Positions 1 through 64,000 of a stretch of 64,000 nucleotides of DNA are shown in pieces. The position numbers and the translations under genes were made by a program. The stretch is from an uncultured Syntrophomonadaceae bacterium (lineage in GTDB: Bacteria; Bacillota; Dethiobacteria; DTU022), in the NCBI GenBank assembly GCA_964389365.1, contig CAYMDO010000009.1, positions 3,576 through 67,575 of the forward strand. The letters are read 5' to 3'. The first letter of the stretch is position 1. The number at the start of each line of letters is the position of its first letter. The notes under the pieces were generated by a model. The model had not been told where the DNA came from and made no database searches. It saw only the letters and a list, made by a program, of their open reading frames with translations.

Positions 1-424
1 AAGCCCTCCCCGGCGGCGGCACCACCGGTTATGCCGTACATATATTCCACGCGGCCCCGGAAAAGGGGCGCTACACCTGTTTCATGGAAAAAGACAGTTC
101 AATAGACATGGTTTACATGCCCGACGTGGCGGCCGGATCAGTAAAGCTGATGGAAGCTGATCCCGGTAAACTGAAACACCGAAACGCATATAATGTTTCA
201 GCCATTATAGTTGCCCCGGCGCAGCTGGCTGCAGAAATAAACAAGCAGCTTCCCGGCTTTACTATTGGCTACGAAATTGACGAGGTCAGGCAGGCTATCG
301 CCGATAGCTGGCCCGATTAGCTTGACGACAGCACCGCCCGCGGGGAAGGGGCTGGAGCCCGCGGTATGATCTGCCGGCTATGGTTAAAGATATGCTCGAA
401 GTGATTTCCAGGAAAAACCGTTAA
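1..424 (+). pseudogene. tdh: L-threonine 3-dehydrogenase (SDR/epimerase-type) 3' fragment; in-frame TAG at 318-320 then frameshift to ...GWSPRYDLPAMVKDMLEVISRKNR
   Basis: Translation from nt 3 gives ALPGGGTTGYAVHIF...RNAYNVSA...FTIGYEIDEVRQAIADSWPD*LDDSTAR. The conserved TDH C-terminus WxPxYDLxAMVKDMLE continues only in the +2 frame. Confidence 0.55.
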
Positions 425-467
425 ACGGCGCGCCTTTGGAGGAGGAAGAAAAGGCGTCGAAAATAAT

Positions 468-1207
468 TTGCAGGACCTGCGGGAGCAATTCGGCGAACTG
501 AAAACAGAAGGCCTCTATAAACATGAGCGGATCATCACCAGCCCACAGTCGGCCAGGATTGCAGTTTCCGGCGGTGAAGAAGTTTTGAATTTTTGCGCCA
601 CTAATTACCCGGGGCTTTCCGGTCACCCCGAGGTAATCCGGGCTGCCCGGGAAACCATGGAACAGTGGGGCTACGGCCTCTCTTCGGTGCGCTTTATCTG
701 CGGTACACAACAGATTCACAAAGAGCTGGAAAATAAGGTTTCAGAATTTCTGCGGACCGGGGATACGATCCTTTACGCCGCCTGCTTTGATGCCAACGGC
801 GGAGTCTTTAAACCGCTGTTAGGCAAAGACAGCGCCATTATCTCCGATGAACTGAACCATGCATCGAAATGCTCTCCGAATCGACAGCTCTACCCGAGAA
901 GGTGATGGAAAACGCCAACTACTTCCGCCAGAAATTGCTTGAAGCCGGCCTCACTATCGTTCCCGGGGAAACAGCCATCGTACCGGTTATGCTTTACAGC
1001 AAGCCGCTGGCCCTGCAGATGGCTGACCTGATGCTTATGGAAGGTATCTACGTGATCGGGTTTGCCTGCCCGGTAGTACCCGGAGGAAAGGCCCGGCTCA
1101 GGGTTCAGCTGTCAGCGGCCCACACGGTGGAAAACCCGGACCTGGCTATTGAAGCATTTATAGCGGGTGTTCGATCACATTCTTCCGGCCTGAAACCGTT
1201 CCGGTAG
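468..1207 (+). pseudogene. kbl: 2-amino-3-ketobutyrate CoA ligase (glycine C-acetyltransferase) remnant with a ~0.6 kb internal in-gene deletion
   Basis: ORF 468-905 matches Kbl residues ~1-136 (ERIITS...VRFICGTQ...ISDELNHAS) and then diverges. ORF 869-1207, in another frame, matches the Kbl C-terminus (ENANYFR...GIYVIGFACPVVPGGKARLRVQLSAAHT). The ~210 aa PLP-lysine core is absent. Confidence 0.6.
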
Positions 1208-1254
1208 AAGCAACTCATTCAGGATATCCGTTCAGGCACCATGGAGGCAGGCTG

Positions 1255-1770
1255 CTAAAACAGGTCAAACCACCTGAACCCCGCCCTGATGTCAACCGCG
1301 CTTCCCGCTTCAGCCACTATGCTCGTCCCGGCAACAGCCGAAACAGGCTTGCCGACCGAGCTGCTCATCGCCTCCGAACCTGTCTTTGCCGGCGGTGTTC
1401 CATCTCGGGCAGGGGCAGGGCCAAAACCGATATCAAAGGCATCATGTGCTCTCTTCCAGAAGGCAGCATCCGAACCTGGGCTTAAGTTGTTCATCGTAAA
1501 AGAGTCAGTTATGCTGGCCCGGCCGATTACTGTTAGCTCTTCGTGAATATAACCCCCTGACCAGGGGCTGCTTATATCAATCAATTTTCTTAGTTCTCCG
1601 CCTGTCGTGCCGCCCTGCCAGGCAAAACCGGCTTCCGGGTCTTCACCGGCCTGAGCCGAAGCACTGCCGCTAATAAATGAACCGGCGGAAGACAATACTA
1701 TTATGAAAGCAACCAGGCTAAAAATCGCCCCAAAACGCAGTCTGCTCATTTCAAGCGTCTCCTCCTTCAA
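1255..1770 (-). CDS. hypothetical secreted protein (N-terminal signal peptide, Gly/Ser/Ala-rich)
   Basis: ORF with a hydrophobic N-terminus (RFGAIFSLVAFIIVLSSAGSFISGSASA) and no recognisable domain. A 85-aa ORF (1289-1546) on the + strand overlaps it. Confidence 0.4.
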   Translation of the reverse strand: MKEETLEMSRLRFGAIFSLVAFIIVLSSAGSFISGSASAQAGEDPEAGFAWQGGTTGGELRKLIDISSPWSGGYIHEELTVIGRASITDSFTMNNLSPGSDAAFWKRAHDAFDIGFGPAPARDGTPPAKTGSEAMSSSVGKPVSAVAGTSIVAEAGSAVDIRAGFRWFDLF

Positions 1771-1929
1771 ACGGTTTAGATCAACTTATCATGGATCATG
1801 ATTATGATCAACAGCACCTTTTTCACATCGTTCCGCCGGCAGGAATTACATCAAACATTGTGGAAGTTAATAACACCGGTCGGGCACCAAACCTGTTAAC
1901 TTTCTGCTGTTCAGAAAAGAGTTGATTCA

Positions 1930-3252
1930 ATGACAACGACACTGTTTCGCGATGCCCTGATCGTTACCATGGATGACGAAAGGCGCGTTCTGAAAGGCAG
2001 CCTGCTGGTCGAAGGTGAACGGATCAAAGCGGTGGATTCAGCGGATGTAAAGGCTGATCGGGTGATCGACTGCAGGGGCAGTGCGCTTATACCGGGGTTG
2101 ATCCAGACCCACACCCACCTGGTGCAGGTGCTCTTCAGGGGACAGGCCGACGATTTGGCCCTGCTCGATTGGCTTCGTAAAAAAATCTGGCCGCTGGAAG
2201 CAGCCCATGATGTTGAGAGCGTATATTACTCTGCGCTGCTGGGTATTGGCGAACTGCTGCGCGGGGGCACCACCGCCATCGTAGACATGGCTACCGTCAA
2301 CCACACCGAAGCTGTATTCGAAGCAATCTGTGAAGCCGGGATTCGCGCCACCAGCGGCAAGTGCATGATGGACAGCGGTTCGGATAAACCGGCGGGCTTG
2401 TACGAATCAACTGCCGACTCCTTGCAGGTTAGCATTGGCCTGCTGCAAAAATGGCACGGGAAGGGAAACGGCCGCCTGCGCTACGCCTTTAACCCGCGAT
2501 TTGTGCTTACCTGCAGCGAGGAGCTGCTGCTTGAAATCCGCGACCTGGCCAGGCACTACAACGTGCTGGTCCACAGCCATGCCTCGGAAAACCGCGACGA
2601 GATAGCCAAGGTTGAAAAAGCCCTCGGCCGCAGGAATATCAACTACTTTGCCGATATCGGCCTGACCGGCAGCAACCTGATCCTGGCGCACTGTATATGG
2701 GTAGATGAAGCGGAGCTGGACATTTTAAAACAAAGCGGCACTACCGTGGCCCACTGCCCTTCATCAAACCTGAAGCTCGGCTCCGGCATCGCCCCGGTGG
2801 TCAGGATGCGCGAGCTGGGCATCAACCTCTCACTCGGGGCCGATGGCGCTCCCTGCAACAATAACCTCGACCAGTTTTTAGAGATGCGCCTAGCCGCCCT
2901 GATCCAGAAGCCGATACACGGCCCGGCAGCGCTGCCGGCAGAACAGGTTTTTGAAATGGCTACGCGCGGCGGAGCAGCAGCAATGCATCTCTCCGCAGAA
3001 ACCGGCTCTCTGGAAGCCGGCAAAAAAGCCGATCTTGCACTGGTTGATTTAGGCCGCCCGCACAGCATGCCCTCCGCGGGCAAAAATATTTACAGCCGCC
3101 TGGTTTATGAAGCCAAAGCCTCCGACGTCTGTTTGACCATGGTTGACGGGCGGATTCTTTTTGAAAACGGGGAGCTGCAAACTGTCGACGAGGCATCCGT
3201 TTTGGCAAACGCCGAAAAAGCCCTTCAGCGGGTGTTGGCCAGGATAACCTGA
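1930..3252 (+). CDS. COG0402 amidohydrolase (MtaD / guanine deaminase / chlorohydrolase family)
   Basis: Metal-binding HxH (IQTHTHL), HSHASE, AHC and GADGA motifs. 440 aa. Confidence 0.8.
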   Translation: MTTTLFRDALIVTMDDERRVLKGSLLVEGERIKAVDSADVKADRVIDCRGSALIPGLIQTHTHLVQVLFRGQADDLALLDWLRKKIWPLEAAHDVESVYYSALLGIGELLRGGTTAIVDMATVNHTEAVFEAICEAGIRATSGKCMMDSGSDKPAGLYESTADSLQVSIGLLQKWHGKGNGRLRYAFNPRFVLTCSEELLLEIRDLARHYNVLVHSHASENRDEIAKVEKALGRRNINYFADIGLTGSNLILAHCIWVDEAELDILKQSGTTVAHCPSSNLKLGSGIAPVVRMRELGINLSLGADGAPCNNNLDQFLEMRLAALIQKPIHGPAALPAEQVFEMATRGGAAAMHLSAETGSLEAGKKADLALVDLGRPHSMPSAGKNIYSRLVYEAKASDVCLTMVDGRILFENGELQTVDEASVLANAEKALQRVLARIT

Positions 3253-3263
3253 GATTTCCTGCT

Positions 3264-4247
3264 CTATTTTCCACCCATCAGCAGGACCATCAGGGCTTTT
3301 GACGTGTGCAGGCGGTTTTCGGCCTCATCGTAAACAATCGAGTGCGGGCCGTCTATAACGGCATCGACCACCTCGTTGCCCCGGTCGGCCGGCAGGGCAT
3401 GCATATAGTAAACATTCTCGTTGCCCATGGCGATTTTTTCTTCCGTGCAAATCCAGTGCTTATTGGCATCCAGCAGCTCGCTGCCCCGTTTGCCTTCCGG
3501 ATCGCTAACCCAGCTGCCCCAGTTCTTGGGGATCACTACATCTGCGTCCCTGTAAGCAGCCTCCATATCGTTGGTGATTGTCAGCGAGCCTCCGTGTTTT
3601 TTGGCGTTGGCCTCGGCCTGCCCGATCACCCAATCAGGCATTTCATAACCCTTCGGGTAAGCCAGCCAGACATCCATCCCGTAGCGGGGGAAGAGCAGCG
3701 CCTGCGAAAGAGGCACCGAAATCGGCTTTTTGTGGCTGGTAGCATAAGCCCAGATAATAGAAACTTTTTTCTGCTTCAGATCATCCATCTTCTCCTGCAT
3801 GGTCATCAGGTCGGCGATAGCCTGCAGCGGGTGATACAGGTCGCACTGCATATTGATCACCGGCACCGTGGAGTTTTCGGCCATTTCCCGCAAATACTTG
3901 TTGCCGGTCTCCCAGAAACAGTTTCGGCAGGCGATGGCGTGCCCGTAGCGCGAGAGGATGATTGCCGTATCCTTGGCCACCTCGCCGTGCGAAATCTGCA
4001 TTGTGCCGGTATCAAGATAGTTGGCGTGGCCGCCCAGCTGGGCGATGCCCGCCTCCATTGAATTCCTTGTCCTGGTCGATTGCTCAAAAAACATTAAAAA
4101 GATCGTTTTATTTTCAAGATAGGAAGTGCTGAGGCCCATTGCAAATTTCTTCTTAAGATCGAAAGACACCTCCAGCAGGGTGTCGATTTCTTCTTTCGTC
4201 CAATCCTGCAGGGTAATAAAATGCTTGTTCTTAAAACAGGTCTGCAT
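3264..4247 (-). CDS. ygeW: YgeW-type knotted carbamoyltransferase (OTCase/ATCase fold)
   Basis: STRTR motif, HPLQ and ornithine/aspartate carbamoyltransferase-like domains. Start ATG at 4247 (M95 of the track ORF), preceded by AAGGAG. Confidence 0.8.
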   Translation of the reverse strand: MQTCFKNKHFITLQDWTKEEIDTLLEVSFDLKKKFAMGLSTSYLENKTIFLMFFEQSTRTRNSMEAGIAQLGGHANYLDTGTMQISHGEVAKDTAIILSRYGHAIACRNCFWETGNKYLREMAENSTVPVINMQCDLYHPLQAIADLMTMQEKMDDLKQKKVSIIWAYATSHKKPISVPLSQALLFPRYGMDVWLAYPKGYEMPDWVIGQAEANAKKHGGSLTITNDMEAAYRDADVVIPKNWGSWVSDPEGKRGSELLDANKHWICTEEKIAMGNENVYYMHALPADRGNEVVDAVIDGPHSIVYDEAENRLHTSKALMVLLMGGK

Positions 4248-4266
4248 GTGGCTCACTCCTTGATTT

Positions 4267-5475
4267 TCATAAGTATTTATGACTATATAGAAAAGGGATC
4301 GCCGCGTACATGGCGGCCGCCCTGACCAGCTCGCTCTTCCAGGTTTTTTCGTCGGGAGCGTGAGCCTGGTCTTCGTGCCCCGGCCCAAAACCGACACAGG
4401 GTATATTATAGAGTCCCATGATCGAAACGCCGTTGGTCGAAAAAGTCCACTTATCAAGCAGGGGCTCGCTGCCAAAAAATCCTTTATATGCTTCAACCAG
4501 CGTGAGGACCGCGGGATGATCTTTTTCAATAACCCATGCCGGGAAATATGCTTTAGTCGGGTAAACCAAACTGGTGTAGGACGGGCGGTTATAGTCGTAG
4601 AGATCTACAGTGGCCCCGGCGGCCCTGATGGCAGGCAGCTTCTCAATCTGCCTAATGGCCTTTTCCGCCGTTTCACCGCGCGTCAAACGTCGATCGATTG
4701 AAATCGAACAGCCGTCAGCCACGGCACAGCGCGAAGGCGAACTGTAGAATATTTCGGAAACGGTCAGCGAACCGGGGCCTAAGAAATCGTCTTCACCCAG
4801 GTTTTCGTTCAAAGCCCGCAATTCGGTAAGAATCGGCGCCATCTTGTAAATGGCGTTATCGCCGCGCTCCGGCGCAGAACCGTGGCAGCTCAGGCCCCTT
4901 GTTGCCACTTTTATTTCCATCCGGCCGCGTTGTCCAAGGTGGATATTGCAGGAAGTGGGCTCGGTCAGCACTACCATTTCAGGCCGGATTTTACTTTCGC
5001 CAATAATATACTGCCAGCAGAGCCCGTCGCAATCTTCTTCCTGAACAGTACCGGTGAGCAGAAGAGTGTAATCACCGCCCAGGCCCAGCTCGTTAATTAT
5101 TTTTGCGCCGTAAACCATGGCTGCCATGCCGCCCAGCTGATCGGAAACTCCCCGGCCGACAATCACTTCATCATCTTCAAAGCCTGCCAGCGGGTCGTAT
5201 TCCCAGAGATCGGGATCGCCCACGCCAACATTATCAATGTGGGCATCAAACGCGATCAGGTGGCTGCCCCGGCCGGCATATCCGAGAATATTGCCCATCG
5301 CATCCACTTCTATCCGCTCCAGGCCAACCTTCTCCATTTCCTCCCGAATCCTGGCTATCCGCAAGGCCTCGCCGGCGCTTTCAGCCGGTATTGCCGCCAT
5401 ATCCCTTAAAAACTTGGCCATTTCAGCTTTATATGCTTCCGCCCGCCGATAAATCTTTTCAAAATCAGGGTACAT
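4267..5475 (-). CDS. ygeY: YgeY-type M20 family peptidase/deacylase
   Basis: M20/ArgE/DapE-like motifs. Synteny with ygeW. Confidence 0.8.
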
Positions 5476-5515
5476 TTAGCAGAACCTCCTTCAATACCGG
5501 GTGCGGGCAGTTTTC

Positions 5516-5992
5516 TCAGCCCTGTTCTTCTTCCAGGGCCTTTTCCACGGCTGTAATAATTTTCTGGTAACCGGTGCAGCGGCAGAGATGCCCGGCCAAC
5601 TCTCTTTTTATTTCATTTCTGGTATAACTCCTGCCGCCTGCCGCTATAGCCGAAGCTGTAACCACGAAACCCGGGGTACAAAACCCGCACTGCACCGCGC
5701 CCTCGCCGACGAAGGCTTTTTGCACTTTTGAAAGCTCGCCCCCGGCGGCAAGACCTTCAACGGTTGTAATCACCCTGCCATCGGCCCAGACTCCAAGGTA
5801 AAGGCAGGCATTGAGGGGAACTCCGTCAACCATAACAGTGCAGGCCCCGCATTCGCCAACGCCACAGCCTTCCTTGGCGCCGGTCAAATGCAATCTTTCC
5901 CTCAGGATTTCAAGGAGTGTTTCCCCGGCACTGATTTCCAGTTCATAGTTCCTGCTGTTTATGGTTACGCTTATTCTTTTATGCACTTTCAA
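5516..5992 (-). CDS. xdhC: xanthine dehydrogenase-family [2Fe-2S] subunit
   Basis: CGxGxCGAC and CGFCTPG 2Fe-2S motifs. 158 aa. Confidence 0.85.
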   Translation of the reverse strand: MKVHKRISVTINSRNYELEISAGETLLEILRERLHLTGAKEGCGVGECGACTVMVDGVPLNACLYLGVWADGRVITTVEGLAAGGELSKVQKAFVGEGAVQCGFCTPGFVVTASAIAAGGRSYTRNEIKRELAGHLCRCTGYQKIITAVEKALEEEQG

Positions 5993-6863
5993 CCCCTCCT
6001 GCCCGGCCCGCCGCTATTTTCAGTGCCCTGGCCGTCAGCTCGGCAACCAGGTGCTCCCTGTATTCCCGCGAGGCCCTCCACGAGCTCCTGGGGCTGGCAT
6101 CTTTCAGGGCCAGTCTGCCGGCTTCTGCCAGGACCTCTTCGGTAACAGCCCTGCCCCGGGCATATTCTTCAGCCCTGCCGCAGCGCACCGGTGTAGGCGC
6201 GGCAACGCCCAGGCTGATATGCACCTCTTCAAAACACTGCTCTGCAGAAAGCCGGCAGGTAACTGCAACAGCGATCATCGCCAAATCCATCGCCCTGCGC
6301 GGCGCAAACTTGATGTAAGCGCCGCTCACCCCGCGGTAACTCTCTTCGTTAATCAATATCGCAGTAATCAGTTCGCCGGGCGCCAAATCCACCCGGCCCG
6401 GCCCGCGGTAAAACTCCTGGATCGGGACTAACCTGGCCCGATCTTTCGTTTGAACCCTGAGCCGCGCATCAAGGGCAAAGAGGGTCGGGGCGCTGTCTGC
6501 CGAAGGGGCGCCGCTGCAGATGTTGCCGCCAATTGTAGCCACAGCGCGCAGCTGGGGGCCGCCTACCGTCAACGCCACTTCGCTTAAGATCGGCAAATGC
6601 CCGGTGATCAGGGGGTCTGCGGCCAGGTCTCTAAAAGTTACCAGCGAGCCGATACTGATAGTATTATCGTCGAGCAGGCTGACTGCTTTCAGAGCTTCAA
6701 GTGACCTGATGCTGACCAGGCACACGCTGTTTGCCGGCTCTTCACGCATTCTGACCAAAAGGTCGGTTCCCCCGGCAATAACCCGGTAATCCGGGTGATT
6801 TGCCATCAATAAGAGCGCTTCATCCAGCGTTTGTGCTTCAACATAATCCTCCACATGAAACAT
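5979..6863 (-). CDS. xdhB: xanthine dehydrogenase-family FAD-binding subunit
   Basis: FAD_binding_5 / CO dehydrogenase flavoprotein-like (AGGTDL, TIGGNI). Start ATG at 6863 after AAGGGGG. Confidence 0.85.
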   Translation of the reverse strand: MFHVEDYVEAQTLDEALLLMANHPDYRVIAGGTDLLVRMREEPANSVCLVSIRSLEALKAVSLLDDNTISIGSLVTFRDLAADPLITGHLPILSEVALTVGGPQLRAVATIGGNICSGAPSADSAPTLFALDARLRVQTKDRARLVPIQEFYRGPGRVDLAPGELITAILINEESYRGVSGAYIKFAPRRAMDLAMIAVAVTCRLSAEQCFEEVHISLGVAAPTPVRCGRAEEYARGRAVTEEVLAEAGRLALKDASPRSSWRASREYREHLVAELTARALKIAAGRAGGVESA

Positions 6864-6864
6864 A

Positions 6865-9210
6865 TCAGCCACCCCCTTTAATCAATCCGGCTGCTTTAAA
6901 GTGCTCGAATGCGATCTGTGGCCTGATTGGAATCCGGTTTATGGAGACCCCTGTGGCGGCAAGCAGGGCATTGCGGATAGCCGGGGCAGGTGAAATAACC
7001 GGCGGCTCGCCGAGCGACTTATTGCCGTAAGGCGCGGTCGGCTCATAGGTTTCGATAAAATCAAGGCCGATTTCCGGCATGTCCATAATCGTAGGCAGCT
7101 TGTAGTCAAGCAGGTTGTTGTTTAGGATTCTCCCGCTATTCTGATCAAAAAGCAGCTCCTCGGAGAGAGCGTAACCGAGAGCCATGCTGACCCCTCCATG
7201 AACCTGCCCCTCAGCCAGCTGCCGGTTGATAATCGTTCCGGAATCGTGGACATTGAAGATTTCCAAAACCTCGATTTGTCCGGTCCTGATATCCACCTCG
7301 ACCGAGGTGAAAGTAACCCCGAAAGATATGGCATTTACTTTAGCGTTAATTGAAACATCACTGGTGATCGGCCGGGCTTCATCGCGATCGTAATAGCTGT
7401 GCAGGGCGGCTTCGGCCAGGGGCATGAATACCTGCCCTGAATCCACAGCAACAATATTGGCATCAATAATAGCCAGGGCCGCGGCCGGCTGACCGGTCAG
7501 CTCCCCGGCAAGCTTGAGCACCTTTTCCCTTATTTCAAGAGCCGCTTTCTTAACAGCCATCCCGGATATGTAAGTCTGGCGGGAAGCGTAACTGCCGGTG
7601 TCAAAAGGGCTGATATCGGTATCCTGGGTTGTAACCACATGCACGCTCCCGACCGGAATACCGATAGATTCGGCCGCCATCTGGGCTAAGACCGTGTCGC
7701 TGCCCTGACCGATCTCCGTTGCTCCCAGCTGCAGCTGAATTGAACCGTCCTGGTTGAGGACGATCCTGGCACCCGCCACTTCAAGGCAGGCCGGGTAGGT
7801 GCCTGATCCGTAGCTGAAACAGGCCATGCCCAGGCCCTTTCTTTTTACCCCGCCCTGCCTGTTCAAATTTTCAAATTGTACTTTTTTCAGATCCCAGCCG
7901 ATCAGTTCTTTTCCCCGCTTTATGCACTCCAACAAGCCAAAGCTTAAGATCCGGTTTCCGGAATGCGGGTCGCTGTAGCCAACCTGGTTCAGGTTTTTCA
8001 GACGCAGTTCCAGCGGATCGATCCCCATTTCCCGGGCAATATTATCAAGATGCGACTCCAGGGCGAAAGTGATCTGCGGCGAACCGTAAGCGCGCATCGC
8101 CCCGGCTACCGGCAAATTGGTGTAAACCGTGCGCGGCGCAAAACAGATTGTATCAAAATGATAAGTATATTTAAACTTGGAGCCTCCCGCCGCAATTACC
8201 GAGTGACCATGGGAGGCGTAAGCGCCGGTATTCGAGATAGCGTCAACCTTAATCCCCAACAGCTTGCCTTCGTTGTTAACGGCTGTCTCCAGCTTTATTT
8301 TTGTCGAATGCCTGGTCCTGGTGGAGGTCATATATTCTTCCCGGGAAAGTTCCAGTTTAACCGGCCTGCCGCCGACTGCCATAGTCATCGCCGCAACCAG
8401 CGGCTCCAGGCAGGCATCCTGCTTACCTCCAAAACCACCGCCGATGTATGGCTTGATGATCCTGATCCGCCCCCAGGGTATGCCCAGGGCCTGTCCGACG
8501 ATACGGCGGCAAATGTGCGGGATCTGGGTGGAGGAAACAATCACCAGCCGTTCATCGCTGTCAACGTAAGCGTAGGCAACATGGTTTTCAAGGGAGCAGT
8601 GCTGCGCGATTGCGGTTTCGAAGGTATTGGAAAATATTAGTTCCGCGTTTTTGGCGATTGCGTTATAGTCGCCAATATTGTAACCGGCAGCGCTGACCAG
8701 GTTGCTGCCACGATCCTCGTGCACCAGCGGAGCGCCCTCCTGCAGCGCTGCTTCCGCTGAAAACACCGGTTCCAGCACTTCGTAGTCAACTTCGATCAGT
8801 TTTAAGGCTTTTACGGCAGTAAGCTGATCAACAGCCACTACAGCGGCAATTTCATCGCCGACATAACGGGCTTTGGCAGCCAGGATTGTTTTGTCGGCTA
8901 CATCTCCGCGTGCAGGATCGATCGTATAGGGATGCCCGGCGGTCGGGTAACGGTATTGGGGTACATTTAAATGAGTTAGTACCGCTTCCACGCCGGGCAG
9001 TGCCGAAGCCTTCGTCGTGTCTATCGTCCTGACCCGGGCATGGGCGTAGGGACTGCGCAGAACCTTGCCGACCAGCATACCGCTTACAAAATGATCGCCG
9101 GCATAACAAGCTTTACCCGTCACCTTGGCCACAGCGTCCAAACGGGGAAAGCTTTTGCCGATACAGCCACCCGCCAAGGCGGATCTTTGTTTCTCTATAA
9201 TCGTTCCCAT
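6865..9210 (-). CDS. xdhA: xanthine dehydrogenase-family molybdopterin-binding large subunit
   Basis: 781 aa. Aldehyde oxidase/xanthine dehydrogenase a/b hammerhead and MoCo-binding domains (GGGFGGK). Confidence 0.85.
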   Translation of the reverse strand: MGTIIEKQRSALAGGCIGKSFPRLDAVAKVTGKACYAGDHFVSGMLVGKVLRSPYAHARVRTIDTTKASALPGVEAVLTHLNVPQYRYPTAGHPYTIDPARGDVADKTILAAKARYVGDEIAAVVAVDQLTAVKALKLIEVDYEVLEPVFSAEAALQEGAPLVHEDRGSNLVSAAGYNIGDYNAIAKNAELIFSNTFETAIAQHCSLENHVAYAYVDSDERLVIVSSTQIPHICRRIVGQALGIPWGRIRIIKPYIGGGFGGKQDACLEPLVAAMTMAVGGRPVKLELSREEYMTSTRTRHSTKIKLETAVNNEGKLLGIKVDAISNTGAYASHGHSVIAAGGSKFKYTYHFDTICFAPRTVYTNLPVAGAMRAYGSPQITFALESHLDNIAREMGIDPLELRLKNLNQVGYSDPHSGNRILSFGLLECIKRGKELIGWDLKKVQFENLNRQGGVKRKGLGMACFSYGSGTYPACLEVAGARIVLNQDGSIQLQLGATEIGQGSDTVLAQMAAESIGIPVGSVHVVTTQDTDISPFDTGSYASRQTYISGMAVKKAALEIREKVLKLAGELTGQPAAALAIIDANIVAVDSGQVFMPLAEAALHSYYDRDEARPITSDVSINAKVNAISFGVTFTSVEVDIRTGQIEVLEIFNVHDSGTIINRQLAEGQVHGGVSMALGYALSEELLFDQNSGRILNNNLLDYKLPTIMDMPEIGLDFIETYEPTAPYGNKSLGEPPVISPAPAIRNALLAATGVSINRIPIRPQIAFEHFKAAGLIKGGG

Positions 9211-10526
9211 AGCTTTGCAGCCAGCTCCCTTGCCAGGGCATTGATTTCCTTTTCGCTGATACCGGTCAGGGACCTGTCGCGCATCAATATGTTACCGGCG
9301 ACCAGTGTGGTTTCAACCATGCTGCCCGTCATCCCGAAAACCAAATGCCCGTAATAGTTTTCAGCCGTCAGGGGCGTAGGCGGATCATAGTCAGCCACAA
9401 TCAGGTCGGCCGCCGCTCCCGGAACCAGCTCCCCTGATGATACGGGGAAGAAATTGGCCATGATCTGCGGGTTATTCTCAAACTGCATCAAAGGGACTTC
9501 GGCCCAGCCGGCCCTGGGATCTTCCCGGCAGTGCTTCTGCAGGATATGCGCCGTTTTCATGCTTTCGATCATATCAGCGGTCATACCGTCTGTACCCAGG
9601 CCGAGCCTCACGCCGTTTTCGAGCATCCTGATCGCCGGCGCGCAGCCCACTGCGTTGTTCATGTTGGATTGCGGATTGTGGGCTGCATTGGTGCCGCTGC
9701 GGGCCAGGAGGCCTATTTCGGCATCGCTGATATGCACGCAGTGGGCTGCCAGGGTCTTGGGACCGAGCAAACCGTAACGGTCAAGCCGCTCCACTACGCC
9801 AATGCCGTATTTGTTTCGGCAGTGCTCGGCATCTTCGCGGCTCTCAGCCGCATGGATATGAACTCCCGAATCCAGGTCATGGGCAGCCCTGGCGCACTTT
9901 TCCATCGAGCCGGGACTGATGGTAAAAGAAGCGTGCATGCCAAAAGTTGCGGTCAGTTCCGCTGATTTTTCTTCACGGCACCGCCTGATAAAAGAAACGT
10001 TCTCTTCCAGGCCGGCCTCCATCTTTGATTCCCCGTCCCGGTCGCTTACCTCGTAACAAAGATTAGCCCTGATCCCCACATCGCGGGCGGCCCTGCCAAC
10101 CTGTTTCAGGCTGCCGGTGATCGCGTTGGGACAGGCAATGTGGTCCAACACCGTTGTCGTGCCATTTTTAATGCAGTCGATAAAAGTAACAAGGGCACTG
10201 TAATAAACATCCTCAGTCGTCAGGGCCTGGTCAAGCCTCCACCATAAACGCTCCAGGACCTGGGGGAAACTGGCGGGCGGTTCGCCTTTGAGAGCCATCC
10301 CGCGCGCAAAAACGCTGTAGGTGTGGGTGTGGGCGCAGGTAAACCCCGGCATGATCAGCTTGGCTGAACAATCGATAAAATCGGCACCGGGTGCAGCTTT
10401 CCGCAATTCTGCCGTATCACCCACCCCGGCAATTATCGGCCCGTCGATCAGGACCGCTCCCCGGTTAATAACCCGGCAGTGCTGACCGAGGGTCAGCACA
10501 GTTCCGTTTCCCAATAGCAGCATCAT
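9195..10526 (-). CDS. ssnA: SsnA-type putative aminohydrolase (amidohydrolase superfamily)
   Basis: Close match to E. coli SsnA (LWWRLDQAL, HAAE, NPQSNMNN, GTDG). Confidence 0.8.
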   Translation of the reverse strand: MMLLLGNGTVLTLGQHCRVINRGAVLIDGPIIAGVGDTAELRKAAPGADFIDCSAKLIMPGFTCAHTHTYSVFARGMALKGEPPASFPQVLERLWWRLDQALTTEDVYYSALVTFIDCIKNGTTTVLDHIACPNAITGSLKQVGRAARDVGIRANLCYEVSDRDGESKMEAGLEENVSFIRRCREEKSAELTATFGMHASFTISPGSMEKCARAAHDLDSGVHIHAAESREDAEHCRNKYGIGVVERLDRYGLLGPKTLAAHCVHISDAEIGLLARSGTNAAHNPQSNMNNAVGCAPAIRMLENGVRLGLGTDGMTADMIESMKTAHILQKHCREDPRAGWAEVPLMQFENNPQIMANFFPVSSGELVPGAAADLIVADYDPPTPLTAENYYGHLVFGMTGSMVETTLVAGNILMRDRSLTGISEKEINALARELAAKLWERL

Positions 10527-13338
10527 ACTGCACTACCTCTTTTCCTTTCAGCGCCTTCAGGATTTTATCTTTCGTAGCCGGAAGCTCGCTGATCCAAACC
10601 CCGACTGCGTCATGGATGGCATTGATAATTGCCGGGGCGGTCGGGTTAAGCGGCAGTTCGCCCATGCCCTTGGCTCCGTACGGACCCTCCGCTGCTTCTT
10701 CAACCAATATGATATCCATATCCGGCACATCAGTTATTTTCGGCAGCCGTAGCTTTTTAAAGCTGTCGGTTACCGGAAAACCGTTTTCCAGGATAAACTC
10801 TTCGCTCAGACCGTAACCGAGGCCCATCGCTACTGCGCCTTCGATCTGGCAGCGGCAGTTCTGCGGATGGATCGCTCTGCCCAAATCCTGGGCTGCAATA
10901 ATTTTCAATACTTTTACTGTGCCCTCCTGCTGATCGACTTCGACCACCGCCGCCTGGACCGCGTAACAGTAGGCAAAATGCACATTATACTGCTCAAGTG
11001 CGATACCGTCTTCATGATCGGCCCTTTCCCGCAGAGGGTAAGTTAGAGGGGCGGTATAGAGATATGACCCGCTGAGGGTGAGCCCCAGCTGTGCAGCAGC
11101 CGCGGCAATTTCCCTGAACGGGATAAACCTGTTGTTTCCATTCCCGGTTACAGCGCTCACTCCACCGCTCTGCGGCCTGTATTGCCCTCCCCTGACCTTA
11201 AAACCCTGAAGCAGGCAGCGTTCAAAAACTGCCATAAACTCCCGGGCCGCTCCCATAACAGCGTACCCGGAAATATAGGTCTGACGCGAGGCGGTAGTAA
11301 CTCCCCCTGCCGGCGTCAGCCCGGTATCGTTTGAAACAACAATAAAATCCTCATAAATAAGACCTGTTTCGCCAGCTGCCACCTGGGCCAGCAGAGTATC
11401 AGAACCCTGCCCCATATCGGCAGCGCCAACTTTAAGCAAAAGCTTACCCTGACGATCTATCTCGATGGCCGCAGCGGCCTGGTCAACCTTACCGGCCCCG
11501 AGGCCGACATTCTTGTAGGCGCCGGCGATCCCGGCCCCGACCTTGCTGCCAGGCGCCGACTTCTTAGGCAGCTGCCTCAGGTATTCCTGCAGCGCTTTTT
11601 CGACGGCAGCAAGCGCCTGCTGGTAGCCGCAGTCAGCGGCAACCACCTGTCCGGTTATCGTTGTTTTGCCCGGGGCCAGGCCGTTGATCCTGCGCAGCTC
11701 AAATGGGTCAATCTTCAAGGCTTCTGCCAGCCTGTCCATCTGCAGCTCGGAGCCAAAAGCAACCTGTGTGGTGCCGAAGCCCCTGAAAGCCCCTGCCGGC
11801 GGGTGGTTGGTGTAAACCCCATATGAGTCGGTTTTAACATTGGGGATGTCATAAGGTCCTGCTGCTGTTATTCCGGCACGGAAGACCACCGGTTTGCTGA
11901 GCGACTCGTAAGCCCCTGCATCCAGCATGACCCTGGCCTCAATGGCCGTGATCCTGCCATCTATGGTTGCCCCGTGTTTATAGTACATTTTCGCCGGGTG
12001 CCGTTTGGTCGATACGGCCAGCGATTCGCCGCGGGTCAAGGTCATCTTAACCGGCCGGCCGGTCAGGTAGGCGCCGAGGGCACAGTGGATCTGTACCGTC
12101 GGCTCTTCCTTGCCGCCAAATGCCCCGCCGGCAGGGGTATAAATAACCCGCACTTTGTTAACAGGCAGCTTCAGGCTTTCAGCAATCATATCGCGAAAAG
12201 CAAAGGAACCCTGACTGGCAGTCCAAACAGTAACTGCCCCGTCATCTTCCAACCGGGCCAGGGCTGATTCCGGCTCGAGGTAAGCATGTTCAACCATCGG
12301 GGTGCTGTACTCACCTTCAATGATCACATCGGCAGCGGCAAACGCTTTTTCCGTATCGCCCCTGCGTACGGATATATGCTGTACCAGGTTGCCGCCGGGG
12401 TGCAAGGCCGGCACGCTTTCGCGCATTCCAACATCCGCAGCGAAAATACCAGGCAGCTCATCATAATCGACATCAATCAACGACAGGCCGGCCTGCGCCG
12501 CTGCTTCACTTTCAGCCAGGATTAACGCCACCGCTTCGCCGCTGTACCTGACCCGGCCATCAGCAAGAACCGGCTGGTGGGGGTTAAGGAGGCCAAACCC
12601 ATTACGGCCAGGGATATCAGCAGCCGTCAGAATTCTGACCACCCCGGGTGCAGAGAGAGCTCTCTGCGGATCAATCCTCTTAATCCTGGCAGACGGGTAA
12701 CGGCTGAGCAGCAGTTTCCCGTAAATCATATTTTCGAATGTCAGATCGTCGGCATAGATAGGTTTACCGGTTACCTTGGGCAGGGCGTCTTTGCGGGGCG
12801 GGGAACTGCCAATGCCCGCTTCAAGAGCCGGTCCACCGGCTGCAGTCACGGCAACCGGAGAAGCCGCTTCACCCCTGATAATTGCAGCGGCAAGCTTTAC
12901 CGCCCTAATGATCGCTGCGTAGCCAGTACAGCGGCAATAGTTATGCCGCAAAGCTTCTTTAATCTCTGCTTCTGTCGGGCAAAGGTTCACATCAAGGAGC
13001 GCCTTGGCACTCATGATCATACCGGGGGTGCAAAACCCGCACTGCACTGCGCCTTCGCTGATGAAAGCTTCCTGCAGAGGATGCAGGCGGTCTCCAACCG
13101 TTAAATTTTCGATAGTTTCGATCTCGCTGCCGCCCAGCCTGTCTAGCTTTAAAAGGCAGGCCCGCCTAACCCGGCCATTTACGATAACCGTGCAGCTGCC
13201 GCAGTGGCCCTTATTACAGCCGTTCTTGGTTCCCATTAAACCGAGACGATCCCTTAAATATGGCAACAGGGTTAACTCACCGGAATACCCGGTTTGGTAC
13301 ATCACGCCGTTAACCCGAAAAGTGATCTTTTCAGCCAT
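10465..13338 (-). CDS. xdhD: XdhD-like fused [2Fe-2S]/molybdopterin hydroxylase (candidate selenium-dependent Mo hydroxylase)
   Basis: N-terminal 2Fe-2S motifs (CNKGHCGSC, CGFCTPG) fused to a ~800 aa MoCo domain. ATG at 13338 follows AGGTG. Confidence 0.8.
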   Translation of the reverse strand: MAEKITFRVNGVMYQTGYSGELTLLPYLRDRLGLMGTKNGCNKGHCGSCTVIVNGRVRRACLLKLDRLGGSEIETIENLTVGDRLHPLQEAFISEGAVQCGFCTPGMIMSAKALLDVNLCPTEAEIKEALRHNYCRCTGYAAIIRAVKLAAAIIRGEAASPVAVTAAGGPALEAGIGSSPPRKDALPKVTGKPIYADDLTFENMIYGKLLLSRYPSARIKRIDPQRALSAPGVVRILTAADIPGRNGFGLLNPHQPVLADGRVRYSGEAVALILAESEAAAQAGLSLIDVDYDELPGIFAADVGMRESVPALHPGGNLVQHISVRRGDTEKAFAAADVIIEGEYSTPMVEHAYLEPESALARLEDDGAVTVWTASQGSFAFRDMIAESLKLPVNKVRVIYTPAGGAFGGKEEPTVQIHCALGAYLTGRPVKMTLTRGESLAVSTKRHPAKMYYKHGATIDGRITAIEARVMLDAGAYESLSKPVVFRAGITAAGPYDIPNVKTDSYGVYTNHPPAGAFRGFGTTQVAFGSELQMDRLAEALKIDPFELRRINGLAPGKTTITGQVVAADCGYQQALAAVEKALQEYLRQLPKKSAPGSKVGAGIAGAYKNVGLGAGKVDQAAAAIEIDRQGKLLLKVGAADMGQGSDTLLAQVAAGETGLIYEDFIVVSNDTGLTPAGGVTTASRQTYISGYAVMGAAREFMAVFERCLLQGFKVRGGQYRPQSGGVSAVTGNGNNRFIPFREIAAAAAQLGLTLSGSYLYTAPLTYPLRERADHEDGIALEQYNVHFAYCYAVQAAVVEVDQQEGTVKVLKIIAAQDLGRAIHPQNCRCQIEGAVAMGLGYGLSEEFILENGFPVTDSFKKLRLPKITDVPDMDIILVEEAAEGPYGAKGMGELPLNPTAPAIINAIHDAVGVWISELPATKDKILKALKGKEVVQYDAAIGKRNCADPRSALPGY

Positions 13339-13505
13339 GAGATTCACCTATTAAAGATTATTCTAATAAAACCGGCATATTCCTGCCACAGGAATATTTT
13401 GCCCGTTCTTTCACTTTAATCACCGGGCAGGAATTCTTGTTGCAAACTCGAAATATGGTCGGTAAGCAATCCAGCCGTCGTATAAAGCGGAAGGGAGTTT
13501 TACCG

Positions 13506-15230
13506 ATGAGCGACCGGATGAGAACAATCCCTTTTGGAAAGCTGGTAAACTGGATACTTGAGGAATACCGGCGAGAAAAAACGATATTTGGCATATCGGA
13601 AAAAGCATTTTATAGGACAACTGTAGAAAAGGCGCTCTATATTCATGGCGAGAAGCTGGGCAGCCCCATCGGCCCTGCAGCTGGCCCCCATACCCAGCTG
13701 GCTCAAAACCTGGCTGCCGCCTACCTTTGCGGTGGCCGCTATTTTGAGCTGAAGACCGTACAGGTTCTTGACTGCCTCAATTTTGCCAAGCCCTGCATAA
13801 ATGCCGCTGACGAAGGTTATAACACTGAATGGTCCACCGAACTTTCGATCGAAGAAGCGCTCAGTGAATATATCAAGGGCTGGTTTCTCCTTCATCTTTT
13901 GGCCGGGGAGCTATTTGATCTGGAGCAGCGCGACTTTGTATTCAACATGAGCATCGGCTATAACCTGGAAGGGATCCGTTCGGCAAAGGTAGATCGTTTT
14001 ATCGAGGGGATGAAAAATGCCTCTTCAACAGAGACCTTTAACCAGTGCCGGGCAGTGCTGCATAAAGAAGCAGGCCGCTTTAATAAGATTTCCGGCCATT
14101 ACGTTGACAGCATCAACCCGCAAATTTGCCAATCGGTCGCCTTATCCACCATGCACGGCTGCCCGCCGTCTGAAATAGAGGCGATCAGCAAGCACCTGTT
14201 GCTTGAAAAGAGGTTGCATACTACGGTGAAGCTGAACCCTACCCTGCTGGGCTATGATTTTGTGCGCAGCACCCTGGACCGGATGGGCTACGGCTACATC
14301 AGGCTAACCGAAGAAACTTTTACAAAGGACCTGCAGTACAGCGATGCGCTGCCGCTGCTCGATCGGCTGATTTCCCTGGCCGCTGAAAGCAATCTTGAGT
14401 TTGCAGTAAAAGTGTCGAACACGCTGCCGGTCATGGTAGCCCGCGCTGAATTGCCTGGGGAACAGATGTACCTTTCCGGCAGACCGCTTTACGCTTTAAC
14501 CATCAGCCTTGCCGAGCGTTTGGCGGGTGATTTTGGAGACAAGCTGAAAATTTCTTTTTCCGGCGGTGCCGACCGGACCAATACCGCAGCCATTCTGGAA
14601 ACCGGTATTTCACCGGTAACCATGGTCACAACCCTGCTAAAACCAAGTGGTTACCGACGCTTACAGAAGCTGGCGGAAATTGCCGGACAGGTGGAAGGCA
14701 GGGGGGCTGCCGATGGAATTAACCTGGACCGTTTGAAAACAGCCGCCGCTGCCGCAGTTGATGCGCCCGCCTACCGAAAAAAAGAAACAGGTGCCGTTCA
14801 GAAACCCGCCGGGGAGCTCCCTCTCTTTGACTGCAGGGGTTCGTGCGGCATCTGCGTAGCAGTCTGCCCGAACAGGGCGAATGTAACCGTTTCTGTCCGG
14901 GGCGCTAATTTTAAATTTGAGCGCCAGATCCTGCACTTAGACGGAAGCTGCAATGAATGCGGCAACTGTGCTACCTTTTGCCCGGAAATAGGCAGGCCTT
15001 ACCTGGAAAAGCCAACTCTTTTCCGCGATCATGCTGACTTCGAAGCCAGCAGCAACAGCGGTTTTGTGATCATTGGCGACGGGTTTGGGGCTTATACCAG
15101 AGTAAGGGTTAAAGATCGTATTTTTGTTTTGCCACCCGGGCATAGTGAAAAAGAAGCCCCGGCGGTTTGCGATCCGGCTTTTATTCAGCTGCTTGGGGCC
15201 TTCCACGATAATTATTTATATTTATGCTAA
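13506..15230 (+). CDS. ygfK: YgfK-like Fe-S protein, short form lacking the central GltD-like FAD/NAD(P) oxidoreductase module
   Basis: The N-terminus matches E. coli YgfK (RTIPFGKL, GPAAGPHTQLAQN, TEWSTE, STMHGCPP, KLNPTLLGY). The C-terminus matches the YgfK ferredoxin tail (CPNRANV, CNECGNCATFCP). No GxGxxG dinucleotide-binding region is present. Confidence 0.75.
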   Translation: MSDRMRTIPFGKLVNWILEEYRREKTIFGISEKAFYRTTVEKALYIHGEKLGSPIGPAAGPHTQLAQNLAAAYLCGGRYFELKTVQVLDCLNFAKPCINAADEGYNTEWSTELSIEEALSEYIKGWFLLHLLAGELFDLEQRDFVFNMSIGYNLEGIRSAKVDRFIEGMKNASSTETFNQCRAVLHKEAGRFNKISGHYVDSINPQICQSVALSTMHGCPPSEIEAISKHLLLEKRLHTTVKLNPTLLGYDFVRSTLDRMGYGYIRLTEETFTKDLQYSDALPLLDRLISLAAESNLEFAVKVSNTLPVMVARAELPGEQMYLSGRPLYALTISLAERLAGDFGDKLKISFSGGADRTNTAAILETGISPVTMVTTLLKPSGYRRLQKLAEIAGQVEGRGAADGINLDRLKTAAAAAVDAPAYRKKETGAVQKPAGELPLFDCRGSCGICVAVCPNRANVTVSVRGANFKFERQILHLDGSCNECGNCATFCPEIGRPYLEKPTLFRDHADFEASSNSGFVIIGDGFGAYTRVRVKDRIFVLPPGHSEKEAPAVCDPAFIQLLGAFHDNYLYLC

Positions 15231-15251
15231 CCCGAATGGGTAAAATGAGAG

Positions 15252-16487
15252 GTGGCTGAAATCATGGAGCAAGCCATAAAATGGGTCGAAAAAACTGCAC
15301 GGTTGGTTCCGGGTCATCCGGAAGCAGGCACGCTCGATTTTGTAAACCAGGCTGCTGCAGGGGAGACCCGTGCCTTTATTAAAAGTTTCCCTCAATATGA
15401 GGTAACGCCCCTTAAAGCGCTGACAGAACTGGCAGCCTATCTGAATGTTGCCGGAATCTACGTCAAAGATGAATCCTTCCGATTCGGCCTTAACTCTTTT
15501 AAGGTCCTGGGAGGCGGCCACGCAGTTGGCCGTTACCTGCTCAAACGCCTCGGGAAACAGCAGAGCAGCTTTTCATACGAGGAGCTAAAATCTCCGGAAA
15601 TAAGGACAAAGCTGGGGGAGATAACTTTTACATCAGCCACCGACGGCAATCACGGCCGCGGGGTGGCCTGGGCTGCCCGGCAGCTTGGACACCGGGCAGT
15701 AATCAATATGCCGAAGGGTTCATCACCAATCCGTCTGGCCCATATAACAGCAACCGGTGCTGAAGGCTATATTACTGCTGTGAATTATGATGAAACGGTT
15801 AGGCTGACTGCAGAAAAAGCCAGGCAGGAAGGCTGGGTGGTGGTTCAGGATACCGCCTGGGAAGGGTATGAAGAGATTCCGGCCTGGGTTATGCAGGGAT
15901 ACACAGTGATGGCAGACGAAGCGCTGGAACAGCTGAACCAGTTGAGGGTCGGGCGACCGACCCATATCTTTATCCAGGCCGGGGTCGGCTCGCTGGCCGC
16001 AGCAGTACTCGGTTACTACGCCTCCCGCTTCGCAGATCAAAGGCCTGTAAATATTATAATCGAACCGGATAAAGCCGACTGCTTTTACCGCTCCGCCCTG
16101 GCCGGCGATGGAAAACCGCGGAATGTCACCGGTGACATGGATACAGTCATGGCCGGGCTGGCCTGCGGAGAACCTAACCCGAAAGCCTGGAAAATACTTA
16201 AGTATATTACCGACATCTATTTCTCGTGCCCTGACTATGTTGCAGCTACCGGCATGCGTATTTTGGGCAACCCCTTAAGCGGTGACCCGGCCGTTGTATC
16301 CGGCGAATCAGGTGCAGTAACTACAGGGTTACTATACGATCTGCTGCTGAACGATAAACTTAAGGAAGCAAGGGAAAAGCTAAAGCTGGGGCAGGATTCA
16401 AAGATCTTGCTCTTCAGCACCGAGGGAGATACCGATCCAATAATGTACCGCCGGATTGTCTGGCAAGGCGCTTACCAGCACCCCTGA
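15252..16487 (+). CDS. ygeX: diaminopropionate ammonia-lyase (PLP-dependent), YgeX
   Basis: Strong match to E. coli YgeX (TDGNHGRGVAWAA, VVQDTAWEGY, EPDKADC, GLACGEPN, STEGDTD). Confidence 0.85.
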   Translation: MAEIMEQAIKWVEKTARLVPGHPEAGTLDFVNQAAAGETRAFIKSFPQYEVTPLKALTELAAYLNVAGIYVKDESFRFGLNSFKVLGGGHAVGRYLLKRLGKQQSSFSYEELKSPEIRTKLGEITFTSATDGNHGRGVAWAARQLGHRAVINMPKGSSPIRLAHITATGAEGYITAVNYDETVRLTAEKARQEGWVVVQDTAWEGYEEIPAWVMQGYTVMADEALEQLNQLRVGRPTHIFIQAGVGSLAAAVLGYYASRFADQRPVNIIIEPDKADCFYRSALAGDGKPRNVTGDMDTVMAGLACGEPNPKAWKILKYITDIYFSCPDYVAATGMRILGNPLSGDPAVVSGESGAVTTGLLYDLLLNDKLKEAREKLKLGQDSKILLFSTEGDTDPIMYRRIVWQGAYQHP

Positions 16488-16780
16488 TTCCTCCTCTATC
16501 CGAACTGCCTGCCAACAGAAAGAACAGGGGCGACTGAAGAAACGCATCTAGGTCGGCCTGCTTTACGGTTCCGGTACCCATAAGAGCGTCTCAGTCGGCA
16601 GCGCGCTGCGGCGGCCCGGGTATTCCGGTAACGAGGAAGATCTCTGCTTACGAATTATTTCCTTAATGAGCCACAAATAATAAAGATGCTAAAGCACACA
16701 TTTTGAGTTTTAACACCATTTTTTCATTTTTATTCCTAAAGACATGTCACATCCTTACAGCACAAAAAAAATCAAAAAAA

Positions 16781-16809
16781 TTGACAAATTAAATAGAATA
16801 TTATAGAAT
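16781..16809 (+). promoter_or_regulatory. sigma-A-type promoter TTGACA-17-TAGAAT with upstream A-tracts, driving the GntR/sugar operon
   Basis: TTGACA at 16781-16786, a 17-nt spacer, then TAGAAT at 16804-16809, about 45 nt before the GntR start. Confidence 0.45.
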
Positions 16810-16852
16810 ATAGCTTGTAATGACAGGATAACATAATGAAGGGATGTATTGA

Positions 16853-17680
16853 ATGGAAAGTAAAAATAGTAGCAGATATATCGACAAGAATAGTATTATT
16901 CCTTATTATCACCAGTTAAAAGAACAACTAAAATTTTATTTTGAAGAAAATAATTTAAATGAAGGCGATCAGATTCCCTCAGAAGCTGAACTTTGTCGGT
17001 CTTATGGTGTTAGTCGGACGGTAGTACGGCAGGCAATTACTGATCTGTTTAATGAAGGTTTGCTTTTCCGTCAGAAGGGAAAGGGTACTTTTATTGCAAG
17101 ACCAAAAATTATTGGCAGTCTGATGCAGAATTTGAATGGTTTTTATAAAGATATGATGGTTAAGGAGTTTAAAACAAGATCTGAGATCCTTGACTTTTCA
17201 ATAGTTGATGCACCTAAAAAGATCGCTAACAGGCTCCAGCGTGAAGTGGGAGAGAAATTATTTAAAATAGATCGACTCCGCTATGTCAACGATGAACCAA
17301 TTGTTTGTGTTATTTCTTACATCCCCTACAGTCTTTGCCCCGAACTTATCAATGAAGACCTCGCCAATCAGTCACTCTACGCAGTCATGGAAGAAAAGTT
17401 TAACTTAAAAATTGCCTCTAGTCGCCGGTCTATAGAGGCGGTAGGGGCGACAGAGGAAATTGCTGTTCTGATGGATATAGAATACTGCGCACCGGTATTT
17501 TTGCTAAAAAGCATTAGTTATCTAGATAACGGAATGCCGGTTGAATATTATGAAGCCAGGCACCGGGGCGATCGAATCGGCTTCGAGGTCGAGATAATAA
17601 ACCAAAAAAATTCCAATCACCATGATAGTGCCGATCTGAGTTTTCAGGTAATGAACCTATCTGATCATAAGCAAGTATAG
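16853..17680 (+). CDS. GntR-family transcriptional regulator (HutC/FarR subfamily with UTRA effector domain)
   Basis: N-terminal wHTH (LPSEAELCRSYGVSRTVVRQAI) plus a C-terminal UTRA-like domain. Confidence 0.85.
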   Translation: MESKNSSRYIDKNSIIPYYHQLKEQLKFYFEENNLNEGDQIPSEAELCRSYGVSRTVVRQAITDLFNEGLLFRQKGKGTFIARPKIIGSLMQNLNGFYKDMMVKEFKTRSEILDFSIVDAPKKIANRLQREVGEKLFKIDRLRYVNDEPIVCVISYIPYSLCPELINEDLANQSLYAVMEEKFNLKIASSRRSIEAVGATEEIAVLMDIEYCAPVFLLKSISYLDNGMPVEYYEARHRGDRIGFEVEIINQKNSNHHDSADLSFQVMNLSDHKQV

Positions 17681-17802
17681 AGGAAGCAACACTTTGCTGA
17701 AATCGCGAAGGGGGTGTTTGATGAATAATTGACAGGCAGGTAAGAGTTTGGGTACAAGGAAGTTTGTTAGGCAGCAAGAATTATAAAGAGGAGGAACATG
17801 GC

Positions 17803-18972
17803 GTGAACAGAAAGTTCAATATTTTAATGCTGATTTTTGTTGTTACGATATTTGGGCTTCTCATTATTGGCTGTGCACCGGATACCCCTGCAGAACCACC
17901 GGTTGACGAAGATGAGGCGGTTTTGGAAAAAATCGTTATCGGTTGGACTCCACCTGACATAACCGGAGTTTTTAAGACGGCAACCGAATACTTCGAGCTG
18001 GCTGCTGAAGATGCCGGTAAGTATGGCATAGAAGTCGAAGTGATATCACGTTCTCCGGCTACCCATGTTGCCTTTGCAGACCAGGTAGCCATTATCGAAG
18101 ATTATATCACTATGGGTGTCGATGTAATTGCTATTTCGCCCATTGAGGTGGAAGTAGTCAAGCCGGCGCTCCAGCAGGCTAACGCGGCGGGGATCCCCAT
18201 AATTATGGTCAACCTTTTAGAGCCAATTGCTGATGTGGATATCGCCTGCTATATCGGGTTCGACAACTTTGATGGCGCAGCCATCACAGCCTATTCGATG
18301 GTAGATTACTTCGGCGGACCTGGAGTCTTAGGTGAGGGCGAAAAAGTTGATGTAACGCCCGAAACTTATCTTGACCTGGCTTGGTGGGAAAGCATTTATG
18401 CTGATGCTGATCCTGCAGCGCTGAATCTTGAGGCTCGGGGAGCGATCATCGAAGGTGTGGCCGGAGGCTTTTTCTCCGTTACCCGTGTAGAAGGCTTCCG
18501 CTCAGTAATAGACAAGTTTCCAGGTATCGTTGAAGTTATGGAGCCCATTCCAGCTGACTGGAACAGGGAAAAGGGTATCGCAGCTGCGGAGGACATTTTG
18601 GCCGCCAACCCTAAAGGAACCCTGGATTGGATCTGGGCTGCCTCTAACGAAATGGGCATGGGAGCCAGGCTTGCCTGTGAAACAGCAGGCAGGACCGAAG
18701 TAGTTGTCTTTACAAATGATGTTACACCGGAATCAGTTCTTGAGTTTATCAATAAGGATCGCATAGTCGCAGAAACTACACACGGTTTTCCCGATTGGGG
18801 ATGGTTTGGAACCAAGTATGCTGTTATGTTGGCGCTCGGTTTGGATGTGCCGCAGTTTGAAGATATTCGGCCACGTACTGCTTACAAAGACAACAGCCAT
18901 ATGTTCTACCCAGAACCAGTTTTGCCACCTATTGATTGGGAAGAAATTCTAGTAAATGCAGGAGTGAAGTAA
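17803..18972 (+). CDS. sugar ABC transporter substrate-binding lipoprotein (PBP type I / CUT2-like)
   Basis: GTG start after AAGAGGAGG. Signal peptide plus lipobox LIIGCAP. Periplasmic-binding-protein fold. Confidence 0.8.
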   Translation: MNRKFNILMLIFVVTIFGLLIIGCAPDTPAEPPVDEDEAVLEKIVIGWTPPDITGVFKTATEYFELAAEDAGKYGIEVEVISRSPATHVAFADQVAIIEDYITMGVDVIAISPIEVEVVKPALQQANAAGIPIIMVNLLEPIADVDIACYIGFDNFDGAAITAYSMVDYFGGPGVLGEGEKVDVTPETYLDLAWWESIYADADPAALNLEARGAIIEGVAGGFFSVTRVEGFRSVIDKFPGIVEVMEPIPADWNREKGIAAAEDILAANPKGTLDWIWAASNEMGMGARLACETAGRTEVVVFTNDVTPESVLEFINKDRIVAETTHGFPDWGWFGTKYAVMLALGLDVPQFEDIRPRTAYKDNSHMFYPEPVLPPIDWEEILVNAGVK

Positions 18973-18981
18973 CCAGCGGTA

Positions 18982-19008
18982 ATAGGGGGGGGGGTAATGC
19001 CCCCCCTA
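18982..19008 (+). terminator. G10/C6 hairpin (intra-operon attenuator/terminator) between the SBP and ATPase genes
   Basis: ATAGGGGGGGGGGTAATGCCCCCCTAT inverted repeat immediately after the SBP stop. Confidence 0.45.
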
Positions 19009-19181
19009 TATACTACCTGCCTCTCAGCCTTCAGCTGAGTTTAGCAGCACATTAATATATGGCTAGCGATATTAAATTTCCAAACTTAATATGGCAATTA
19101 TAGCCAACAATGATGTTGTCTGGCATTGTGGTAAAAGTAAGCAGCTAACCTTTAGTATGTTCACGTAAAGGAGAGTCGATT

Positions 19182-20687
19182 ATGGCTCAACCACCGCTAC
19201 TCGAGCTAAAGAACTTAAATAAGAGCTACCCGGGCGTCCAAGCTTTGAAGGATGTAGATCTTGAGCTTAATTCCGGCGAAGTGCACTTTTTGCTGGGTGA
19301 AAATGGAGCCGGTAAATCTACCTTAATGAAAATTCTAAGCGGTTCGGTACAAAAAGATAGTGGCAAGATTTTGCTGGAAGGAATTCCTATCGAAATTAAT
19401 AGTCCGGCCGATTCGCGGCAACATAGGATTGCCATGGTTTACCAAGAGCTGAGTCTACTGCCGTCTCTAACCGTGGCAGAAAACATTTTTCTGGGAGAGC
19501 TTCCCCAAAAGGGCTGGAGTAAAATAATTGACTGGAAAAGAATAAACCGGGAAACATTGGCAGCGCTGGAAACTGTTGGTTTGCATATATTACCACAGAG
19601 ATTGGTTAAAGACCTTTCTGTTGGTGAGAAACAACTGGTAGAGATTGCCAAAGCAGTCTCGCGAAAAGCGAGGATCTTGCTGCTTGATGAACCGACCTCT
19701 GCGTTGTCAGGAGAAGAATCTGAAAAACTTTTCGCGTTAATAAAAGATTTAAAGGAAAAAGGTATTGCCATCCTCTATATCTCTCACCGTCTGGCTGAAG
19801 TGCCAACTATAGCCCAGCGGGTTACCGTTCTTCGCGATGGTGAGAAGGTGGGGTCTTTTCTTGTTGGCAATGTTGAAGAAAAAGATTTAATCAGAATGAT
19901 GGTAGGCCGGGAAATTGAAGAAAAATTTCCGAAAGAAAAAATAATAATTGGCAAGCCCTTGCTCGAGCTATTTAACCTTAACTTAAAAAACCGATTAAAG
20001 GATATAAATCTTACAGTGAACCAAGGCGAAGTAGTCGGTGTTTTCGGGTTAATGGGGGCAGGGCGGACCTCGCTGGCCAATGCCCTGTTTGGCATTGAAA
20101 AACCAGACAGTGGGACAATCAAGGTTAATGGCTCTGATGTCAGCATTAATAACCCCTGGGATGCAATCTGTGCTGGTTTCGGCTACATCACGGAAGATCG
20201 CCGTGGCAGTTTGGCCCCACGCATGAGTATAGCGGCTAATATCACTTTGCCCAATCTTAAATGCCTCTTATCTTGGGGCTTTTTGAGTTTGTTTAAAGAA
20301 AAGCTTTTGGTTCAAAACTATGTTGACGAATTGAAGATTGCCACTCCGAGCTTGCAGCAGCTCTGCGAGTGCCTAAGTGGGGGGAACCAGCAAAAGGTAG
20401 TACTGGCGCGTTGGATTTGCGCGAGCTCTAAGATTTTACTTCTGGATGAACCAACTAGAGGCATAGATGTTGGCTCAAAAGTTGAAGTGTACCGCTTAAT
20501 GGGGCAGTTGGCAAAAGAGTATGCGGCCATTTTGATGTTCAGCTCGGAGCTCCCTGAAGTAATGGCAGTCAGCGATCGCATTCTGGTAATGTGTGAAGGA
20601 AAAATTGTAGCTTCTTTCAATCAAAATGAGACTACCCCTGATGAAATCATGTTATACGCTACCGGTAGGAGGAAAAAGTGTGGATAA
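19182..20687 (+). CDS. sugar ABC transporter ATP-binding protein (duplicated NBD, RbsA/MglA/XylG type)
   Basis: Two Walker A motifs (GENGAGKST, GLMGAGRTS), two signature motifs (LSVGEKQ, LSGGNQQK) and two Walker B motifs. Confidence 0.9.
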   Translation: MAQPPLLELKNLNKSYPGVQALKDVDLELNSGEVHFLLGENGAGKSTLMKILSGSVQKDSGKILLEGIPIEINSPADSRQHRIAMVYQELSLLPSLTVAENIFLGELPQKGWSKIIDWKRINRETLAALETVGLHILPQRLVKDLSVGEKQLVEIAKAVSRKARILLLDEPTSALSGEESEKLFALIKDLKEKGIAILYISHRLAEVPTIAQRVTVLRDGEKVGSFLVGNVEEKDLIRMMVGREIEEKFPKEKIIIGKPLLELFNLNLKNRLKDINLTVNQGEVVGVFGLMGAGRTSLANALFGIEKPDSGTIKVNGSDVSINNPWDAICAGFGYITEDRRGSLAPRMSIAANITLPNLKCLLSWGFLSLFKEKLLVQNYVDELKIATPSLQQLCECLSGGNQQKVVLARWICASSKILLLDEPTRGIDVGSKVEVYRLMGQLAKEYAAILMFSSELPEVMAVSDRILVMCEGKIVASFNQNETTPDEIMLYATGRRKKCG

Positions 20688-21726
20688 AAACAAGCTATCT
20701 CAAGATTCAGTTTTGCAGGAAAAGATAAAAGTAAAACTTACCGCAACAGACTATTTACGAAAAGCTATAGCCATGAGCGGGCCAATTATAGCCCTGGCCA
20801 TGCTGATGACTTATTTTAGCCTAGCAACGCCTTACTTTGCCACAGGCGGAAATATAATTAATATCGCCCGTCAATCTTCCATAAACATTATGTTAGCTAC
20901 CGGTCAGAGCCTTGTTATTCTATCAGGCGGAATTGATCTGTCGGTTGGGGCGGTAATGGCTCTGGCCGCATCTGTTTCAACTGTTGCCATGACCTACTAT
21001 GGTTTTAATGTTTGGATTGGCATGTTTCTCAGTATAGCAGTAGGATCTTTCGCGGGATTCATCAACGGATTGGTTATAGCCAAAGGTAAGGTGCCGGATT
21101 TTATAGCTACTCTCGGCATGATGACTGTAGCCCGAGGTGTGGCCTTACTTGTAACCGGCGGCCTTCCTGTACCGTCCCATCGCATTGCCCACGAAATTAG
21201 AGCACATATCCCCGACCAATTATTATGGCTTGGAGGAGGCAAGCTTCTTGGTATACCAACCGCACTTCTGGTAGCAATTGGTATCGTCCTTCTTGGTTGG
21301 TTTATCACACGTTATACGAGACTGGGCCGTTCATTATTTGCTGTGGGCGGGAACAAAGAAGCGGCCCGAGTATCCGGGATAAACATTGATCGTACTAAAA
21401 TAGCTGTCTACACTATATCTGGAGCTTTTGCCGGGATTGCTGCACTGGTCTTAACAGGACGCATGAACTCGGCAAACGCACTAATGGGAGAAGGAGCAGA
21501 GCTGCAGTCGATTGCAGCTGTGGTTATCGGCGGTTCTAATCTATATGGTGGAGAAGGCGGTGTGGGAGGCACCCTGGTTGGAGCCCTTATCATGGGTGTC
21601 TTGAATAATGGTTTAAACCTGATCGATGTTTCTGCATTCTGGCAGAGAGTTATACTAGGTTCAGTGCTTATAATCGTTGTGATCTTTGATCAATGGCGCC
21701 GCCGTCGCCTTGCTGTAACCCACTAA
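20680..21726 (+). CDS. sugar ABC transporter permease (RbsC/branched-chain AA transport-permease fold)
   Basis: GTG start after AGGAGG, overlapping the ATPase stop. Multi-TM hydrophobic protein. Confidence 0.85.
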   Translation: MDKNKLSQDSVLQEKIKVKLTATDYLRKAIAMSGPIIALAMLMTYFSLATPYFATGGNIINIARQSSINIMLATGQSLVILSGGIDLSVGAVMALAASVSTVAMTYYGFNVWIGMFLSIAVGSFAGFINGLVIAKGKVPDFIATLGMMTVARGVALLVTGGLPVPSHRIAHEIRAHIPDQLLWLGGGKLLGIPTALLVAIGIVLLGWFITRYTRLGRSLFAVGGNKEAARVSGINIDRTKIAVYTISGAFAGIAALVLTGRMNSANALMGEGAELQSIAAVVIGGSNLYGGEGGVGGTLVGALIMGVLNNGLNLIDVSAFWQRVILGSVLIIVVIFDQWRRRRLAVTH

Positions 21727-21775
21727 TTAACAGCAGCATATTGTAACTAAGCTAAATTAATAGGGAGGTTCCGTT

Positions 21776-22537
21776 ATGAATTTTAGTGGCAAAGCAGTTA
21801 TTGTTACCGGTAGTGGAGAAGGTATTGGCCGTGCGGCTGCGATTGCTTTTGCCCAAAAAGGAGCCCGTGTAGCGATAGCTGACGCTGCACCTCTGAAGGG
21901 AAAAGAAACTGTTGCTCTAATAAAAAGCAGCATTGGCGAGGCTATATATTTTAAAGTTGACATATCCGATACTGGCAGTGTTAGGCAAATGGTCCGTGAT
22001 GTAAAAAAAACTTTCGGCACTATTGATATCCTTGTCAATAATGCCGGCATACATGCCCGGGGAGATGTAGTGGAAACTTCTGAAGATACCTGGGATAAGA
22101 TTATGGCCGTGAACCTGAAAGGAGTTTACCTTTGTTTGCATCATGTGGTTCCGGTAATGATTGAAAAAGGCAGTGGAACAATAGTTAACGTTGCTTCGGA
22201 AGCGGGAATGATTGGCATAAAAGGACAGGTGGCCTATAACGCATCCAAGGCAGGTGTAATTTCTCTTACACAAAGCACGGCCGTTGATTTTGCTGCCAGA
22301 GGGATCAGAGTAAATGCAGTTTCGCCTGGAACAACAGAAACCCCTTTGGTCTCGAAAATATTGGATGAAGCAGACGACCCGGAAGAAATCCGCAAGAGAC
22401 TTGAAGAATGTCGTCCTTTAAACAGGCTTGGAAAAATGGATGAAATTGCTGCTGCGATATTGGCAATGGCATCAGATGAATTAGGTTATGCCACAGGGTC
22501 TGTTCTGACAATTGATGGAGGTTATACCGCTCAGTAA
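21776..22537 (+). CDS. SDR-family NAD(P)-dependent oxidoreductase
   Basis: TGSGEGIG Rossmann motif, NNAG, YNASKAG catalytic tetrad. Confidence 0.85.
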   Translation: MNFSGKAVIVTGSGEGIGRAAAIAFAQKGARVAIADAAPLKGKETVALIKSSIGEAIYFKVDISDTGSVRQMVRDVKKTFGTIDILVNNAGIHARGDVVETSEDTWDKIMAVNLKGVYLCLHHVVPVMIEKGSGTIVNVASEAGMIGIKGQVAYNASKAGVISLTQSTAVDFAARGIRVNAVSPGTTETPLVSKILDEADDPEEIRKRLEECRPLNRLGKMDEIAAAILAMASDELGYATGSVLTIDGGYTAQ

Positions 22538-22573
22538 TCCGAGAAATAATCGGTTTGCTTCTCGCTGGAGGGA

Positions 22574-23452
22574 TTGAGTATGTTCAACTATGCTGTAAGT
22601 AACTGGATCTTTGGTGGAGAAGAACTGGAGACGACCTGCATGCGCCTGCATCGTTTTGGGTATACCGCTATAGAATTAGTAGGCGAGCCTGAACGATACA
22701 AACCGGATCTGGTAAAAGAGCTAACCTTTAAATATAACTTAAAAGTCTCCTCTGTTTTAAGCTGGTGTCTTTGGCCTTTGGAAGACCGGGATCTGGCACA
22801 TACAAATCATGAATATCGCGCAAAAGCAATTGCTTATATTATGCGCAATGTGGATCTGGCTGCTGAAGTTGGTGCACCGGTTGTGATTGTAATTCCCGCA
22901 CCCTCAGGCAGACCGGCTCCACACCGGAATCCGACCTCAGCGGCAGACTGGCAAAAGGCAGCGAAGGAAGAATGGGAGCTGGCGGTTATTTCTGTCCGAG
23001 AAACTGCTATTTACGCACAGGCGAAAAATATATCAATAGCTGTCGAGCCGATCAATCGGTTCGAGACTTTTCTTGTAAACCGAGTAGACCAAGGATTAAA
23101 TTTTATTAAAGAAGTAGGTTTGGAGAATGTTAAACTTCACCTGGATACTTTTCATATGAATATTGAAGATTCGCATATGGGCGAAGCCATATTGAAAGCC
23201 GGATCACTTTTAACAAGCATGCACCTGTCTGATAGCAACAGGTGTGCTATTGGGCGGGGGCATATTAATTTCAAAGAAATTTTAAAAGCTTTGGCTGATA
23301 TAAAATTTCAGGGATCATTAATCCTGGAGCCTCTTCCTCTTCATCCCAATCCATTCGTTGCTGCCGACCTTGAGGAATATCGTTCAGCATGGGATAGCGA
23401 TATTGAAAGCAGCATCAATGTGCTTAGGAAATTGGAATCGTGCTGCGGATGA
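22574..23452 (+). CDS. sugar-phosphate isomerase/epimerase (xylose isomerase-like TIM barrel; ketose 3-epimerase / IolE-IolI-like)
   Basis: AP_endonuc_2-type motifs (VEPINRFETFLVN, HLDTFHMNIE, LSDSNR..GRGHI). Confidence 0.8.
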   Translation: MSMFNYAVSNWIFGGEELETTCMRLHRFGYTAIELVGEPERYKPDLVKELTFKYNLKVSSVLSWCLWPLEDRDLAHTNHEYRAKAIAYIMRNVDLAAEVGAPVVIVIPAPSGRPAPHRNPTSAADWQKAAKEEWELAVISVRETAIYAQAKNISIAVEPINRFETFLVNRVDQGLNFIKEVGLENVKLHLDTFHMNIEDSHMGEAILKAGSLLTSMHLSDSNRCAIGRGHINFKEILKALADIKFQGSLILEPLPLHPNPFVAADLEEYRSAWDSDIESSINVLRKLESCCG

Positions 23453-23475
23453 AATGAACGATTAGGAGGAATTTA

Positions 23476-25296
23476 ATGTTTAGTGGAGCATACTTGCAGA
23501 AAATCTTGCGGATAAATCTTACTAATGAGCAATATACCGAAGAAGTCGTGCCAGATGAACTTTACCGCAGTTACCTTGGTGGGCGGGGAGTCGCGGCATA
23601 CTACTACTACCGGGAGCTAAGCGCTAATACCGACCCTCTATCTGAGGATAATAAGCTTATCTTTTTCACTGGCTCCCTGACCGGATTACAGCTTCCCTCA
23701 ACCACAAAGTTTCAGTGTGCCACCCGCTCTCCGGAAACGGGTGTCTACCTGTGCAGCAACAGCGGTGGAGAAGTTGGCCCTTATTTAAAACGCCGGGGTT
23801 ATGACGGCCTGATAATTGAAGGGCGGGCAAAACGTCTGCTCTATCTGGCGATCAGTCCGGAAGGGATTGAATTTAAGGATGCTGCCGGGATGAAACAACT
23901 TAAGACCAGTGAAACGATAAAAACAGTCCGCGAACAATTAGGGCAACATCGGGCGGCTGTAATGGTTGCCGGTCCGGCTGCATTTAATGGAGTCCGGTAT
24001 GCTAATATTATGGTTAAAGACCGGAGTTTTGGCCGCGGTGGAGCAGGTGCGGTGATGGCTTCAAAGAATTTAAAAGCAGTAGCAGTCAGCCCCTCTGGCG
24101 AAATTCCGGTAGCTGATGCTAAACGAATAAAGGCCATTAACACAGAAGCTATAATTAAAGCTAAAGAAGACAAGCGCGATCATAACCTCTATGGCACCAA
24201 CCAGTACACCGAAATTATAAACGAGCTGGGCTGTTACTCTGTTAAAAATTTTACCACGGGTACTCTGGAAGGGTACGAGACCCTCAGCAAAGATTATGTG
24301 ACTGAGCATTACAAAGAAAAAAGTATTGCCTGTTTCCGTTGTCCGGTGGCCTGTGCCCAACTATGTGCAGTTAAAGATAGCGGCCCCTACCAAGGGGTGC
24401 GCTCCGATCCTGAGTATGAAACAGTTGGAACCCTGGGCGGAGTGTGCGGTGTAACCGACTTTGCTGCGGTTATTGCCGGCAACTACCTCTGTGACGAGTA
24501 CGGTATAGATACGATGACAGTTGGCGATATTATTGGTTATGCCATGGAATGTTTTGAAACCGGCCTGTTTAACCTTGAAGATACCGGTGGCCTCGAACTT
24601 CGTTTCGGCAATGGAGATGCTATGGTCGAAATGATCAGGCATATTGGTGAAGGCATAGGTTTCGGAGCAGTCTTGGGCAAAGGCTTTCGTCTGCTGGCTC
24701 AAGATTATCCCCAAACAGCCAAGAATATGATGCATGTCAAGTGGATGCCTTTTGCTGCTTATGAACCGCGTGGCTTTTATGGAATGGCTTTAGCCTATGG
24801 CACCTCCAGCCGGGGGGCCTGTCACAACGTTGGAGGTTGGACCATTCGCGATGAACTGCTTATAAAAAAATACGATCGATTTGCCCTCCATGGGAAAGGC
24901 GAACTGGTCAAGCGGCTTCAGGACACGAGGGCTTACATTGACTGCCTGGGTATTTGTACGGTTGTCCGCAGCGCCCTCGGTTTTACCGATACTCCGGAAG
25001 GAGACGTGCTCCAAGCTGCAACAGGGGTAAACTTTACGCCGGAGCTGATAAAGATCGGCGAAAGGATAAATACGCTGGAGCGTATGATCCTGGTTAGGGA
25101 GGGTATTAGTCGCGAAAACGACTATCCCCCGGAAAGGATTTTAACCGAACCGCTTCCCGAAGGGCCGGCCAAGGATAAAATATTAACCAGGGAAATGTAT
25201 GATATCATGCTTGACGAATATTACCGCCTGAGACTCTGGGATGAAAACGGAAAACCTACAGAAAAAGGACTCAAAGCCCAGGAGGTTTTGTTTTGA
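23476..25296 (+). CDS. aor: tungsten-containing aldehyde:ferredoxin oxidoreductase (AOR family)
   Basis: Collinear with P. furiosus AOR (GGRG, GPAAFN..A, GRGGAGAVMASKNLKA, CxxC.xC Fe-S ligands, PEYE, GxCH). Confidence 0.85.
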   Translation: MFSGAYLQKILRINLTNEQYTEEVVPDELYRSYLGGRGVAAYYYYRELSANTDPLSEDNKLIFFTGSLTGLQLPSTTKFQCATRSPETGVYLCSNSGGEVGPYLKRRGYDGLIIEGRAKRLLYLAISPEGIEFKDAAGMKQLKTSETIKTVREQLGQHRAAVMVAGPAAFNGVRYANIMVKDRSFGRGGAGAVMASKNLKAVAVSPSGEIPVADAKRIKAINTEAIIKAKEDKRDHNLYGTNQYTEIINELGCYSVKNFTTGTLEGYETLSKDYVTEHYKEKSIACFRCPVACAQLCAVKDSGPYQGVRSDPEYETVGTLGGVCGVTDFAAVIAGNYLCDEYGIDTMTVGDIIGYAMECFETGLFNLEDTGGLELRFGNGDAMVEMIRHIGEGIGFGAVLGKGFRLLAQDYPQTAKNMMHVKWMPFAAYEPRGFYGMALAYGTSSRGACHNVGGWTIRDELLIKKYDRFALHGKGELVKRLQDTRAYIDCLGICTVVRSALGFTDTPEGDVLQAATGVNFTPELIKIGERINTLERMILVREGISRENDYPPERILTEPLPEGPAKDKILTREMYDIMLDEYYRLRLWDENGKPTEKGLKAQEVLF

Positions 25297-25553
25297 TTGA
25301 TATTTCGGTAAAATATACCGGTCTGATCAGGAGTATAGCCGTCAGCAGCGAAGAGAAATGGACGGTTAAAGATGAGGCCACCTTGGAAGAACTGCTGGTG
25401 GCAGTTGCATCAAAATATCACGTAAAGTTAGATGACAGTGCTAAGTTTATTGTTGTCTATAACGACCATGGTATCAGCTTTGATCAGTGGTCCGAACAGG
25501 TTCTCCAAAATAACGACAAGGTGCTTATCCTGCCATCAATTTCGGGAGGTTAA
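25293..25553 (+). CDS. MoaD/ThiS-family small beta-grasp protein with C-terminal Gly-Gly (AOR-associated)
   Basis: 86 aa ending ...PSISGG. Overlaps the AOR stop by 4 bp. Confidence 0.6.
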   Translation: MIDISVKYTGLIRSIAVSSEEKWTVKDEATLEELLVAVASKYHVKLDDSAKFIVVYNDHGISFDQWSEQVLQNNDKVLILPSISGG

Positions 25554-25555
25554 CA

Positions 25556-26560
25556 ATGGTTAAAAACTCAGTACTGATTACCTCTCGCTCTTTCGCCCAG
25601 TTGGACAATGGGCCGTTAATTTATCTGCAGGAAGCAGGCTGCCTCATAGAGCGAAATAAGAAACAGTTGCACTACAGCGAAGAAGAAATGGCAGAAGCCA
25701 TATCAGGCATTGATGGGCTGCTTGTAGGCCTTGATCCTGTTACAGAAAAAGTACTGGCAGCCGCGCCGAGGCTTAAGGTGGTATCCAAGTATGGTGCCGG
25801 ATTAGACAACATCGACCTGGATGCGGCCACACATTACGGAGTTGTTGTTACCAATACCCCCGGAGCAAATACCGAAGCGGTAGCCGACCTTACATATGGA
25901 TTGATGTTAGCGGTCGGCAGGCGTATTGTCGAAGCGCACGAATCAGTCAGGGCAGGATCATGGGAGTCATTTTTAGGGGTAGATTTATGGGGTAAAACCC
26001 TGGGCATTATTGGCACGGGCCGTATCGGCAGGGCAATAGCTTATAGAGCCAGGGGTTTTAACATGCAGATTCTTTCCTACGACTGTAATCCTGATCACGG
26101 TTGGGCTGAAAACTGTGGTGCCAGCTATGTTAGCCTGATAGACTTAATGCGGCAAAGCGATTATGTAACGGTGCACCTGCCCTTAACGGAAGAAACCAGG
26201 GGCTTAATTGGAAGTGACCTGTTAAAGCTGATGAAACCATCAGCCATACTGGTTAATACTTCCAGGGGCGGAATCGTAGATGAAACAGCTCTGGTAGATA
26301 TACTTAGACAGGATAAAATATTCGGAGCTGCTTTGGATGTTTATAGTATAGAGCCGCTTGAAAACAAAGATATCTTATCTTCACCGAGGCTTATAACTAC
26401 CCCCCACATCAGTGCACACAGCAGCGGCTCCCTTCTCAAAATGGGTATGATGGCAGCAGACAACCTGGTCCGGGTACTACAAAATCAGCGGCCAGAGCAT
26501 GTGGCAAATCCAGCAGTATACAAAACAATCAAGGAAGGTGACCGTGGTGAAGGCAAATGA
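25556..26560 (+). CDS. D-isomer-specific 2-hydroxyacid dehydrogenase (glycerate/hydroxypyruvate/phosphoglycerate dehydrogenase-like)
   Basis: GIIGTGRIG NAD motif and the catalytic R/E/H arrangement. Confidence 0.85.
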   Translation: MVKNSVLITSRSFAQLDNGPLIYLQEAGCLIERNKKQLHYSEEEMAEAISGIDGLLVGLDPVTEKVLAAAPRLKVVSKYGAGLDNIDLDAATHYGVVVTNTPGANTEAVADLTYGLMLAVGRRIVEAHESVRAGSWESFLGVDLWGKTLGIIGTGRIGRAIAYRARGFNMQILSYDCNPDHGWAENCGASYVSLIDLMRQSDYVTVHLPLTEETRGLIGSDLLKLMKPSAILVNTSRGGIVDETALVDILRQDKIFGAALDVYSIEPLENKDILSSPRLITTPHISAHSSGSLLKMGMMAADNLVRVLQNQRPEHVANPAVYKTIKEGDRGEGK

Positions 26561-27566
26561 TCTGGTCGGAGTCGGTGTAATCGGAACCGGGCGGGCCGGT
26601 ATGGTGCATATAGCAAACTTTGCTGAAAATGTGCCTCGCGCCCGTTTGGTTGCAGTATGCGATCTTAACGAAAAAAGTGTGCAGGAAGCTGCCCTTAAAT
26701 GGAATGCAGATTCATACACAAGCCCTGAAGAATTCTTAAAACACCCTTCACTTGATGCTGTGGTTATCGCCACGCCAACCTTTGCGCATGCAGCACTGGT
26801 TATCGCGGCTGCAGAAGCGAAAAAAGCTATTCTTTGCGAGAAGCCCTTAACTATCACAGAAGAAGAAGCAGGGGATATGGATAAGGCGGTAAAGCAAAAC
26901 GGGGTACCCTTTGTGATGGGTTTCATGCGCCGTTTTGATCAAAGTTTTCTTCGTGCCCGGGAGATGGTTGAAAGAGGTGACATAGGCGAACCGTTGATGG
27001 TTAAGTCAACAGGAAAGGGACCGGGTCTGCCTCCCTCTTGGAACCTCGATATTGAAAAAAGTAATGGCATGTTGGCCGAAGTAAACAGTCATGACTTTGA
27101 TTGTGTGCGTTTTTTAACCGGCGAAGAATACAAATGGGTGTTTGCCACAGCTCTTAACAATAAATGCCCCGATTATAAGGCGGAGTACCCCCAATTTTAC
27201 GATACTGCTATTGTCACTTTCGGCATGTCCGGTAAAATTATTGGCACTATCGACGGGGCCTGCCCGGCCGACTATGGCTATGATGCCAGGGTCGAAATTC
27301 AGGGTGCTGATGGTGTTCTTTTCATCGGTGATCTGGCCAAAAAAGGGATTGTGATTGGCCGCAAGGGCAAAGGTGTGGCAGAAGAGATAGTTGATAGCTG
27401 GCGCTCGCTTTTTCGTGAGGCCTATCTGGCTGAAGATCGGTGCCTTGTCGATTGTGTGTTAAAGGGTATAGAATCGCCTTCGACCCTAACAGATGGTTGG
27501 CAGGCGTTAAAGGCGGTTCGTGCTGCAAACCGTTCGATCCGCAGCGGGCAGGTAGTAGAAGTATGA
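26547..27566 (+). CDS. Gfo/Idh/MocA-family oxidoreductase (inositol 2-dehydrogenase-like)
   Basis: GTG start after AAGGAAGGTGA. GVIGTGRAG N-terminal Rossmann fold. EKP motif. Confidence 0.8.
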   Translation: MKANDLVGVGVIGTGRAGMVHIANFAENVPRARLVAVCDLNEKSVQEAALKWNADSYTSPEEFLKHPSLDAVVIATPTFAHAALVIAAAEAKKAILCEKPLTITEEEAGDMDKAVKQNGVPFVMGFMRRFDQSFLRAREMVERGDIGEPLMVKSTGKGPGLPPSWNLDIEKSNGMLAEVNSHDFDCVRFLTGEEYKWVFATALNNKCPDYKAEYPQFYDTAIVTFGMSGKIIGTIDGACPADYGYDARVEIQGADGVLFIGDLAKKGIVIGRKGKGVAEEIVDSWRSLFREAYLAEDRCLVDCVLKGIESPSTLTDGWQALKAVRAANRSIRSGQVVEV

Positions 27567-28645
27567 ACGCAGCAGCAGAAAAAATGACAGCAGCAGTATA
27601 CCGTGACGGGACAATTGAAATTAAAAAAATCCCACGTCCACACCCGGGAGAAAACGAATTGGTCATAAAGGTCGAAGCTGCAGCTATATGTGCTACTGAC
27701 CTGAAGATATGGAAAAGGGGGCACCGCAATATTGCCGCCGGTAGTGCGGCTGTTCTGGGGCATGAAGTGGTTGGCAAGGTGTTTGAGGTTGGCTCAAAGA
27801 TCGACAAAACCTGGTTGGGGAAAAGAGTAGTAATTCCACCCAATGTGGGTTGCGGTGCATGCCCGGCCTGTGAGGTGGGGTGGGATAGTTATTGTCCCGA
27901 TTACAAAGCCTATGGCGTCGGGCTGCCAGGTAGTTTTGCCGAATACATGTTGGTCGGGGCTATGTCAGCCGGATCGGGGCAATTGATCTCTGTTGCGGAT
28001 CATATCCCTACAAAAGTTGCTGTGCTGGCCGAAGCTGCATCCTGCTGCTACCGCGGTTTGCTTGATTGTGACTTGCAGCCTGAAGAAAAAGTATTGGTCT
28101 TGGGAGCAGGCCCAATGGGCATTCTTAGTATCATAGCCGCCGAAGCAATGGGTGCGTCAACTATTATAAGTGCTGATCTCCTTGAAGAACGACGAAATAC
28201 AAGCAAAAAGTTTGGCGCCGTATATACCCTGAATCCGGCAGTTGATCACTTTGAAGAAGCGGTGAAAGAAGTAAGCGGTGGCTGGGGTGTTGATGTGGTT
28301 ATGGTCACTGCTCCATTCGCAGGAGCACAACGCCAGGGCATCATGGCCGCTGCAGTGGGTGGTCGGATTAATCTTTTTGCCGGGCTTTCTCCGGACGATC
28401 GATTTGATGATTTCCCCTCAAACCTCGTTCACTACCGTGGCTTGAAAGTTTTGGGCAGTACGGGGGCCACTTCGCAAGTGATGCAGGCAGTGGTAAATTT
28501 GATGGCCGAAGGGCACCTGGCGTTGCTGCAACAGGCGGTTACGGCAGTTTATGCATTGGAAGATATGGTTAAGGCATTAGAAATGGCCGGAAGTGGTAGG
28601 GAAATTAAGGTTATGGTAGTGCCTGACAGTAAGATGATAGTTTAG
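27563..28645 (+). CDS. Zn-dependent medium-chain alcohol/polyol dehydrogenase (sorbitol DH / TDH-like)
   Basis: ATG overlaps the upstream stop (ATGA). GHE catalytic-Zn motif, structural-Zn Cys cluster CGACPACEVGWDSYC, GAGPMG NAD motif. Confidence 0.8.
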   Translation: MNAAAEKMTAAVYRDGTIEIKKIPRPHPGENELVIKVEAAAICATDLKIWKRGHRNIAAGSAAVLGHEVVGKVFEVGSKIDKTWLGKRVVIPPNVGCGACPACEVGWDSYCPDYKAYGVGLPGSFAEYMLVGAMSAGSGQLISVADHIPTKVAVLAEAASCCYRGLLDCDLQPEEKVLVLGAGPMGILSIIAAEAMGASTIISADLLEERRNTSKKFGAVYTLNPAVDHFEEAVKEVSGGWGVDVVMVTAPFAGAQRQGIMAAAVGGRINLFAGLSPDDRFDDFPSNLVHYRGLKVLGSTGATSQVMQAVVNLMAEGHLALLQQAVTAVYALEDMVKALEMAGSGREIKVMVVPDSKMIV

Positions 28646-28679
28646 CGAATTATTTCCTGATTACATTAGGAGAGGATCA

Positions 28680-30230
28680 ATGATGGGCGAGACTTATTTG
28701 CTTGGGATTGACCTGGGAACAATGGGAACTAAGGCAGCTCTATACAATCTGGAAGGAAAAGCCCTAGCAGAAGCTTACGAGGAATCTATACTGCGCTACC
28801 CGCGAATAGGCTGGGTGGAACAGGATTTTGAAGAGATTTATAGTTCGGCAGTTAATTGTATTAAAGAAGTTTTAGAAAAAAGCGGCATCGAAAGTGGTGC
28901 CGTGGCGGCTCTTGCATTCAGCAGTCAAATGTCAGGTATAGGGATGATTGATCGGGATTGGGCGCCCGCAGCCCATTATGACAGCTGGCTCGATACTCGC
29001 TGTGAATCAGCTTTCCCCCTCATGGAGCCTTACTGCCATGATTTTACAGCAAACAGTGGTTGCCCACCTACCTATGCTCATGCAGCAAAAATTATCTGGT
29101 GGAAGAATAACCAGCCGGAAGTATTTAAAAATGCAGCACGATTTGTTGTTCCGCTCGCCTATGTTGCCGGCAAGATGGCCGGATTGAAGGCCGATGAAGC
29201 CTATATTGATCTCACTTGCCTGCATTTTTCAGGATTCAGCAATACCGGAGAGCAGAAGTGGTCACAGGAGTTGCTTAACAAGTTTGAAATACCCGAAGAG
29301 AAAATGCCACGAATTATATCTCCGACAGAGGTTATCGGAAAAGTCAACCGTGAAGCGGCCCGTGCAACCGGTTTAAAAGAAGGCACACCTATTGCTGCCG
29401 GTGCAGGGGATCAAGCGGCAGCATCTCTTGGCGCAGGAGTGGTCGAGCCGGGTGATGTTTTTGACAGTGCCGGAACCGCTTCTGTTTTTTCAGTCTGTGT
29501 TAATAGCTTTTTGCCTGACGTCCGGAATAAAGTTGTTCTGGCCACTCATGGTGTCATACCCGGTACTTACTATGCCTTGTCATTTATTAATGGAGGCGGC
29601 CTAAATTTAAGATGGTTCCGTGATACTTTTGGTCTCCAGGAGAAGAATGAGGCTGCGGCGGCCAAAAAAGAAGTTTACCAGATCTTTGATCAAATGGCTG
29701 CTCAATCTCCGGCAGGTTCGGGCGGCACAATATTTATTCCCCATTTGCAGGGCAGAGTAGTTCCGCCGGACGCTTCATTAAGAGGGCTCTGGGTTGGTTT
29801 TACCTGGTCTCATGACCGTGGCCACCTTTTCCGGGCGATGATGGAAGGGGTCGCTTATGAGTATGCATACTATCTGCAGATAGAAAAAGAGCTTCACCCG
29901 GATCTCGAGTGCCGGGAGGTAAGGGCGATCGGTGGTGGTGCATCAAGCGATCTATGGAATCAAATTAAAAGTGATGTTTTAGACATACCATATTGTCGAA
30001 TTAACCGATCGGAAGTTGGCACCTGGGGCTGTGCCATGATTGCCGGCAAAGCAGTAGGTATTTTTAACGACTTAAAGACAATTTCCAAGGAAGCCACACA
30101 GATTAGCCATCGCCTTGAACCGCGCTCTCATTACACCGGATTTTATCGACCCTATGTTGACATTTACAGGCAGATAATTGAAGGGTATGCCGATATATTT
30201 GATGGCTTAAGTGAGCTGCCTTTGGAGTAA
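28680..30230 (+). CDS. FGGY-family carbohydrate kinase (xylulokinase/gluconokinase-like)
   Basis: N-terminal LLGIDLGTMGTKAALY. FGGY_N and FGGY_C domains. Confidence 0.8.
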   Translation: MMGETYLLGIDLGTMGTKAALYNLEGKALAEAYEESILRYPRIGWVEQDFEEIYSSAVNCIKEVLEKSGIESGAVAALAFSSQMSGIGMIDRDWAPAAHYDSWLDTRCESAFPLMEPYCHDFTANSGCPPTYAHAAKIIWWKNNQPEVFKNAARFVVPLAYVAGKMAGLKADEAYIDLTCLHFSGFSNTGEQKWSQELLNKFEIPEEKMPRIISPTEVIGKVNREAARATGLKEGTPIAAGAGDQAAASLGAGVVEPGDVFDSAGTASVFSVCVNSFLPDVRNKVVLATHGVIPGTYYALSFINGGGLNLRWFRDTFGLQEKNEAAAAKKEVYQIFDQMAAQSPAGSGGTIFIPHLQGRVVPPDASLRGLWVGFTWSHDRGHLFRAMMEGVAYEYAYYLQIEKELHPDLECREVRAIGGGASSDLWNQIKSDVLDIPYCRINRSEVGTWGCAMIAGKAVGIFNDLKTISKEATQISHRLEPRSHYTGFYRPYVDIYRQIIEGYADIFDGLSELPLE

Positions 30231-30274
30231 TTAGTAACAAATTAAGCAGCTAAAAAAGAAGAAAGGGGTTACAA

Positions 30275-30928
30275 ATGCTTGCCAAGGTAAAAATATTTAA
30301 CCGTATTTTTAATGCCGGTATTATTGCTGTTATCAGGGCTGATTCAATGGAACAGGCGCTGGCGACAACAGAAGCGGTACGAAATGGCGGCGTAGATATT
30401 ATTGAAATCACCCTGACTGTTCCAGGTGCTTTGGGTGTAATTGAAGAGTTAACAAAGACATACCGCAACAATGAAATACTGATCGGTGCCGGAACGGTAC
30501 TGGATTCCGAAACTGCCCGCATCTCTCTATTGGCAGGAGCTGAATTTGTTGTCAGCCCCTTTCTGAATCACGATGTGCTAAGACTTTGCAATCGCTACCA
30601 GAAAATTTGCATGCCTGGTTGTATGACTGTAACAGAGATTGTTTCTGCTCTTGAAGCCGGGGCGGACTTAATTAAACTCTTTCCCGGAAGTTTTTTTGAC
30701 CCCTCAATAATTAAGACCTTGAAAGGACCTTTGCCCCAAGCTGAATTTGTTCCTACCGGGGGAGTTAACCTCGACAATGTTCAGGATTGGATTTATAACG
30801 GATGTATAGCAGTTGGGGTTGGTGGAGAACTGACCAAAGGGGCTGCTGAAGGTGACTACCGAAGAGTTACAGAAACCGCCCGCCAATTTGTCGAAAAAAT
30901 ACGGACAGTACGTCCTTTACAAGCGTAG
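30275..30928 (+). CDS. eda: KDPG/KHG-family aldolase (2-dehydro-3-deoxy-phosphogluconate / 4-hydroxy-2-oxoglutarate aldolase)
   Basis: 217 aa. IIAVIR, EITLT, GAGTVL, KLFPG, PTGGV motifs. Confidence 0.8.
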   Translation: MLAKVKIFNRIFNAGIIAVIRADSMEQALATTEAVRNGGVDIIEITLTVPGALGVIEELTKTYRNNEILIGAGTVLDSETARISLLAGAEFVVSPFLNHDVLRLCNRYQKICMPGCMTVTEIVSALEAGADLIKLFPGSFFDPSIIKTLKGPLPQAEFVPTGGVNLDNVQDWIYNGCIAVGVGGELTKGAAEGDYRRVTETARQFVEKIRTVRPLQA

Positions 30929-30952
30929 TATAGCCAGGAGGCTTGTGAGACG

Positions 30953-31825
30953 ATGAAATATGCTGTTAGCAGTTGGATCTATGGAGGCGAGAGCTTAGAG
31001 CATGTTTTTGACCGGTTAGCTAGGTATGGATACGATGCTGTTGAATTGGAAGGCGAACCGGATAAGTACGCAGTAAAAGAAGTTCTAGAGCTAAGTCGCC
31101 GGTACTGCCTCTCAATATCCGGAATTGCCGGGATGTATCCATGGCCAACCGAGGAGAGGGATCTGGCTTCACCAGATCCAGAGGTAAGGAAAAGAGCAGT
31201 GCAATATTTGCATTCCTGCATAGAATTTGCTCATGATCTGGCTGCACCGTTGGTAATTGTGGTGCCATCTGCGGTGGGAAAAACCATGCCTTTACCGATC
31301 TTTAATGGAGAAAAGGATATATCAGCATGGGATGAAACAGTTGAGAGGGAGTGGGCATATGCGCAGGATTCAGTTGGTAAATGTTGTGAGGCTGCCCGTG
31401 AAAAAGGAATAATTTTGGCAGTTGAGCCGATTAACCGCTATGAAACCTTCCTTATCAATACCTGCCGCCAAGGCTTGCAGTTTATATCATCATTCGGCGA
31501 AAAAACAGTAAGACTTCATCTTGATACATTTCATATGAATATTGAGGAAATAAACCAGAAACAGGCCATCCTAGAAGCAGGAGAACTTCTGGCCAATCTT
31601 CACGTGGCCGACAGTAATCGACAGGCGGTTGGGAGAGGGCATATTGATTTTGCCGGAGTAGTCAGCAGCCTTAAAGAGATAAATTATGCAGGAGTACTTT
31701 CTTTGGAACCACTGCCGCCAGTTCCTAATCCTTATGTGGCCATGAAACTGGATCGCTACAAAGCAATGCGAGACGAGATTGCCCGTGAAAGTATTGAAAC
31801 GTTGAAGATAATAGATGCACAATAG
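30953..31825 (+). CDS. sugar-phosphate isomerase/epimerase, paralog of 22574-23452
   Basis: Shares VEPINRYETFLIN and LHLDTFHMNIE with the upstream paralog (~45% identity by eye). Confidence 0.8.
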   Translation: MKYAVSSWIYGGESLEHVFDRLARYGYDAVELEGEPDKYAVKEVLELSRRYCLSISGIAGMYPWPTEERDLASPDPEVRKRAVQYLHSCIEFAHDLAAPLVIVVPSAVGKTMPLPIFNGEKDISAWDETVEREWAYAQDSVGKCCEAAREKGIILAVEPINRYETFLINTCRQGLQFISSFGEKTVRLHLDTFHMNIEEINQKQAILEAGELLANLHVADSNRQAVGRGHIDFAGVVSSLKEINYAGVLSLEPLPPVPNPYVAMKLDRYKAMRDEIARESIETLKIIDAQ

Positions 31826-31879
31826 ATTACGCAACAGCCGATTATTAAGGGATTAATTAGGCCGAGAGGAGGTTTTGCC

Positions 31880-32449
31880 ATGAAAGAAAACAAAATTATG
31901 GACCCTTTTTATGTGGAGATTAGCTGTGAAAATGGAAGCGTATCGTCGCCGGCAAGGTTAATCAGACGTCGGTTAAGTGATTTAGCCGGTCTGTTTTATG
32001 ATCAGGATGCTTATAATCGTGCTTTGGCAGACGATGATCCAATTCTCTATGAAGTATATGAGGTCAGGGTGCCGGAAGAAGAAGGCCATCTTTTATCATG
32101 CACAACAGTGATCTATCCGGGCAAAGTTGGAAAAGAGTATTACTTTACCAAAGGGCATTTTCATGTTCTGGAAAACAGGGCTGAAATATATACATGTTTG
32201 CGCGGGCAAGGCTACCTTTTGATGACTACTAGGTCTGGTAATAGCCATAGTATAGCTATGAAGCCTGGAGTTTCTGCCTATATACCACCATACTGGTCGC
32301 ATCGTACTTTAAACTGTGGAGAAGAGCCCTTTATTTTTTATGGTGTATGGCCGGGAGATGCCGGTCATGATTATGAAAGTATAGTTGAGCAAGAGTTTCC
32401 TCTTCGTGTTTTAGAAGAAAATGGTAAACCGGTTATCAAAACTTCATAA
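31880..32449 (+). CDS. cupin-type glucose-6-phosphate isomerase (archaeal-type cPGI)
   Basis: Collinear with P. furiosus cPGI: TTVIYPGKVGKEYYFTKGHFH, YIPPYWSHRTLNCGEEPFIF, PGDAGHDYES. Confidence 0.85.
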   Translation: MKENKIMDPFYVEISCENGSVSSPARLIRRRLSDLAGLFYDQDAYNRALADDDPILYEVYEVRVPEEEGHLLSCTTVIYPGKVGKEYYFTKGHFHVLENRAEIYTCLRGQGYLLMTTRSGNSHSIAMKPGVSAYIPPYWSHRTLNCGEEPFIFYGVWPGDAGHDYESIVEQEFPLRVLEENGKPVIKTS

Positions 32450-32531
32450 CCGTTGATGTTGATATTTAAGCAATTTAATACCTATTAATGGGAGTATATA
32501 TTAGGGCTTCCTGAATGAAAGCCTAATTAAA

Positions 32532-33178
32532 ATGGTTATCGACGTCAGAAACGTTGGCCCGGCCCCGCTGCTTGCTGCCCTAGGCAGGGAACCGGGCATT
32601 GTCGAGAGCATCAACACCCGCCTTCCTGCCACCTGCGATTTGGCCGAAGAGCTGATTGTAAAAGCTGTCCGTAAAGATAACTGGTTTAACCTTGGCCAGC
32701 CGGCAGAAGGCAAAGATAATGCTAACTACCGGCTAACCGAATACTTAGAGCAGCTAGATGATAAAAGTTATCGTTTCCTGGTCGTTTACTCTTCCACCCT
32801 TGATCAACGCAAACTAAAAAACCGGACAACCGGGTCAAGGATGAGCAAAAAGGGCTGGAAAAAGAGATCGCCACTCTTGGAGCCAAGCAGTTCGTTTGCC
32901 AGCCTGATGCCGAGGCAGCCCTTGACTGCTTTATTATAGAACACAAAGGCGGCTTGCTTAAGATAGCTGGCACGGTAGCGTTAGTCGAGATCCCTGAAAT
33001 AAAGAAAAGTTTTGAACCAACGGCCAAGAAGGCGCTCGATCTGTTTGCCGCGATTAAGGCTGTTTGGCTAAATGACGGCACATCCATCGAGCGTCAGTTG
33101 CCAAAGCGTTACCGGGAATTGACCATGGTGCTCAAGATGGCCGGTTTTGATTTTGATATCTTTACTTCACCTCCGTAG
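32532..33178 (+). mobile_element. transposase remnant (IS4/IS1634-family-like, frameshifted and truncated); tentative
   Basis: ORFs 32532-32939 and 32954-33178 join through a frameshift near 32820 (RFLVVYSSTLDQRKLK then EQKGLEKEIATLGAKQFVCQPDAEAALDCFIIEHKGG). There is no intact DDE domain. Confidence 0.35.
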
Positions 33179-33362
33179 TGGTAGTTAATATAAATAGGAC
33201 AAAGAAAACAGTTGTTGGTAAGTGCAAGGGTGCGGAAAATCAGATATTAACAGTTCTTGCATTCGCCCAAATATCCTCCCCAAAAAATGTACCAAACTAA
33301 TATCAAAAGGGGTTCCGGGCAAATTTACCATGAAGTAAATGCTCCAAAACCCCTTATTTTAC

Positions 33363-33440
33363 TGGTGCGCCCGGCAGGATTTGAACCTGCGGCCTCCTGA
33401 TTCGTAGTCAGTTACTCTATCCGGACTGAGCTACGGGCGC
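33363..33440 (-). tRNA. tRNA-Arg (anticodon ACG)
   Basis: Reverse complement GCGCCCGTAGCTCAGTCCGGATAGAGT..CTACGAA..GGTTCAAATCCTGCCGGGCGCACCA. Cloverleaf with CCA encoded. Confidence 0.85.
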
Positions 33441-33443
33441 ATG

Positions 33444-33538
33444 TGGCGGAGAGAGAGGGATTTGAACCCTCGAAGCAGGCTTTTACCCACTTAATCGCTT
33501 AGCAGGCGACCGCCTTCGACCTCTCGGCCATCTCTCCG
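33444..33538 (-). tRNA. tRNA-Ser (anticodon GCU), long variable arm
   Basis: Reverse complement GGAGAGATGGCCGAGAGGTCGAAGGCG..CTGCTAA..GGTTCAAATCCCTCTCTCTCCGCCA. Confidence 0.85.
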
Positions 33539-33554
33539 TATACCTGTATCTTAT

Positions 33555-33640
33555 GGCGGAGGGGGTGGGATTCGAACCCACGGCCCTTTCGGGTCACTAG
33601 TTTTCAAGACTAGCTCCTTAAACCGCTCGGACACCCCTCC
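33555..33640 (-). tRNA. tRNA-Ser (anticodon UGA), long variable arm
   Basis: Reverse complement GGAGGGGTGTCCGAGCGGTTTAAGGAG..CTTGAAA..GGTTCGAATCCCACCCCCTCCGCCA. Confidence 0.85.
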
Positions 33641-33702
33641 TAAGAAGGCTTAATTGGCAAGTTAAAGTATAGCAAAGGGAAAAACCTGTGTCAATTTTGT
33701 TT

Positions 33703-34980
33703 TTACCCGCCGGTGATCTTTTCCCGCCCGTTGAAATAAGGGCGCAGCGCTTCCGGTATAACAACAGTGCCGTCTTGCAGCTGGTAATTTTCCAAGATGG
33801 CAGCTACAGTCCTTCCGACAGCCACCCCTGAACCATTTAGCGTATGGACAAACAGTGCCTTTTTGCCCTGTTCCGGCCGGTACCTGATGCCTGCACGGCG
33901 GGCCTGAAAGTCGGTAAAGTTGCTGCACGAAGATATTTCCCTGTAAGTATTGTAAGACGGCAGCCAAACTTCAAGGTCGTATTTCTTGGCCGGGGCAAAG
34001 CCTAAATCACCGCTGCACATCAGCATTACACGGTAAGGCAGGCCGAGCAGCTGCAAAACCTTCTCGGCATCATTGGTCAGTTTTTCAAGTTCATCAAACG
34101 AGTCTTCCGGCTTGACAAATTTCACTAGCTCAACTTTGTTAAACTGGTGCTGACGAATCAGCCCGCGCGTGTCCCGGCCGTGAGCTCCGGCTTCGGCCCT
34201 AAAGCAGGCGCTGTAAGCGGCATACTTGAGCGGCAGCTGCTCAACATCAAGGATCTCGTCGCGGTGCAGGTTGGTTACCGGCACCTCGGCTGTCGGGATT
34301 AAATAATAGTCGGTTCCTTCAACCCGGAAAGCATCGTCTGCAAACTTCGGCAGCTGGCCGGTGCTGGTCATACTGGCGGCATTAACAAGGAAGGGAGGAA
34401 ATACCTCGCGATAACCGTGATCGGTTGTGTGCAGATCAAGCATAAAAGAGATTAGCGCCCGTTCCAGCCTGGCTCCGTCGCCATGGTAAAGGGCAAAGCG
34501 GCTGCCGGTAATTTTTCCGGCTCTCGGAAAATCGATGATCCCGAGAAAAGACCCTAAATCCCAGTGAGCCAGCGGCGCAAAGCCAAACTGCGGCTGTTCG
34601 CCCCAGCGGCGCACCTCGACATTATCTTCTTCGTCTTTGCCTCGCGGCACCGAATCATCGGGGATATTCGGCAGCCCCAGGAGCTGCGTCTCCATCTCGC
34701 TGTCGATCAGGCGCAATTTTTCATCAAGATCTTTAATCCGGGATGAAACATCGCGCATCTCGTCTTTCTTCTGCTGCATGGCGGCATTGCCGGCGCCTGC
34801 TTTTCCGATCTCCTTTGATACACGGTTGCGAATCTGTTTTAGCTCTTCCGTTTCTTTCAGCAGGTCACGTCTTATTTCGTCGTAGCTTAATATTTTATCA
34901 AGATCGCCGGCTTCGCCTTTATCGATCATGGCCTGACGAACTAGTCCAGGGTTTTCACGGACAAATTTCAGGTCCAGCAA
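33703..34980 (-). CDS. serS: seryl-tRNA synthetase
   Basis: 425 aa. N-terminal coiled coil plus class II core motifs ([19 protein letters not shown]). Confidence 0.9.
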
Positions 34981-35031
34981 TTTAATTCCCCCTTACCATG
35001 CCCCCTCGCACACACAAAGAGGACCCTTTTT

Positions 35032-36741
35032 TTACATCTCTTCCGGCGCTTCGATGCCGAGCAGGGCCAGGCCGTTGGCAATAACCTGCCGGGCAGCCCC
35101 GATCAGCAGCAAGCGTCCGTGCTGAAGATCCCCCTCGCTGGCCAGGACCGGGCAGTTATGGTAAAAACGGTTAAACTCCCGGGCTACATCGACCAGGTAG
35201 CGGGCTAAAATTGAGGGGCGGTAAACTTCAGCCGCGGCGATAATCTTCTCCGGCAATATAGCCAAAGCCTTAATCAGTGTTACTTCTTCCTCTTTAACCA
35301 GCACAGAAGCTGCCTGATCGTTCCAATACCCGTAGTCAGGGTCGGTTTTCCGGAGGATACTGCAGATGCGGGCGTGAGCGTATTGAATATAGGCGGCAGT
35401 TTCTCCGGTAAAATCGAGAACTTTATCCCAGTCAAACTCAATGTTCTTTATCCGGTCATTGCTTAAATCGCCAAAACGGACCGCTCCCAGGCCAACCGCG
35501 ATTGCGGCCCGCTCTTTATCGGAGAGGTTAGGATTTTTCTCTTCGATTATTTCCCGGGCCATAGAGATGGAGCGCTTCAATACCTCGTCCAGCAGGATAA
35601 TCTTGCCGGCACGGGTCGACATGCGCCCTTCCTTGAACCGGATCAGGCCAAAGGGGACATGAACGCAATCTTTAGCCCACTCAAAGCCCATCAGTTCCAA
35701 TACTTTGAACAGTTGTTGAAAATGAAGGATCTGCTCAGCCCCTACGACATACAAAGAGAGTGCAAAATCGAAAGTCTTTTTGCGGTAGATGGCGGCAGCC
35801 AGGTCACGGGTTATATATAGGGTTGCCCCGTCTTTCTTGCGCAGCATAACCGGCGGCAGGCCGTAAGGCTCAAGATCGATGATCAGCGCGCCTTCGCTTT
35901 CTTTTGTAATACCCTTCTCCTGAACCAGTTCGATTACGTCATCCAGCATTTTGTTGTAATGGCTTTCGCCGTGACAATGTTCAAATTGAATCCCCAGCAG
36001 ATCGTAAATCAACGCATAGTTCTCGAGGCTTAGGCGACGGAAGCGGGTCCAGTAATCAACAGCTTCCCGATCATCTTCCTCCAGTTTTTTAAACCAGGCC
36101 CGTGCTTCATCTTCCAGAGTTGGATCTTCATCGGCAAGGTGATGAAAATTTACATATAGGCGGTACAGGTAATCCACCGGGTCTGATTCCAGCTGATCTT
36201 CCTCCCCCCAGCGCCGGTAAGCGACTATCAGCTTGCCGAACTGGGTTCCCCAGTCGCCAAGGTGGTTGATGCCGATACTATGATAGCCGAGGGCCCTGTA
36301 AATCAGGTAAAGGGCATGCCCGATCACCGTTGAGCGAATATGCCCCACGCCAAAGGGCTTGGCGATATTCGGTGACGAATAATCGATCGGCACGCAACGG
36401 CCTTTGCCGATATCGCAGTGCCCAAACTTATTTCCCTCCTGCCAGATTTGTCGAAGCACTTCACGCCCGTAAGCTTCCGGGGCGATAAAAAAGTTGAGAT
36501 ACGGGCCTCCGGCAGATGCCCTGTTCCAATACAACCCTTCCATACCGGCCAATTTCGCCGCCAGTTCTTCTGAAATCCGGGCCGGTGCTTTTTTTAATGT
36601 TTTTGCCAAAGCAAAACAGGGGAGGGCCAGATCCCCAAAACCGGGATCCGGTGGAATTTCAAGCAGGCTTTCGATTTCGGCCGGTTCAAGTGAAACATAA
36701 GTGGAGAGGAGGAGGCCGACTTCTTCTTTTAGCTTCTGCAT
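35032..36741 (-). CDS. argS: arginyl-tRNA synthetase
   Basis: 569 aa. SPNIAKPFGVGH (HIGH-like), DALR anticodon-binding C-terminus. Confidence 0.9.
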   Translation of the reverse strand: MQKLKEEVGLLLSTYVSLEPAEIESLLEIPPDPGFGDLALPCFALAKTLKKAPARISEELAAKLAGMEGLYWNRASAGGPYLNFFIAPEAYGREVLRQIWQEGNKFGHCDIGKGRCVPIDYSSPNIAKPFGVGHIRSTVIGHALYLIYRALGYHSIGINHLGDWGTQFGKLIVAYRRWGEEDQLESDPVDYLYRLYVNFHHLADEDPTLEDEARAWFKKLEEDDREAVDYWTRFRRLSLENYALIYDLLGIQFEHCHGESHYNKMLDDVIELVQEKGITKESEGALIIDLEPYGLPPVMLRKKDGATLYITRDLAAAIYRKKTFDFALSLYVVGAEQILHFQQLFKVLELMGFEWAKDCVHVPFGLIRFKEGRMSTRAGKIILLDEVLKRSISMAREIIEEKNPNLSDKERAAIAVGLGAVRFGDLSNDRIKNIEFDWDKVLDFTGETAAYIQYAHARICSILRKTDPDYGYWNDQAASVLVKEEEVTLIKALAILPEKIIAAAEVYRPSILARYLVDVAREFNRFYHNCPVLASEGDLQHGRLLLIGAARQVIANGLALLGIEAPEEM

Positions 36742-36819
36742 AGCTGTCTCCTTGACGCATTTTAAATTATTTTAGCTTATAGGACGGCGGTTGACAATCG
36801 GTTCAGGCAATCGAAGGTT

Positions 36820-38865
36820 TTAAAACTCAGGGTTAATATAGCTTGGCTGTCGGTAAAAACGACCCAGGGCCGGGTAACCGGCGGGCGGGGTCCAGGGTTC
36901 GCCGTTTACCAGGATGTCTGCCCGTTGAACCCGGCTATTCTTGAAAGCTGTAAGAAATATTGAATCGAGGAAGAGAGCGATTTGCTGAATCTCTTTTTCC
37001 GTGGCATCTCCTTTAAACATCTTTCTGAATGCCTTGTTAAAATTTATCTGAAGTTGTTCGCTGGTCTCTCTCAATTCAAGGACAGCCAGGTCGCCGGGGA
37101 TAATTGCGATTGTTGTGCGGGCCGAACGTATAGCCTGCCCGAGCAACTCTTTTAGATCCGCTGTAGCAAATTCGCTGTCAGCCATATCCTTAATGGCCAG
37201 ATAGTAGCGGTTGCCGCTGATCAAGGGGACATACAGCGGTTTTTGCCACCGGTGAGCTTTTATTGGCTGCTCGAGCTTAAGTTGACCAAACTGCTCGAGC
37301 AGATTTTCTCCGCTTACCAGCAGGATCTCTTCCACTCCCGGGCTGGAGCTGACGGTATAGATCAGCGAGTTAAAAGCATTCAAACTTTGAGCTTCGCCAT
37401 TTTGAACCAGGAATTCAGGAGAAAGATCAAGCGTCAGGCTGCCGGTGGCCGGCTCGTAAGATGATGTAATCCGGGCTTCCTTGTTGTGAATGGTTCGGTA
37501 AAGGGCGCTCCCCCGCGCCGGACCGCGCACCAGTTCATCCAGCGCAGCCTGCAGGGGATTATCAGTACGGCTGACGGCCCGGGTTACCGGCACTAGGTTT
37601 CCGCTTTCATCGTTAAAAAATAGAGTCACCATAGTCTCTTCGGATGAAATTCCGGCTGAAACCGGGCTGTAAAGGGGCGCAGTGGAAACTTCGTTCCCGT
37701 TTATGGCGATCTGTGCCTTTAAATCGACCAGGTCTATATACCCGTCGTCTCCACCAATCACAGCCAGTGTTGGATGCCCAGAAACTAGCAAGTGCTCAAC
37801 ACGCATGGCAACTTCCCAGTTATTTATTTCCAGCCCGTCGTGATCAAATATTTTCATCTGCGTGTAATCTTCTTTATAATGGCGCCAGGAACTGGTAAGG
37901 ATATGCCTGCCATCAGCAGTAAAAGCAAACAGTGAGCCGTCTTCGATATTTTTCACCCAGAGCAGGTCTTCGGCCAGGTCGAAGTAAAAAAAGTTATCGC
38001 CTATATCTTCCCTGATGCCGTAAACCAAAATCCGGTTATAGTTCTGGGGGTTAAATAAAACCGTTTGCGGTTTGATGGGCAAACCGGTACTCCACAGTTC
38101 GTAGCCCAGAGCGTCATAAACTATAAGCCTGTTTTCCTGAATCGCGGCAATCCGGCTGTCATGCCTAGAAACAGCTGCCAGCACCTGGTTGCTCTTTGTC
38201 CACAACTCGCGGCCATCAAGGCTTACCGAATAAACCTGCGGTATCCCCTGCTCAAGCGCAGTATAGTATAGGTTGGTCTGTTCCAAATATTCGCTGGAAA
38301 GGTGGAGGTTTATAATCGGGCCGGTCTCAATTGTCCACCGCAGCTCACCTGACTGGTTGTACAGTTCAAGGTACAGATGGCCCTGTTCTTCATTCGATCG
38401 GTAAGCGGCTACCCAGACCCCGTTGGGGGAGATAGCCAGCAGCTCAACCGGGTCGCCTTCATCGTCCCAGGAAAACTGCTGATCGGTCGTAGTGTAATGC
38501 AGCCTGCCGCCGGAAGTCCCTACAACTGCATATTTCCCGCAGGAAGATAGTTTTGCCTGCAGCGGTACGGTAGCAAAAATCTTGTCCCAAAGCAATTTGC
38601 GCTCACGGTCAAGCAAACTGACTTTATTATTGTCGGCGCTGAATAAAATGGCGGTCAAGTTATGGTCGATGCTCAGGTCGTAAAGCTTAACGCGGGTAAA
38701 CCAGAGATCGTATAGATCCCCTGCCGGGTTCTGCGTCAGGGGGTCAACCGGCATGCTCCTGCTTTCAGCAGGAAGAAAAAGCTGCAGGGAAAATAGAGTT
38801 AGCCCGGCCAGGAAAAAAAGCCCGGCCAGGACTACTATATAATAATAGGGTTGAACCCGCTTCAT
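36820..38865 (-). CDS. membrane-anchored beta-propeller/GerMN-domain protein (LpqB-like accessory of the adjacent two-component system)
   Basis: N-terminal TM helix, repeated aromatic-rich beta-strand blocks, C-terminal GerMN-like segments (LFFNDESGNLVPVTRAV...ILLVSGE; ILVNGEPW). Confidence 0.55.
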   Translation of the reverse strand: MKRVQPYYYIVVLAGLFFLAGLTLFSLQLFLPAESRSMPVDPLTQNPAGDLYDLWFTRVKLYDLSIDHNLTAILFSADNNKVSLLDRERKLLWDKIFATVPLQAKLSSCGKYAVVGTSGGRLHYTTTDQQFSWDDEGDPVELLAISPNGVWVAAYRSNEEQGHLYLELYNQSGELRWTIETGPIINLHLSSEYLEQTNLYYTALEQGIPQVYSVSLDGRELWTKSNQVLAAVSRHDSRIAAIQENRLIVYDALGYELWSTGLPIKPQTVLFNPQNYNRILVYGIREDIGDNFFYFDLAEDLLWVKNIEDGSLFAFTADGRHILTSSWRHYKEDYTQMKIFDHDGLEINNWEVAMRVEHLLVSGHPTLAVIGGDDGYIDLVDLKAQIAINGNEVSTAPLYSPVSAGISSEETMVTLFFNDESGNLVPVTRAVSRTDNPLQAALDELVRGPARGSALYRTIHNKEARITSSYEPATGSLTLDLSPEFLVQNGEAQSLNAFNSLIYTVSSSPGVEEILLVSGENLLEQFGQLKLEQPIKAHRWQKPLYVPLISGNRYYLAIKDMADSEFATADLKELLGQAIRSARTTIAIIPGDLAVLELRETSEQLQINFNKAFRKMFKGDATEKEIQQIALFLDSIFLTAFKNSRVQRADILVNGEPWTPPAGYPALGRFYRQPSYINPEF

Positions 38866-38948
38866 TCATCTCACCTCCGCCAAAAGCCAGAGCATAACAA
38901 TTTTAACACAGCAGAAATCAAGGTTATTAAGAAATTGTTTATAAATAA

Positions 38949-40379
38949 TTAAGATTCGGTAACATTTGTAGCGCTAATCAGGGGCAGTGCAAACATAAAG
39001 CTACTCCCGGCACCTCCTTCACTTTCAACCCAGACTCTGCCGCCGTGCTTGGCTATAATCTCACTGACTATAGCCAGCCCCAGGCCGGTCCCGCCGCCTT
39101 CCCGGGTTCTGGCTCTGTCAACCCTGAAGAACCTTTCGAAGATATAGCTTAAATCTTCTTCCGGTATTCCACATCCGGTATCTGTAATTGAGGTTACAGC
39201 TTCATTTTCGATCTGCTCAAGCGAAACAGTAACCGTTCCCCCGGGCGGTGTATAATTCAGGGCATTATCAAGCAGGTTCTTGATCACCTGGCGCAGCTGC
39301 AGTTGGGTTCCGCTGACTATCAGCTCTTCAGCCGGCAAGTCAGCCAGCAGATCCAGACCGGCCTGGGCAAAACGGTATTGATTTTCGCCGATCACTTCCT
39401 GCAGGAAATCGCCTAGGTCTAAATACTGGTGCTCAATATTGTTTTTCTCCAGCTTCGAAAGTTCAAGCAAGTCATTTACCAGGGCAATCAGCCGATCCAG
39501 CTCGCCATCAAGATCTGCAGTAAACTCTTTGCGCTGCCCGGGTTCCATTTCGTGCTCTTTCAGGGCTTTGGTAAGAAGGCTCATCGTTGCCAGGGGGGTT
39601 TTGACCTCATGGGCAACATCGGCGGCAAATTTTTTAAGATTGCCGGTATAATAATTTAGCTTGCGGGCCATTACATTAAACTGCTCTGCCAGGCGGCCTA
39701 TTTCATCCCCGGAATATACCCCGATCTGTTGTTCCAGTTTTCCCTCAGCCATTTTCTTAACCGCCTGGGTCAACTCCTCCAGAGGCCCGGTAAACCGGCG
39801 GGCCAAAATGATCGATCCTCCCCCGACAATAGCCATCGCCAACAGGGTGGCTAAAAACAGGTACCTGCGAATATCATAGAGCGTGCGATAAATTTCTTCG
39901 AGCGATGCTGAAAGAAAGACAGCCCCGACCAGGTTACCATCAGCATCTTTAACCGGCACTGCCAGCTGTAGGATATCGTGGTTGACTGTTTCACTGTAGG
40001 CAATGCTGTGGCTTGCTTCTCCACCGAGTGTTTTGTGCAGGTCTTCTTGATCCAGGACCTGGTTCAGCATCCCCCCTACCCGCAGCGAATCCCCCACAAC
40101 GATTCCCTGGCTGTCTGTAAAAATAACCCTGGCCTGTGACTGGCGGCTCATATTCTCTGCCAGTGCGCTCAGGCGCACTGAATCAACCTGGCCGCGTATT
40201 TGCCCAACAACAAAATCAGCGGCAAGATAAGCAGAGCGTTCGAGGGTAACCGTAAAATTTTTCATATGATAGCGTTCGAGAGTACTGTAAAGAAAAACAC
40301 TGATGATAATCATTACCGCCAGGATAATAATCAGAAAGTAAGCAGTCAGGCGAAACCGAATGCCGTAAAACCGGGCCAT
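38949..40379 (-). CDS. sensor histidine kinase (2 TM, HAMP, HisKA, HATPase_c)
   Basis: H-box AADVAHEVKTPL, N/G1/G2 boxes (LLDNALNYT, DTGCGIP, GGTGLGLAIV). Confidence 0.85.
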   Translation of the reverse strand: MARFYGIRFRLTAYFLIIILAVMIIISVFLYSTLERYHMKNFTVTLERSAYLAADFVVGQIRGQVDSVRLSALAENMSRQSQARVIFTDSQGIVVGDSLRVGGMLNQVLDQEDLHKTLGGEASHSIAYSETVNHDILQLAVPVKDADGNLVGAVFLSASLEEIYRTLYDIRRYLFLATLLAMAIVGGGSIILARRFTGPLEELTQAVKKMAEGKLEQQIGVYSGDEIGRLAEQFNVMARKLNYYTGNLKKFAADVAHEVKTPLATMSLLTKALKEHEMEPGQRKEFTADLDGELDRLIALVNDLLELSKLEKNNIEHQYLDLGDFLQEVIGENQYRFAQAGLDLLADLPAEELIVSGTQLQLRQVIKNLLDNALNYTPPGGTVTVSLEQIENEAVTSITDTGCGIPEEDLSYIFERFFRVDRARTREGGGTGLGLAIVSEIIAKHGGRVWVESEGGAGSSFMFALPLISATNVTES

Positions 40380-41071
40380 TAACTTTCCTCCCTGATCTTA
40401 TAACCCGTACCCCAGACGGTTAGGATCAGGTTCGGATTGCCTGGATCCTGTTCCAGTTTTTCCCGCAAATGCCTGATGTGGACATCCACCGTCCGGACAT
40501 CGCCATAATAATCATAACCCCAGACCTGCTCTAACAGCTGTTCACGGGAGTAAACATTACCCGCGTTGGCCACCAGGAAACTTAATAAGGCAAACTCTTT
40601 TGAGGTGAGGCTGATCTCCCTGCCGTCGAGGCGCACGCGGTGTTGCAGCAAATCCACGTGAAGGCTGCCGATCTGGGCAGTCTTTTTTATTTCTTCTTCG
40701 CGGAAAAGGCTTCGCCTGAGGATCGCCTTTATTCTTGCCACCAGCTCCCGTGAGTTAAAGGGCTTCGTCAGGTAATCGTCGGCGCCCAATTCCAGGCCAA
40801 GCACTTTATCTATATCTTCGCCACGTGCTGTCAGCATAATGATCGGCACATCGGTTTTTTTCCGGATCCGGCGGCAGACTTCAAACCCGTCAACCAGAGG
40901 CAGCATTAAGTCCAGCACCACTATATCCGGCTTCAGGCCAAAAACTTTATTGAGCGCCTCTTCACCATCATAAGCCTGTTCAACCCTAAAACCTTCCTTT
41001 TCAAGATTAAAAGCCAGAGCTTTAACCAGGGTTTTTTCATCGTCAACCACCAAAACCAGCTCATTGCTCAT
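40379..41071 (-). CDS. OmpR/PhoB-family response regulator
   Basis: Receiver domain (DDE, LDLMLP, K) plus winged-helix trans_reg_C. Start overlaps the HK gene. Confidence 0.9.
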   Translation of the reverse strand: MSNELVLVVDDEKTLVKALAFNLEKEGFRVEQAYDGEEALNKVFGLKPDIVVLDLMLPLVDGFEVCRRIRKKTDVPIIMLTARGEDIDKVLGLELGADDYLTKPFNSRELVARIKAILRRSLFREEEIKKTAQIGSLHVDLLQHRVRLDGREISLTSKEFALLSFLVANAGNVYSREQLLEQVWGYDYYGDVRTVDVHIRHLREKLEQDPGNPNLILTVWGTGYKIREES

Positions 41072-41089
41072 CAGCCAACGCCTCCCTGA

Positions 41090-41737
41090 TTATGCCGGAT
41101 GGTAATATCTCATGATCTCCTTAAAATCAGCCCATACATCTTTCTTTTTGCCCGGATCGCGCAGGAGAGCCGCCGGATGAAAGGTGGCAATCATACGCCT
41201 GCCATCTACCTGGTGCCATTGTCCCCTGCTGCGGGTAATTGTCGCTTTACTGTCAAGCAGGGTTCTCAAAGCGAGGGCCCCCAGGCAGACAATAATTTCC
41301 GGGTTAATCAGTTCTACCTGTTTGCGCAAGTAAGGCAGGCATGAATACACTTCCTGCTGCATCGGCTGGCGGTTTCCGGGAGGGCGGCATTTAACTACAT
41401 TTGCGATGTAGAGATCGCGGCGACTGATAGAAGCCGCATCAAGGATCCGGTCAAGCAGTTGGCCGGCTTTCCCCACGAAGGGGATACCGATCCTGTCTTC
41501 ATCTGCGCCCGGACCTTCGCCAATAAGCATCAGGCGGGCTTTCGGGTTTCCGTCACCGAAGACAACCCGGCTGCAGCCGTTGCGCAAAACACAGCGGTTG
41601 CAAGCCAGGCAATCAGCTTTTAACTGATCCAGCAAAACATCCGGTCCGAGCTCACGGCCCCCCTGTGTTTTCTGCCCGCCCCCTGCCGCATTCGCCAGGT
41701 CGAAGATCGTTTGCTGTCGGTCAGTAATCTCAATCAC
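41090..41737 (-). CDS. family 4 uracil-DNA glycosylase (4Fe-4S)
   Basis: [24 protein letters not shown] motifs and a Cys cluster. Confidence 0.8.
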
Positions 41738-41874
41738 CTGCGCAGTAATCGCTTATCGGATGCTGCCTTTCCGGCAGCCATTCTAACAATGGTTTCAACG
41801 TAAACAAGGAATTTTCCTGCCCTGGCTGGCCCTGATGCCGGAGTGGGAGTTTGGCAATAATTTGAATCAACCGA

Positions 41875-43008
41875 TCACTCGGGTGGAGCAAACAACAGCA
41901 GCTGTCGGTTTTGATGCCGCTCCACTGCCAGGGCCAGGAGCCGGTCAACGAGGTCCCTGTATATTAAACCGCTTGCTTCAAACATTTTCGGGTACATGCT
42001 GATACTTGTAAAACCCGGAAGCGTATTGATTTCATTTAATATTACGCTCAGGTCGCTTCTCCGGATGAAAAAGTCAACCCGGGCAAGGCCGGAGGCCTCA
42101 ACTGCCTGAAAAGCGCGCACCGCGTAATCCTTAATCCGGTTTTCAAGCTCCGGGCCGAGTTCTACGGGCACTACCAGGCCGGACCGATCATCTATATATT
42201 TTGCCCGGTAATCATAGAAATCGTTACAGGGTATAACTTCCCCGGGCCTTGAAGCGATTGCTGCATTATTGCCGATAACACCGCACTCAATTTCACGGCC
42301 ATTAACGTATTGTTCAATGAGCAGTTTGTGGTCATAAAGCAGGGCCTCCCCTACAGCTGCATTCAGTTCTTCAGGGCTGAATGCCTTTGATATACCGACA
42401 CTCGACCCCAGGTTTGAAGGTTTAACAAACGCCGGATAACCGAGTTCTTCCCGGACCCGGTCAAGCCACCTATCCTGCCCGCTCAGCCACTGTTCCCTGT
42501 ACATAACCAGATAAGGCGTTACGGGAAGCCCTGCTTCCCGGAAAAGAACTTTCATCACCGCCTTATCCATGCCGGTGCTGGAAGCAAGCACACCTGAACC
42601 GACATAGGGCAATCCGGCCATTTCGAATAGTCCCTGGATTGTCCCGTCTTCGCCAAAAGTACCGTGCAAAACCGGGAAAGCCAGATCAATCGCTTCAAAA
42701 CTCCAGGAATCCGACATTCCCGGATTTTTTACCAGAAGCCCGGGCGCTGTTGGATCGGTCACAAAGACAACCGGACCGGCTTTTTCAGGCCGGCGATTTT
42801 CCCACAGTGACAACCAGGCATCAGGGCCGGTTAACCACGAACCATCCCTGGTTATGCCGACCGGTACAATTTCATATTTGTCCTGATCGATGGCTCCCAT
42901 AATTGAGGAAGCCGAACGCAGGGACACAACATGCTCCCCGGAGCGCCCCCCGAAAATCACCGCAACCCTTTTCCTGTTCGTCACATAATCAACTCCGTGC
43001 ACAGGCAA
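41875..43008 (-). CDS. ddl: D-alanine--D-alanine ligase
   Basis: VIFGGRSGEHVVSL, FPVLHGTFGEDGTIQG, ATP-grasp C-terminal domain. Start could alternatively be GTG at ~42981. Confidence 0.85.
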   Translation of the reverse strand: MPVHGVDYVTNRKRVAVIFGGRSGEHVVSLRSASSIMGAIDQDKYEIVPVGITRDGSWLTGPDAWLSLWENRRPEKAGPVVFVTDPTAPGLLVKNPGMSDSWSFEAIDLAFPVLHGTFGEDGTIQGLFEMAGLPYVGSGVLASSTGMDKAVMKVLFREAGLPVTPYLVMYREQWLSGQDRWLDRVREELGYPAFVKPSNLGSSVGISKAFSPEELNAAVGEALLYDHKLLIEQYVNGREIECGVIGNNAAIASRPGEVIPCNDFYDYRAKYIDDRSGLVVPVELGPELENRIKDYAVRAFQAVEASGLARVDFFIRRSDLSVILNEINTLPGFTSISMYPKMFEASGLIYRDLVDRLLALAVERHQNRQLLLFAPPE

Positions 43009-43159
43009 AATATGATCTAGCGGATTTCTACAGATTATAGCATACTAAAACTAAAAGGATAACATAACGTTATTATTTATGTTCTTGCCGGCATTGCTTT
43101 ATAGTATAATCAGCATCAGCGCCTAGATCATCATTTCAGAAAGCGAGGTATTTCCCTGT

Positions 43160-44383
43160 ATGCGACCGGCAGCAGTCATTCTTGGAGCAAACTTCTATAC
43201 CGCCCTCGGAGCAATCCGCAGCCTCGGCCGGAGAGGAGTAGAGGTTTATGCCTTAGACTATCATTTTCCAACCGCATATGCATTGGCATCCCGTTACGTT
43301 AAAAAGAAGGTCCGCTGTCCCGATGTCAACCAGGACGAGCAGGGATTGGTTGATTTCCTGATCGAATTCGGCCGCGGTTTCCAGGATAAACCGGTATTAA
43401 TGGCAACCGGCGACAGCTACGCTCTTATGGTTTCCAGGAATGCCGGCCTGCTGGCAGAATATTATCTCTTCCCGGCCCTGCCGGAAGGGCTGCTTGAGCA
43501 GATCATCGATAAGAAAGGTTTACACGATCTGGCTGAAAAACACCGCCTGCAGGTACCTAAAACCTGTATTGTCGGCCCTCAGACCAACGCGGATGAGGTA
43601 GCCGAAAACATGCCCTACCCCTGTATCATTAAACCCGCGTTATCCCACAAGTTTGTCAAAGTATTCAGGAAGAAATGCCTCTTTGCAACCAACCGCAAAG
43701 AGCTCTTGGCTGCCCTCAGCACTGCGCTTGAGAGCAAACTGGAAGTGATGGTACAGGAGGTGATACCCGGTTTTGACGACCAGATGTATGTATATGATAT
43801 TTATGTGAACAAAGAGGGAAGGGCCACGCACAGCCTGACCGCCCAAAAACTGCGCCAGTTTCCGATCAATTTCGGTTCTTCAACTCTGACCCACCATTTG
43901 CACGATGAAAAACTGGCAGCCATCGGCCTCGATTATATGAAACGTTTAAATTACAGGGGCTATGGTGAAATAGAGTTCAAGAAACACCCGCAAACAGGCA
44001 ATTTTTATTTAATTGAAATTAACGCGCGGCTCAGCACATTAAATATTCTCTTTGACAAATGCGGAGTTGAGTTTACATATGCCATGTACTGCGATCTGAT
44101 CAGGGAACCGATCCCTGATTATCATTTAACTGAAGATCAACCCTGGGTCTTTTGGCATGCCTATGAAGATCTGATCAGCGTGATATCCTATATAAAAACA
44201 GGGCAACTTACCTTTTTCCAGGTTATCCGCCCCTGGTTATCGCACCACAAAGCGCATGCGATCATGGCCATTGACGACCCGCTGCCTCTTTTTGCCTTTG
44301 CCCGTGTAATCATAAGCAAAGCAACCGCCAAGATCCGGCGGACTGTTGTCGGCAGAAACTGGGGCCGATTGCCCGGTTTTTGA
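43160..44383 (+). CDS. ATP-grasp domain protein of unknown specificity (predicted carboxylate-amine ligase, COG3919-like)
   Basis: 407 aa. PYPCIIKP, EVIPG, YLIEINAR ATP-grasp signatures. Divergent from ddl. Confidence 0.55.
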   Translation: MRPAAVILGANFYTALGAIRSLGRRGVEVYALDYHFPTAYALASRYVKKKVRCPDVNQDEQGLVDFLIEFGRGFQDKPVLMATGDSYALMVSRNAGLLAEYYLFPALPEGLLEQIIDKKGLHDLAEKHRLQVPKTCIVGPQTNADEVAENMPYPCIIKPALSHKFVKVFRKKCLFATNRKELLAALSTALESKLEVMVQEVIPGFDDQMYVYDIYVNKEGRATHSLTAQKLRQFPINFGSSTLTHHLHDEKLAAIGLDYMKRLNYRGYGEIEFKKHPQTGNFYLIEINARLSTLNILFDKCGVEFTYAMYCDLIREPIPDYHLTEDQPWVFWHAYEDLISVISYIKTGQLTFFQVIRPWLSHHKAHAIMAIDDPLPLFAFARVIISKATAKIRRTVVGRNWGRLPGF

Positions 44384-44450
44384 ATCGGGTAGGAGGCTGG
44401 CCCTTAGATGATTGGCAACCATCTCCCGTTTTTTATTATATCCCGGTTTT

Positions 44451-46538
44451 TTAGCTTTCTTCGACTTTGGCAGCCTTGGCTGCAGCAATCACCTGCTCGG
44501 CCACCTGATGAGGCACTTCTTCGTAATGTGAAAAAGCCATGCTGAAGAAGCCCCTTCCCTGGGTCATTGAGCGCAAATCGATCGAGTATTTAAACATCTC
44601 TGCCAGCGGCACCTGGGCCCTGATTTTCTGCAGGCCGGCATCGGGTTCCATCCCCTGGATTCGGCCCCGTTTACTGTTCAGATCGCCCATAATATCGCCC
44701 ATATAAGATTCCGGCACAACAACTTCAACATTTAAGATCGGCTCGAGCAGAACCGGGTTAGCCTGCTCCATGCCTTTTTTAAAAGCTTGCCCGGCAGCAA
44801 TTTTAAAAGCCATTTCTGAGGAATCAACAGTGTGATAGGAGCCGTCAACCAGCTTGACCACAACATCGACAACTGGGTATCCGGCAACAACGCCTTCATC
44901 CATCGCCTCGCGCACACCCTTTTCTACAGCAGGGATATACTGCCTGGGTACAGCGCCGCCAAATATTTTATCTTCGAATACCAAGCCCAGGCCGGTCTCG
45001 GCCGGTTCCATTTCAATGAAGACATGACCGAACTGCCCCCGCCCGCCGGATTGTTTTTTATGTTTACCCTCAACCCTGGATTGGCCTTTAATCGTTTCCT
45101 TGTAAGGGACTTTCGGGGTGGTAAAGTCAACTTCGACTCCGAATTTCTGGGCCAGCCGACTGACTATAATCTCTAGGTGCAACTCGCCAAGTCCGGAGAT
45201 CACAGTTTGCTTGGTTTCAGCCTTGCGTTCTAGGCGGAAGGTAGGATCTTCTTCCAGGAAACGTGAAAGCCCGCTCATCACCTTATCTTCGTCACCCTTG
45301 GTTTTCGGCACAACCGCAAAAGAGATTACCGGCTCGGGAAAAGCTAATGGCGGAAAAACGATCGGCTTACTGCGATCACACAGGGTATCGCCGGTAGCAG
45401 TTTCCTGCAGTTTGGCAACACAGGCTATATCGCCGGTCACCACCTCTTCCATGGTAATCTGGTTTTTGCCGCGCATTGAAAATACCTGGCCGAAACGCTC
45501 GGCGGTATCTTTGGTTGAGTTGTAAATCTGGCTGTCCGGCTTCACTGTTCCTGAGTAGACCCTGAAATAGTTGATCCTTCCCACGTAAGGGTCGGCCAGG
45601 GTTTTAAATACGAATGCGGATAGGGGCTCTTCCGGGCTTGGTCTACGGCTGGCTTCTTCTCCGTTTCCCGGAAGGTGCCCTTTCAGCTCCTGCTGGTCCA
45701 GAGGAGAAGGCAGGTACTTTTTAATCAGGTTCAGCAAAGGTTGTGCCCCAAAATTTTTCGTAGAGGCAGCACAAAGAACCGGTACTATTTTGCCGTTCAG
45801 GACGCCCTGCCTCAGGCCGCGGTTAACCTCGTCATCACTCAATGTTTCGCCTTCCAGGTATTTCTCCAACAGGCTGTCGTCTGCCTCGGCAACCGACTCG
45901 ACCAGTTTTTCCCTTAAAGATAACGCCTGTTCGCTCAAGTCAGCCGGAATCTCCTCTTCGGTAACTTTCATCCCGTCACCGGAGAAGATCAGCGCTTTCT
46001 GCTTAATCAGGTCGACGACACCTTTAAAATTTGATTCCTTTCCAATCGGCATCTGCAGCGGCGCCACATTCAGGCCAAAATGGGTTCGAAGTTGTTCAAG
46101 GGTTTTATCAAAGTCGGCATTTTCACGATCAAGCTTATTGATAACCACCAGGCGGGGCAGCTTAAAGTCATTGGCATAACTCCATACCTTTTCAGTCCCA
46201 ACCTCTACACCGGATACTGCACAAACTACAGTGATCACGCTATCTGCAACCCGCAAGGCCCCCAGGACATCACCGATAAAATCAAAGTAACCGGGGGTAT
46301 CAAGCAGATTGACTTTGATGCCGTCCCACTCCAGGGGAGCGAGGCCGACGTTGATCGTGACCTGTTTCTTGATTTCGTCGGGATCAAAATCGGTAGTAGT
46401 GTTGCCTGCTTCGATCTTGCCCTGCCGGTTAACCGCCCCTGAGGAAAAAAGCAGCGCTTCTGTAAGTGAAGTCTTGCCGGCACCGCCGTGAGAGATTAAT
46501 GCCACATTGCGAATATTTTCGCTGCTGTACTTCTTCAT
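44451..46538 (-). CDS. elongation factor G paralog (EF-G2-like translational GTPase)
   Basis: G1-G4 motifs (SHGGAGKTS, DTPGY, NKLD), domains II-V. 695 aa. Confidence 0.85.
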   Translation of the reverse strand: MKKYSSENIRNVALISHGGAGKTSLTEALLFSSGAVNRQGKIEAGNTTTDFDPDEIKKQVTINVGLAPLEWDGIKVNLLDTPGYFDFIGDVLGALRVADSVITVVCAVSGVEVGTEKVWSYANDFKLPRLVVINKLDRENADFDKTLEQLRTHFGLNVAPLQMPIGKESNFKGVVDLIKQKALIFSGDGMKVTEEEIPADLSEQALSLREKLVESVAEADDSLLEKYLEGETLSDDEVNRGLRQGVLNGKIVPVLCAASTKNFGAQPLLNLIKKYLPSPLDQQELKGHLPGNGEEASRRPSPEEPLSAFVFKTLADPYVGRINYFRVYSGTVKPDSQIYNSTKDTAERFGQVFSMRGKNQITMEEVVTGDIACVAKLQETATGDTLCDRSKPIVFPPLAFPEPVISFAVVPKTKGDEDKVMSGLSRFLEEDPTFRLERKAETKQTVISGLGELHLEIIVSRLAQKFGVEVDFTTPKVPYKETIKGQSRVEGKHKKQSGGRGQFGHVFIEMEPAETGLGLVFEDKIFGGAVPRQYIPAVEKGVREAMDEGVVAGYPVVDVVVKLVDGSYHTVDSSEMAFKIAAGQAFKKGMEQANPVLLEPILNVEVVVPESYMGDIMGDLNSKRGRIQGMEPDAGLQKIRAQVPLAEMFKYSIDLRSMTQGRGFFSMAFSHYEEVPHQVAEQVIAAAKAAKVEES

Positions 46539-46647
46539 GCATCTGCCTCCTTAACTTACCCGACCGCGAAACAGTACCGGGTTGCCTATTAATAACCGCT
46601 AACACCCTATCATTATCGCCTAAAAAAAGCAAATGAACAACAACCTT

Positions 46648-47148
46648 TTAACCCAGGCGCGCTTTCACATATTCAACCAGGCCTCCGCAGGCTATCAATT
46701 CCCGCATGAACGGGGGAAAGGGCGCTGACTGGTAAACATCGCCATTCTGCAGGTTTGTGATCAGCCCCAGTTCCAGGTCCACTTTCAGGCGATCCCGGCC
46801 TGTTTTTAATGCGGTAAGATCGGCATCACACTCAAGGATCGGCAGCCCGATATTAATCGCATTGCGGTAAAAAATGCGGGCAAAGCTGCGGGCCACCACA
46901 CAGGAAATTCCGGCCCCCCTGATTGCCAGCGGTGCATGTTCGCGAGAGCTGCCGCAGCCGAAGTTGCTGCCGGCAACGATCAGATCGCCCGCCCTGACCA
47001 GCTGCGGAAACTCCGGCCAAATATCCTCCATCAGGTGCCCGGCCAGATCTTCCGGCACCGCAGTGTTGAGGTAACGGGCAGCGATGATCGCGTCAGTATC
47101 TATATTGTCGCCAAAAATCCAAACTCTGCCTTGTATGGTCATCAACAT
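46648..47148 (-). CDS. leuD: 3-isopropylmalate dehydratase small subunit
   Basis: LeuD/aconitase swivel-domain motifs (GDNIDTD, GSNFGCGSSREHA). ATG at 47148 after GGAGGAGG. Confidence 0.85.
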   Translation of the reverse strand: MLMTIQGRVWIFGDNIDTDAIIAARYLNTAVPEDLAGHLMEDIWPEFPQLVRAGDLIVAGSNFGCGSSREHAPLAIRGAGISCVVARSFARIFYRNAINIGLPILECDADLTALKTGRDRLKVDLELGLITNLQNGDVYQSAPFPPFMRELIACGGLVEYVKARLG

Positions 47149-48392
47149 ACCTCCTCCGGGTGGACTATCCTGCCGGCGACGGCCGAAGCAGCAGCTACTG
47201 CCGGGTTGCAAAGATAAACTTCGCTCCCCGGATGCCCCATTCTCCCTACAAAATTGCGGTTGGTCGTCGAGAGGGCCTTTTCGCCTCTAGCCAGAATCCC
47301 CATATGGCCCCCAAGGCAGGGGCCGCAAGTAGGGGTGCTAACTGCAGCCTCGGCATCAACAAATATTTTCAGCAGCCCTTCCTCAAGGGCTGTGCTGAAA
47401 ATATTTTGCGTGGCAGGAATCACCAGCAGCCTGACTTTTGAATTAACCTTTTTTCCTTTCAGGACTGAAGCTGCTGCCCTTAAATCTTCAATACGTCCAT
47501 TGGTGCATGAACCGATAACCACCTGATCCAAATAGATATTTTTTGCCTCAGAGACCGGAAACACATTATCAGGCGAAGGAGGGAAAGCAACCTGCGGTTC
47601 CAGGCCGGAGACATCATAGCTGAAGACTTTTTCATAAGCCGCGTCGGAATCACTGTATACCGGAACGTAGGGACGGTCAACCCTGTTTTTCAGATAGTCA
47701 AAAGTGATCCGGTCGGGCTGAACATAACCACACTTTCCGCCGGCTTCGATCGCCATATTGGCCATAGTCAGCCTGCTGTCCATCGATAAGCCGTCGATTA
47801 CGGGGCCGGCAAATTCCATCGCCCGGTAGCGTGCACCTTCAACCCCGATCTGGCCGATTGTAAATAGGATCAGGTCTTTTCCGCTAACCCATGGAGCGAG
47901 CTTCCCGGAAAACTCAAAACGCATGGTCGCCGGTACTTTAAACCAGGTTTCGCCGATTGCCATTGCCGCTGCCAGGTCAGTACTGCCGACACCGGTGGCA
48001 AAGGCACCGAGCGCCCCGTACGTACAGGTATGTGAATCGGCTCCGATAATCACCGCACCGGGCCAGACCAGCCCCTTTTCGGGGAGCAGGGCGTGCTCGA
48101 TGCCCATTCTTCCAACATCGTAGAAATGCCTGATCCCATGCTGATCGGCAAAACGGCGGATAATCCGGACCTGTTCTGCAGAGGCAATATCTTTACTCGG
48201 GGTAAAATGATCGGGTACCAGGACTATCAATTCAGGGTCAAAAACCTGATCAAGCCCGAAACGCTCGAACTCCCTGATTGCCACCGGAGCTGTTACATCA
48301 TTGCCTAAGGCCAGATCAACCTTAACCATGACCAGATCGCCAGGCGTTACCTTCTCCCGGCCGGCTTTCGCCGCCAGGATCTTCTCCACCAT
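47142..48392 (-). CDS. leuC: 3-isopropylmalate dehydratase large subunit (short archaeal/HACN-type)
   Basis: Aconitase-family Cys ligands (GADSHTC, GSCTNGR, CGPCLG). Start MVEKIL. Confidence 0.85.
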   Translation of the reverse strand: MVEKILAAKAGREKVTPGDLVMVKVDLALGNDVTAPVAIREFERFGLDQVFDPELIVLVPDHFTPSKDIASAEQVRIIRRFADQHGIRHFYDVGRMGIEHALLPEKGLVWPGAVIIGADSHTCTYGALGAFATGVGSTDLAAAMAIGETWFKVPATMRFEFSGKLAPWVSGKDLILFTIGQIGVEGARYRAMEFAGPVIDGLSMDSRLTMANMAIEAGGKCGYVQPDRITFDYLKNRVDRPYVPVYSDSDAAYEKVFSYDVSGLEPQVAFPPSPDNVFPVSEAKNIYLDQVVIGSCTNGRIEDLRAAASVLKGKKVNSKVRLLVIPATQNIFSTALEEGLLKIFVDAEAAVSTPTCGPCLGGHMGILARGEKALSTTNRNFVGRMGHPGSEVYLCNPAVAAASAVAGRIVHPEEVC

Positions 48393-48499
48393 TGTTGAAC
48401 CGTATTGCCGGGCCTGTACTGTGTTCATATGCTTTCCTCTTTCTGTAAGTAGCTAGATCATTCCAAGATACAAAAACTGTGTAAACCTGATTGAAATAA

Positions 48500-48994
48500 T
48501 TACGCTTCCCGGGTTGTTTTCGCTCCCCGTAGCAAAGCAACTTTGCCTGTGCGAACAATCTCCCTGATCCCAAAGTGGTCAAGCATCATTTTTATTGCCT
48601 CCAGCTTGTCTTCGGTTCCGGTTACCTCAATAATCATTGAGTCGGGCGAGACATCAACCACCTTGCCCCTGAAAGTCTCAACAATTTGCTGGATATCGCT
48701 GCGATTTCCGGTCTCGGCCCTGACCTTGATCAACATCAGTTCCCGCATAACCGATGGTTCTTTTGACAGATTGCTGACTTTCAGCACGTTGATCAGCTTA
48801 TGCAGCTGTTTCATCACCTGTTCAATAACCGGATCGTTGCCCTCAACTGTGATTGTCATGCGGGCCACGCCGGGTGTGACTGTTTCCCCGACAGCAATGT
48901 TCTCAATATTAAACCCGCGCCTGCTGAACAAACCAGATATCCTTGTCAGGGCGCCGGCTTTATTTTCTACAAGTATGGCCAGAACATGTTTCAT
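48500..48994 (-). CDS. ilvN: acetolactate synthase small (regulatory) subunit
   Basis: ACT domain (HVLAILVENKAGALTRISGLFSRRGFNIE). Confidence 0.85.
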   Translation of the reverse strand: MKHVLAILVENKAGALTRISGLFSRRGFNIENIAVGETVTPGVARMTITVEGNDPVIEQVMKQLHKLINVLKVSNLSKEPSVMRELMLIKVRAETGNRSDIQQIVETFRGKVVDVSPDSMIIEVTGTEDKLEAIKMMLDHFGIREIVRTGKVALLRGAKTTREA

Positions 48995-50694
48995 TGGAAG
49001 TCACCCCCGGTGATTATTTGATTGATCGGGTGGTTTGGTGCCACCATCGGGAAAACATTTTCCTCCGGATTGACCAAACAGTCGATCAAAACCGGGCCCT
49101 TCGTCCTGAAAGCTTCTTCGAACGCCCGTGTTGCTTCTGCTTCTGTAGCCACCCGTACAGCCCTCAACCCGTAAGCTTCCGCAACCTTGACAAAATCCGG
49201 GCTTTCGGCCAGCATCGTATGAGAGTAACGCTTTTCGTAGAAGAACTCCTGCCACTGCCGGACCATACCCAGGGAACCGTTATTGATCAAAGCGATAGTC
49301 AGATCAAAGTTATGGTTGACCACGGTGGCCAACTCCTGAATATTCATCTGAAAACTGCCATCACCGGTGATGCAGATCACCCGCCGACCGGGAGCTGCAA
49401 GTCGGGCGCCGATTGCGGCAGGAAAACCGTAGCCCATAGTTCCCAGTCCACCGGAAGTTAAAAATCTTTTCGGGCCACGAATAATAAAATGCTGGGCCGT
49501 CCACATCTGGTGCTGCCCCACGTCAGTAGCGACGATGGCATCAGGTTCGGCAAGCCGGCTGAGTTCCCTGATCACAAATTGCGGCAACAGGCTGCTTTTT
49601 GCATTCCTGGAACCGGTCGATGTCGGGTATTTTGCCTGCCAGTTTTCAATCTGTTTCAGCCATTTGACGGTATTGCCGGGCTTTAATTTGCGAAGCAGAT
49701 CCTCCAAAACCAGGCGCGCGTCACCGACTATCGGTATATCAATATTGACGTTTTTGCCGATTTCGGCCGGATCGATATCAATGTGAATGATCCTCGCCTT
49801 TTCGGCAAAGCTTTCAAGTTTGCCTGTAACCCGGTCATCAAATCGCACCCCTGCAGCGATGATCAAATCGGTTTCAGTCAGGGCATAGTTTGCGGTTACG
49901 CTGCCATGCATACCGGGCATCCCGAGGAAAAGGTTGCTGTCGCCCGGAAAGGCGCCGAGCCCCATCAACGAAAGGATAACCGGAATTCTAGCTTTTTCGG
50001 CCAGCTCTCCCAAGGCCTGGTCCGCGCAGGACCTGATCAGCCCGCCTCCCCCAAAGATCACCGGTTTTCGCGCATCGCGAATCGCCTTGACCGCCCGGTT
50101 AATCTGGCCAGCGTGCCCGGAATAGGTTGGATTGTAGCCGGCAACATGACACTTCTGGTTATATTCAAAAGAAGCTTCCTCATCGAAAATATCTTTTGGA
50201 ATATCGATCAGCACCGGGCCCTGCCTCCCGGTAGAAGCAATATAAAAGGCCTCGCTTAAGACAGAAGGCAGTTCTTTAATATTTTTTACGAGGTAATTAT
50301 GCTTGGTAATCGGCAGGGTAATCCCAGTAATGTCAGCTTCCTGGAAAGCATCGGTACCGATAAACCGGCTTGCCACCTGACCGGTGATCAATACAAGAGG
50401 GACTGAATCCATGTAGGCATTGGCTATCCCGGTGACCAGGTTGGTCGCACCCGGCCCCGAGGTTGCAAAAACCACCCCCGGCTTGCCGGTTACCCTCGCA
50501 TAACCGTCAGCCGCGTGCACAGCCGCCTGTTCGTGCCTAACAAGAAGGTGTTTCAAAGATAAGTCATAAAGCTGGTTATAAAGTGGGAGAACTGCCCCTC
50601 CAGGAAAACCGAAGATCTGGTCGACCCCTTCAATTTCCAGGGCCTTCATGATCATCGCCGCGCCTTTGACCATTTTTTCCTTCATATTATTCAC
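48991..50694 (-). CDS. ilvB: acetolactate synthase large (catalytic) subunit, TPP/FAD-dependent
   Basis: TPP-binding GDGSFQMN...N motif, FAD domain. 567 aa. Confidence 0.9.
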   Translation of the reverse strand: MNNMKEKMVKGAAMIMKALEIEGVDQIFGFPGGAVLPLYNQLYDLSLKHLLVRHEQAAVHAADGYARVTGKPGVVFATSGPGATNLVTGIANAYMDSVPLVLITGQVASRFIGTDAFQEADITGITLPITKHNYLVKNIKELPSVLSEAFYIASTGRQGPVLIDIPKDIFDEEASFEYNQKCHVAGYNPTYSGHAGQINRAVKAIRDARKPVIFGGGGLIRSCADQALGELAEKARIPVILSLMGLGAFPGDSNLFLGMPGMHGSVTANYALTETDLIIAAGVRFDDRVTGKLESFAEKARIIHIDIDPAEIGKNVNIDIPIVGDARLVLEDLLRKLKPGNTVKWLKQIENWQAKYPTSTGSRNAKSSLLPQFVIRELSRLAEPDAIVATDVGQHQMWTAQHFIIRGPKRFLTSGGLGTMGYGFPAAIGARLAAPGRRVICITGDGSFQMNIQELATVVNHNFDLTIALINNGSLGMVRQWQEFFYEKRYSHTMLAESPDFVKVAEAYGLRAVRVATEAEATRAFEEAFRTKGPVLIDCLVNPEENVFPMVAPNHPINQIITGGDFQ

Positions 50695-50710
50695 CCTTCA
50701 TTTCAACAAC

Positions 50711-52372
50711 TTAGCGATCCAGTACCGCGCCTGAAGCCGCCGAAGAAACCAAAGCGGCGTAACGCTTCATGTAGCCGTGTGCAATTTTTGGTGCAGGTTT
50801 TATCAGCGCCTTCAGGCGTTGTTCGAGTTCTTCTTGCACCACCAGCAGATCAAGCCTGCGATTCGGAATATCAATGGCAATACGGTCTCCCTCTTCCACT
50901 AGGGCAATTGGCCCGCCGGCTGCCGCCTCGGGGGAAATATGGCCGATCGAAGCGCCACGGGTAGCCCCTGAAAAACGGCCGTCAGTAATCAGCGCTACTT
51001 CTTCATCCAGGCCCATTCCGGCCAGTGCCGCAGTGGGGGCCAGCATTTCACGCATCCCGGGCCCCCCACGCGGGCCCTCATAGCGGATTACCACGACGCT
51101 GCCGGGTTTAACTGAGCCGCGGCCGATAGCTTCGACCGCCGCATCCTCGCTGTCAAAAACCCTTGCCGTTCCTTCAAAACGCTGCATTTTCCCGGAAACA
51201 GCTCCCTGCTTGACCACGCCGCCATCAGGGGCCAGATTGCCGAACATAACAGCTAGGCCGCCTTTACTGCGATACGGTTCTTTTACCGTGCGGATTACCT
51301 GACAGTCATTTATAGACTGGTTGGCTAAGTTCTCCGCCACCGTCCTGCCGGTAACGGTAATCAGTTCACCGTCGAGCAGCTTTGCATCTAAAAGCTCTTT
51401 CATTACCGCGCCGACCCCTCCGGCTCGGTGCAGGTCTTCAATCCGGTCCGGCCCGGCCGGGCTTAAAAGGCAAAGCTGCGGCGTATTTGCGCTGATCTCG
51501 TTAATACGGTTAAGATCAAGCCGGTAACCTCTCTCGTGGGCAATAGCCGTTAAGTGCAGCAGGGTGTTGGTGGAACAGCCCAAGGCCATATCCACTGCAA
51601 GGGCGTTTTCAAATGCTTTTTGGGTCATAATCTGCCCGGCAGTTGTCTTACTGCGCACCAAATCCATTATTTTTATCCCGGCTTCCTTGGCCAGGATCAG
51701 CCTCTCGGCACTAACTGCCGGAATTGTCCCGTTGCCGGGCAAAGCCAGGCCGAGCGCTTCGGCCATGCAATTCATTGAGTTTGCCGTAAACATCCCGGCA
51801 CAGGAGCCGCAGCCGGGACAGGCTTTTGCTTCAATATCTGCCAAATCGGCTTCAGTAATCCGGCCGGCTTTTAATGCGCCGACAGCTTCAAAAACTGTAC
51901 TTAAATCTATCTTCTGGCCCTGACGCAGGCCGGCCAGCATCGGCCCCCCGGAAACCAGGACTGCGGGCAGGTCGAGCCTTGCTGCAGCCATCATCATCCC
52001 CGGCGTTATTTTGTCGCAGTTGGAAATCAGGACAAGGGCATCAAAACAATGAGCTTCGGCCATCAATTCCACGCTGTCGGCCACCACTTCCCGGCTGGCC
52101 AGCGAATAGTGCATACCGGCGTGATTCATGGCTATCCCGTCACAGATACCGATTGTTGCAAACTCGATCGGTGTCCCGCCGTTTATCCGCACGCCCGCTT
52201 TAACAGCCTCGGCGATCTGCCTCAGCTGTGTATGCCCTGGAACAATTTCATTTGCCGAGTTAACAATGCCAATTAAAGGCCGCTCCAGCTCGGCGGGGTG
52301 AAAACCGGAAGCCTTGAACAGCGAACGATGCGGAGCGCGGTCGGCTCCTCGTAAAACTTTATGGCTGCGCAT
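50711..52372 (-). CDS. ilvD: dihydroxy-acid dehydratase
   Basis: ILVD/EDD family ([32 protein letters not shown]). ATG at 52372 follows GAGGAGG. Confidence 0.9.
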
Positions 52373-52420
52373 AACAAACCTCCTCATCCAAACCCGACAG
52401 GTTCGGTTATTTAATAACTG

Positions 52421-53296
52421 CTAATTTAGCGGAGTCCCCTCGCGCCGGGTCAGTTCCCTGAACAGCTTAATCAACCGCCTGGTGATCGGCCCCGGTTTAC
52501 CGCTGCCAATCAACCGCTGGTCAACGTCGATCACCGGGATCACTTCGGCGGCAGTTCCGGTAAGGAAACATTCTTCAGATACATACAGGTCATGACGGGT
52601 AAACGGCACCTCTCTTAAAGGAATCCCTTCCCCGGCGGCCAGTTCGATGATTGCCGCGCGGGTAATCCCTTCCAGGATCCCGAGATAGGCGGGCGGAGTC
52701 AGCAGCTCTCCACGGCGATAAATAAATATATTATCACCTGTGCCTTCGCAAACGTAGCCCTGGTTGGTCAGCATCAGTGCTTCGAGTACCCCGGCCCTGT
52801 TGGCTTCGATCTTGGCATGAATATTATTGAGGTAGTTAAGGGATTTGATCTTCGGTTCCAGGGCTTCAGCGATATTCTGGCGGGTTGCCACCGTGATCAC
52901 TTCCAGCCCTTTTTCGTAAAGCTCCTCCGGGTAAAGGGTAATCTTGTCTGCAATGATAAATACCTGGGCCTGCTTGCACTTGCGCGGGTCCATTCCCAAA
53001 TCTCCGACACCCCTGGTCACCACCAAGCGAATATAGGCATCGCGCAGTTTGTTGGCATTAACCGTATCAACAACCGCTTTTATCATCTCTTCCCGGCTCA
53101 GGGGGATTGCCAGCATAATCGAATGGGCTGACTCGTACAGCCTCCTGACGTGCTCTACCAGCCGGAATACCCTTCCGCTATAAGCCCTTATTCCTTCAAA
53201 AACCCCGTCTCCGTAAAGTAATCCGTGATCAAAAACTGAGATTACAGCCTCTTCATCCGGAACTATTTTGCCATTCAGGTAAATTAACCTGCCCAC
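52421..53296 (-). CDS. ilvE: branched-chain amino acid aminotransferase (class IV PLP)
   Basis: FDHGLLYGDGVFEGIRAY, EGTGDNIF motifs. Confidence 0.85.
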   Translation of the reverse strand: MGRLIYLNGKIVPDEEAVISVFDHGLLYGDGVFEGIRAYSGRVFRLVEHVRRLYESAHSIMLAIPLSREEMIKAVVDTVNANKLRDAYIRLVVTRGVGDLGMDPRKCKQAQVFIIADKITLYPEELYEKGLEVITVATRQNIAEALEPKIKSLNYLNNIHAKIEANRAGVLEALMLTNQGYVCEGTGDNIFIYRRGELLTPPAYLGILEGITRAAIIELAAGEGIPLREVPFTRHDLYVSEECFLTGTAAEVIPVIDVDQRLIGSGKPGPITRRLIKLFRELTRREGTPLN

Positions 53297-53309
53297 AAAA
53301 TATCACCCC

Positions 53310-53590
53310 TTTACAAAAGGTATTTAATAGTATAAAAATACCCCTCGCCCAAAGGGGCGAAGGGAATTCCTCCGCGGTACCACCCTTTTTACTGCTCTCT
53401 GTCAGCAAAGAGATAGTGCACTCTACGATTTTGATAACGGTATCAACCCGGCCCGGTTTACTCAGCATTTCAACAGGACAGCTCCGGACCGACCTTCAGT
53501 ACCTGGCTTTACCGGTTTTCAGCTGCCCCGGCTCTCTGCAAAAGCTGGTTGCTTACTCCTGTCCTTCATGGCCATTGCTTTAAAGATTGA
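53310..53590 (-). promoter_or_regulatory. T-box riboswitch leader of the ilv-leu operon (T-box sequence, antiterminator/terminator)
   Basis: The minus strand reads AAAAAGGGTGGTACCGCGGAGG (T-box consensus) followed by the terminator CCCTTCGCCCC-TTT-GGGCGAGGGG and UAUUUUUAU. AGUA and GAA S-turn-like elements lie in the 5' stem region. Confidence 0.7.
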
Positions 53591-53595
53591 TTATA

Positions 53596-53624
53596 ATTAT
53601 AGCTTCACAGCCCTTTGGTGTCAA
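53596..53624 (-). promoter_or_regulatory. consensus sigma-A promoter (TTGACA-17-TATAAT) for the T-box/ilv-leu transcript
   Basis: Minus strand TTGACAccaaagggctgtgaagcTATAAT. Exact match to both hexamers with a 17-nt spacer. Confidence 0.55.
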
Positions 53625-53688
53625 CCGATAGCAGGCATTTTTAACAATATGCTCCGCAACCCTAAAATTGCCTTGACCGATAAGTTAG

Positions 53689-55191
53689 CTAGACCGGGTA
53701 GCCTGAATAGTCGTCATCTCCGGAGAGCAGCCGCTCGTCAATGTCATATAGGTTCTCCGGTTGCAGTTCCCCGGAATGAGCGCCCATTGGCCTGGCGATA
53801 TTTACCGCCCTGCCGTCCCTGCAGCTGCTGGTCAGCTCGAGCGGGGGCAGTTCCCCGCTCCGCCTTTTAAAGAATTCGAGGGCCACATTGGGGAAGATAA
53901 CATAAGAAAGAAGATCTTCTTCCTGTTCCAGGTATGGTTGAATTTCACGGCGGGCTTCCTCGAGCTGGGGTGGCAGCTGATCAGCCGGCCTGCCCCTGAT
54001 CGGCTCTTCACCTTTCAGCACCTTTGCCAGCAGGTCAGCATTAATCGCTCCTGGAGGCCGGCCATACAGGCCGCGCAGGTAATTTTTTATTTCAGTCGAT
54101 ACCATCTTGTAACGTTCTCCGGTTAAAACGTTAACTACCGCCTGGGTGCCGACTATCTGGCTGCTGGGGGTAACGAGCGGTGGGCAGCCAAGATCTTCCC
54201 GGACCCGGGGCACCTCTTCTAGAACATCCTGCAACAGGTGAGTCGCCTTCTGTTCGGCAAGCTGTGAGGCAAGGTTGGAGATCATTCCTCCGGGTATCTG
54301 GTAACTGAGAACATTGGTATCAACCCCCAACACTTCCCGGGGGATATCATAGCTGCAGCTGATCTCTTTAAAATGCTCACTGATTTTTGACAGCAGCTGC
54401 AGATCGAGGCCGGTATCAAAAGCTGTGCCTTTCAATGCTGCAACAAGGCTGTCCGTAGCCGGTTGGCTAGCACCCATCGCCAGGGCGGCATTGGCCGTAT
54501 CGACTACATCAACTCCGGCTTCGACAGCTTTCAGGTAAGCCATCGATGCCATGCCGCTGGTGTAGTGACAGTGAAGCTGTACCGGAAGACCCACATCGTC
54601 CTTCAGGCGACTGACAAGATCAAATGCATCATAGGGGGCAATCAGGCCGGCCATGTCCTTAATACAAACCGAATCGGCACCCAGCGCTTTCAGTTCATGC
54701 CCCACTTTCACGAAGTAGTCATTGCTGTGGAAGGGACTGATCGTATAACTGATCGTCCCCTGAGCATGGGCCCCTTCCCGCTTGGTAAAATGGATGGCCT
54801 GCTCCAGATTGCGCAGGTCATTTAAAGCATCAAAGATACGGATAATGTCGATACCGTTGGCAACTGCCTTTTTTACAAACTCTTCCAGCACATCGTCCGG
54901 GTAGTGGCGGTAACCTACAATGTTCTGCCCGCGCAGCAGCATCTGCAGTTTGGTTTTTCTAAACCCTTTACGCAACTGCCGCAGCCGCTCCCAGGGATCT
55001 TCATCGAGGAAGCGCATACATGCATCAAAAGTCGCCCCGCCCCATACTTCAAGGGAATGGTAACCGACCTGATCCATTAGCTCGACCACCGGAAGCATTT
55101 CGATCAGCCTCATCCTGGTTGCCAGCAGCGACTGGTGGGCATCACGCAAAGAAGTATCGGTAATCCCAACTTTTCTCTTCTTCGGCATCAT
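53689..55191 (-). CDS. carboxyltransferase subunit of the pyruvate carboxylase subunit B / oxaloacetate decarboxylase alpha / transcarboxylase 5S family, lacking a biotinyl domain
   Basis: GITDTSLRDAHQSLLATRMR HMGL-like signature of biotin-dependent carboxyltransferases. No AMKM biotin attachment motif. The ATG at 55191 follows AAAGGAGAAG, 16 nt after the gyrA stop. Confidence 0.7.
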   Translation of the reverse strand: MMPKKRKVGITDTSLRDAHQSLLATRMRLIEMLPVVELMDQVGYHSLEVWGGATFDACMRFLDEDPWERLRQLRKGFRKTKLQMLLRGQNIVGYRHYPDDVLEEFVKKAVANGIDIIRIFDALNDLRNLEQAIHFTKREGAHAQGTISYTISPFHSNDYFVKVGHELKALGADSVCIKDMAGLIAPYDAFDLVSRLKDDVGLPVQLHCHYTSGMASMAYLKAVEAGVDVVDTANAALAMGASQPATDSLVAALKGTAFDTGLDLQLLSKISEHFKEISCSYDIPREVLGVDTNVLSYQIPGGMISNLASQLAEQKATHLLQDVLEEVPRVREDLGCPPLVTPSSQIVGTQAVVNVLTGERYKMVSTEIKNYLRGLYGRPPGAINADLLAKVLKGEEPIRGRPADQLPPQLEEARREIQPYLEQEEDLLSYVIFPNVALEFFKRRSGELPPLELTSSCRDGRAVNIARPMGAHSGELQPENLYDIDERLLSGDDDYSGYPV

Positions 55192-55207
55192 CCGAACTTC
55201 TCCTTTC

Positions 55208-57637
55208 TTAACCCTGCTCAGCGTCAAGGCCTACCAAGTTTACAACCCGGTCATTTTCATCCAACCTGATCAGGGTTACGCCGCGGGCATAGCGTCCCAT
55301 CAGTGAAACCTGCTCAATGGGCTGCCGGTTAACAACACCGTTCGCAGTTACAATTATAAATTCTTCAAAAGATCTTTTCAGCACGATAAAGATCGAGAGC
55401 GGCCCGCTCTGCGGGGTTGTTTTTATGCCGATCATTCCTTTGCCGCCGCGGCGGTGCAGGGCAAATTCACCGGCTGCCACCCTTTTGCCAAACCCGTTTT
55501 CTGAAGCCAGCAGCAGCTGGTGTTCCGCTGTTACGAGATCCGCGCCAACCACCCGGTCTTGAGCGCCAAGGGAGACCGCTTTAACGCCCCTGGCCGTCCT
55601 GCCCATCGACCTCACTTGCCCTTCCGGAAAACGGACGAATAGTCCGGCGGTTGTCCCGACAATAACTTCCTTTTTACCGTCGGTGAGCTTTACGGCAATC
55701 AGATCGTCATCCTCCAGCAGGGTTAAGGCATTCAGCCCTGTTTTGCGTGTATTTTTATAGTCCGATAGGGGGGTCTTCTTAATCAGGCCCCGTGCCGTTA
55801 CCATCAGCAGGAACCGGTCTTCAATAAATTCGGAAATCGAGAGCGTTGCCGTAATATACTCTTTTTCATCAAGCGACAACAAGTTCACCAAAGCCGTCCC
55901 ACGCGACTGCCGGCCCGATTCAGGCACTTCATATGTCTGAAGCAGGTAAACTTTACCACGGTTGCTGAAACAAAGCAGCTTATCATGGGTGGAGGCTACC
56001 AGGCACTGTGCGACGACATCATTTTCGCGTGTTTGAATGCCCTTTACGCCCCGTCCTCCACGGTGCTGGCTGTGGTAAGTGGTTAGCGGCAAACGTTTAA
56101 TATAACCGCGGTCGGTAAGGGTGATCACCACATCTTCCTGCAAGATCAGATCGGTCAGCGCCGTTTCACCCTCGTCGGCAACTATCTGGGTGCGCCGCCG
56201 GTCCCCGTGCTTATCCCGGATCTCCGTCAATTCATCGGCAATGATCTGCAGTACCAGGGATTCACTTTCAAGCACCTTTTTTAAATAGGCAATTTTCTCC
56301 AGCAACTGCCCGCGTTCTTCCACCAATTTTGATATTTCCAGCCGGGTAAGGCGCTGAAGGCGCATGTCGAGAATAGCCTGGGCCTGCTTTTCCGAAAGGG
56401 CCAGCAGATCCATCAACCCGGTACGGGCAGCCTGGACATCCTGCGAAGCCCGGATCAGGGTTATCACCTCTTCCAGCCGATCAAGGGCTGTAAGCAGCCC
56501 TTCAACTATATGCATCCGCTCTTCCGCCCGTTTTAAATCAAACTGGGAACGGCGCCGGATAATCTCTTTCTGGTGCTCAAGGTAATAGGCCAATATCTGC
56601 TTTAAATTCAAAACCCGCGGCTGACCGTCTACCAGGGCCAGCATGATAATCCCAAATGTCTGCTGAAGAGGGGTAAATTTATAAAGCTGGTTGATTATTA
56701 CCTGTGATTGGAAATCGCGCTTAACTTCCATCACAATCCGCACCCCGGAACGGTCCGACTCATCGCGCAGATCGGTGATGCCTTCAATTTTCCGTTCCTT
56801 TACCAGTTCGGCAATTTTTTCAACCAGGCGCGCCTTGTTTTGCTGATAGGGCATCTCGGTTATAACAATTTGTTCCCGGTTTTTATCCCGCTCTTCAACA
56901 TGAACCAGACCGCGAACCTTGACAATGCCCCGTCCAGTCTGGTAGGCAGCGATGATTCCCTCGTGGCCGACGATCTGGCCGCCGGTAGGAAAGTCAGGGC
57001 CCTGGATATGGCGCATAATGTCACGCACCGAGGCATCCGGGCGAACAATGATGAATTTGATAGCATCGATCAGTTCGCCAAGGTTGTGCGGAGGGATATT
57101 GGTAGCCATCCCGACAGCAATCCCGGAAGACCCGTTAGCCAGAAGATTCGGGAAACGGGAAGGCAAAACAACAGGCTCCTCCAGGCTCTCGTCAAAGTTG
57201 GGCCTGAAATCAACAGTCTCTTTTTGCAAATCGGTCAGCAGCTCACCGGCAATAGGTGAGAGCCTTGCCTCAGTGTAACGCATTGCTGCCGCCGAGTCCC
57301 CGTCAAGGGAACCGAAGTTTCCGTGCCCGTCAACCAGGGGGTAACGGGTAGAAAAATCCTGGGCCATCCGCACCAGGGTGTCATAAAGGGCAACATCGCC
57401 GTGGGGATGGTATTTGCCAAGCACTTCACCGACAATACGGGCTGCCTTGCGGTGTGGCTTGTCATGAGTGGAACCCATTTCGGACATGGCATACAGAATC
57501 CGCCGGTGCACCGGTTTAAGGCCATCGCGCACATCAGGCAGGGCCCGGCTGACAATAACACTCATGGCGTAATCGAGGAACGAAACTTTCACCTCGTCAT
57601 AAATATTAACCGGTACTACGCTGTCCCTGTGGGCCAT
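55208..57637 (-). CDS. gyrA: DNA gyrase subunit A
   Basis: 809 aa. Active-site region AAMRYTE, QRRGGRG and the C-terminal beta-pinwheel repeats. Confidence 0.95.
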
Positions 57638-57769
57638 CTTTTCTCCTTTACACGGCTCTGAAGTAAATCATTTTTCTATCATTCAAGTAAGTTTATCATG
57701 AAGAAGCAACCGGCGAAACGCCCTGATCGCCTGTAAACAAATGCCGCAGGGCTTACCCGGCTCCGATTC

Positions 57770-58288
57770 TCAGCTCTTCTTTTTACGGGCTTGTTTTTTT
57801 TCTACTTTATGTTTTAAGACCTGTTCGACATCTTTTTTTGAGCCCGGCACCATTTGCCACGACTCTGAGCGTTTTCGTTTTCCGCGCTGAATGGCGATCG
57901 TCAGTACATCCTTTGTCCAGCGGTAGGATTCCACTTCAGCCCAAACCCAAAACCCGCGTGCCGTTGATATACCCTTCTCGCGAAAAGAAGGGCGTTCGAT
58001 CTCCCTCGCTATTACCACCAGAAGCAGCGCCACGTAAAAGAAAACGTAGGTATACGGGCCCAGCAGCATCGGATCATCCGGAAACCGGTTTCTCATCTCA
58101 AAACGCACCAACAGGTAGGATGTACCGGCAAGAATCAGGATCAATATAAGGGAATCGGCATGAAACCGGCTGAGAAGCACCCGGTTCAGCTTTATCACCA
58201 CCGGGCCCAGCTTACGATGCCGGTAATACAGATAGCCAAACACAATCATAAAAAGAACAAAATATGGAAATATCAGCCTAAGCAGCAT
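57770..58288 (-). CDS. hypothetical small membrane protein (3-4 TM, Lys-rich C-terminus) located between gyrB and gyrA
   Basis: ATG at 58288 with GGAGGG 8 nt upstream, 16 nt after the gyrB stop. Hydrophobic helices with no known domain. Confidence 0.5.
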   Translation of the reverse strand: MLLRLIFPYFVLFMIVFGYLYYRHRKLGPVVIKLNRVLLSRFHADSLILILILAGTSYLLVRFEMRNRFPDDPMLLGPYTYVFFYVALLLVVIAREIERPSFREKGISTARGFWVWAEVESYRWTKDVLTIAIQRGKRKRSESWQMVPGSKKDVEQVLKHKVEKKQARKKKS

Positions 58289-58304
58289 ATTTGAAACCCT
58301 CCAG

Positions 58305-60227
<1,923 letters not shown>

Positions 60228-60260
60228 TCACCCCATTGCTTGTTGATAAGAGCTGATCTA

Positions 60261-60539
60261 TTATAGCATTTCTGCGGACGTGCAGCCTGCAGGGCACAGT
60301 TTGTTATATTTTTCGCTGCGGCCGGCCAGGGTGAGGGGGGAGATCGGGGCTGAGAATATTTCCCGGTCAGTGACGATTATTGATTGACTTCGCCCTTTGC
60401 CAGCCTTAAGCTCACTAACATTTTGCTGCCATATCCTGTCCGTGCCTGCCGGATTACCGCTTAAAACAAGGTCATGATTAAAAATGCCGATCAATTCCCT
60501 CTTAAATATAATCCGGCCATTCCCTGTGTGAATATACAC
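60261..60539 (-). CDS. remB: DUF370 protein (RemB/YaaB-like)
   Basis: 92 aa, MYIHTGNGRIIF...IIVTDREIFSAPISPLTL resembling B. subtilis YaaB. Conserved position between recF and gyrB. Confidence 0.6.
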   Translation of the reverse strand: MYIHTGNGRIIFKRELIGIFNHDLVLSGNPAGTDRIWQQNVSELKAGKGRSQSIIVTDREIFSAPISPLTLAGRSEKYNKLCPAGCTSAEML

Positions 60540-60615
60540 CTGCTTTACTCTCCCTTCCTAACCGCAACCGACACCGCTTTGCCTGAAAAGGGCGGTTCTT
60601 CCCCTGCGCAACCCT

Positions 60616-60927
60616 CTAACCATTCTGTTCGATACTGTGATCCGCCGGATTGATTGAAAAAAATATATCCTTTACTACCACCGCTCCCGCTTCCCTGTTA
60701 AGCTGAGAGATCAACTGGGGCTTAAGCATCGTCAGGTGATATGCCCAAACAGAATCTTTGACCAGAACTTTCAGCCTGCCCCTGCTGATTGAATCTGCCT
60801 TCGTAACCTCACAGAGAGGCGGACCGACCAGATCCGTCCATTTTTCTACAATCATAAACTGCAGATAGCCCTGCCAAAGATTATATTTTCTGAGCATCTG
60901 TTCAAGAACCGGGCCCATTCTATTCAA
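60616..60927 (-). CDS. DUF721 protein (DciA-like, commonly downstream of recF)
   Basis: 103 aa. Position immediately after recF. LKVLVKDSVWAYHLTMLKPQLISQL pattern. Confidence 0.55.
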   Translation of the reverse strand: MNRMGPVLEQMLRKYNLWQGYLQFMIVEKWTDLVGPPLCEVTKADSISRGRLKVLVKDSVWAYHLTMLKPQLISQLNREAGAVVVKDIFFSINPADHSIEQNG

Positions 60928-62056
60928 TGCCGATCATTCCCCGCTGGATGATAAATTTTTTACAGGAATCAGCCAGCCCTGACGGCAGCTGTTCCAGGGG
61001 AGCAGCTGAGGTTAAAAAGCACTGGCTGTTGATACCGGACAGAAAACCGAGCAGCTGTTCTTTGCGGTGGCTGTCAAATTCAGAAAAAACATCATCAAGC
61101 AAAAGTATCGGCCAGCTGCCGTTTTTATTAAAAAAAATATTTATTTCGGCCATCCTGAGCGCCAGCGCAGCAGTTCTTTTCTGCCCCTGGGAAGAATATT
61201 TCCTGGAATCACTCCCGTTTATACAAATACAAATATCGTCCAAATGGGGGCCGATAATGGTTGCCTGTTTCCTGAGTTCCGGTTCCCTCGCCTTTAGCAG
61301 CGCTTCGCGAAATTGCAGCTCCAGGTCTTGGCTGTTTTCTTCGCAGGCAAACGAACAGCGATAATCTAGGAACATCTCTTCCTGCGCGCCAGTCATTTCG
61401 GAAAAGAAGGGGGCGGCTTCTTTACCCAATTTTTGAACCAGCTCTTTTCTGAACCTGATCAACGCCGAACCATGTGCAACCAGAACATCATCCCATGGTT
61501 CAATTAACTTTTCAATTTCCCTGCGGCTTCTCTTCTCTTTCAACAGTTTATTACGCTGCATCAGAACCCGGTGATAGGCGCGCATTTCAAGAAAATAAGC
61601 TTGGTTCAGCCTTGAAGATTCCAGGTTAATGTAGCGCCGCCGGATGGCAGGGCCTTCCCTGATCAACAGCAGATCGTCAGGGCTAAAAACAACAACCGGA
61701 AACTGCTGAAGGTGATCGAAGCGGCTTCTTTGATCATTATCCAGGATCACTTTTAACTGCTTTTCGCTGTAGTTGATCTGTAGTAGATTTTTTAAGCCAT
61801 CCCTGGCAAATTGCCCCTTTATCAAAAAGCGATCTTCCGGGAAACCTGCCAGTTCATGATCGCGGTTTGCCCGGAATGATCGTGTGACCGAGAGAAAATA
61901 AACCGCCTCAAGCAAGTTTGTTTTTCCATGTCCGTTTTTACCGCTGATAACATTTAAGCGCGGATGAAAATTAACCTGCTCATGCCTGTAATTGCGAAAG
62001 TTTTTTAAAAGCAGGCTCTCGAGGTAAAACAAACTTTTTCGCTCCCGGCCTTTCAA
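60920..62056 (-). CDS. recF: DNA replication and repair protein RecF
   Basis: Walker A GKNGHGKTN, signature SQGQKR, Walker B LLLDDV. Confidence 0.9.
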   Translation of the reverse strand: MKGRERKSLFYLESLLLKNFRNYRHEQVNFHPRLNVISGKNGHGKTNLLEAVYFLSVTRSFRANRDHELAGFPEDRFLIKGQFARDGLKNLLQINYSEKQLKVILDNDQRSRFDHLQQFPVVVFSPDDLLLIREGPAIRRRYINLESSRLNQAYFLEMRAYHRVLMQRNKLLKEKRSRREIEKLIEPWDDVLVAHGSALIRFRKELVQKLGKEAAPFFSEMTGAQEEMFLDYRCSFACEENSQDLELQFREALLKAREPELRKQATIIGPHLDDICICINGSDSRKYSSQGQKRTAALALRMAEINIFFNKNGSWPILLLDDVFSEFDSHRKEQLLGFLSGINSQCFLTSAAPLEQLPSGLADSCKKFIIQRGMIGIE

Positions 62057-63162
62057 TTAAATTTTTTAATCGGTAAAGCAAGGTATAGATAGTCTTGCCT
62101 GCCGGGCAGCCTGAATATAAGAGGTCCGCCTTCGCCGTGAAAATCTATGCTTAACTGGTCCTCATCCAGCTGTTTGAGCAGGTCTAGGATGTAGCGTGAG
62201 TTTACATAAAGCTCAAGCAGATCCCCTTCCCTCGTCACCGGCAGGATCTCTTCCATCCTGCCCTCCTGGCCGCTTGCCATAATTTTTAATTCTTCTTCCC
62301 CGATTGCCAGCTGAATAGCCTGATTTTTACCTTCGGCCAGTAAATTAGCCCTTGCCACAGTTTCCTCCAACAATTTGCGGTCTATGTTTATCCTAGTTTT
62401 ATATTCTTTTGGAATTACACCGCTTACATCCGGGTATTTTTCTTCCAAGAGCCTTGTGGCAATATAAACCCCACCAAAAGTGAATGATAAAATACTTTTG
62501 CCAAATTTAATCTCTACCGGCAGCTGGCTGTCACTGATAATCCTTATAATTTCCCTCAACGTCCTTGCCGGTACCAACAACCTAAACATGTGGCCTTCCC
62601 ATTGTTCGTTAATGTTTTTTTTAACAGCAAGCCGATAAGTATCTGACGCTGTAAACGTAAGCATCCCTCCTTCGAGCGATACCAACACCCCATTAAAGGC
62701 CGGTCTTGTTTCTTCTGAAGAAGCTGCGAACAAAACCATGCGCAGCATTTTTTTCAGCAAGCCCTGTTCAACTTTGATTCCTTGCTCTACGTTGTCTTCA
62801 TGGCCCAGTGAAAGTGGAAAATCATCGGGATCCGATCCAAATAAGTGAAATTGAGCCTGGCCGCCCAGTATCTCAACCCTCTTATTTTCCCAGTTGACAT
62901 TGATTGTTACTTCAGGAGTTGGAAAATACCTTACTATATCAACAATTTTAGGTGGCAGCAGTATTTTTCCGCTATCCTTTCCGCTGTAATCCATGGTAAC
63001 ACTGATGTACATCTCAAGGTTCGTGGCCGAGATGATCAGGGAACCGGGTTTTACATCAAACAATAGATTATTGATCGCAGGCATGGTTGACCTGGTGGGA
63101 AGGATTTTCTCGACAATCTCTAAAGTGTTTTTTAATTCAACCGAATCTAATTTTAAATGCAC
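62053..63162 (-). CDS. dnaN: DNA polymerase III beta sliding clamp
   Basis: 369 aa with three beta-clamp domains. Overlaps recF by 4 nt. Confidence 0.9.
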   Translation of the reverse strand: MHLKLDSVELKNTLEIVEKILPTRSTMPAINNLLFDVKPGSLIISATNLEMYISVTMDYSGKDSGKILLPPKIVDIVRYFPTPEVTINVNWENKRVEILGGQAQFHLFGSDPDDFPLSLGHEDNVEQGIKVEQGLLKKMLRMVLFAASSEETRPAFNGVLVSLEGGMLTFTASDTYRLAVKKNINEQWEGHMFRLLVPARTLREIIRIISDSQLPVEIKFGKSILSFTFGGVYIATRLLEEKYPDVSGVIPKEYKTRINIDRKLLEETVARANLLAEGKNQAIQLAIGEEELKIMASGQEGRMEEILPVTREGDLLELYVNSRYILDLLKQLDEDQLSIDFHGEGGPLIFRLPGRQDYLYLALPIKKFN

Positions 63163-63423
63163 CTTAAAACCTCCCGATCAATAAATATTTTTTAACAGGC
63201 AAAGATTTTATAACTGTTTTTTTATATATACGGTAGTGGTAGTAAGTGGTGTTAATAATGTGGATAGAAAAAATAGTGTCATTCTACCCGCTAAAAATTT
63301 AATATTCTATAAAAGGGCAGCCATTATAGCCTGTTAAAAGAAAGTTTATAAACTGTTCACCGACCGTATTAAAATGTTATTAACAAAAAAAAGGAGGCGG
63401 AATAAAAGTTATAAACAACTTGA
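63163..63423. promoter_or_regulatory. dnaA-dnaN intergenic origin segment: DnaA-box-like 9-mers and an AT-rich unwinding tract
   Basis: TGTGGATAG at ~63258-63266 (reverse complement CTATCCACA), TTATCCAGA at ~63431, and an AT-rich run TTTTTTATATATAC at ~63216-63232. Confidence 0.5.
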
Positions 63424-64000
63424 TCAGGAGTTATCCAGAATATTATTCCTGATTAATTCAATACGATTCTTAAGATCATTATTTTTATTAATCAGCCGGT
63501 CTATTTTTTTAAAAGCATGAAGCACAGTTGTATGATCCCTTCCACCAAATTCTTCACCGACCTTGGGCAGGGAAAGATCCGTTAACATGCGGCATAAATA
63601 CATAGCAACCTGCCTGGTAAAAGCAATATCCTGAGTTCTTTTTTTAGATAAAAGATCGTCGGGAGTAAGGTTAAAGTTATTAGCAGTCTGGCTGATGATT
63701 GTAGAAACGGTAATATTTTTTTGACGGGTGTTAATTATATCCTGCAGTGCTGTTTCAGTCAGTTCAATAGTAACGGGAGATTTATAAAGAGAGGCATAAG
63801 CAACGATTCTGATCAAGGCTCCTTCAAGTTCGCGTATGTTGGTGTGGACTTTTCCGGCTATATACTGGATCACCTGGTCCGGCATCTCTATGCCGTCGGA
63901 ATTTGCTTTTTTCTTTAAAATAGCAGTTCTTGTTTCAAGGTCGGGAGGTTGAAGATCTGTAATTAAACCCCATTCAAACCTGGAGCGAAGACGATCTTCC
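63424..64000 (-). CDS. dnaA: chromosomal replication initiator DnaA, 3' portion (gene continues beyond the window end)
   Basis: AAA+ sensor and domain IV motifs (NIRELEGAL, RTQDIAFTRQVAMYL, GGRDHTTVLHA). Confidence 0.9.
   Translation of the reverse strand, partial: EDRLRSRFEWGLITDLQPPDLETRTAILKKKANSDGIEMPDQVIQYIAGKVHTNIRELEGALIRIVAYASLYKSPVTIELTETALQDIINTRQKNITVSTIISQTANNFNLTPDDLLSKKRTQDIAFTRQVAMYLCRMLTDLSLPKVGEEFGGRDHTTVLHAFKKIDRLINKNNDLKNRIELIRNNILDNS

Follow-up and report, generated by a model that had tools for sequence, protein, structure and literature searches.

The anaerobic 2,8-dioxopurine pathway for the disposal of uric acid was worked out only in 2025 (PMC12507026; bioRxiv 10.1101/2025.04.24.650524). 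In E. coli, the NAD(P)H-dependent 2,8-dioxopurine reductase of this pathway is YgfK, in which an FMN site for substrate reduction has been modelled, and the ygfK mutants of both E. coli and C. sporogenes accumulate 2,8-dioxopurine (PMC12507026; bioRxiv 10.1101/2025.04.24.650524). In C. difficile, UacX (Q181U4), described as a PydA/PF01180 homologue having an FMN site and no FAD domain, has been proposed to replace YgfK in a uricolytic cluster as a ferredoxin-dependent 2,8-dioxopurine reductase, and XdhD of this organism has likewise been proposed to be ferredoxin-dependent (PMC12507026). Such dependence has been demonstrated for PydAc, the dihydropyrimidine dehydrogenase of Clostridium chromiireducens, which accepts electrons from reduced ferredoxin or methyl viologen (PMC7332683).

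Herein, we describe a short version of YgfK, of which no example was described in the literature searched, encoded in a 64-kb stretch of DNA (64,000 nucleotides; hereafter, the window) from an uncultured Syntrophomonadaceae bacterium. It shares with the YgfK of E. coli and C. sporogenes (DOPOR, NAD(P)H:2,8-dioxopurine oxidoreductase; TIGR03315) an orthologous N-terminal region of ~440 aa, the dicluster domain, and the tail, as well as the same uricolytic gene context (ssnA, xdhD-like, ygeY, and ygeX). In contrast, residues ~456-904 of the E. coli enzyme, which comprise the two-cluster Fer4_20, FAD, and NAD(P)H domains, are missing, and thus the short YgfK by itself would be unable to oxidise NAD(P)H.

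Domain architecture of the short YgfK

The short-form ygfK was located at 13506..15230 on the forward strand (574 aa plus stop) within an ORF spanning 13437..15230 (+), and was assigned from the ORF list, the N-terminal match to TIGR03315, and BLASTP matches to two separate segments of E. coli YgfK. Its true start is the ATG at 13506, since this codon is preceded by a Shine-Dalgarno sequence read from the DNA (GAAGGGAG, 13490..13497, + strand, 8 nt before the ATG), the homologues begin at the same MSDRMR, and a second, independent gene call likewise gave 574 aa.

Positions 1-442 of the TIGR03315 profile (NCBIfam Se_ygfK, 1012 positions) were matched by aa 2-443 of the short YgfK, with a score (732.6 bits) under the curated equivalog cut-off (835.3 bits). 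In the BLASTP comparison with E. coli K-12 YgfK (1032 aa), aa 1-465 were aligned with residues 1-475 (45% identical, E 5e-129) and aa 441-573 with residues 899-1026 (40% identical, E 2e-26), and in a multiple alignment E. coli residues 456-904 fell inside a gap between aa 443 and 447 of the short form. The missing stretch of the E. coli enzyme corresponds to PF14691 Fer4_20 (453-532) and PF07992 Pyr_redox_2 (552-839), neither of which was found in the Pfam search of the short YgfK; only 4Fe-4S dicluster models were matched (aa 443-494), with Fer4_9, Fer4_7, and Fer4_10 each scoring slightly under its own gathering score. As the long-form profile positions ~430-840 matched NfnB/GltD and residues 69-509 of DPD, the missing part is homologous to these, and the alignments identify the absent module as a ~450-residue Fer4_20 plus FAD/NAD(P)H unit of the GltD/NfnB/DPD type. 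These results confirmed the observation made in an initial annotation of this DNA, namely that an N-terminal YgfK domain is joined in frame to a 2x[4Fe-4S] tail with the flavoprotein module precisely absent.

The joint reads LPLFDC(443)-RGS-C(447)GIC(450)VAVC(454)PNRANV, and its counterpart in the long forms is LPLxDC-xxAPCxxGCP...[module]...RCLxC-xxxCxxCxxxCPNRANV. Judging from this comparison, the in-frame joint (aa 443-447, C-RGS-C; 14832..14846, +), at which the long forms carry the ~450-aa module, falls within the C-terminal dicluster domain, in its first cysteine motif. This 2x[4Fe-4S] ferredoxin domain (14832..14984, +), bearing the CPNRAN...CNECGNC motif, contains C443, C447, C450, and C454 followed by C482, C485, C488, and C492, all eight of which are invariant or nearly so and common to the short and long YgfK, and its PDB profile matches were the dicluster domains of FwdF and of the NuoI type. 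The C-terminal tail (aa 494-574; 14985..15227, +), in which P498, Y499, K502, and G519 are conserved, is also common to the long YgfK (E. coli residues 956-1026) and belongs to the second BLASTP segment.

Fold and conservation of the N-terminal domain

In an AlphaFold (AF2) model with a pLDDT of 90.8 and a pTM of 0.93, the N-terminal YgfK-specific domain (aa 1-~430; 13506..14795, +) appeared to be a divergent DHODH/DPD-like (beta/alpha)8 barrel with a putative FMN and substrate site. Foldseek matched this model best to pig dihydropyrimidine dehydrogenase (DPD) and to dihydroorotate dehydrogenases (DHODHs) in the PDB (prob 1.0, E ~1e-8), the match to pig DPD covering ~560-580 columns, i.e. the barrel and the ferredoxin domain. 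About 60 residues of the N-terminal domain are invariant in both the short and long YgfK, including those in the motifs G56-x-AAGP61, E81-x-K83, N147-x-S149, H217-G-C219, K242-x-N244-P, N305-T306, and G353-G354. C97 and C219 are candidates for the acid residue. The fold thus suggested that the N-terminal ~440 aa, three quarters of the protein, constitute a flavin TIM barrel of the DHODH/DPD type rather than a passive scaffold.

Comparison of the barrel with PDB profiles matched only ferredoxin-type chains, with no significant sequence match to DHODH or DPD, and hhalign gave a probability of 4% against PreA. PF01180 (DHO_dh) found no match in the short YgfK of the window at E<=0.1, and faint colinear matches were obtained in three of ten other short forms (13-16 bits versus a gathering cut-off of 27). 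Since the sequence searches gave no significant match and the fold search alone connected the barrel to DHODH/DPD, the flavin assignment rests on the fold together with the published modelling of the long form, which point to FMN as the probable cofactor.

The domain order, with the barrel ahead of a C-terminal 2x[4Fe-4S] domain, is shared with E. coli PreA (which works with PreT) and with domains IV and V of pig DPD; the latter is the best structural match, whereas the sequence similarity to PreA is negligible. PydAc (PMC7332683) resembles the short YgfK in having a DPD-type FMN barrel, the FMN of the short YgfK being putative, and ferredoxin domain(s) without FAD/NADPH domains, and in serving a ring-reduction pathway of a strict anaerobe. 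PydAc, however, belongs to PF01180, is 37% identical to pig DPD, and has two ferredoxin domains (16 Cys, four clusters) (PMC7332683), whereas the barrel of the short YgfK escapes detection by PF01180, a single ferredoxin domain is present (8 Cys), and the substrate is presumably a purine. Because one ferredoxin domain is kept instead of two, the geometry of the surface clusters may differ. We also considered, and rejected, the identity of the short YgfK with C. difficile UacX, judged by the published description of the latter as a PydA/PF01180 homologue: no C. difficile protein occurred among the best 120 matches to the short YgfK of Metaclostridioides mangenotii, and the short forms gave no PF01180 match above the gathering cut-off. 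UacX and the short YgfK therefore seem to have arrived at analogous solutions from separate branches of the barrel superfamily.

Distribution and origin of the short form

The short architecture was shared by 36 of the 121 close homologues, by 15 of 80 loci from GTDB species, and by about 25 of the 150 representatives of the family, corresponding to 17-30% of the sampled YgfK family diversity. The best match to the protein of the window among the GTDB loci returned showed 63% identity. The clade of this protein comprised 34 or more clusters at 55-76% identity, all with an intact frame, the same junction, the eight Cys residues, and the barrel invariants. One short-form cluster held 2185 member sequences, and the cultured species with short forms include Clostridium magnum, M. 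mangenotii, and Treponema phagedenis. An independent Logan assembly contig was 100% identical over positions 10540-16678 of the window. An assembly artefact was rejected on the basis of this contig and the recurrence of the architecture, and the protein represents a genuine short version of YgfK with a wide distribution.

Short forms occupied at least four separate positions in NJ/Fitch trees (distance-based, unrooted), two of them nested within long-form Clostridium clades, and the junctions varied among the independently arisen short forms. In C. psychrophilum, comparison with C. estertheticum at 86% DNA identity revealed a clean 1.3-kb in-frame deletion; this short form is a recent deletion that need not be functional. 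Given the scattered tree positions, the differing junctions, and this recent case, loss of the module from a long YgfK is favoured by the sequences, and the short form as the ancestral state was rejected on the same grounds. Furthermore, an intermediate form without the NAD(P)H subdomain only also exists, and the series from the long form through this one to the short form shows a graded shedding of the redox module.

Gene neighbourhood and search for an electron partner

The cluster around the gene has the order xdhD-ssnA-xdhABC-ygeY | ygfK-ygeX. Divergent from ygfK is the gene for a fused [2Fe-2S] and Mo hydroxylase resembling XdhD and clostridial XdhAC (960 aa; 10465..13347, -; TIGR03311, 748 bits, among other NCBIfam matches), which probably reduces uric acid to 2,8-dioxopurine. 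This enzyme is without its own YgfM-type FAD subunit, as tblastn with E. coli YgfM was empty across the window. On the same strand follow ssnA (9195..10526, -; NF005540, 595 bits, and TIGR03314, 573 bits, both above cut-off), encoding the aminohydrolase that opens the reduced purine ring; xdhA (6865-9210), xdhB for the FAD subunit (5979-6872), and xdhC (5516-5992), together spanning 5516..9210 (-), matching the equivalogs NF043082, NF043083, and NF043084, all above cut-off; ygeY, encoding the M20 hydrolase of the pathway (4267..5475, -; TIGR03526, 631 bits); and, at the position of YgeW, an OTC-like carbamoyltransferase gene (3264..4529, -; 33% identical to E. coli YgeW), whose true start is probably near 4256. 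Directly 3' of ygfK lies ygeX for 2,3-diaminopropionate ammonia-lyase (15252..16487, +; TIGR03528, 591 bits, above cut-off).

Neither hyuA nor yqeA was found in the 64-kb window, and thus the downstream pathway may differ here. Uricolytic genes were present at 16 of 19 short-form loci, some of the clusters being without xdhABC. From this context and the function of the long form, we infer 2,8-dioxopurine to be the substrate of the short YgfK.

The missing module was not found as a separate gene: tblastn over the window with E. coli YgfK 453-898, PreT, PreA, YgfM, and YgfS gave a best E of 0.7, so that the window contains neither a second ORF for it, adjacent or elsewhere, nor a separate GltD-like gene. 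The 10 kb on either side of 18 other short-form loci, which represent several independent lineages, likewise contained no homologue of GltD, PreT, or YgfM. When the ORFs lying up to 9 kb from 19 short-form genes were all clustered, no conserved gene for an electron partner or carrier emerged, and the recurrent extra neighbours were only a YheO-like regulator, permeases, RidA, and ABC/ADH genes. In this respect, the short YgfK differs from PreA, with no PreT-like partner nearby.

Proposed role and alternative explanations

Against this observed background of architecture, fold, conservation, pathway context, recurrence, and absence of a nearby partner, we consider it likely that the short YgfK is a catalytic FMN/2x[4Fe-4S] core of 2,8-dioxopurine reductase fed by a low-potential carrier. 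It would reduce 2,8-dioxopurine (isoxanthine/yanthine), in the second of the reductive steps by which uric acid is degraded anaerobically, and would consist of a TIM barrel with a flavin, most likely FMN, and a single ferredoxin-like 2x[4Fe-4S] domain behind it. The module that oxidises NAD(P)H, with two further [4Fe-4S] clusters and the FAD and NAD(P)H sites, has been removed in frame from a long YgfK, and the two clusters left would pass electrons one at a time from the surface of the protein to the flavin. The flavin would then reduce the purine ring, to be opened by SsnA, whose gene lies across the divergent promoter. Since the protein has no pyridine-nucleotide site and no partner gene is found nearby, the donor would most likely be reduced ferredoxin or another low-potential carrier of general use, by analogy with PydAc and with the mode proposed for C. 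difficile UacX and XdhD.

The initial annotation had taken the protein for a pure Fe-S carrier shuttling electrons between ferredoxin and XdhD/XdhABC, without a catalytic role of its own. The 2x[4Fe-4S] domain and a gene divergent from that of an XdhD without FAD subunit would suit such a function, but it is highly improbable, considering that about 440 of 574 residues belong to the conserved barrel, whose ~60 invariants, shared with the characterised long form, would be needless in a carrier, that E. coli YgfK itself reduces 2,8-dioxopurine (PMC12507026; bioRxiv 10.1101/2025.04.24.650524), and that the build-up of this compound in the ygfK mutants of E. coli and C. sporogenes puts YgfK after XdhD, not in its support. 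The accompanying proposal that the molybdenum hydroxylases exchange electrons with ferredoxin rather than NAD(P)H is not supported, XdhABC retaining its FAD subunit XdhB; the AOR cited in its favour is present (23476-25296), but sits in a separate low-GC island and supports ferredoxin dependence weakly. Independence from NAD(P)H, on the other hand, was a reasonable inference, with PydAc as a biochemical and C. difficile UacX/XdhD as a proposed precedent, and the module loss would alter YgfK's own electron source, not its role relative to the molybdenum enzymes. It is also very unlikely that the short form is merely what a deletion has left of the gene, without function and awaiting loss: the case of C. 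psychrophilum indicates that such deletions arise spontaneously, but the 34 or more divergent clusters of the window's clade keep the frame, junction, Cys residues, and barrel invariants, and short forms make up 17-30% of the sampled diversity and remain in intact pathway clusters.

Two further readings concern the donor. The short YgfK might be the PreA-like half of a split enzyme, receiving electrons of NAD(P)H via a GltD/PreT/NfnB-like subunit encoded elsewhere in the genome. E. coli DPD is likewise split into PreT and PreA, two-ORF enzymes are common among bacterial PydA (PMC7332683), a free-standing GltD-like protein, YgfT, is encoded close to the E. coli uricolytic cluster, and our search for a partner covered 64 kb of this genome. 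This arrangement is nevertheless unlikely, as no partner gene was found in the window or within 10 kb of the 18 other loci, whereas the partner of split PydA systems is in the adjacent ORF for 2781 of 3419 PydA candidates (PMC7332683), and the intermediate form lacking the NAD(P)H subdomain alone suggests that NAD(P)H coupling itself is dispensable. Less likely still is direct coupling, in which the exposed dicluster domain would dock on the XdhD-like enzyme without FAD subunit, on XdhABC, or on both, and no soluble carrier would be needed to bring electrons from purine hydroxylation to dioxopurine reduction. In its favour, the genes share a cluster and are transcribed divergently, both the XdhD-like enzyme and the short YgfK are without a pyridine-nucleotide module of their own, the clusters have no conserved carrier gene, and the oxidation of hypoxanthine/xanthine should balance the two reductive steps in electrons; but XdhD, itself a reductase of the pathway, would compete for electrons rather than supply them, and some clusters with a short form have no xdhABC. 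In its fullest version, for which we see a similarly slim chance, the short YgfK would join the FAD-less XdhD-like enzyme, and perhaps XdhABC, in a redox machine that works without pyridine nucleotides and carries out an internal purine dismutation. If so, the exposed 2x[4Fe-4S] domain of YgfK would dock at the place of a YgfM/FAD subunit or of the lost GltD-like module, both reductive steps would be fed directly with electrons from hypoxanthine/xanthine hydroxylation, and the NAD(P)H module, lost at least four times, would be a detachable plug-in gained or lost with the redox economy of the lineage.

Implications for surveys of uric-acid metabolism

To the published ring-reducing variants, namely NAD(P)H-dependent YgfK, PF01180-type UacX, and a putative F420 enzyme, the short YgfK with its ferredoxin-like donor, as we propose it, would add a fourth and common form, accounting for roughly a fifth of the sampled family diversity. 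The anaerobic uric-acid pathway is of medical interest for gout, hyperuricaemia, and probiotic design, and the 2025 uricolytic survey applied a BLAST filter of >=80% coverage, which the short YgfK would fail. As the protein also falls under the TIGR03315 cut-off, surveys can under-count or mis-score the organisms carrying it. Consisting of a barrel and two clusters, the short YgfK would also offer a natural minimal enzyme for studying the entry of electrons into dioxopurine reductase.

Two minor observations were made. The short YgfK proteins bear either the label 'selenate reductase' or no name in the databases. In the divergent xdhD/ygfK intergenic region, a perfect 9-bp inverted repeat, ATATTCCTG-cca-CAGGAATAT (13377..13397), was read from the sequence as a candidate operator.

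Domain content of the short YgfK

The short ygfK gene (13506-15230, forward strand) lies in an ORF at 13437..15230, of which the real start is the ATG at 13506; a ribosome-binding site (GAAGGGAG, read from the sequence) stands 8 nt on its 5' side, and homologues begin with the same MSDRMR. Gene calling done independently on a Logan contig, which was 100% identical to the window over 10540-16678, returned the same 574-aa product. The protein matched positions 1-442 of the NCBIfam YgfK model TIGR03315 (1012 positions) with 732.6 bits, under the cut-off of 835.3 bits. BLASTP against E. coli K-12 YgfK (1032 aa) gave two colinear segments, aa 1-465 corresponding to E. coli residues 1-475 (45% identity) and aa 441-573 to residues 899-1026 (40% identity), and the E. 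coli stretch between them carries PF14691 Fer4_20 (453-532) and PF07992 Pyr_redox_2 (552-839). Pfam matches on the window protein were confined to 4Fe-4S dicluster models (aa 443-494). These comparisons confirmed the initial annotation in that the flavoprotein module is missing. Since the middle part of the long homologues matched NfnA/NfnB, GltD and residues 69-509 of pig dihydropyrimidine dehydrogenase (DPD) in a profile search, the absent part is the classic [4Fe-4S]2-FAD-NAD(P)H electron-input module.

The junction justified calling the module precisely missing: in a 121-sequence alignment, E. coli residues 456-904 fall between aa 443 and 447 of the window protein. The long forms show the pattern LPLxDC-xxAPCxxGCP...[module]...RCLxC-xxxCxxCxxxCPNRANV, and the window protein reads LPLFDC-RGS-CGICVAVCPNRANV. 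The cysteine that opens Fer4_20 in the long forms here occupies the first ligand position in the C-terminal dicluster motif, in which C-x3-C-x2-C-x3-CP plus a canonical C-x2-C-x2-C-x3-CP provide eight Cys for two clusters.

Distribution and origin of the short form

The architecture consisting of the N- and C-terminal domains without the middle part was found in 36 of the 121 best homologue clusters (down to 48% identity), in 15/80 GTDB species-representative loci, and in about 25 of the best 150 50%-identity representatives in an exhaustive HMMER scan. This recurrence and the identical Logan contig argue against an assembly deletion; the short YgfK is no artefact and is not rare. The GTDB matches included Clostridium magnum DSM 2767, Metaclostridioides mangenotii DSM 1289, Anaerocolumna aminovalerica DSM 1283, Lutispora, Sedimentibacter, Filifactor and Anaerorhabdus; a further search brought in Epulopiscium, Tissierellia, Treponema phagedenis and Entomospira. 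NCBI names the short forms 'selenate reductase', and many are nameless. A cluster of 583-aa short forms from outside the window (P0226) comprises 2185 member sequences in ENA metagenome assemblies, and thus at least one short-form carrier is very abundant in the sampled environments.

In a neighbour-joining tree on shared columns, the window protein fell inside a clade of 34 short forms, and two others (C. psychrophilum and C. magnum-like) were nested separately within long-form Clostridium clades. Parsimony on 190 sequences gave five short/non-short changes (bootstrap range 4-6), and the lineages have different junctions. Intermediates of 864-883 aa (homologues P0035-P0047, P0052 and P0112, outside the window; Desulfosporosinus MAGs and others), whose main group is the sister of the 34-member clade, lack only E. 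coli residues ~647-798, the NAD(P)H Rossmann subdomain, and keep Fer4_20 and the FAD domain; the family thus presents a graded series from the long form through loss of the NAD(P)H subdomain to the short form. On this distance-based, unrooted tree, module loss is a better reading than ancestral absence. Comparison of C. psychrophilum (L005, 10001-11707) with C. estertheticum (L048, 10001-13018) showed that the flavoprotein module was deleted cleanly and in frame (1.3 kb) in an otherwise syntenic cluster, with flanks of 86% and 84% DNA identity. This deletion is recent and shows a module-loss event directly, and the two species form a natural before-and-after pair for asking whether the short YgfK works.

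Fold and conservation of the N-terminal domain

In the confident AlphaFold2 model of the short YgfK (120 homologues; mean pLDDT 90.8, pTM 0.93), strands and helices alternate across aa ~45-400. The top Foldseek matches in the PDB were pig DPD (7lju, 1h7w, 1gte; E about 1e-8, probability 1.0), with alignments of ~560-580 columns covering the barrel and the ferredoxin domain, and class-2 dihydroorotate dehydrogenases (DHODH) were interspersed near the top (target-normalised TM about 0.6). The kinship of the barrel to DHODH/DPD was not seen by a PDB profile search, which matched ferredoxin-type chains only, or by hhalign against E. coli PreA (probability 4%); PF01180 gave faint colinear sub-threshold matches in 3/10 other short forms. 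Some 60 positions within the domain do not vary among the short, intermediate and long forms, including G56-x-A-A-G-P61, E81-x-K83, N147-x-S149, H217-G-C219, K242-x-N244-P245, N305-T306 and G353-G354. From general family resemblance, we take these as candidate counterparts of the strand-end FMN and substrate motifs of DHODH.

Gene neighbourhood

On the minus strand of the window, a 960-aa fused [2Fe-2S]/Mo hydroxylase (XdhD or clostridial XdhAC-like) is followed by ssnA, xdhA, xdhB, xdhC, ygeY and an OTC-like carbamoyltransferase gene, and short ygfK and ygeX diverge from this cluster. The gene order recurs unchanged in a relative at 70% identity, and 16 of the 19 short-form loci examined lie amid ssnA, ygeX, ygeY, ygeW, hyuA, yqeA and xdhD-like genes.

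The 158-bp intergenic region between the divergent xdhD-like gene and ygfK contains a perfect inverted repeat, ATATTCCTG-cca-CAGGAATAT (13377-13397), a candidate operator for a pathway regulator, and a CAGGAAT half-site lies ~40 bp downstream (13430-13436). Across 1930-4529 and the whole window, no recognisable hyuA (hydantoinase) or yqeA (carbamate kinase) belongs to the cluster of this clade. The OTC-like carbamoyltransferase stands in place of a true YgeW (33% identity to E. coli YgeW vs 63-69% in other short-form clusters), and an extra 440-aa amidohydrolase scored above the cut-off of NF005557 (5'-deoxyadenosine deaminase) and below those of guanine deaminase models. The downstream steps may differ in this clade, or sit elsewhere in the genome. 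Short YgfK-like genes at L041 and L044 (Anaerocolumna) and L046 (Lutispora), 42-45% identical to the window protein, lie outside uricolytic clusters and may serve a different substrate; the A. aminovalerica copy has an amino-acid permease gene on one side and an iron alcohol dehydrogenase gene on the other, and a 278-aa 4Fe-4S protein is encoded 3.6 kb downstream.

Proposed mechanism

E. coli YgfK is a reductase that uses NAD(P)H to dearomatise 2,8-dioxopurine (isoxanthine, 'yanthine') (PMC12507026 / bioRxiv 10.1101/2025.05.19.654654; bioRxiv 10.1101/2025.04.24.650524; both 2025). XdhD or XdhAC forms this substrate from uric acid, SsnA opens its ring after reduction, and E. coli and C. sporogenes accumulate it when ygfK is mutated; modelling suggested a DPD-like arrangement in which the substrate is reduced at an FMN site and an FAD site serves NAD(P)H (PMC12507026; bioRxiv 10.1101/2025.04.24.650524). 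Since Pfam places Fer4_20 and the FAD/NAD(P)H part of the E. coli protein at 453-839, the FMN site, on that model, must belong to the N-terminal domain, which is retained in the short form.

We consider it probable that the short YgfK is a catalytic dioxopurine reductase fed by a low-potential carrier such as ferredoxin, the catalytic part being held more confidently than the donor. The protein would be the catalytic core, in which the two [4Fe-4S] clusters pass electrons from the surface to the flavin, the flavin reduces the purine, and SsnA then draws the reaction forward. With the NAD(P)H entry port lost, the electrons must come from something else, for which a general low-potential carrier such as ferredoxin is the simplest candidate. 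PydAc, a clostridial DPD that lacks FAD/NADPH domains, offers the nearest precedent, reduced ferredoxin or methyl viologen having been demonstrated as its donor (PMC7332683); C. difficile UacX, a proposed 2,8-dioxopurine reductase, and its YgfM-less XdhD were likewise proposed to be ferredoxin-dependent (PMC12507026). Unlike both PydAc and UacX, the short YgfK has a barrel of the YgfK lineage, not PF01180, and one ferredoxin domain instead of two. The aldehyde:ferredoxin oxidoreductase at 23476-25296, previously cited as consistent with ferredoxin, is indeed present and the organism clearly runs ferredoxin-type chemistry, but the gene lies in an unrelated island and proves little.

No GltD/PreT/YgfM-like gene and no ORF for the missing module was found in the 64-kb window or within 10 kb of any of the 19 short-form loci examined, and the recurrent extra neighbours, namely regulators, permeases and RidA, include no electron-carrier gene. 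A GltD/PreT-like partner encoded in trans elsewhere in the genome, of which 64 kb is covered here, is fairly unlikely, and direct docking on the molybdenum enzymes is quite improbable. Decay to a remnant is very doubtful given the old and conserved clade. The pure Fe-S electron carrier proposed in the initial annotation is hardly credible, as it conflicts with the conserved DHODH/DPD-type barrel (AlphaFold2, Foldseek and the invariant positions) and with the ygfK mutant phenotypes.

The literature searched describes three versions of this step, the NAD(P)H-dependent YgfK, UacX and a putative F420 enzyme, and does not mention a module-less YgfK, which scores under the TIGR03315 cut-off and would miss the 80% coverage filter of a metagenome survey. 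While mechanistically unsurprising given PydAc, the short form is common and unannotated, and matters for mapping uricolytic capacity.

Other features of the window

The ~16.5-kb segment at 16800-33640 has a G+C of 0.43-0.49 vs 0.52-0.57 on both sides. It encodes a GntR regulator, a sugar ABC transporter, an SDR, two xylose-isomerase-like barrels, the tungsten-type aldehyde:ferredoxin oxidoreductase, 2-hydroxyacid, GFO/IDH/MocA and Zn dehydrogenases, an FGGY kinase, KDPG aldolase and a cupin GPI, and terminates in three tRNA genes (Arg-ACG, Ser-GCT and Ser-TGA; 33363-33640). The syntenic relative L003 has other genes after ygeX, including a Y1 transposase, followed by SerRS/ArgRS, and the segment has the look of a variable or island-insertion site. 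Two neighbouring ORFs that differ in frame (468-905 and 869-1207) resemble, by eye, the N-terminal and C-terminal portions of a PLP enzyme of the 2-amino-3-ketobutyrate CoA ligase type whose middle is absent, and 468-1207 may be a disrupted gene. On the minus strand, a T-box leader (53350-53578; 108.5 bits) lies upstream of a class IV aminotransferase/ilvD/ilvB/ilvN/leuCD-like block, and gyrA, gyrB, recF and dnaN stand in a row (55208-63885, minus strand) with another ORF beyond, towards the window end; the window thus adjoins the chromosomal replication origin region.

Follow-up and report, generated by a model that had tools for sequence, protein, structure and literature searches.

A 15.75-kb, 15-gene operon for predicted sugar or cyclitol breakdown, with a tungsten-type aldehyde:ferredoxin oxidoreductase (AOR), lies beside tRNA-Arg in the genome of an anaerobic member of the Bacillota, at a site that is a hot spot for insertions, and its horizontal acquisition is largely supported. 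The operon was found in a 64,000-nucleotide stretch of DNA (the window) from a Syntrophomonadaceae/Dethiobacteria-like host. It is very probably an acquired catabolic cassette, composed of one regulator with its promoter and 14 structural genes, within a ~16.8-kb insertion at a variable site on the 3' side of tRNA-Arg(ACG). Two intervals are kept apart below: the transferable block and the longer stretch that is absent from locus L157 (about 16511–33300), ~30 kb from the replication origin. The island is of an ordinary kind, unusually well documented, and its pathway is uncharacterised.

Gene organization and composition of the block

The block contains exactly 15 co-directional genes on the + strand (16853–32449; Table 1). 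Four junctions overlap (-8, -4, -14 and -4 bp), and the remaining gaps are 2–209 bp, in line with the tight packing described in the first-pass annotation. That annotation placed the island at 16600–33440; a discrete block was indeed found, but its transferable part is shorter, starting shortly before the gntR promoter and ending shortly after the final stop codon. Each of the 15 genes is intact, and their identity is 95% at codon positions 1 and 2 versus 78% at position 3 (pos3), which indicates purifying selection.

Table 1. Features of the block and its surroundings (window positions)
Feature	Position	Strand	Basis
Diaminopropionate ammonia-lyase (host left flank)	15252-16487	+	NCBIfam TIGR03528 591 bits, above cut-off
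Left junction DNA	16488-16750		GC-rich 16488-16640 (58.8% GC), then AT-rich 16641-16750
Transferable block	16751-32503	+	blastn, junction alignments, low GC3 in every context
gntR sigma-70 promoter, near-consensus (TTGACA-17-TAGAAT)	16781-16809	+	Present in all block copies
GntR/UTRA (HutC-type) transcriptional regulator	16853-17680	+	Pfam GntR + UTRA
CUT2-type sugar ABC transporter	17803-21726	+	Pfam Peripla_BP_4, ABC_tran x2, BPD_transp_2
RbsB-like binding protein	17803-18972	+	Pfam Peripla_BP_4
Double ATPase of CUT2 transporter	19182-20687	+	Pfam ABC_tran x2
Permease of CUT2 transporter	20680-21726	+	Pfam BPD_transp_2
SDR oxidoreductase	21776-22537	+	Pfam adh_short_C2
Xylose-isomerase-like TIM-barrel epimerase/isomerase 1	22580-23452	+	Pfam AP_endonuc_2; IolO-like 149 bits (<300)
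AOR	23476-25296	+	Pfam AFOR_N/AFOR_C
MoaD/ThiS-like 86-aa protein	25293-25553	+	Pfam ThiS; NCBIfam MoaD-family matches below cut-off
D-2-hydroxyacid dehydrogenase	25556-26560	+	Pfam; NCBIfam glyoxylate reductase/PGDH-like 272-287 bits, below cut-offs
Gfo/Idh/MocA dehydrogenase, IolG-like	26547-27566	+	Pfam; NCBIfam IolG 270 bits (<355)
Zn-dependent dehydrogenase, IolM-like	27563-28645	+	Pfam; NCBIfam IolM 181 bits (<450)
FGGY sugar kinase	28680-30230	+	Pfam; XylB-like 269 bits (<380)
KDPG/KHG aldolase	30275-30928	+	Pfam; NCBIfam PRK06552 passed (291 > 238)
TIM-barrel epimerase 2	30953-31825	+	Pfam; IolO-like 164 bits (<300)
Cupin-type phosphoglucose-isomerase-like protein	31880-32449	+	Pfam; 49% identical to UniRef entry named glucose-6-phosphate isomerase of P. 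furiosus
IS1634-family transposase remnant	32532-33178	+	tblastn E 2e-12 to annotated IS1634 transposases
tRNA-operon intrinsic terminator; host DNA restarts	33300-33355	-	Hairpin + U-run, -27.6 kcal/mol, z -4.0, 0/200 shuffles
tRNA-Arg(ACG)	33363-33440	-	ARAGORN and Rfam
tRNA-Ser(GCT)	33444-33537	-	ARAGORN and Rfam
tRNA-Ser(TGA)	33554-33640	-	ARAGORN and Rfam
serS, first gene of conserved core flank	33703-34980	-	Pfam; synteny with L002-L007
Transporter gene starts were set from homologous gene calls in L155/L156.

By composition, the block is foreign. An AT-richer codon usage had been noticed from ~16.6 kb, and four measures bear this out. The GC content per kb drops from 0.52–0.58 (1–16 kb) to 0.42–0.50 (16–33 kb) and returns to 0.49–0.53. 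GC3 is 0.33–0.48 (mean 0.41) across the block genes versus 0.53–0.67 in the flanks (left mean 0.61, right mean 0.575; Mann-Whitney U = 0, p = 9.5e-8). A leave-one-out test of codon-usage log-likelihood scored 15 of 15 block genes higher under the block model and all flank genes from 468 to 62056 higher under the host model; on the flank side, only the last two genes depart from this, dnaN (62053–63162) and a dnaA fragment (63424–63885) at the origin-proximal end of the window. The tetranucleotide correlation with the right flank is 0.60–0.80 inside the block and 0.84–0.95 elsewhere. On the left, the block is flanked by the diaminopropionate ammonia-lyase gene (GC3 0.55), the last gene of a ygeW/ygfK-type purine-fermentation cluster. 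On the right, serS is followed by argS, a Germane-domain protein, a WalRK-like pair, UDG, ddl, EF-G and further core genes (Pfam).

Block copies in other genomic contexts

The block recurs at 83–89% nucleotide identity in three unrelated contexts with the same edges. Positions 971–16720 of L082 correspond to the whole block (89.4%), and blastn detected no similarity outside those limits. The copies are colinear in L082/L156 (89%) and in L155 of CAYTER, the metagenome-assembled genome of the closest relative (83%; window 16769–32448). Junction alignments place the start of homology between copies 10–30 bp upstream of the gntR promoter. In the L156-type context, the block is preceded by a Toprim-DnaB_C primase-helicase and followed by XRE, HTH_17, ParA, methylase and helicase genes. 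Over its full length, the replicase of this context shares 40% identity with its counterpart in a 14-kb Bacillus cereus plasmid, annotated as a DnaB-like helicase C-terminal domain protein, which suggests a plasmid-like element or replicon. In CAYTER, the block lies on contig 3 between 3HCDH, LOG and DUF4126 genes and Dak2/FakA, DegV and AhpC genes; the serS–tRNA locus is on contig 4, and the block thus occupies a different locus from that in the window.

Divergence is far lower in the block than in the core genome of the host. Core genes of the window and CAYTER share 80.6% amino acid, 49.6% pos3 and 75.3% nucleotide identity, whereas the block shares 86.9% amino acid and 64.6% pos3 identity with the CAYTER copy and 91.6% and 78.2%, respectively, with the plasmid-like copy; the argument loses part of its force if the L156 host is related to the window organism much more closely than CAYTER is. 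The left flank and L157 share 53–60% pos3 identity. In the transporter segment, the CAYTER and plasmid-like copies are 87–91% identical at pos3, whereas the window is 60–68% identical to either, a mosaic pattern that indicates recombinational exchange between block copies.

Vertical inheritance of an ancestral block, with low GC as a gene-specific constraint and the varied contexts as products of chromosomal rearrangement, is very unlikely. Within the family, the core of the cluster is widespread (L083, L084/L085), the AOR identities (70–75%) resemble those of serS/argS (73–75%), and the closest relative carries the block, all of which would fit such descent. However, pos3 identity in the block (65–78%) far exceeds that in the core (50%), one context is a plasmid-like replicon, and the transporter mosaic points to exchange. 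Moreover, the cluster GC3 equals that of the host in L083/L006 (about 0.45) and L084 (about 0.73), where the copies look native. Low GC is therefore not intrinsic to the cluster genes, and the block retains its low GC3 in the window, the plasmid-like copy and CAYTER alike. Since the L083 cluster matches the composition of its host, a family member of lower GC is the probable donor of the acquired block. The acquisition may be older than the split between the window organism and CAYTER, with later relocation, because the CAYTER copy is also compositionally foreign.

The tRNA-Arg site and the route of entry

The three tRNA genes reported next to the island are all on the - strand, with the tRNA-Arg 3' end pointing toward the block. 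The trio also follows serS in L003, L005, L006, L007 and L009 and forms a conserved end of synteny. Comparison with relatives had been set beforehand as a test of the island. The block is not conserved at the site: it is missing beside tRNA-Arg in five loci (L003, L005, L007, L009 and L157) and lies elsewhere in CAYTER. Other cargo is found at this tRNA, namely an integrase with a type I R-M system (L003), an integrase with ImmA/XRE (L009), encapsulin (L005) and sigma factors (L007 and L157). The tRNA-Arg site is thus an insertion hot spot that integrase-bearing elements use in other relatives.

The locus of the relative L157 resembles an empty site. L157 positions 1–5631 correspond to window 10879–16510 and 7596–7639 to window 33346–33389 (97.7%), with only 1.9 kb in between. 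Its diaminopropionate ammonia-lyase (83% amino acid identity to that of the window) lies ~2 kb from tRNA-Arg. The limit of the 1.9-kb segment is marked by a degenerate direct copy of tRNA-Arg together with the 3' end of tRNA-Ser (score 65, 0/1000 shuffles). The retention of both flanks without the block also speaks against vertical inheritance. At the left junction of the window, only 16488–16510 is common to L157, and the native terminator of the ammonia-lyase gene, present in L157, is absent. The rest is unique to the window, with no similarity in any compared locus, PLSDB or Rfam, no significant RNA structure (z +0.8 and -0.2) and no significant tRNA remnant. The GC-rich stretch noted here at 16.49–16.7 kb is real but narrower (Table 1).

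An assembly or binning chimera, in which a foreign block was mis-joined into the contig at repeats (IS, tRNA), is hardly credible. The window is a metagenome assembly, its junctions lie close to repeat-prone features, and they are seen in one contig, since L001, the sole independent contig of identical sequence, falls entirely within the block. However, a chimera requires two independent mis-joins that place the block exactly between loci adjacent in L157. The DNA at the two junctions (263 bp and about 800 bp) matches no other block context, and the allele in the window is distinct, with 89% identity to the nearest copy.

The frameshifted transposase fragment beside the block end is a real IS1634-family remnant. 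Its frameshift-repaired 215-residue translation aligns to IS1634 transposases with ~29% identity over residues 27–153. Unlike an intact IS1634 element, it is a dead remnant, truncated to ~215 codons, with at least one frameshift near 32816–32864 and no identified terminal repeats; the NCBIfam IS1634 score (12.7 bits) is far below the cut-off of 100. The fragment had been taken as the end of the island. It does adjoin the block but lies outside the shared part, has a host-like GC3 (0.57) and is absent beside the other block copies; no second copy was found in the window or the compared loci.

Acquisition and position next to the tRNA, as first proposed, are borne out by the shared edges, the low divergence, L157 and the hot spot, but the mechanism is not. 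As noted earlier, no integrase domain survives among the 15 block genes or in the IS fragment, and the window contains neither an att-type direct repeat nor remains of a plasmid-like backbone; the insertion mechanism and route of entry can therefore only be inferred. The block would have been carried in by a larger element, integrative or plasmid-like, with the tRNA site as its target, and the backbone, integrase and att repeat of the element would have been deleted later, possibly with the aid of the IS1634 element. The IS1634 remnant occupies the tRNA-proximal position in which integrases sit in L003 and L009. Horizontal acquisition with only an incidental tRNA, through IS1634 transposition or co-integration or through illegitimate or homology-facilitated recombination into an insertion-tolerant region, is possible but doubtful. 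The missing att repeat and integrase, the directly adjoining IS remnant, promoter-to-terminator edges without terminal repeats and the lack of a neighboring tRNA in CAYTER and the plasmid-like element would suit such a route. It is opposed by the presence of one IS remnant only, with nothing IS-like at the left junction and no IS in other block contexts, by the demonstrable use of the site by tyrosine integrases in two relatives and by the att-type tRNA duplication that L157 retains at exactly that place.

The insertion resembles tRNA-associated genomic (metabolic) islands and degenerate integrative elements: foreign composition at a tRNA 3' side, a cargo operon with its own regulator, IS debris nearby, sporadic occurrence among relatives and integrase-bearing elements at the same tRNA. 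Unlike such islands, the window has no integrase, att direct repeats, or transfer or replication genes, and the unit common to the genomes is only a promoter-to-terminator operon.

Enzyme families and predicted function

The enzyme families, inositol- and keto-aldonate-type ones among them, suggest carbohydrate utilisation, as first read; the block also holds an unusual AOR. The GntR/UTRA repressor would control CUT2 ABC uptake of a monosaccharide, cyclitol or polyol. The substrate would be converted by NAD(P)-linked dehydrogenases (SDR, IolG-like, IolM-like and 2-hydroxyacid dehydrogenase) and the two IolO-like TIM-barrel enzymes. The FGGY kinase may phosphorylate an intermediate, the cupin isomerase may interconvert aldose and ketose, and the KDPG-type aldolase may cleave the product. 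The AOR, matured with the help of the MoaD-like protein, would oxidise a pathway aldehyde to the acid and pass electrons to ferredoxin, which would suit a hydrogen-producing anaerobe. This reconstruction is speculative because all inositol-pathway NCBIfam models score below their curated cut-offs and domain and NCBIfam scans of the block detected no ring-cleaving hydrolase or classical sugar-acid dehydratase.

The myo-inositol pathway of Thermotoga maritima comprises IolG, IolM, IolN, IolO and an ABC transporter (Rodionova et al. 2013, Environ Microbiol 15:2254, as listed in PMC3750489). The block similarly clusters IolG-like, IolM-like and two IolO-like enzymes, all below NCBIfam cut-offs, with a sugar ABC transporter. 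No NCBIfam match to IolN was obtained among the 13 block proteins scanned (all except the ABC ATPase and permease). Unlike the T. maritima pathway, the block adds the AOR, MoaD-like protein, 2-hydroxyacid dehydrogenase, FGGY kinase, KDPG aldolase and cupin isomerase. The core of the cluster is conserved in L083, L084/L085 and Moorella thermoacetica. In M. thermoacetica, a cluster around P0021 (L160) shares, in a single operon-like array, the CUT2 ABC transporter, FGGY kinase(s), IolG-like dehydrogenase, AOR (62% identical), small gene (84 residues in Moorella), 2-hydroxyacid dehydrogenase, Zn dehydrogenase and cupin-type isomerase. No KDPG aldolase, TIM-barrel enzyme or SDR is encoded there; the cluster has a Ureidogly_lyase-fold protein and an additional FGGY kinase, and is chromosomal, beside groES/groEL. 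Isolates of M. thermoacetica can use myo-inositol as well as several sugars (PMC11328732); no published functional assignment of the P0021 cluster was found in the literature.

The AOR belongs to the single-subunit 'archaeal-type' branch. Its best solved relative is Pyrococcus furiosus AOR (PDB 1aor, E 3e-112), whose first proposed role was glyceraldehyde oxidation within a non-phosphorylated glycolysis (Mukund & Adams 1991, as listed in PMC2063504). Like 1aor, it has full-length AFOR_N/AFOR_C domains and conserved [4Fe-4S] and pterin-site residues; the alignment keeps the Cys-x2-Cys-x3-Cys...Cys ligands, the PEYE Glu, the CH His and the pterin motifs. As in single-subunit tungsten AORs, AorA/AorC-type partner genes are absent from the block (PMC6365974). 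MoaD-like genes of AOR operons are viewed as putative W-cofactor maturation factors (PMC6365974). Unlike P. furiosus AOR, the block AOR resides in, and is co-inherited with, a bacterial sugar-type operon, and it is always paired with a MoaD-like gene. This gene overlaps the AOR stop codon by 4 bp in the window and adjoins the AOR gene in all relatives, Moorella included. In some relatives, the AOR is fused to the cupin isomerase, as in the natural cupin–AOR fusion P0044.

Composition and gene content of the block

The block, an operon of 15 + strand genes, is a horizontally acquired catabolic island that lies in a tRNA-Arg hot spot and has lost its mobility functions. The GC content per kb is 0.52–0.58 at 1–16 kb, 0.42–0.50 at 16–33 kb and 0.49–0.53 beyond. 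GC at third codon positions (GC3) ranges per gene over 0.33–0.48 in the block, 0.54–0.67 in the left flank and 0.53–0.63 in the right flank (to 60.5 kb), with means of 0.41 in the block versus 0.58–0.61 in the flanks (Mann–Whitney U = 0, p = 9.5e-8). A leave-one-out codon-usage likelihood places all block genes on one side and all flank genes at 468–62056 on the other; only dnaN and the dnaA fragment, which close the window on its origin side, deviate. The tetranucleotide correlation to the right flank drops from ~0.9 to 0.60–0.80 inside the block. Base composition and codon usage thus deviate from those of the host, as in tRNA-associated islands, and these results confirm the AT-rich, co-directional island that the first-pass annotation had placed from ~16.6 kb.

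The low GC at 62–64 kb belongs to the dnaA-dnaN-recF-gyrB origin region, and a second island at 60–64 kb was rejected. Given the origin genes at its end, the window ends at the replication origin; judged by gene orientation, the block would be transcribed head-on to replication.

The tight, overlapping arrangement of the 15 genes noted earlier is confirmed, with four overlapping junctions and gaps of 2–209 bp at the others. The genes encode, in order, a GntR/UTRA regulator (gene 1), an RbsB-like binding protein, a double ABC ATPase and a permease (genes 2–4), an SDR (gene 5), a xylose-isomerase-like TIM-barrel enzyme (gene 6), an aldehyde:ferredoxin oxidoreductase (AOR; gene 7), an 86-aa MoaD/ThiS-like protein whose gene overlaps the AOR stop (gene 8), a D-2-hydroxyacid dehydrogenase (gene 9), a Gfo/Idh/MocA dehydrogenase (gene 10), a Zn dehydrogenase (gene 11), an FGGY kinase (gene 12), a KDPG/KHG aldolase (gene 13), a second TIM-barrel enzyme (gene 14) and a cupin of the glucose-6-phosphate-isomerase family (gene 15). 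None of them codes for an integrase, a recombinase or a transfer function. The 15 genes are without exception intact, and their codon positions 1 and 2 show far higher identity than position 3, as expected of genes under purifying selection.

Features of the window and of the comparison loci (L numbers); positions refer to the window unless a locus is named
Feature	Position	Strand	Remarks
ygeW/ygfK-type cluster	1930–16487		
Diaminopropionate ammonia-lyase gene	15252–16487		left flank
Left junction	16488–16750		DNA unique to the window
GC-rich part of left junction	16488–16640		58.8% GC
Segment shared by block copies	16751–32503		
Promoter	16781–16809		TTGACA-17-TAGAAT, near-consensus
Block ORFs (15)	16853–32449	+	
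Transporter genes (3)	17803–21726	+	
AOR gene	23476–25296	+	
Transposase remnant ORFs	32532–32939, 32954–33178		NCBIfam IS1634, 12.7 bits vs cut-off 100
Frame change in remnant	near 32816–32864		
tRNA-operon terminator	~33300–33355	-	z = -4.0
tRNA-Arg(ACG)	33363–33440	-	ARAGORN, Rfam
tRNA-Ser(GCT)	33444–33537	-	ARAGORN, Rfam
tRNA-Ser(TGA)	33554–33640	-	ARAGORN, Rfam
Class IV aminotransferase gene (ilvE-like)	52421–53296		
T-box leader	53350–53578	-	108.5 bits, above gathering score
Replication-origin region	58305–64000	-	gyrB, DciA-domain protein, recF, dnaN, 3′ part of dnaA
L003, tRNA-Arg site	11724–17580		tyrosine integrase 72 bp from tRNA, then type I restriction-modification system; GC3 0.24–0.40
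L005, tRNA-Arg site	12163–13322		encapsulated ferritin, encapsulin
L007, tRNA-Arg site			unknown gene, ECF sigma factor, DNA alkylation repair protein, more genes up to tadA
L009, tRNA-Arg site	2888–5576		tyrosine integrase, ImmA/IrrE peptidase, XRE repressor
L157, left-flank match	1–5631		window 10879–16510, 77.8% nt
L157, decayed tRNA copy	5676–5790		
L157, right-flank match	last 44 bp		window 33346–33389, 97.7%
L082, block copy	971–16720		window 16751–32503, 89.4% nt
L155, 97-aa ORF	2406–2699	-	GC3 0.30, no Pfam match
L160, homologous cluster	161–11674		Moorella thermoacetica MIIF01000015; adjoins groES/groEL

The tRNA-Arg site and the junctions of the block

The transposase remnant to the right of the block, previously described as a frameshifted fragment, can be traced to the IS1634 family, since its 215-aa translation with one frame change repaired matches annotated IS1634-family transposases (tblastn, E 2e-12). 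It is a short, dead derivative outside functional membership of the family, which takes a full-length DDE transposase. Its GC3 of 0.57 is host-like, and no second copy occurs in the window or the comparison loci. A composite transposon was rejected: the single remnant lies on the right side only, the left junction is dissimilar and the other block copies lack IS1634.

The three tRNA genes lie on the - strand, and the 3′ end of tRNA-Arg consequently faces the block, as first described. Host DNA resumes at the terminator of the tRNA operon, and the inserted interval lies directly on the 3′ side of tRNA-Arg(ACG), from which one terminator (~60 bp) separates it. No integrase domain was found in the 15 block genes or the junction ORFs, which bears out the earlier remark that no integrase survives; the tRNA-proximal integrase position is occupied in the window by the IS1634 remnant.

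The window at 33.4–46.5 kb is colinear with the serS loci of relatives, and this colinearity ends exactly at tRNA-Arg. The closest serS protein is that of CAYTER010000004 (L002; 89% aa), followed by those of L003, L004 and L005 (79–81%), which bear soda-lake-type isolate names; the matches are Syntrophomonadaceae/Bacillota MAGs. The core right flank comprises argS, a Germane-domain protein gene, a WalRK-like pair, UDG, ddl, EF-G, leuC, ilvB and ilvD and, further on, a T-box-controlled ilvE, gyrB, recF, dnaN and dnaA. The T-box leader lies upstream of the ilvE-like gene, after which come ilvD, the gene of an ilvB-like TPP enzyme and leuC.

Relatives carry other genes at the same tRNA-Arg site, with a tyrosine integrase directly beside the tRNA in two of them (L003 and L009), and the site is an insertion hot spot. 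No att repeat was found for the L003 integrase island within the 9.6 kb available. The contigs of L006 and L083 (MAG DATIKA01) are labelled Candidatus Limnocylindrales and that of L009 Desulfovibrionaceae, labels that clash with their content: their serS/argS loci are 70–75% identical to the Bacillota genes of the window and share synteny, which suggests mis-binning or mislabelling.

A near-empty site (L157) was found through a protein search with the diaminopropionate ammonia-lyase (NCBIfam equivalog). A metagenome scan with the left-flank gene gave a best match of 70% identity and no empty site. L157 matches both flanks of the block, its last 44 bp covering the 3′ end of tRNA-Arg and 17 bp of the terminator. 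The adjacency of the ammonia-lyase gene and tRNA-Arg is therefore shared, and the window differs by ~16.8 kb (16511 to ~33300). The flanks stand ~2 kb apart in L157, separated by 1.9 kb that contain a terminator, a decayed tRNA copy and a sigma/RsgI-like anti-sigma pair. The decayed element repeats, in direct orientation, tRNA-Arg and ~25 nt from the tRNA-Ser(GCT) 3′ end (score 65, reached by 0/1000 shuffles; no longer called by ARAGORN); it lies 1.9 kb from the genuine tRNA-Arg, brackets the sigma/anti-sigma pair and is the att-type scar left when an older element integrated at this hot spot. The comparison of serS/tRNA neighbourhoods proposed in the first-pass annotation thus finds the block missing beside the tRNA in L157, L003, L005, L007 and L009, and the closest relative MAG (CAYTER) carries it at another locus.

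The GC-rich boundary stretch of the earlier description is real, and the segments of the left junction have no match in 159 comparison loci or PLSDB (blastn, tblastx) and none in Rfam (gathering-threshold scan of the window; permissive scan of 16300–17000); folding of the GC-rich part gave no excess structure. No tRNA-derived repeat was detected in window 1–33300, which shares no exact stretch of at least 12 nt with tRNA-Arg/Ser and gives a best local alignment to them of 24 versus 24.1 ± 2.2 for a shuffled null. Two weak tRNA matches in the left junction (p 0.02–0.06) were rejected as att, because one is post-stop sequence common to L157. No pieces of a plasmid-like backbone were found in the window. 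The proposed integration at a tRNA locus holds for the acquisition and the 3′-side position; the att repeat and the integrase are absent, and we infer the mechanism of insertion.

The left flank itself is formed by the ygeW/ygfK-type cluster, which encodes an OTCase-like carbamoyltransferase, an M20 peptidase, two amidohydrolases, two xanthine-dehydrogenase-family Mo enzymes with a FAD subunit, a YgfK-like Fe-S protein and the diaminopropionate ammonia-lyase. Its GC3 of 0.61 is slightly above that of the right flank (0.575; p 0.036), and it shares no synteny with the relatives' serS loci, L157 excepted.

Block copies in other contexts

L082, which comes from SRR22388156 as L157 does and was reached via AOR homologues, matches the block without interruption and has nothing else in common with the window. 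Two further contexts came from sequence-cluster members of the cupin and the AOR. The first (L154/L156) is 98.6% identical to L082, left flank included, with a Toprim-DnaB_C primase-helicase gene left of the block and XRE, HTH_17 (excisionase-like), ParA, DNA methylase and helicase genes on the right. This context belongs to the 40.8-kb contig SRR22387906_93615. Over its full length, the L156 primase-helicase is 40% identical to the product of a matching gene on a 14-kb Bacillus cereus plasmid, whose annotation reads DnaB-like helicase C-terminal domain protein, and it also matches genes of that annotation in 6.7–8.1-kb Streptococcus thermophilus plasmids. Its phage matches are weaker and partial; the vehicle of the block is therefore plasmid-like. 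IMG/VR scans with the AOR and with the primase-helicase gave no match, and PLSDB searched with the AOR returned a best match of 39% identity and no similar plasmid-borne cluster. The second context (L151/L155) is contig 3 of the CAYTER MAG, whose serS locus on contig 4 is the closest relative of that in the window. There the block is flanked by 3HCDH-LOG-DUF4126 on one side and Dak2/FakA-DegV-AhpC on the other. A 97-aa ORF just left of it, outside the shared homology, may be what survives of the DNA on which the block arrived there. In all copies, homology begins 10–30 bp upstream of the promoter and stops 0–55 bp past the cupin stop codon.

Between the window and CAYTER, eight core genes (3362 codons) share 75.3% nt, 80.6% aa and 49.6% third-position identity, versus 82.7%, 86.9% and 64.6% for the 15 block genes; the window and the plasmid-like block share 89.2%, 91.6% and 78.2%. 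The left flank shares 77.8% nt, 74–83% aa and 53–60% third-position identity with L157. Since the block is less diverged than the core, its copies must have separated much later than the genomes did. At third positions, the three transporter genes are 87–91% identical between CAYTER and the plasmid-like copy and 60–68% between the window and either. For the other 12 genes, it is the window that is close to the plasmid-like copy (78–90%), and CAYTER stands apart (58–69%). This mosaic indicates recombination between block variants.

The GC3 of the block is 0.31–0.45 in the window, L082/L156 and CAYTER, regardless of flanks. The more distant homologous clusters match their hosts, with a GC3 of 0.42–0.51 in L083 versus 0.43–0.47 in the core of the same MAG (L006), and of ~0.73 in L084, the same as its flanks. 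Low GC is therefore not intrinsic to the block genes, which may plausibly have come from a member of the same family with lower GC. Foreign composition, the other contexts, low divergence and the near-empty site together support the initial reading of horizontal acquisition. As a genomic island the block is ordinary, and its value is that of a clean worked example: one and the same 15.75-kb operon is seen on a plasmid-like replicon, in a chromosome at a site other than a tRNA and, stripped of all mobility genes, in a tRNA hot spot, to which the empty-site-like comparator and the evidence of recombination between copies add.

The AOR-containing cargo

Genomic islands of this kind are well known, and whatever novelty this one may offer lies in its AOR-containing cargo alone. 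That cargo is a conserved, apparently uncharacterised set that ties a tungsten-type AOR to sugar/inositol-type enzymes in anaerobic Bacillota. The block AOR carries AFOR_N (224 bits) and AFOR_C (383 bits) domains above the Pfam thresholds. Its nearest solved structure is P. furiosus AOR (1aor, E 3e-112), followed by PDB entries 9g7j, 9mqx and 8c0z; it is clearly further from FOR, WOR5 and the benzoyl-CoA reductase subunit, and the match to the archaeal GAPOR model is negligible. The alignment with 1aor keeps CFRCPVAC, the later ...LGIC..., PEYE and ACH, and the protein thereby retains the [4Fe-4S] Cys ligands, the metal-proximal Glu and His and the pterin motifs of the AOR family. The block AOR is a putative tungsten-type enzyme that would oxidise aldehydes with ferredoxin. 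No AorA/AorC-type subunit genes adjoin it, as in the single-subunit branch of PMC6365974, a paper that takes the MoaD-like genes of AOR operons for putative tungsten-cofactor maturation factors.

The cupin has a PF06560 GPI domain (100.5 bits, cut-off 20.7) and is 49% identical to a UniRef entry named glucose-6-phosphate isomerase from P. furiosus. By domain and similarity it belongs to the cupin-type phosphoglucose isomerases, its substrate specificity being predicted. The KDPG/KHG aldolase passes its NCBIfam model. A Thermotoga-type inositol pathway (IolG/IolM/IolN/IolO) was rejected because the IolG-like (270 < 355), IolM-like (181 < 450) and IolO-like (149 and 164 < 300) scores stay under the curated equivalog cut-offs. 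No match named IolN occurs among the NCBIfam matches listed for 13 block proteins (genes 1–2 and 5–15; for the SDR, the best 25 of 233 families).

A core set of ABC transporter, FGGY, IolG-like protein, AOR, small gene, 2-hydroxyacid dehydrogenase, Zn dehydrogenase and cupin is shared by L083, L084/L085 and Moorella thermoacetica. A natural cupin/GPI-AOR fusion (P0044; 811 aa; PF07883, PF06560, PF02730 and PF01314) is 56% identical to the window AOR, and such fusions in some relatives suggest that the cupin and the AOR may act on connected steps. A literature search on inositol or sugar gene clusters that include an AOR returned no functional study or substrate link; with the inositol models under cut-off, the proposed pathway therefore rests on enzyme families. 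Our proposal, a tentative one that we consider rather doubtful, is that the block encodes an uncharacterised ferredoxin-linked breakdown route for sugars, cyclitols or polyols in strict anaerobes, with the AOR as an integral part, spread as a cassette and recombining. The cupin isomerase or the aldolase would make a sugar-derived aldehyde, and the single-subunit tungsten AOR, matured by a MoaD-like partner of its own, would oxidise it in place of an NAD(P)-dependent dehydrogenase, with the electrons passing to ferredoxin and hydrogen. Plasmid-like elements would carry the module, from promoter to terminator, between related soda-lake-type Bacillota, where copies would recombine.

The cluster of the cultivable M. 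thermoacetica encodes an ABC ATPase, a permease, an FGGY kinase, a Gfo/Idh/MocA protein, an AOR, an 84-aa protein, a 2-hydroxyacid dehydrogenase, a Ureidogly_lyase-fold protein, a Zn dehydrogenase, a cupin-GPI and a second FGGY kinase. What a bacterial AOR does physiologically in the breakdown of carbohydrates is thereby open to experiment. Isolates of this species grow on myo-inositol and several sugars (PMC11328732).

Follow-up and report, generated by a model that had tools for sequence, protein, structure and literature searches.

An aldehyde:ferredoxin oxidoreductase functionally tied to a widespread sugar gene cluster, with a candidate role in the oxidation of an anionic sugar aldehyde

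What is an aldehyde:ferredoxin oxidoreductase (AOR) doing inside a sugar operon? A survey from 2026 gives a defined physiological role to 5 of 92 tungsten oxidoreductase (WOR) clades, and in most cases this role is detoxification (PMC13328260). The gene discussed here lies in a stretch of 64,000 nt (the window) from an uncultured Syntrophomonadaceae bacterium (GCA_964389365.1, contig CAYMDO010000009.1, positions 3,576-67,575, forward strand), where an earlier note had linked it to the oxidation of an aldehyde formed during sugar breakdown.

The AOR gene is part of one co-directional cluster, which has the character of an island. It shares 82.7% nucleotide similarity over 15.7 kb with a locus in a related Syntrophomonadaceae MAG (L010), while the flanks of the two are unrelated. 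GC content is 0.43-0.49 within the island against 0.50-0.57 in the flanks, and the borders are sharp and adjoin tRNA genes. A promoter-like site (TTGACA-17-TAGAAT, 16781-16809) is found ahead of the regulator gene. The cluster would thus appear to be a horizontally mobile island for the use of a carbohydrate of the polyol, cyclitol or rare-sugar type. Its features are as follows, the start of the Gfo/Idh/MocA gene being adopted from the gene call on an identical contig (L001).

16769..32448, + strand, sugar/AOR island, one co-directional gene cluster (limits from nucleotide similarity borders and GC)
16853..17680, + strand, GntR/UTRA (HutC-type) transcription regulator (PF00392, PF07702), kept in related clusters
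17764..18972, + strand, substrate-binding lipoprotein of a CUT2-type sugar ABC transporter (PF13407)
19182..20687, + strand, ABC transporter ATPase with two ABC domains (PF00005 twice)
20626..21726, + strand, ABC transporter permease (PF02653), true start probably downstream of 20626
21776..22537, + strand, short-chain dehydrogenase/reductase, SDR (PF13561/PF00106)
22574..23452, + strand, xylose-isomerase-like TIM barrel 1 (ketose 3-epimerase/IolO-like), directly upstream of AOR (PF01261)
23476..25296, + strand, AOR, class I WOR, large subunit only, 606 aa (PF02730, PF01314)
25293..25553, + strand, MoaD/ThiS-like beta-grasp protein (WorX), 86 aa, ending in Gly-Gly (PF02597)
25556..26560, + strand, D-2-hydroxyacid dehydrogenase (glyoxylate/hydroxypyruvate reductase or PGDH-like), downstream of the MoaD gene (PF00389, PF02826)
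26544..27566, + strand, Gfo/Idh/MocA dehydrogenase, inositol-dehydrogenase-like (PF01408, PF02894)
27563..28645, + strand, zinc-dependent alcohol/polyol dehydrogenase, Zn-ADH (PF08240, PF00107)
28680..30230, + strand, FGGY-family sugar kinase (PF00370, PF02782)
30275..30928, + strand, KDPG/KHG (Eda-type, class I) aldolase (PF01081)
30953..31825, + strand, xylose-isomerase-like TIM barrel 2 (PF01261)
31880..32449, + strand, cupin-type phosphoglucose isomerase (cPGI) homologue (PF06560)

The substrate-binding protein matches its solved relatives weakly (at most 78 bits, to ribose-binding proteins), and no ligand can be deduced from them, in agreement with the earlier view that the substrate cannot be read from the sequence. 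Elsewhere in the window, outside the island, an IlvD gene (50711-52387) is a member of an ilv/leu gene group.

The AOR reading frame matches both AOR domains (AFOR_N, E 1.8e-66; AFOR_C, E 1.6e-114) and is collinear from end to end with the P. furiosus enzyme (PfAOR, 1AOR; residues 9-598 against 7-595, 379 bits, about 40% identity). Its closest solved relatives are AORs sensu stricto, and it has in common with PfAOR the two-domain fold family and the absence of a small subunit. The [4Fe-4S] cysteines C286, C289, C293 and C494 (C288, C291, C295 and C494 in PfAOR) follow the pattern CxxCxxxC...C and are universally conserved. In PfAOR numbering, the second-shell catalytic residues are Thr243, Glu313, Tyr427 and His448 (PMC13328260, PMC12096430). 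T241, E315 and H450 of the window enzyme, the equivalents of Thr243, Glu313 and His448, are kept both in its clade and in the outgroup. In the alignment with 1AOR the equivalent of Tyr427 falls within an AYEPRG motif and that of Tyr312 within an E-Y-E motif, and Glu311 is also shared. This confirms the AOR with its Fe-S cysteines that had been claimed, and shows a complete AOR-family enzyme with all its cluster and catalytic residues intact. A profile search of the cluster (16853-32449) found no Fer4-type (ferredoxin-like small-subunit) gene, and the enzyme is therefore placed in class I as defined in PMC13328260. Ferredoxin as acceptor and a tungsten cofactor would be expected; no tungstate transporter or further cofactor genes were seen in the 64-kb window.

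The small gene that follows is also as described earlier: its product matches ThiS (PF02597, E 8e-12) and ends in SISGG, and its TTG start, with a GGAGG 8 nt upstream, overlaps the TGA stop of the AOR gene by 4 nt (TTGA). A Gly-Gly-ended reading frame directly follows AOR in 12 of 14 loci of the clade to which the window AOR belongs, and the same small ThiS/MoaD protein (WorX) comes right after AOR in Moorella, Syntrophomonas, Aromatoleum and Cetobacterium. The adjacency has been described before, AOR genes being known to have MoaD-like companions with a presumed part in cofactor synthesis (PMC1779556, PMC13328260). The pairing of a class I WOR with WorX is thus not new, and it is the gene context that appears to be so. 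No MoeB/ThiF gene lies beside the MoaD-like gene in the window. The protein probably supplies sulfur for the pterin cofactor of AOR, with no pathway step of its own. In an orthologous Limnochordales cluster (L023), a GabD/SSADH-like NAD(P)-ALDH occupies the slot of AOR and MoaD together, and the MoaD-like gene is absent from that cluster; it therefore follows that MoaD serves AOR.

The context is remarkably stable. Compared with 50%-cluster representatives, the window AOR scores 621 bits with the best and then 509, 502 and 439; the cluster-associated AORs form a monophyletic, well separated clade in an NJ tree, its members being at least 52% identical to the window enzyme (52-96% across 12 lineages). 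The same set of genes surrounds every clade AOR whose context was read, in 12 lineages from several phyla. The cupin-PGI and the Zn-ADH accompany AOR in all 12 lineages and the Gfo/Idh/MocA protein in 11, followed by the FGGY kinase (10/12), the 2-hydroxyacid dehydrogenase (9/12) and the KDPG-type aldolase (8/12). The substrate-binding protein is 58-90% identical in orthologous clusters; the figure for the ALDH variant is 71% and that for the Atribacteria cluster (L022) 68%. FGGY and cupin genes are adjacent in seven lineages. In one cluster (L018) the cupin stop lies 4 nt ahead of the AOR start, and in one lineage, on contigs from three samples, AOR and cupin-PGI are fused in frame (P0044). 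The earlier placing of the AOR within a sugar operon, between a TIM barrel (22574-23452) and the 2-hydroxyacid dehydrogenase, is borne out by this set. The arrangement is not due to chance. That the AOR is functionally tied to the operon is supported by the keeping of the cluster across phyla and by the NAD(P)-ALDH that replaces AOR and MoaD. Some cPGI clusters, in Desulfocucumis (L021) and Shinella (L024), contain neither AOR nor ALDH. The rhizobial cPGI loci (Shinella, S. meliloti pSymB, Sinorhizobium sp.) are too distant to count as orthologues (FGGY 24% identical) and were set aside as loose analogies.

This bears on the explanation that the AOR is a broad-specificity detoxifier or acid reducer, of the P. 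furiosus or acetogen type, which travels with the island and has no specific sugar step. Its closest characterized relative is indeed the broad-specificity PfAOR (WOR clade 87, class I), there could be sugar dicarbonyl by-products to remove, and most characterized class I WORs have been assigned to detoxification, PfAOR itself to that of aldehydes from peptide fermentation (PMC13328260). The gene in the window lies in a sugar operon instead. A passenger would hardly be expected to be so strictly accompanied by one set of enzymes throughout 12 lineages from several phyla, to give up its slot to an ALDH, to be fused to a pathway enzyme or to be remodelled beside its catalytic residues in a clade-specific way (see below). 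We therefore consider this explanation very improbable, and the AOR is probably not a general detoxifier and would form one committed step of the sugar-use island. The ALDH in the AOR slot also gives a direction: the step should be from aldehyde to acid, and a reductive role (acid to aldehyde) is excluded in that variant, where the slot is filled by the NAD(P)-dependent enzyme.

What kind of aldehyde is oxidized can be approached from the residues that set the clade apart. Alignment shows that Q243-Y244-T245, G318, N451 and R458 are invariant in the clade, together with an insertion carrying R498. Judged by their position in the sequence, they neighbour the catalytic Thr, Glu and His and the fourth cluster Cys. 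PfAOR, which falls in a separate clade, has hydrophobic residues or none at the positions that are polar or arginine here. The two added arginines suggest an anionic aldehyde, not a neutral C2 or C3 aldehyde, and the ALDH that takes the place of AOR, being GabD-like, points the same way.

This result does not sit well with the route proposed in the earlier note, in which the Eda-type aldolase releases free glyceraldehyde, glycolaldehyde or lactaldehyde, AOR oxidizes it with ferredoxin, and the 2-hydroxyacid dehydrogenase deals with the resulting glycerate, glycolate or lactate. The aldolase itself was correctly recognized (30275-30928): it scores 291 bits with NF005119, above the 238-bit cut-off, and is a standard KDPG/KHG enzyme. 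It is present in the window and in 8 of 12 lineages, the best solved relatives of the 2-hydroxyacid dehydrogenase are glyoxylate/hydroxypyruvate reductases, and a role for AOR in the archaeal branched ED pathway has reportedly been proposed for Thermoproteus tenax. It is also the least conserved partner, missing from Moorella, UBA993, a Proteobacteria MAG and the ALDH variant, where AOR or ALDH nevertheless persists. The partner to which AOR is fused, or beside which it lies, is a sugar-phosphate isomerase and not the aldolase, and the cupin protein and FGGY kinase are its tighter partners. The aldolase adjoins a kinase, FGGY in the window and PfkB in L018, and its cleavage product is therefore expected to be phosphorylated (GAP) and not free. 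NAD-linked oxidation of glycerate or glycolate would in addition be unfavourable. The archaeal branched and non-phosphorylative ED pathways do resemble the island in having an aldolase that yields pyruvate and an aldehyde, and an aldehyde oxidoreductase with a non-pyridine acceptor. They differ in that no gluconate-type dehydratase or glycerate kinase was found in any cluster examined, and in that the core of the island holds a kinase and a sugar-phosphate isomerase; the archaeal KD(P)G aldolase is DapA-type and that of the island Eda-type. Of the earlier interpretation, then, the functional tie of AOR and MoaD to a sugar operon is supported and the specific aldol-cleavage, non-phosphorylative ED route is not: we regard that route as improbable, and less supported than oxidation of an aldose phosphate.

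The latter is the reading that we favour. In it, AOR oxidizes an anionic sugar aldehyde made within the pathway, most likely an aldose phosphate derived from the kinase and isomerase, with MoaD as its helper, and we give it a probability of about 50%. A predicted order of events is as follows. The substrate would be taken up by the CUT2 ABC system. Its remodelling would fall to three dehydrogenases (IolG-like, Zn-ADH and SDR) and, in this window, also to the two TIM-barrel proteins that resemble epimerases/isomerases. The FGGY kinase would phosphorylate it (NCBIfam XylB 269 bits and GntK 214 bits, both below cut-off; best solved relative the gluconate kinase 3gbt), and the cupin protein would convert the product to an aldose phosphate. 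AOR would then oxidize the C1 aldehyde to a phospho-aldonic acid and pass two electrons to ferredoxin, the 2-hydroxyacid dehydrogenase would act at C2, and the KDPG-type aldolase, where present, would give pyruvate and glyceraldehyde 3-phosphate.

The cupin protein is central to this scheme. It matches P. furiosus cPGI with 204 bits and about 50% identity, and the positions of His88, His90, Glu97, His136, His158 and Tyr160, its metal ligands and phosphate contacts, are all kept in every cluster orthologue examined, while Tyr152 varies (W/Y/R). The aligned positions of TKGHFH, Glu97, His136 and GHDY are likewise retained in all of them. The protein is accordingly classed with the cupin-type phosphoglucose isomerases, and isomerase activity is predicted. 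The AOR step would correspond, at the level of a sugar phosphate, to the GAPOR reaction and also to G6P dehydrogenase acting together with lactonase. GAPOR has the working principle proposed here: within a catabolic pathway, a phosphorylated sugar aldehyde is oxidized with ferredoxin and without further phosphorylation. Its substrate is GAP, and that proposed here is a longer aldose phosphate from the cupin isomerase. GAPOR is a class I enzyme, and it and GOR have been placed in other clades, 23 and 20 (PMC13328260).

Several points count against oxidation of an aldose phosphate. Hexose 6-phosphates are mostly cyclic hemiacetals, and we know of no AOR that oxidizes them. The fusion occurs in a single lineage, a Christensenellales cluster (L017) has no FGGY kinase, and L021 and L024 have no AOR or ALDH. 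The 2-hydroxyacid dehydrogenase resembles PGDH and glyoxylate reductase (NCBIfam 287 and 272 bits, both below cut-off; among solved relatives, 220 bits with Pyrococcus glyoxylate reductase and 213 with PGDH). The logic proposed for it is that of Epd-PdxB in pyridoxal phosphate synthesis, where erythrose 4-phosphate is oxidized to 4-phosphoerythronate and then to the 2-keto acid: an aldose phosphate becomes a phospho-aldonic acid, which a D-2-hydroxyacid dehydrogenase oxidizes at C2. Epd-PdxB is, however, biosynthetic, starts with a GAPDH-type enzyme, and is connected with neither a transporter nor a kinase or aldolase. Thermodynamically, the oxidation of a 2-hydroxyacid with NAD is uphill, and for this reason the dehydrogenase may instead be a reductase elsewhere in the route. 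Finally, Eda requires a 3-deoxy-2-keto acid, and no ILVD_EDD, enolase-superfamily, UxaA or UxuA gene was found in the island or in any of the clusters related to it; with no known sugar-acid dehydratase family present, the scheme does not explain how the AOR product would reach the aldolase.

Other island proteins have an inositol flavour. The Gfo/Idh/MocA protein scores 270 bits with IolG (TIGR04380, cut-off 355), and its 13 best solved relatives are all named inositol dehydrogenases except for two, which are deposited just as dehydrogenases; the top one is 3ezy (TM0414). The Zn-ADH scores best with IolM, scyllo-inosose 3-dehydrogenase (181 bits, cut-off 450), and its solved relatives are threonine and sorbitol dehydrogenases. 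TIM barrels 1 and 2 score 149 and 164 bits with IolO and 139 and 138 bits with psicose 3-epimerase, all below the cut-offs (300 bits for both families in the case of TIM barrel 1, and likewise 300 for IolO with TIM barrel 2); the best solved relatives of TIM barrel 1 are ketose 3-epimerases and TM0416. The SDR, found in most related clusters, passes the cut-off only of the broad NCBIfam subfamily NF005559. Four island proteins thus have their best named relatives in the Thermotoga maritima inositol pathway (IolG, IolM, IolN, IolO), namely in IolG, IolM and, twice, IolO. That pathway was nevertheless rejected: all four fall below the equivalog cut-offs, the cluster holds no candidate for the ring-cleaving hydrolase IolN, and AOR, cupin-PGI, FGGY kinase and 2-hydroxyacid dehydrogenase are foreign to it. 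The canonical Bacillus iol pathway (IolB/IolC/IolJ/IolA) was also rejected as an analogy, as the replacing ALDH is GabD-like, the best hits listed for it including no methylmalonate-semialdehyde (IolA-type) enzyme, and an Eda-type aldolase cannot make DHAP.

A different use of these dehydrogenases would be for the Zn-ADH to oxidize a terminal CH2OH of the sugar or polyol to an aldehyde, which AOR then turns into an acid of the uronic or keto-aldonic kind, for instance 5-keto-gluconate; alternatively the aldehyde could come from an inosose ring opened to a hexos-5-ulose. Isomerase, reductases (2-hydroxyacid dehydrogenase, SDR), kinase and aldolase, or a decarboxylative route, would follow. The Zn-ADH gene does lie immediately ahead of AOR or ALDH in L007, L017 and L023, and with IolG- and IolM-like proteins present and no hydrolase candidate, aldehyde oxidation could stand in for hydrolytic ring cleavage. 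Zn-ADH, SDR, 2-hydroxyacid dehydrogenase and gluconate-kinase-like FGGY are the families of the known 2-keto-L-gulonate / L-idonate / 5-ketogluconate / gluconate route. The invariant arginines and the GabD-like ALDH would be compatible with a carboxylate as well, and there are sugar-acid routes that combine a kinase with a decarboxylation (PMC12994016). Such a couple would leave the cupin protein without a clear role, despite its retained active-site positions, and the AOR::cupin fusion without explanation; a dehydratase before the aldolase would still be missing, and the order of steps is not reliably read from gene order. On balance we think it unlikely, if less so than release of a free aldehyde by the aldolase.

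Returning to oxidation of an aldose phosphate, its extension to the whole clade can be put forward tentatively, with the odds somewhat against it: the clade would consist of ferredoxin-dependent aldose-phosphate (or anionic sugar-aldehyde) oxidoreductases at the core of a widespread, undescribed pathway of anaerobes, with NAD(P)-ALDH in aerobic or facultative relatives. One possibility is that a KDPG-type intermediate is then reached with no sugar-acid dehydratase, for example if the route passed through a 3-deoxy aldose phosphate, or if the cupin isomerase gave rise to a 3-deoxy-osone phosphate. If so, this would be a new route from sugar to pyruvate and GAP, yielding low-potential electrons for H2 formation or CO2 reduction.

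Full-text literature searches turned up no paper in which an AOR is placed in an operon for a sugar, cyclitol or polyol, and no published assignment of the present operon. The tie to a shared sugar island points to an undescribed catabolic job for the enzyme family, and a large, well-delimited clade with fixed sugar-enzyme partners, a fusion partner and an NAD(P)-linked stand-in makes that job concrete and testable. If true, a ferredoxin-reducing oxidation step would be added to bacterial carbohydrate metabolism, of relevance to H2-producing syntrophs and acetogens; a tungsten requirement for growth on some particular sugar or polyol would be accounted for; and the chemistry leading from the acid product to a KDPG-type aldolase would go beyond known enzymes.

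Cultured carriers of the cluster exist (Moorella thermoacetica COM, M. carbonis and M. sulfitireducens), and experiments are therefore feasible. M. thermoacetica COM, whose AOR is MTCOM_21620, is the sole isolate of its species with a reported cluster Zn-ADH (MTCOM_21580) and the sole one that grows on sorbitol and mannitol. M. carbonis ACPs, whose AOR is in the same 90%-identity protein cluster as that of COM, does not grow on either. Growth on myo-inositol is found in all Moorella isolates, whether or not the cluster Zn-ADH is reported (PMC11328732).

Two overlapping open reading frames are found on the + strand where an earlier note, made from the sequence alone, had placed a tungsten aldehyde:ferredoxin oxidoreductase (AOR) and a MoaD-like protein ending in Gly-Gly:

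23476-25296, + strand, AOR, 606 aa (PF02730, E 1.8e-66; PF01314, E 1.6e-114)
25293-25553, + strand, MoaD-like protein, 86 aa (PF02597 ThiS, E 8e-12; C-terminus SISGG)

The AOR aligns over its full length with the Pyrococcus furiosus enzyme (PfAOR; 1AOR, 379 bits), and more weakly with other solved AORs, FOR, WOR5 and BamB. All four [4Fe-4S] cysteines are kept, as are the second-shell residues Thr243, Glu311, Tyr312, Glu313, Tyr427 and His448 (PfAOR numbering), a set reviewed as conserved among aldehyde-oxidising members (PMC13328260, PMC12096430). The TTG start of the second gene overlaps the TGA stop of the first (TTGA), with GGAGG 8 nt upstream. The domain matches, the 1AOR alignment and this overlap bear out the earlier description of the coupled pair, and domain matches likewise agree with its flanking genes, with a xylose-isomerase-like TIM barrel on the upstream side and a D-2-hydroxyacid dehydrogenase on the downstream side. 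The AOR is a class I member of the tungsten oxidoreductase (WOR) family with a helper of the WorX/MoaD type. Pairing of an AOR with a MoaD-like protein was on record by 2006 (PMC1779556) and is described anew in a 2026 paper (PMC13328260), and as parts the two proteins are ordinary. A 696-aa protein from a Logan assembly (P0128, a member of the Moorella AOR cluster) joins an AOR to a MoaD-like stretch at its C-terminus; it is either a genuine AOR::MoaD fusion of the kind reported for Azoarcus (PMC1779556) or an artefact of read-through or assembly.

All genes between 16853 and 32449 are on the + strand and tightly packed or overlapping, with one exception: 210 nt separate the binding-protein gene from the ATPase gene. 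They encode, in order, a GntR/UTRA regulator, a CUT2-type binding protein, an ATPase, a permease, an SDR, TIM barrel 1, the AOR, the MoaD-like protein, a 2-hydroxyacid dehydrogenase, a Gfo/Idh/MocA dehydrogenase, a Zn-dependent dehydrogenase (Zn-ADH), an FGGY kinase, an Eda-type aldolase, TIM barrel 2 and a homologue of cupin-type phosphoglucose isomerase (cupin-PGI). The aldolase is of the KDPG/KHG type (NF005119, 291 bits, exceeding the cut-off of 238 bits). The Gfo/Idh/MocA protein is inositol-dehydrogenase-like: 3ezy is its top solved relative, and its 13 best solved relatives are inositol dehydrogenases by name, except for two deposited only as dehydrogenases. The best named relative is IolM for the Zn-ADH and IolO for both TIM barrels, with the IolG-, IolM- and IolO-type scores all under the curated cut-offs. 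The cupin protein matches P. furiosus cPGI at 204 bits and about 50% identity. The positions aligned with His88, His90, Glu97, His136, His158 and Tyr160 of that enzyme, which we take to be its metal ligands and phosphate contacts, are kept in all cluster cupins examined.

More than 100 homologues of the AOR share at least 54% identity with it. Against a library clustered at 50% identity, the top representative reaches 621 bits, and the following ones 509, 502 and 439. The window AOR, homologues P0001-P0120 and the 621-bit representative form one clade in a neighbour-joining tree, with PfAOR elsewhere. Within this clade, gene context was read in 12 lineages, namely Syntrophomonadaceae (the window and loci L010 and L011), Dethiobacteria, two Bacillota MAGs, Neomoorella thermoacetica, a MAG labelled Limnocylindrales, Desulfobacterales, Christensenellales, Chloroflexi, one Proteobacteria MAG and two JGI metagenome lineages. 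The cupin-PGI and the Zn-ADH accompany the AOR in 12/12, the Gfo/Idh/MocA dehydrogenase in 11/12, the FGGY kinase in 10/12, the 2-hydroxyacid dehydrogenase in 9/12 and the Eda aldolase in 8/12. In 12 of 14 loci the next ORF after the AOR is MoaD-like and ends in Gly-Gly. Known sugar-acid dehydratase families occur in none of the AOR clusters of the 12 lineages. None of the cluster partners is near an unrelated AOR (L016, 30% identity).

In one lineage, represented by contigs of three JGI samples (L007 9542-11977, also L008 and L009), the AOR carries an in-frame C-terminal cupin-PGI (P0044, 811 aa; AOR part 56% identical to that of the window). At the Chloroflexi locus 4 nt separate the end of the cupin gene from the AOR start, and the FGGY gene adjoins the cupin gene in seven lineages.

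An orthologous cluster, reached via cupin homologues, is present in a Limnochordales MAG (L023, GCA_035304545.1), where the binding protein is 71% and the other enzymes 39-60% identical to those of the window. There the genes run in the order GntR, binding protein, SDR, ATPase, permease, Gfo/Idh/MocA, Zn-ADH, aldehyde dehydrogenase (ALDH), cupin, FGGY and 2-hydroxyacid dehydrogenase, and both the TIM-barrel genes and the aldolase are absent. The NAD(P) ALDH (8499-9944; PF00171, nearest to the SSADH/GabD type) occupies the slot of the AOR and MoaD genes. The step is therefore the pathway's own oxidation of an aldehyde to an acid, in the oxidative direction, and the MoaD-like protein assists the AOR, not the pathway chemistry. 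A reductive role for the AOR is excluded in this variant by the ALDH in the same slot. The same displacement, together with the cluster conservation and the AOR::cupin fusion, makes it unlikely that the AOR serves detoxification alone.

Clade-invariant AOR residues that are rare elsewhere adjoin the catalytic residues in sequence. Q243-Y244-T245 follow the catalytic Thr (V-L-V in PfAOR), G318 follows the catalytic Glu (Trp in PfAOR), N451 is inserted after the catalytic His, R458 is also invariant, and an insertion of about seven residues after the fourth cluster cysteine bears invariant R498. These hydrophobic-to-polar swaps and two added arginines would fit a polyhydroxylated, anionic substrate.

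The proposed AOR substrate is an anionic sugar aldehyde arising inside the pathway, most likely an aldose phosphate from the FGGY kinase and cupin isomerase. Its oxidation would yield a phospho-aldonic acid, with electrons passing to ferredoxin, and the adjacent 2-hydroxyacid dehydrogenase would act at C2 of this acid. Pyruvate and GAP would then be released by the KDPG-type aldolase, in clusters having one. Preparation of the substrate would fall to the Gfo/Idh/MocA dehydrogenase, the Zn-ADH, the SDR and the variable epimerase/isomerase genes. The Epd and PdxB steps of pyridoxal phosphate synthesis, which convert an aldose phosphate to a phospho-aldonate and then a 2-keto acid, are a precedent for the two-step logic, and GAPOR is one for ferredoxin-linked oxidation of a sugar phosphate. 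Against the proposed AOR step, hexose phosphates are mostly cyclic, and against the dehydrogenase step, NAD-linked oxidation of 2-hydroxyacids is uphill. A third weak point is that the 3-deoxy carbon required by the Eda aldolase has no evident source. It is possible that it comes from a deoxy substrate or from elimination catalysed by a TIM barrel or the cupin, or that the route is instead decarboxylative, as recently demonstrated for sugar acids (PMC12994016).

The earlier note had proposed a non-phosphorylative Entner-Doudoroff-like route, with the AOR acting on a free aldehyde from aldol cleavage. This is disfavoured: of all partners the aldolase is the least conserved, and it is of standard KDPG type, beside kinases; a dehydratase and a glycerate kinase are missing; and fusion and adjacency link the AOR to the cupin isomerase. 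A serious alternative is that the Zn-ADH and AOR act as a couple, giving a uronic or keto-aldonic acid. In three lineages the Zn-ADH gene stands immediately before the one for AOR or ALDH, a carboxylate would suit both the AOR arginines and the GabD-like ALDH, and the set of enzyme families is similar to that of the ketogluconate/idonate route; however, the cupin-PGI and the AOR::cupin fusion are left unexplained.

Hints to the substrate come from the inositol- and polyol-dehydrogenase-like enzymes and the ketose-3-epimerase-like TIM barrels, and from the variable peripheral genes of related clusters, namely L-fucose isomerase, aldose 1-epimerase, AGE-family epimerase and, in Desulfocucumis palustris, tagatose kinases with GatY. 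The cluster of this cultured species (L021, GCA_002933875.1, 120-15297; cupin 65% identical) keeps Eda, 2-hydroxyacid dehydrogenase, FGGY and Gfo/Idh/MocA genes, is without AOR or ALDH, and is joined to a tagatose kinase, a hexose/tagatose-6-P kinase, a GatY-type aldolase and DeoC. Three AOR clusters (L002 1205-2527, L017 6504-7829, L014 1-339) encode a soluble, roughly 440-aa protein that lacks a Pfam domain and is absent from the window. Its Dethiobacteria and Christensenellales copies share 51% identity; the protein matches the L-fucose isomerase C-terminal domain faintly, and is possibly an uncharacterised sugar isomerase. In the Christensenellales MAG (L017), genes for an SrpI-like encapsulin shell protein of type 2A and, after it, a cysteine desulfurase lie about 1.4 kb downstream of the AOR cluster (15788-18263).

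The equivalent of cluster L006 in Moorella thermoacetica COM is MTCOM_21580-21620. Among five M. thermoacetica strains its Zn-ADH ('YdjJ') is listed for COM only, and COM alone among the isolates grows on sorbitol and mannitol (PMC11328732). An AOR of M. carbonis ACPs falls into the same 90%-identity protein cluster, yet this strain grows on neither sorbitol nor mannitol (PMC11328732). As the gene cluster is present in cultured Moorella strains, experimental tractability is good.

Full-text literature searches found no assignment of this operon, and the words sugar, inositol, carbohydrate, kinase and isomerase are all absent from a 2026 gene-neighbourhood classification of WORs (PMC13328260). 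No earlier description appears to exist of the conserved placement of this AOR clade within a carbohydrate island, of the AOR::phosphoglucose-isomerase fusion or of the displacement of AOR by ALDH. Another clade contains an 832-aa AOR (P0176, 37% identical) with a C-terminal extension of about 230 aa, likened by eye to hexulose-6-phosphate synthase/OMP-decarboxylase-like barrels. This may be a second fusion of AOR with an enzyme of sugar-phosphate chemistry, which could supply the aldehyde that the AOR oxidises.

The window is most closely related to uncultured Syntrophomonadaceae MAGs. One of these (L010) has an AOR 89% identical to that of the window, and its nucleotide similarity is restricted to 16769-32448 (82.7% over 15.7 kb), which marks the island borders exactly. 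Because the similarity stops there and the flanks are unrelated, the cluster is a discrete, transferable module. Its GC content is 0.43-0.49, against 0.50-0.57 in the flanks, and tRNA genes are close by:

33363-33640, - strand, tRNA-Arg, tRNA-Ser and tRNA-Ser, just downstream of the island

The low GC, exact borders and nearby tRNA genes suggest that the complete sugar/AOR module moved by horizontal transfer. Between the island and the tRNA genes are two + strand ORFs (32532-32939, 135 aa; 32954-33178, 74 aa) with no Pfam match, both outside the stretch common with L010, which may be junction remnants or spurious. The downstream flank holds housekeeping genes, and the upstream flank a gene set of the purine-fermentation type. 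The latter (1930-16487) includes two xanthine-dehydrogenase-family molybdoenzymes, an FAD subunit, two amidohydrolases, a carbamoyltransferase, an M20 peptidase, a PLP-dependent lyase and a 597-aa 4Fe-4S dicluster-domain protein, judged to be YgfK-like. The organism therefore uses pterin-cofactor enzymes besides the AOR.
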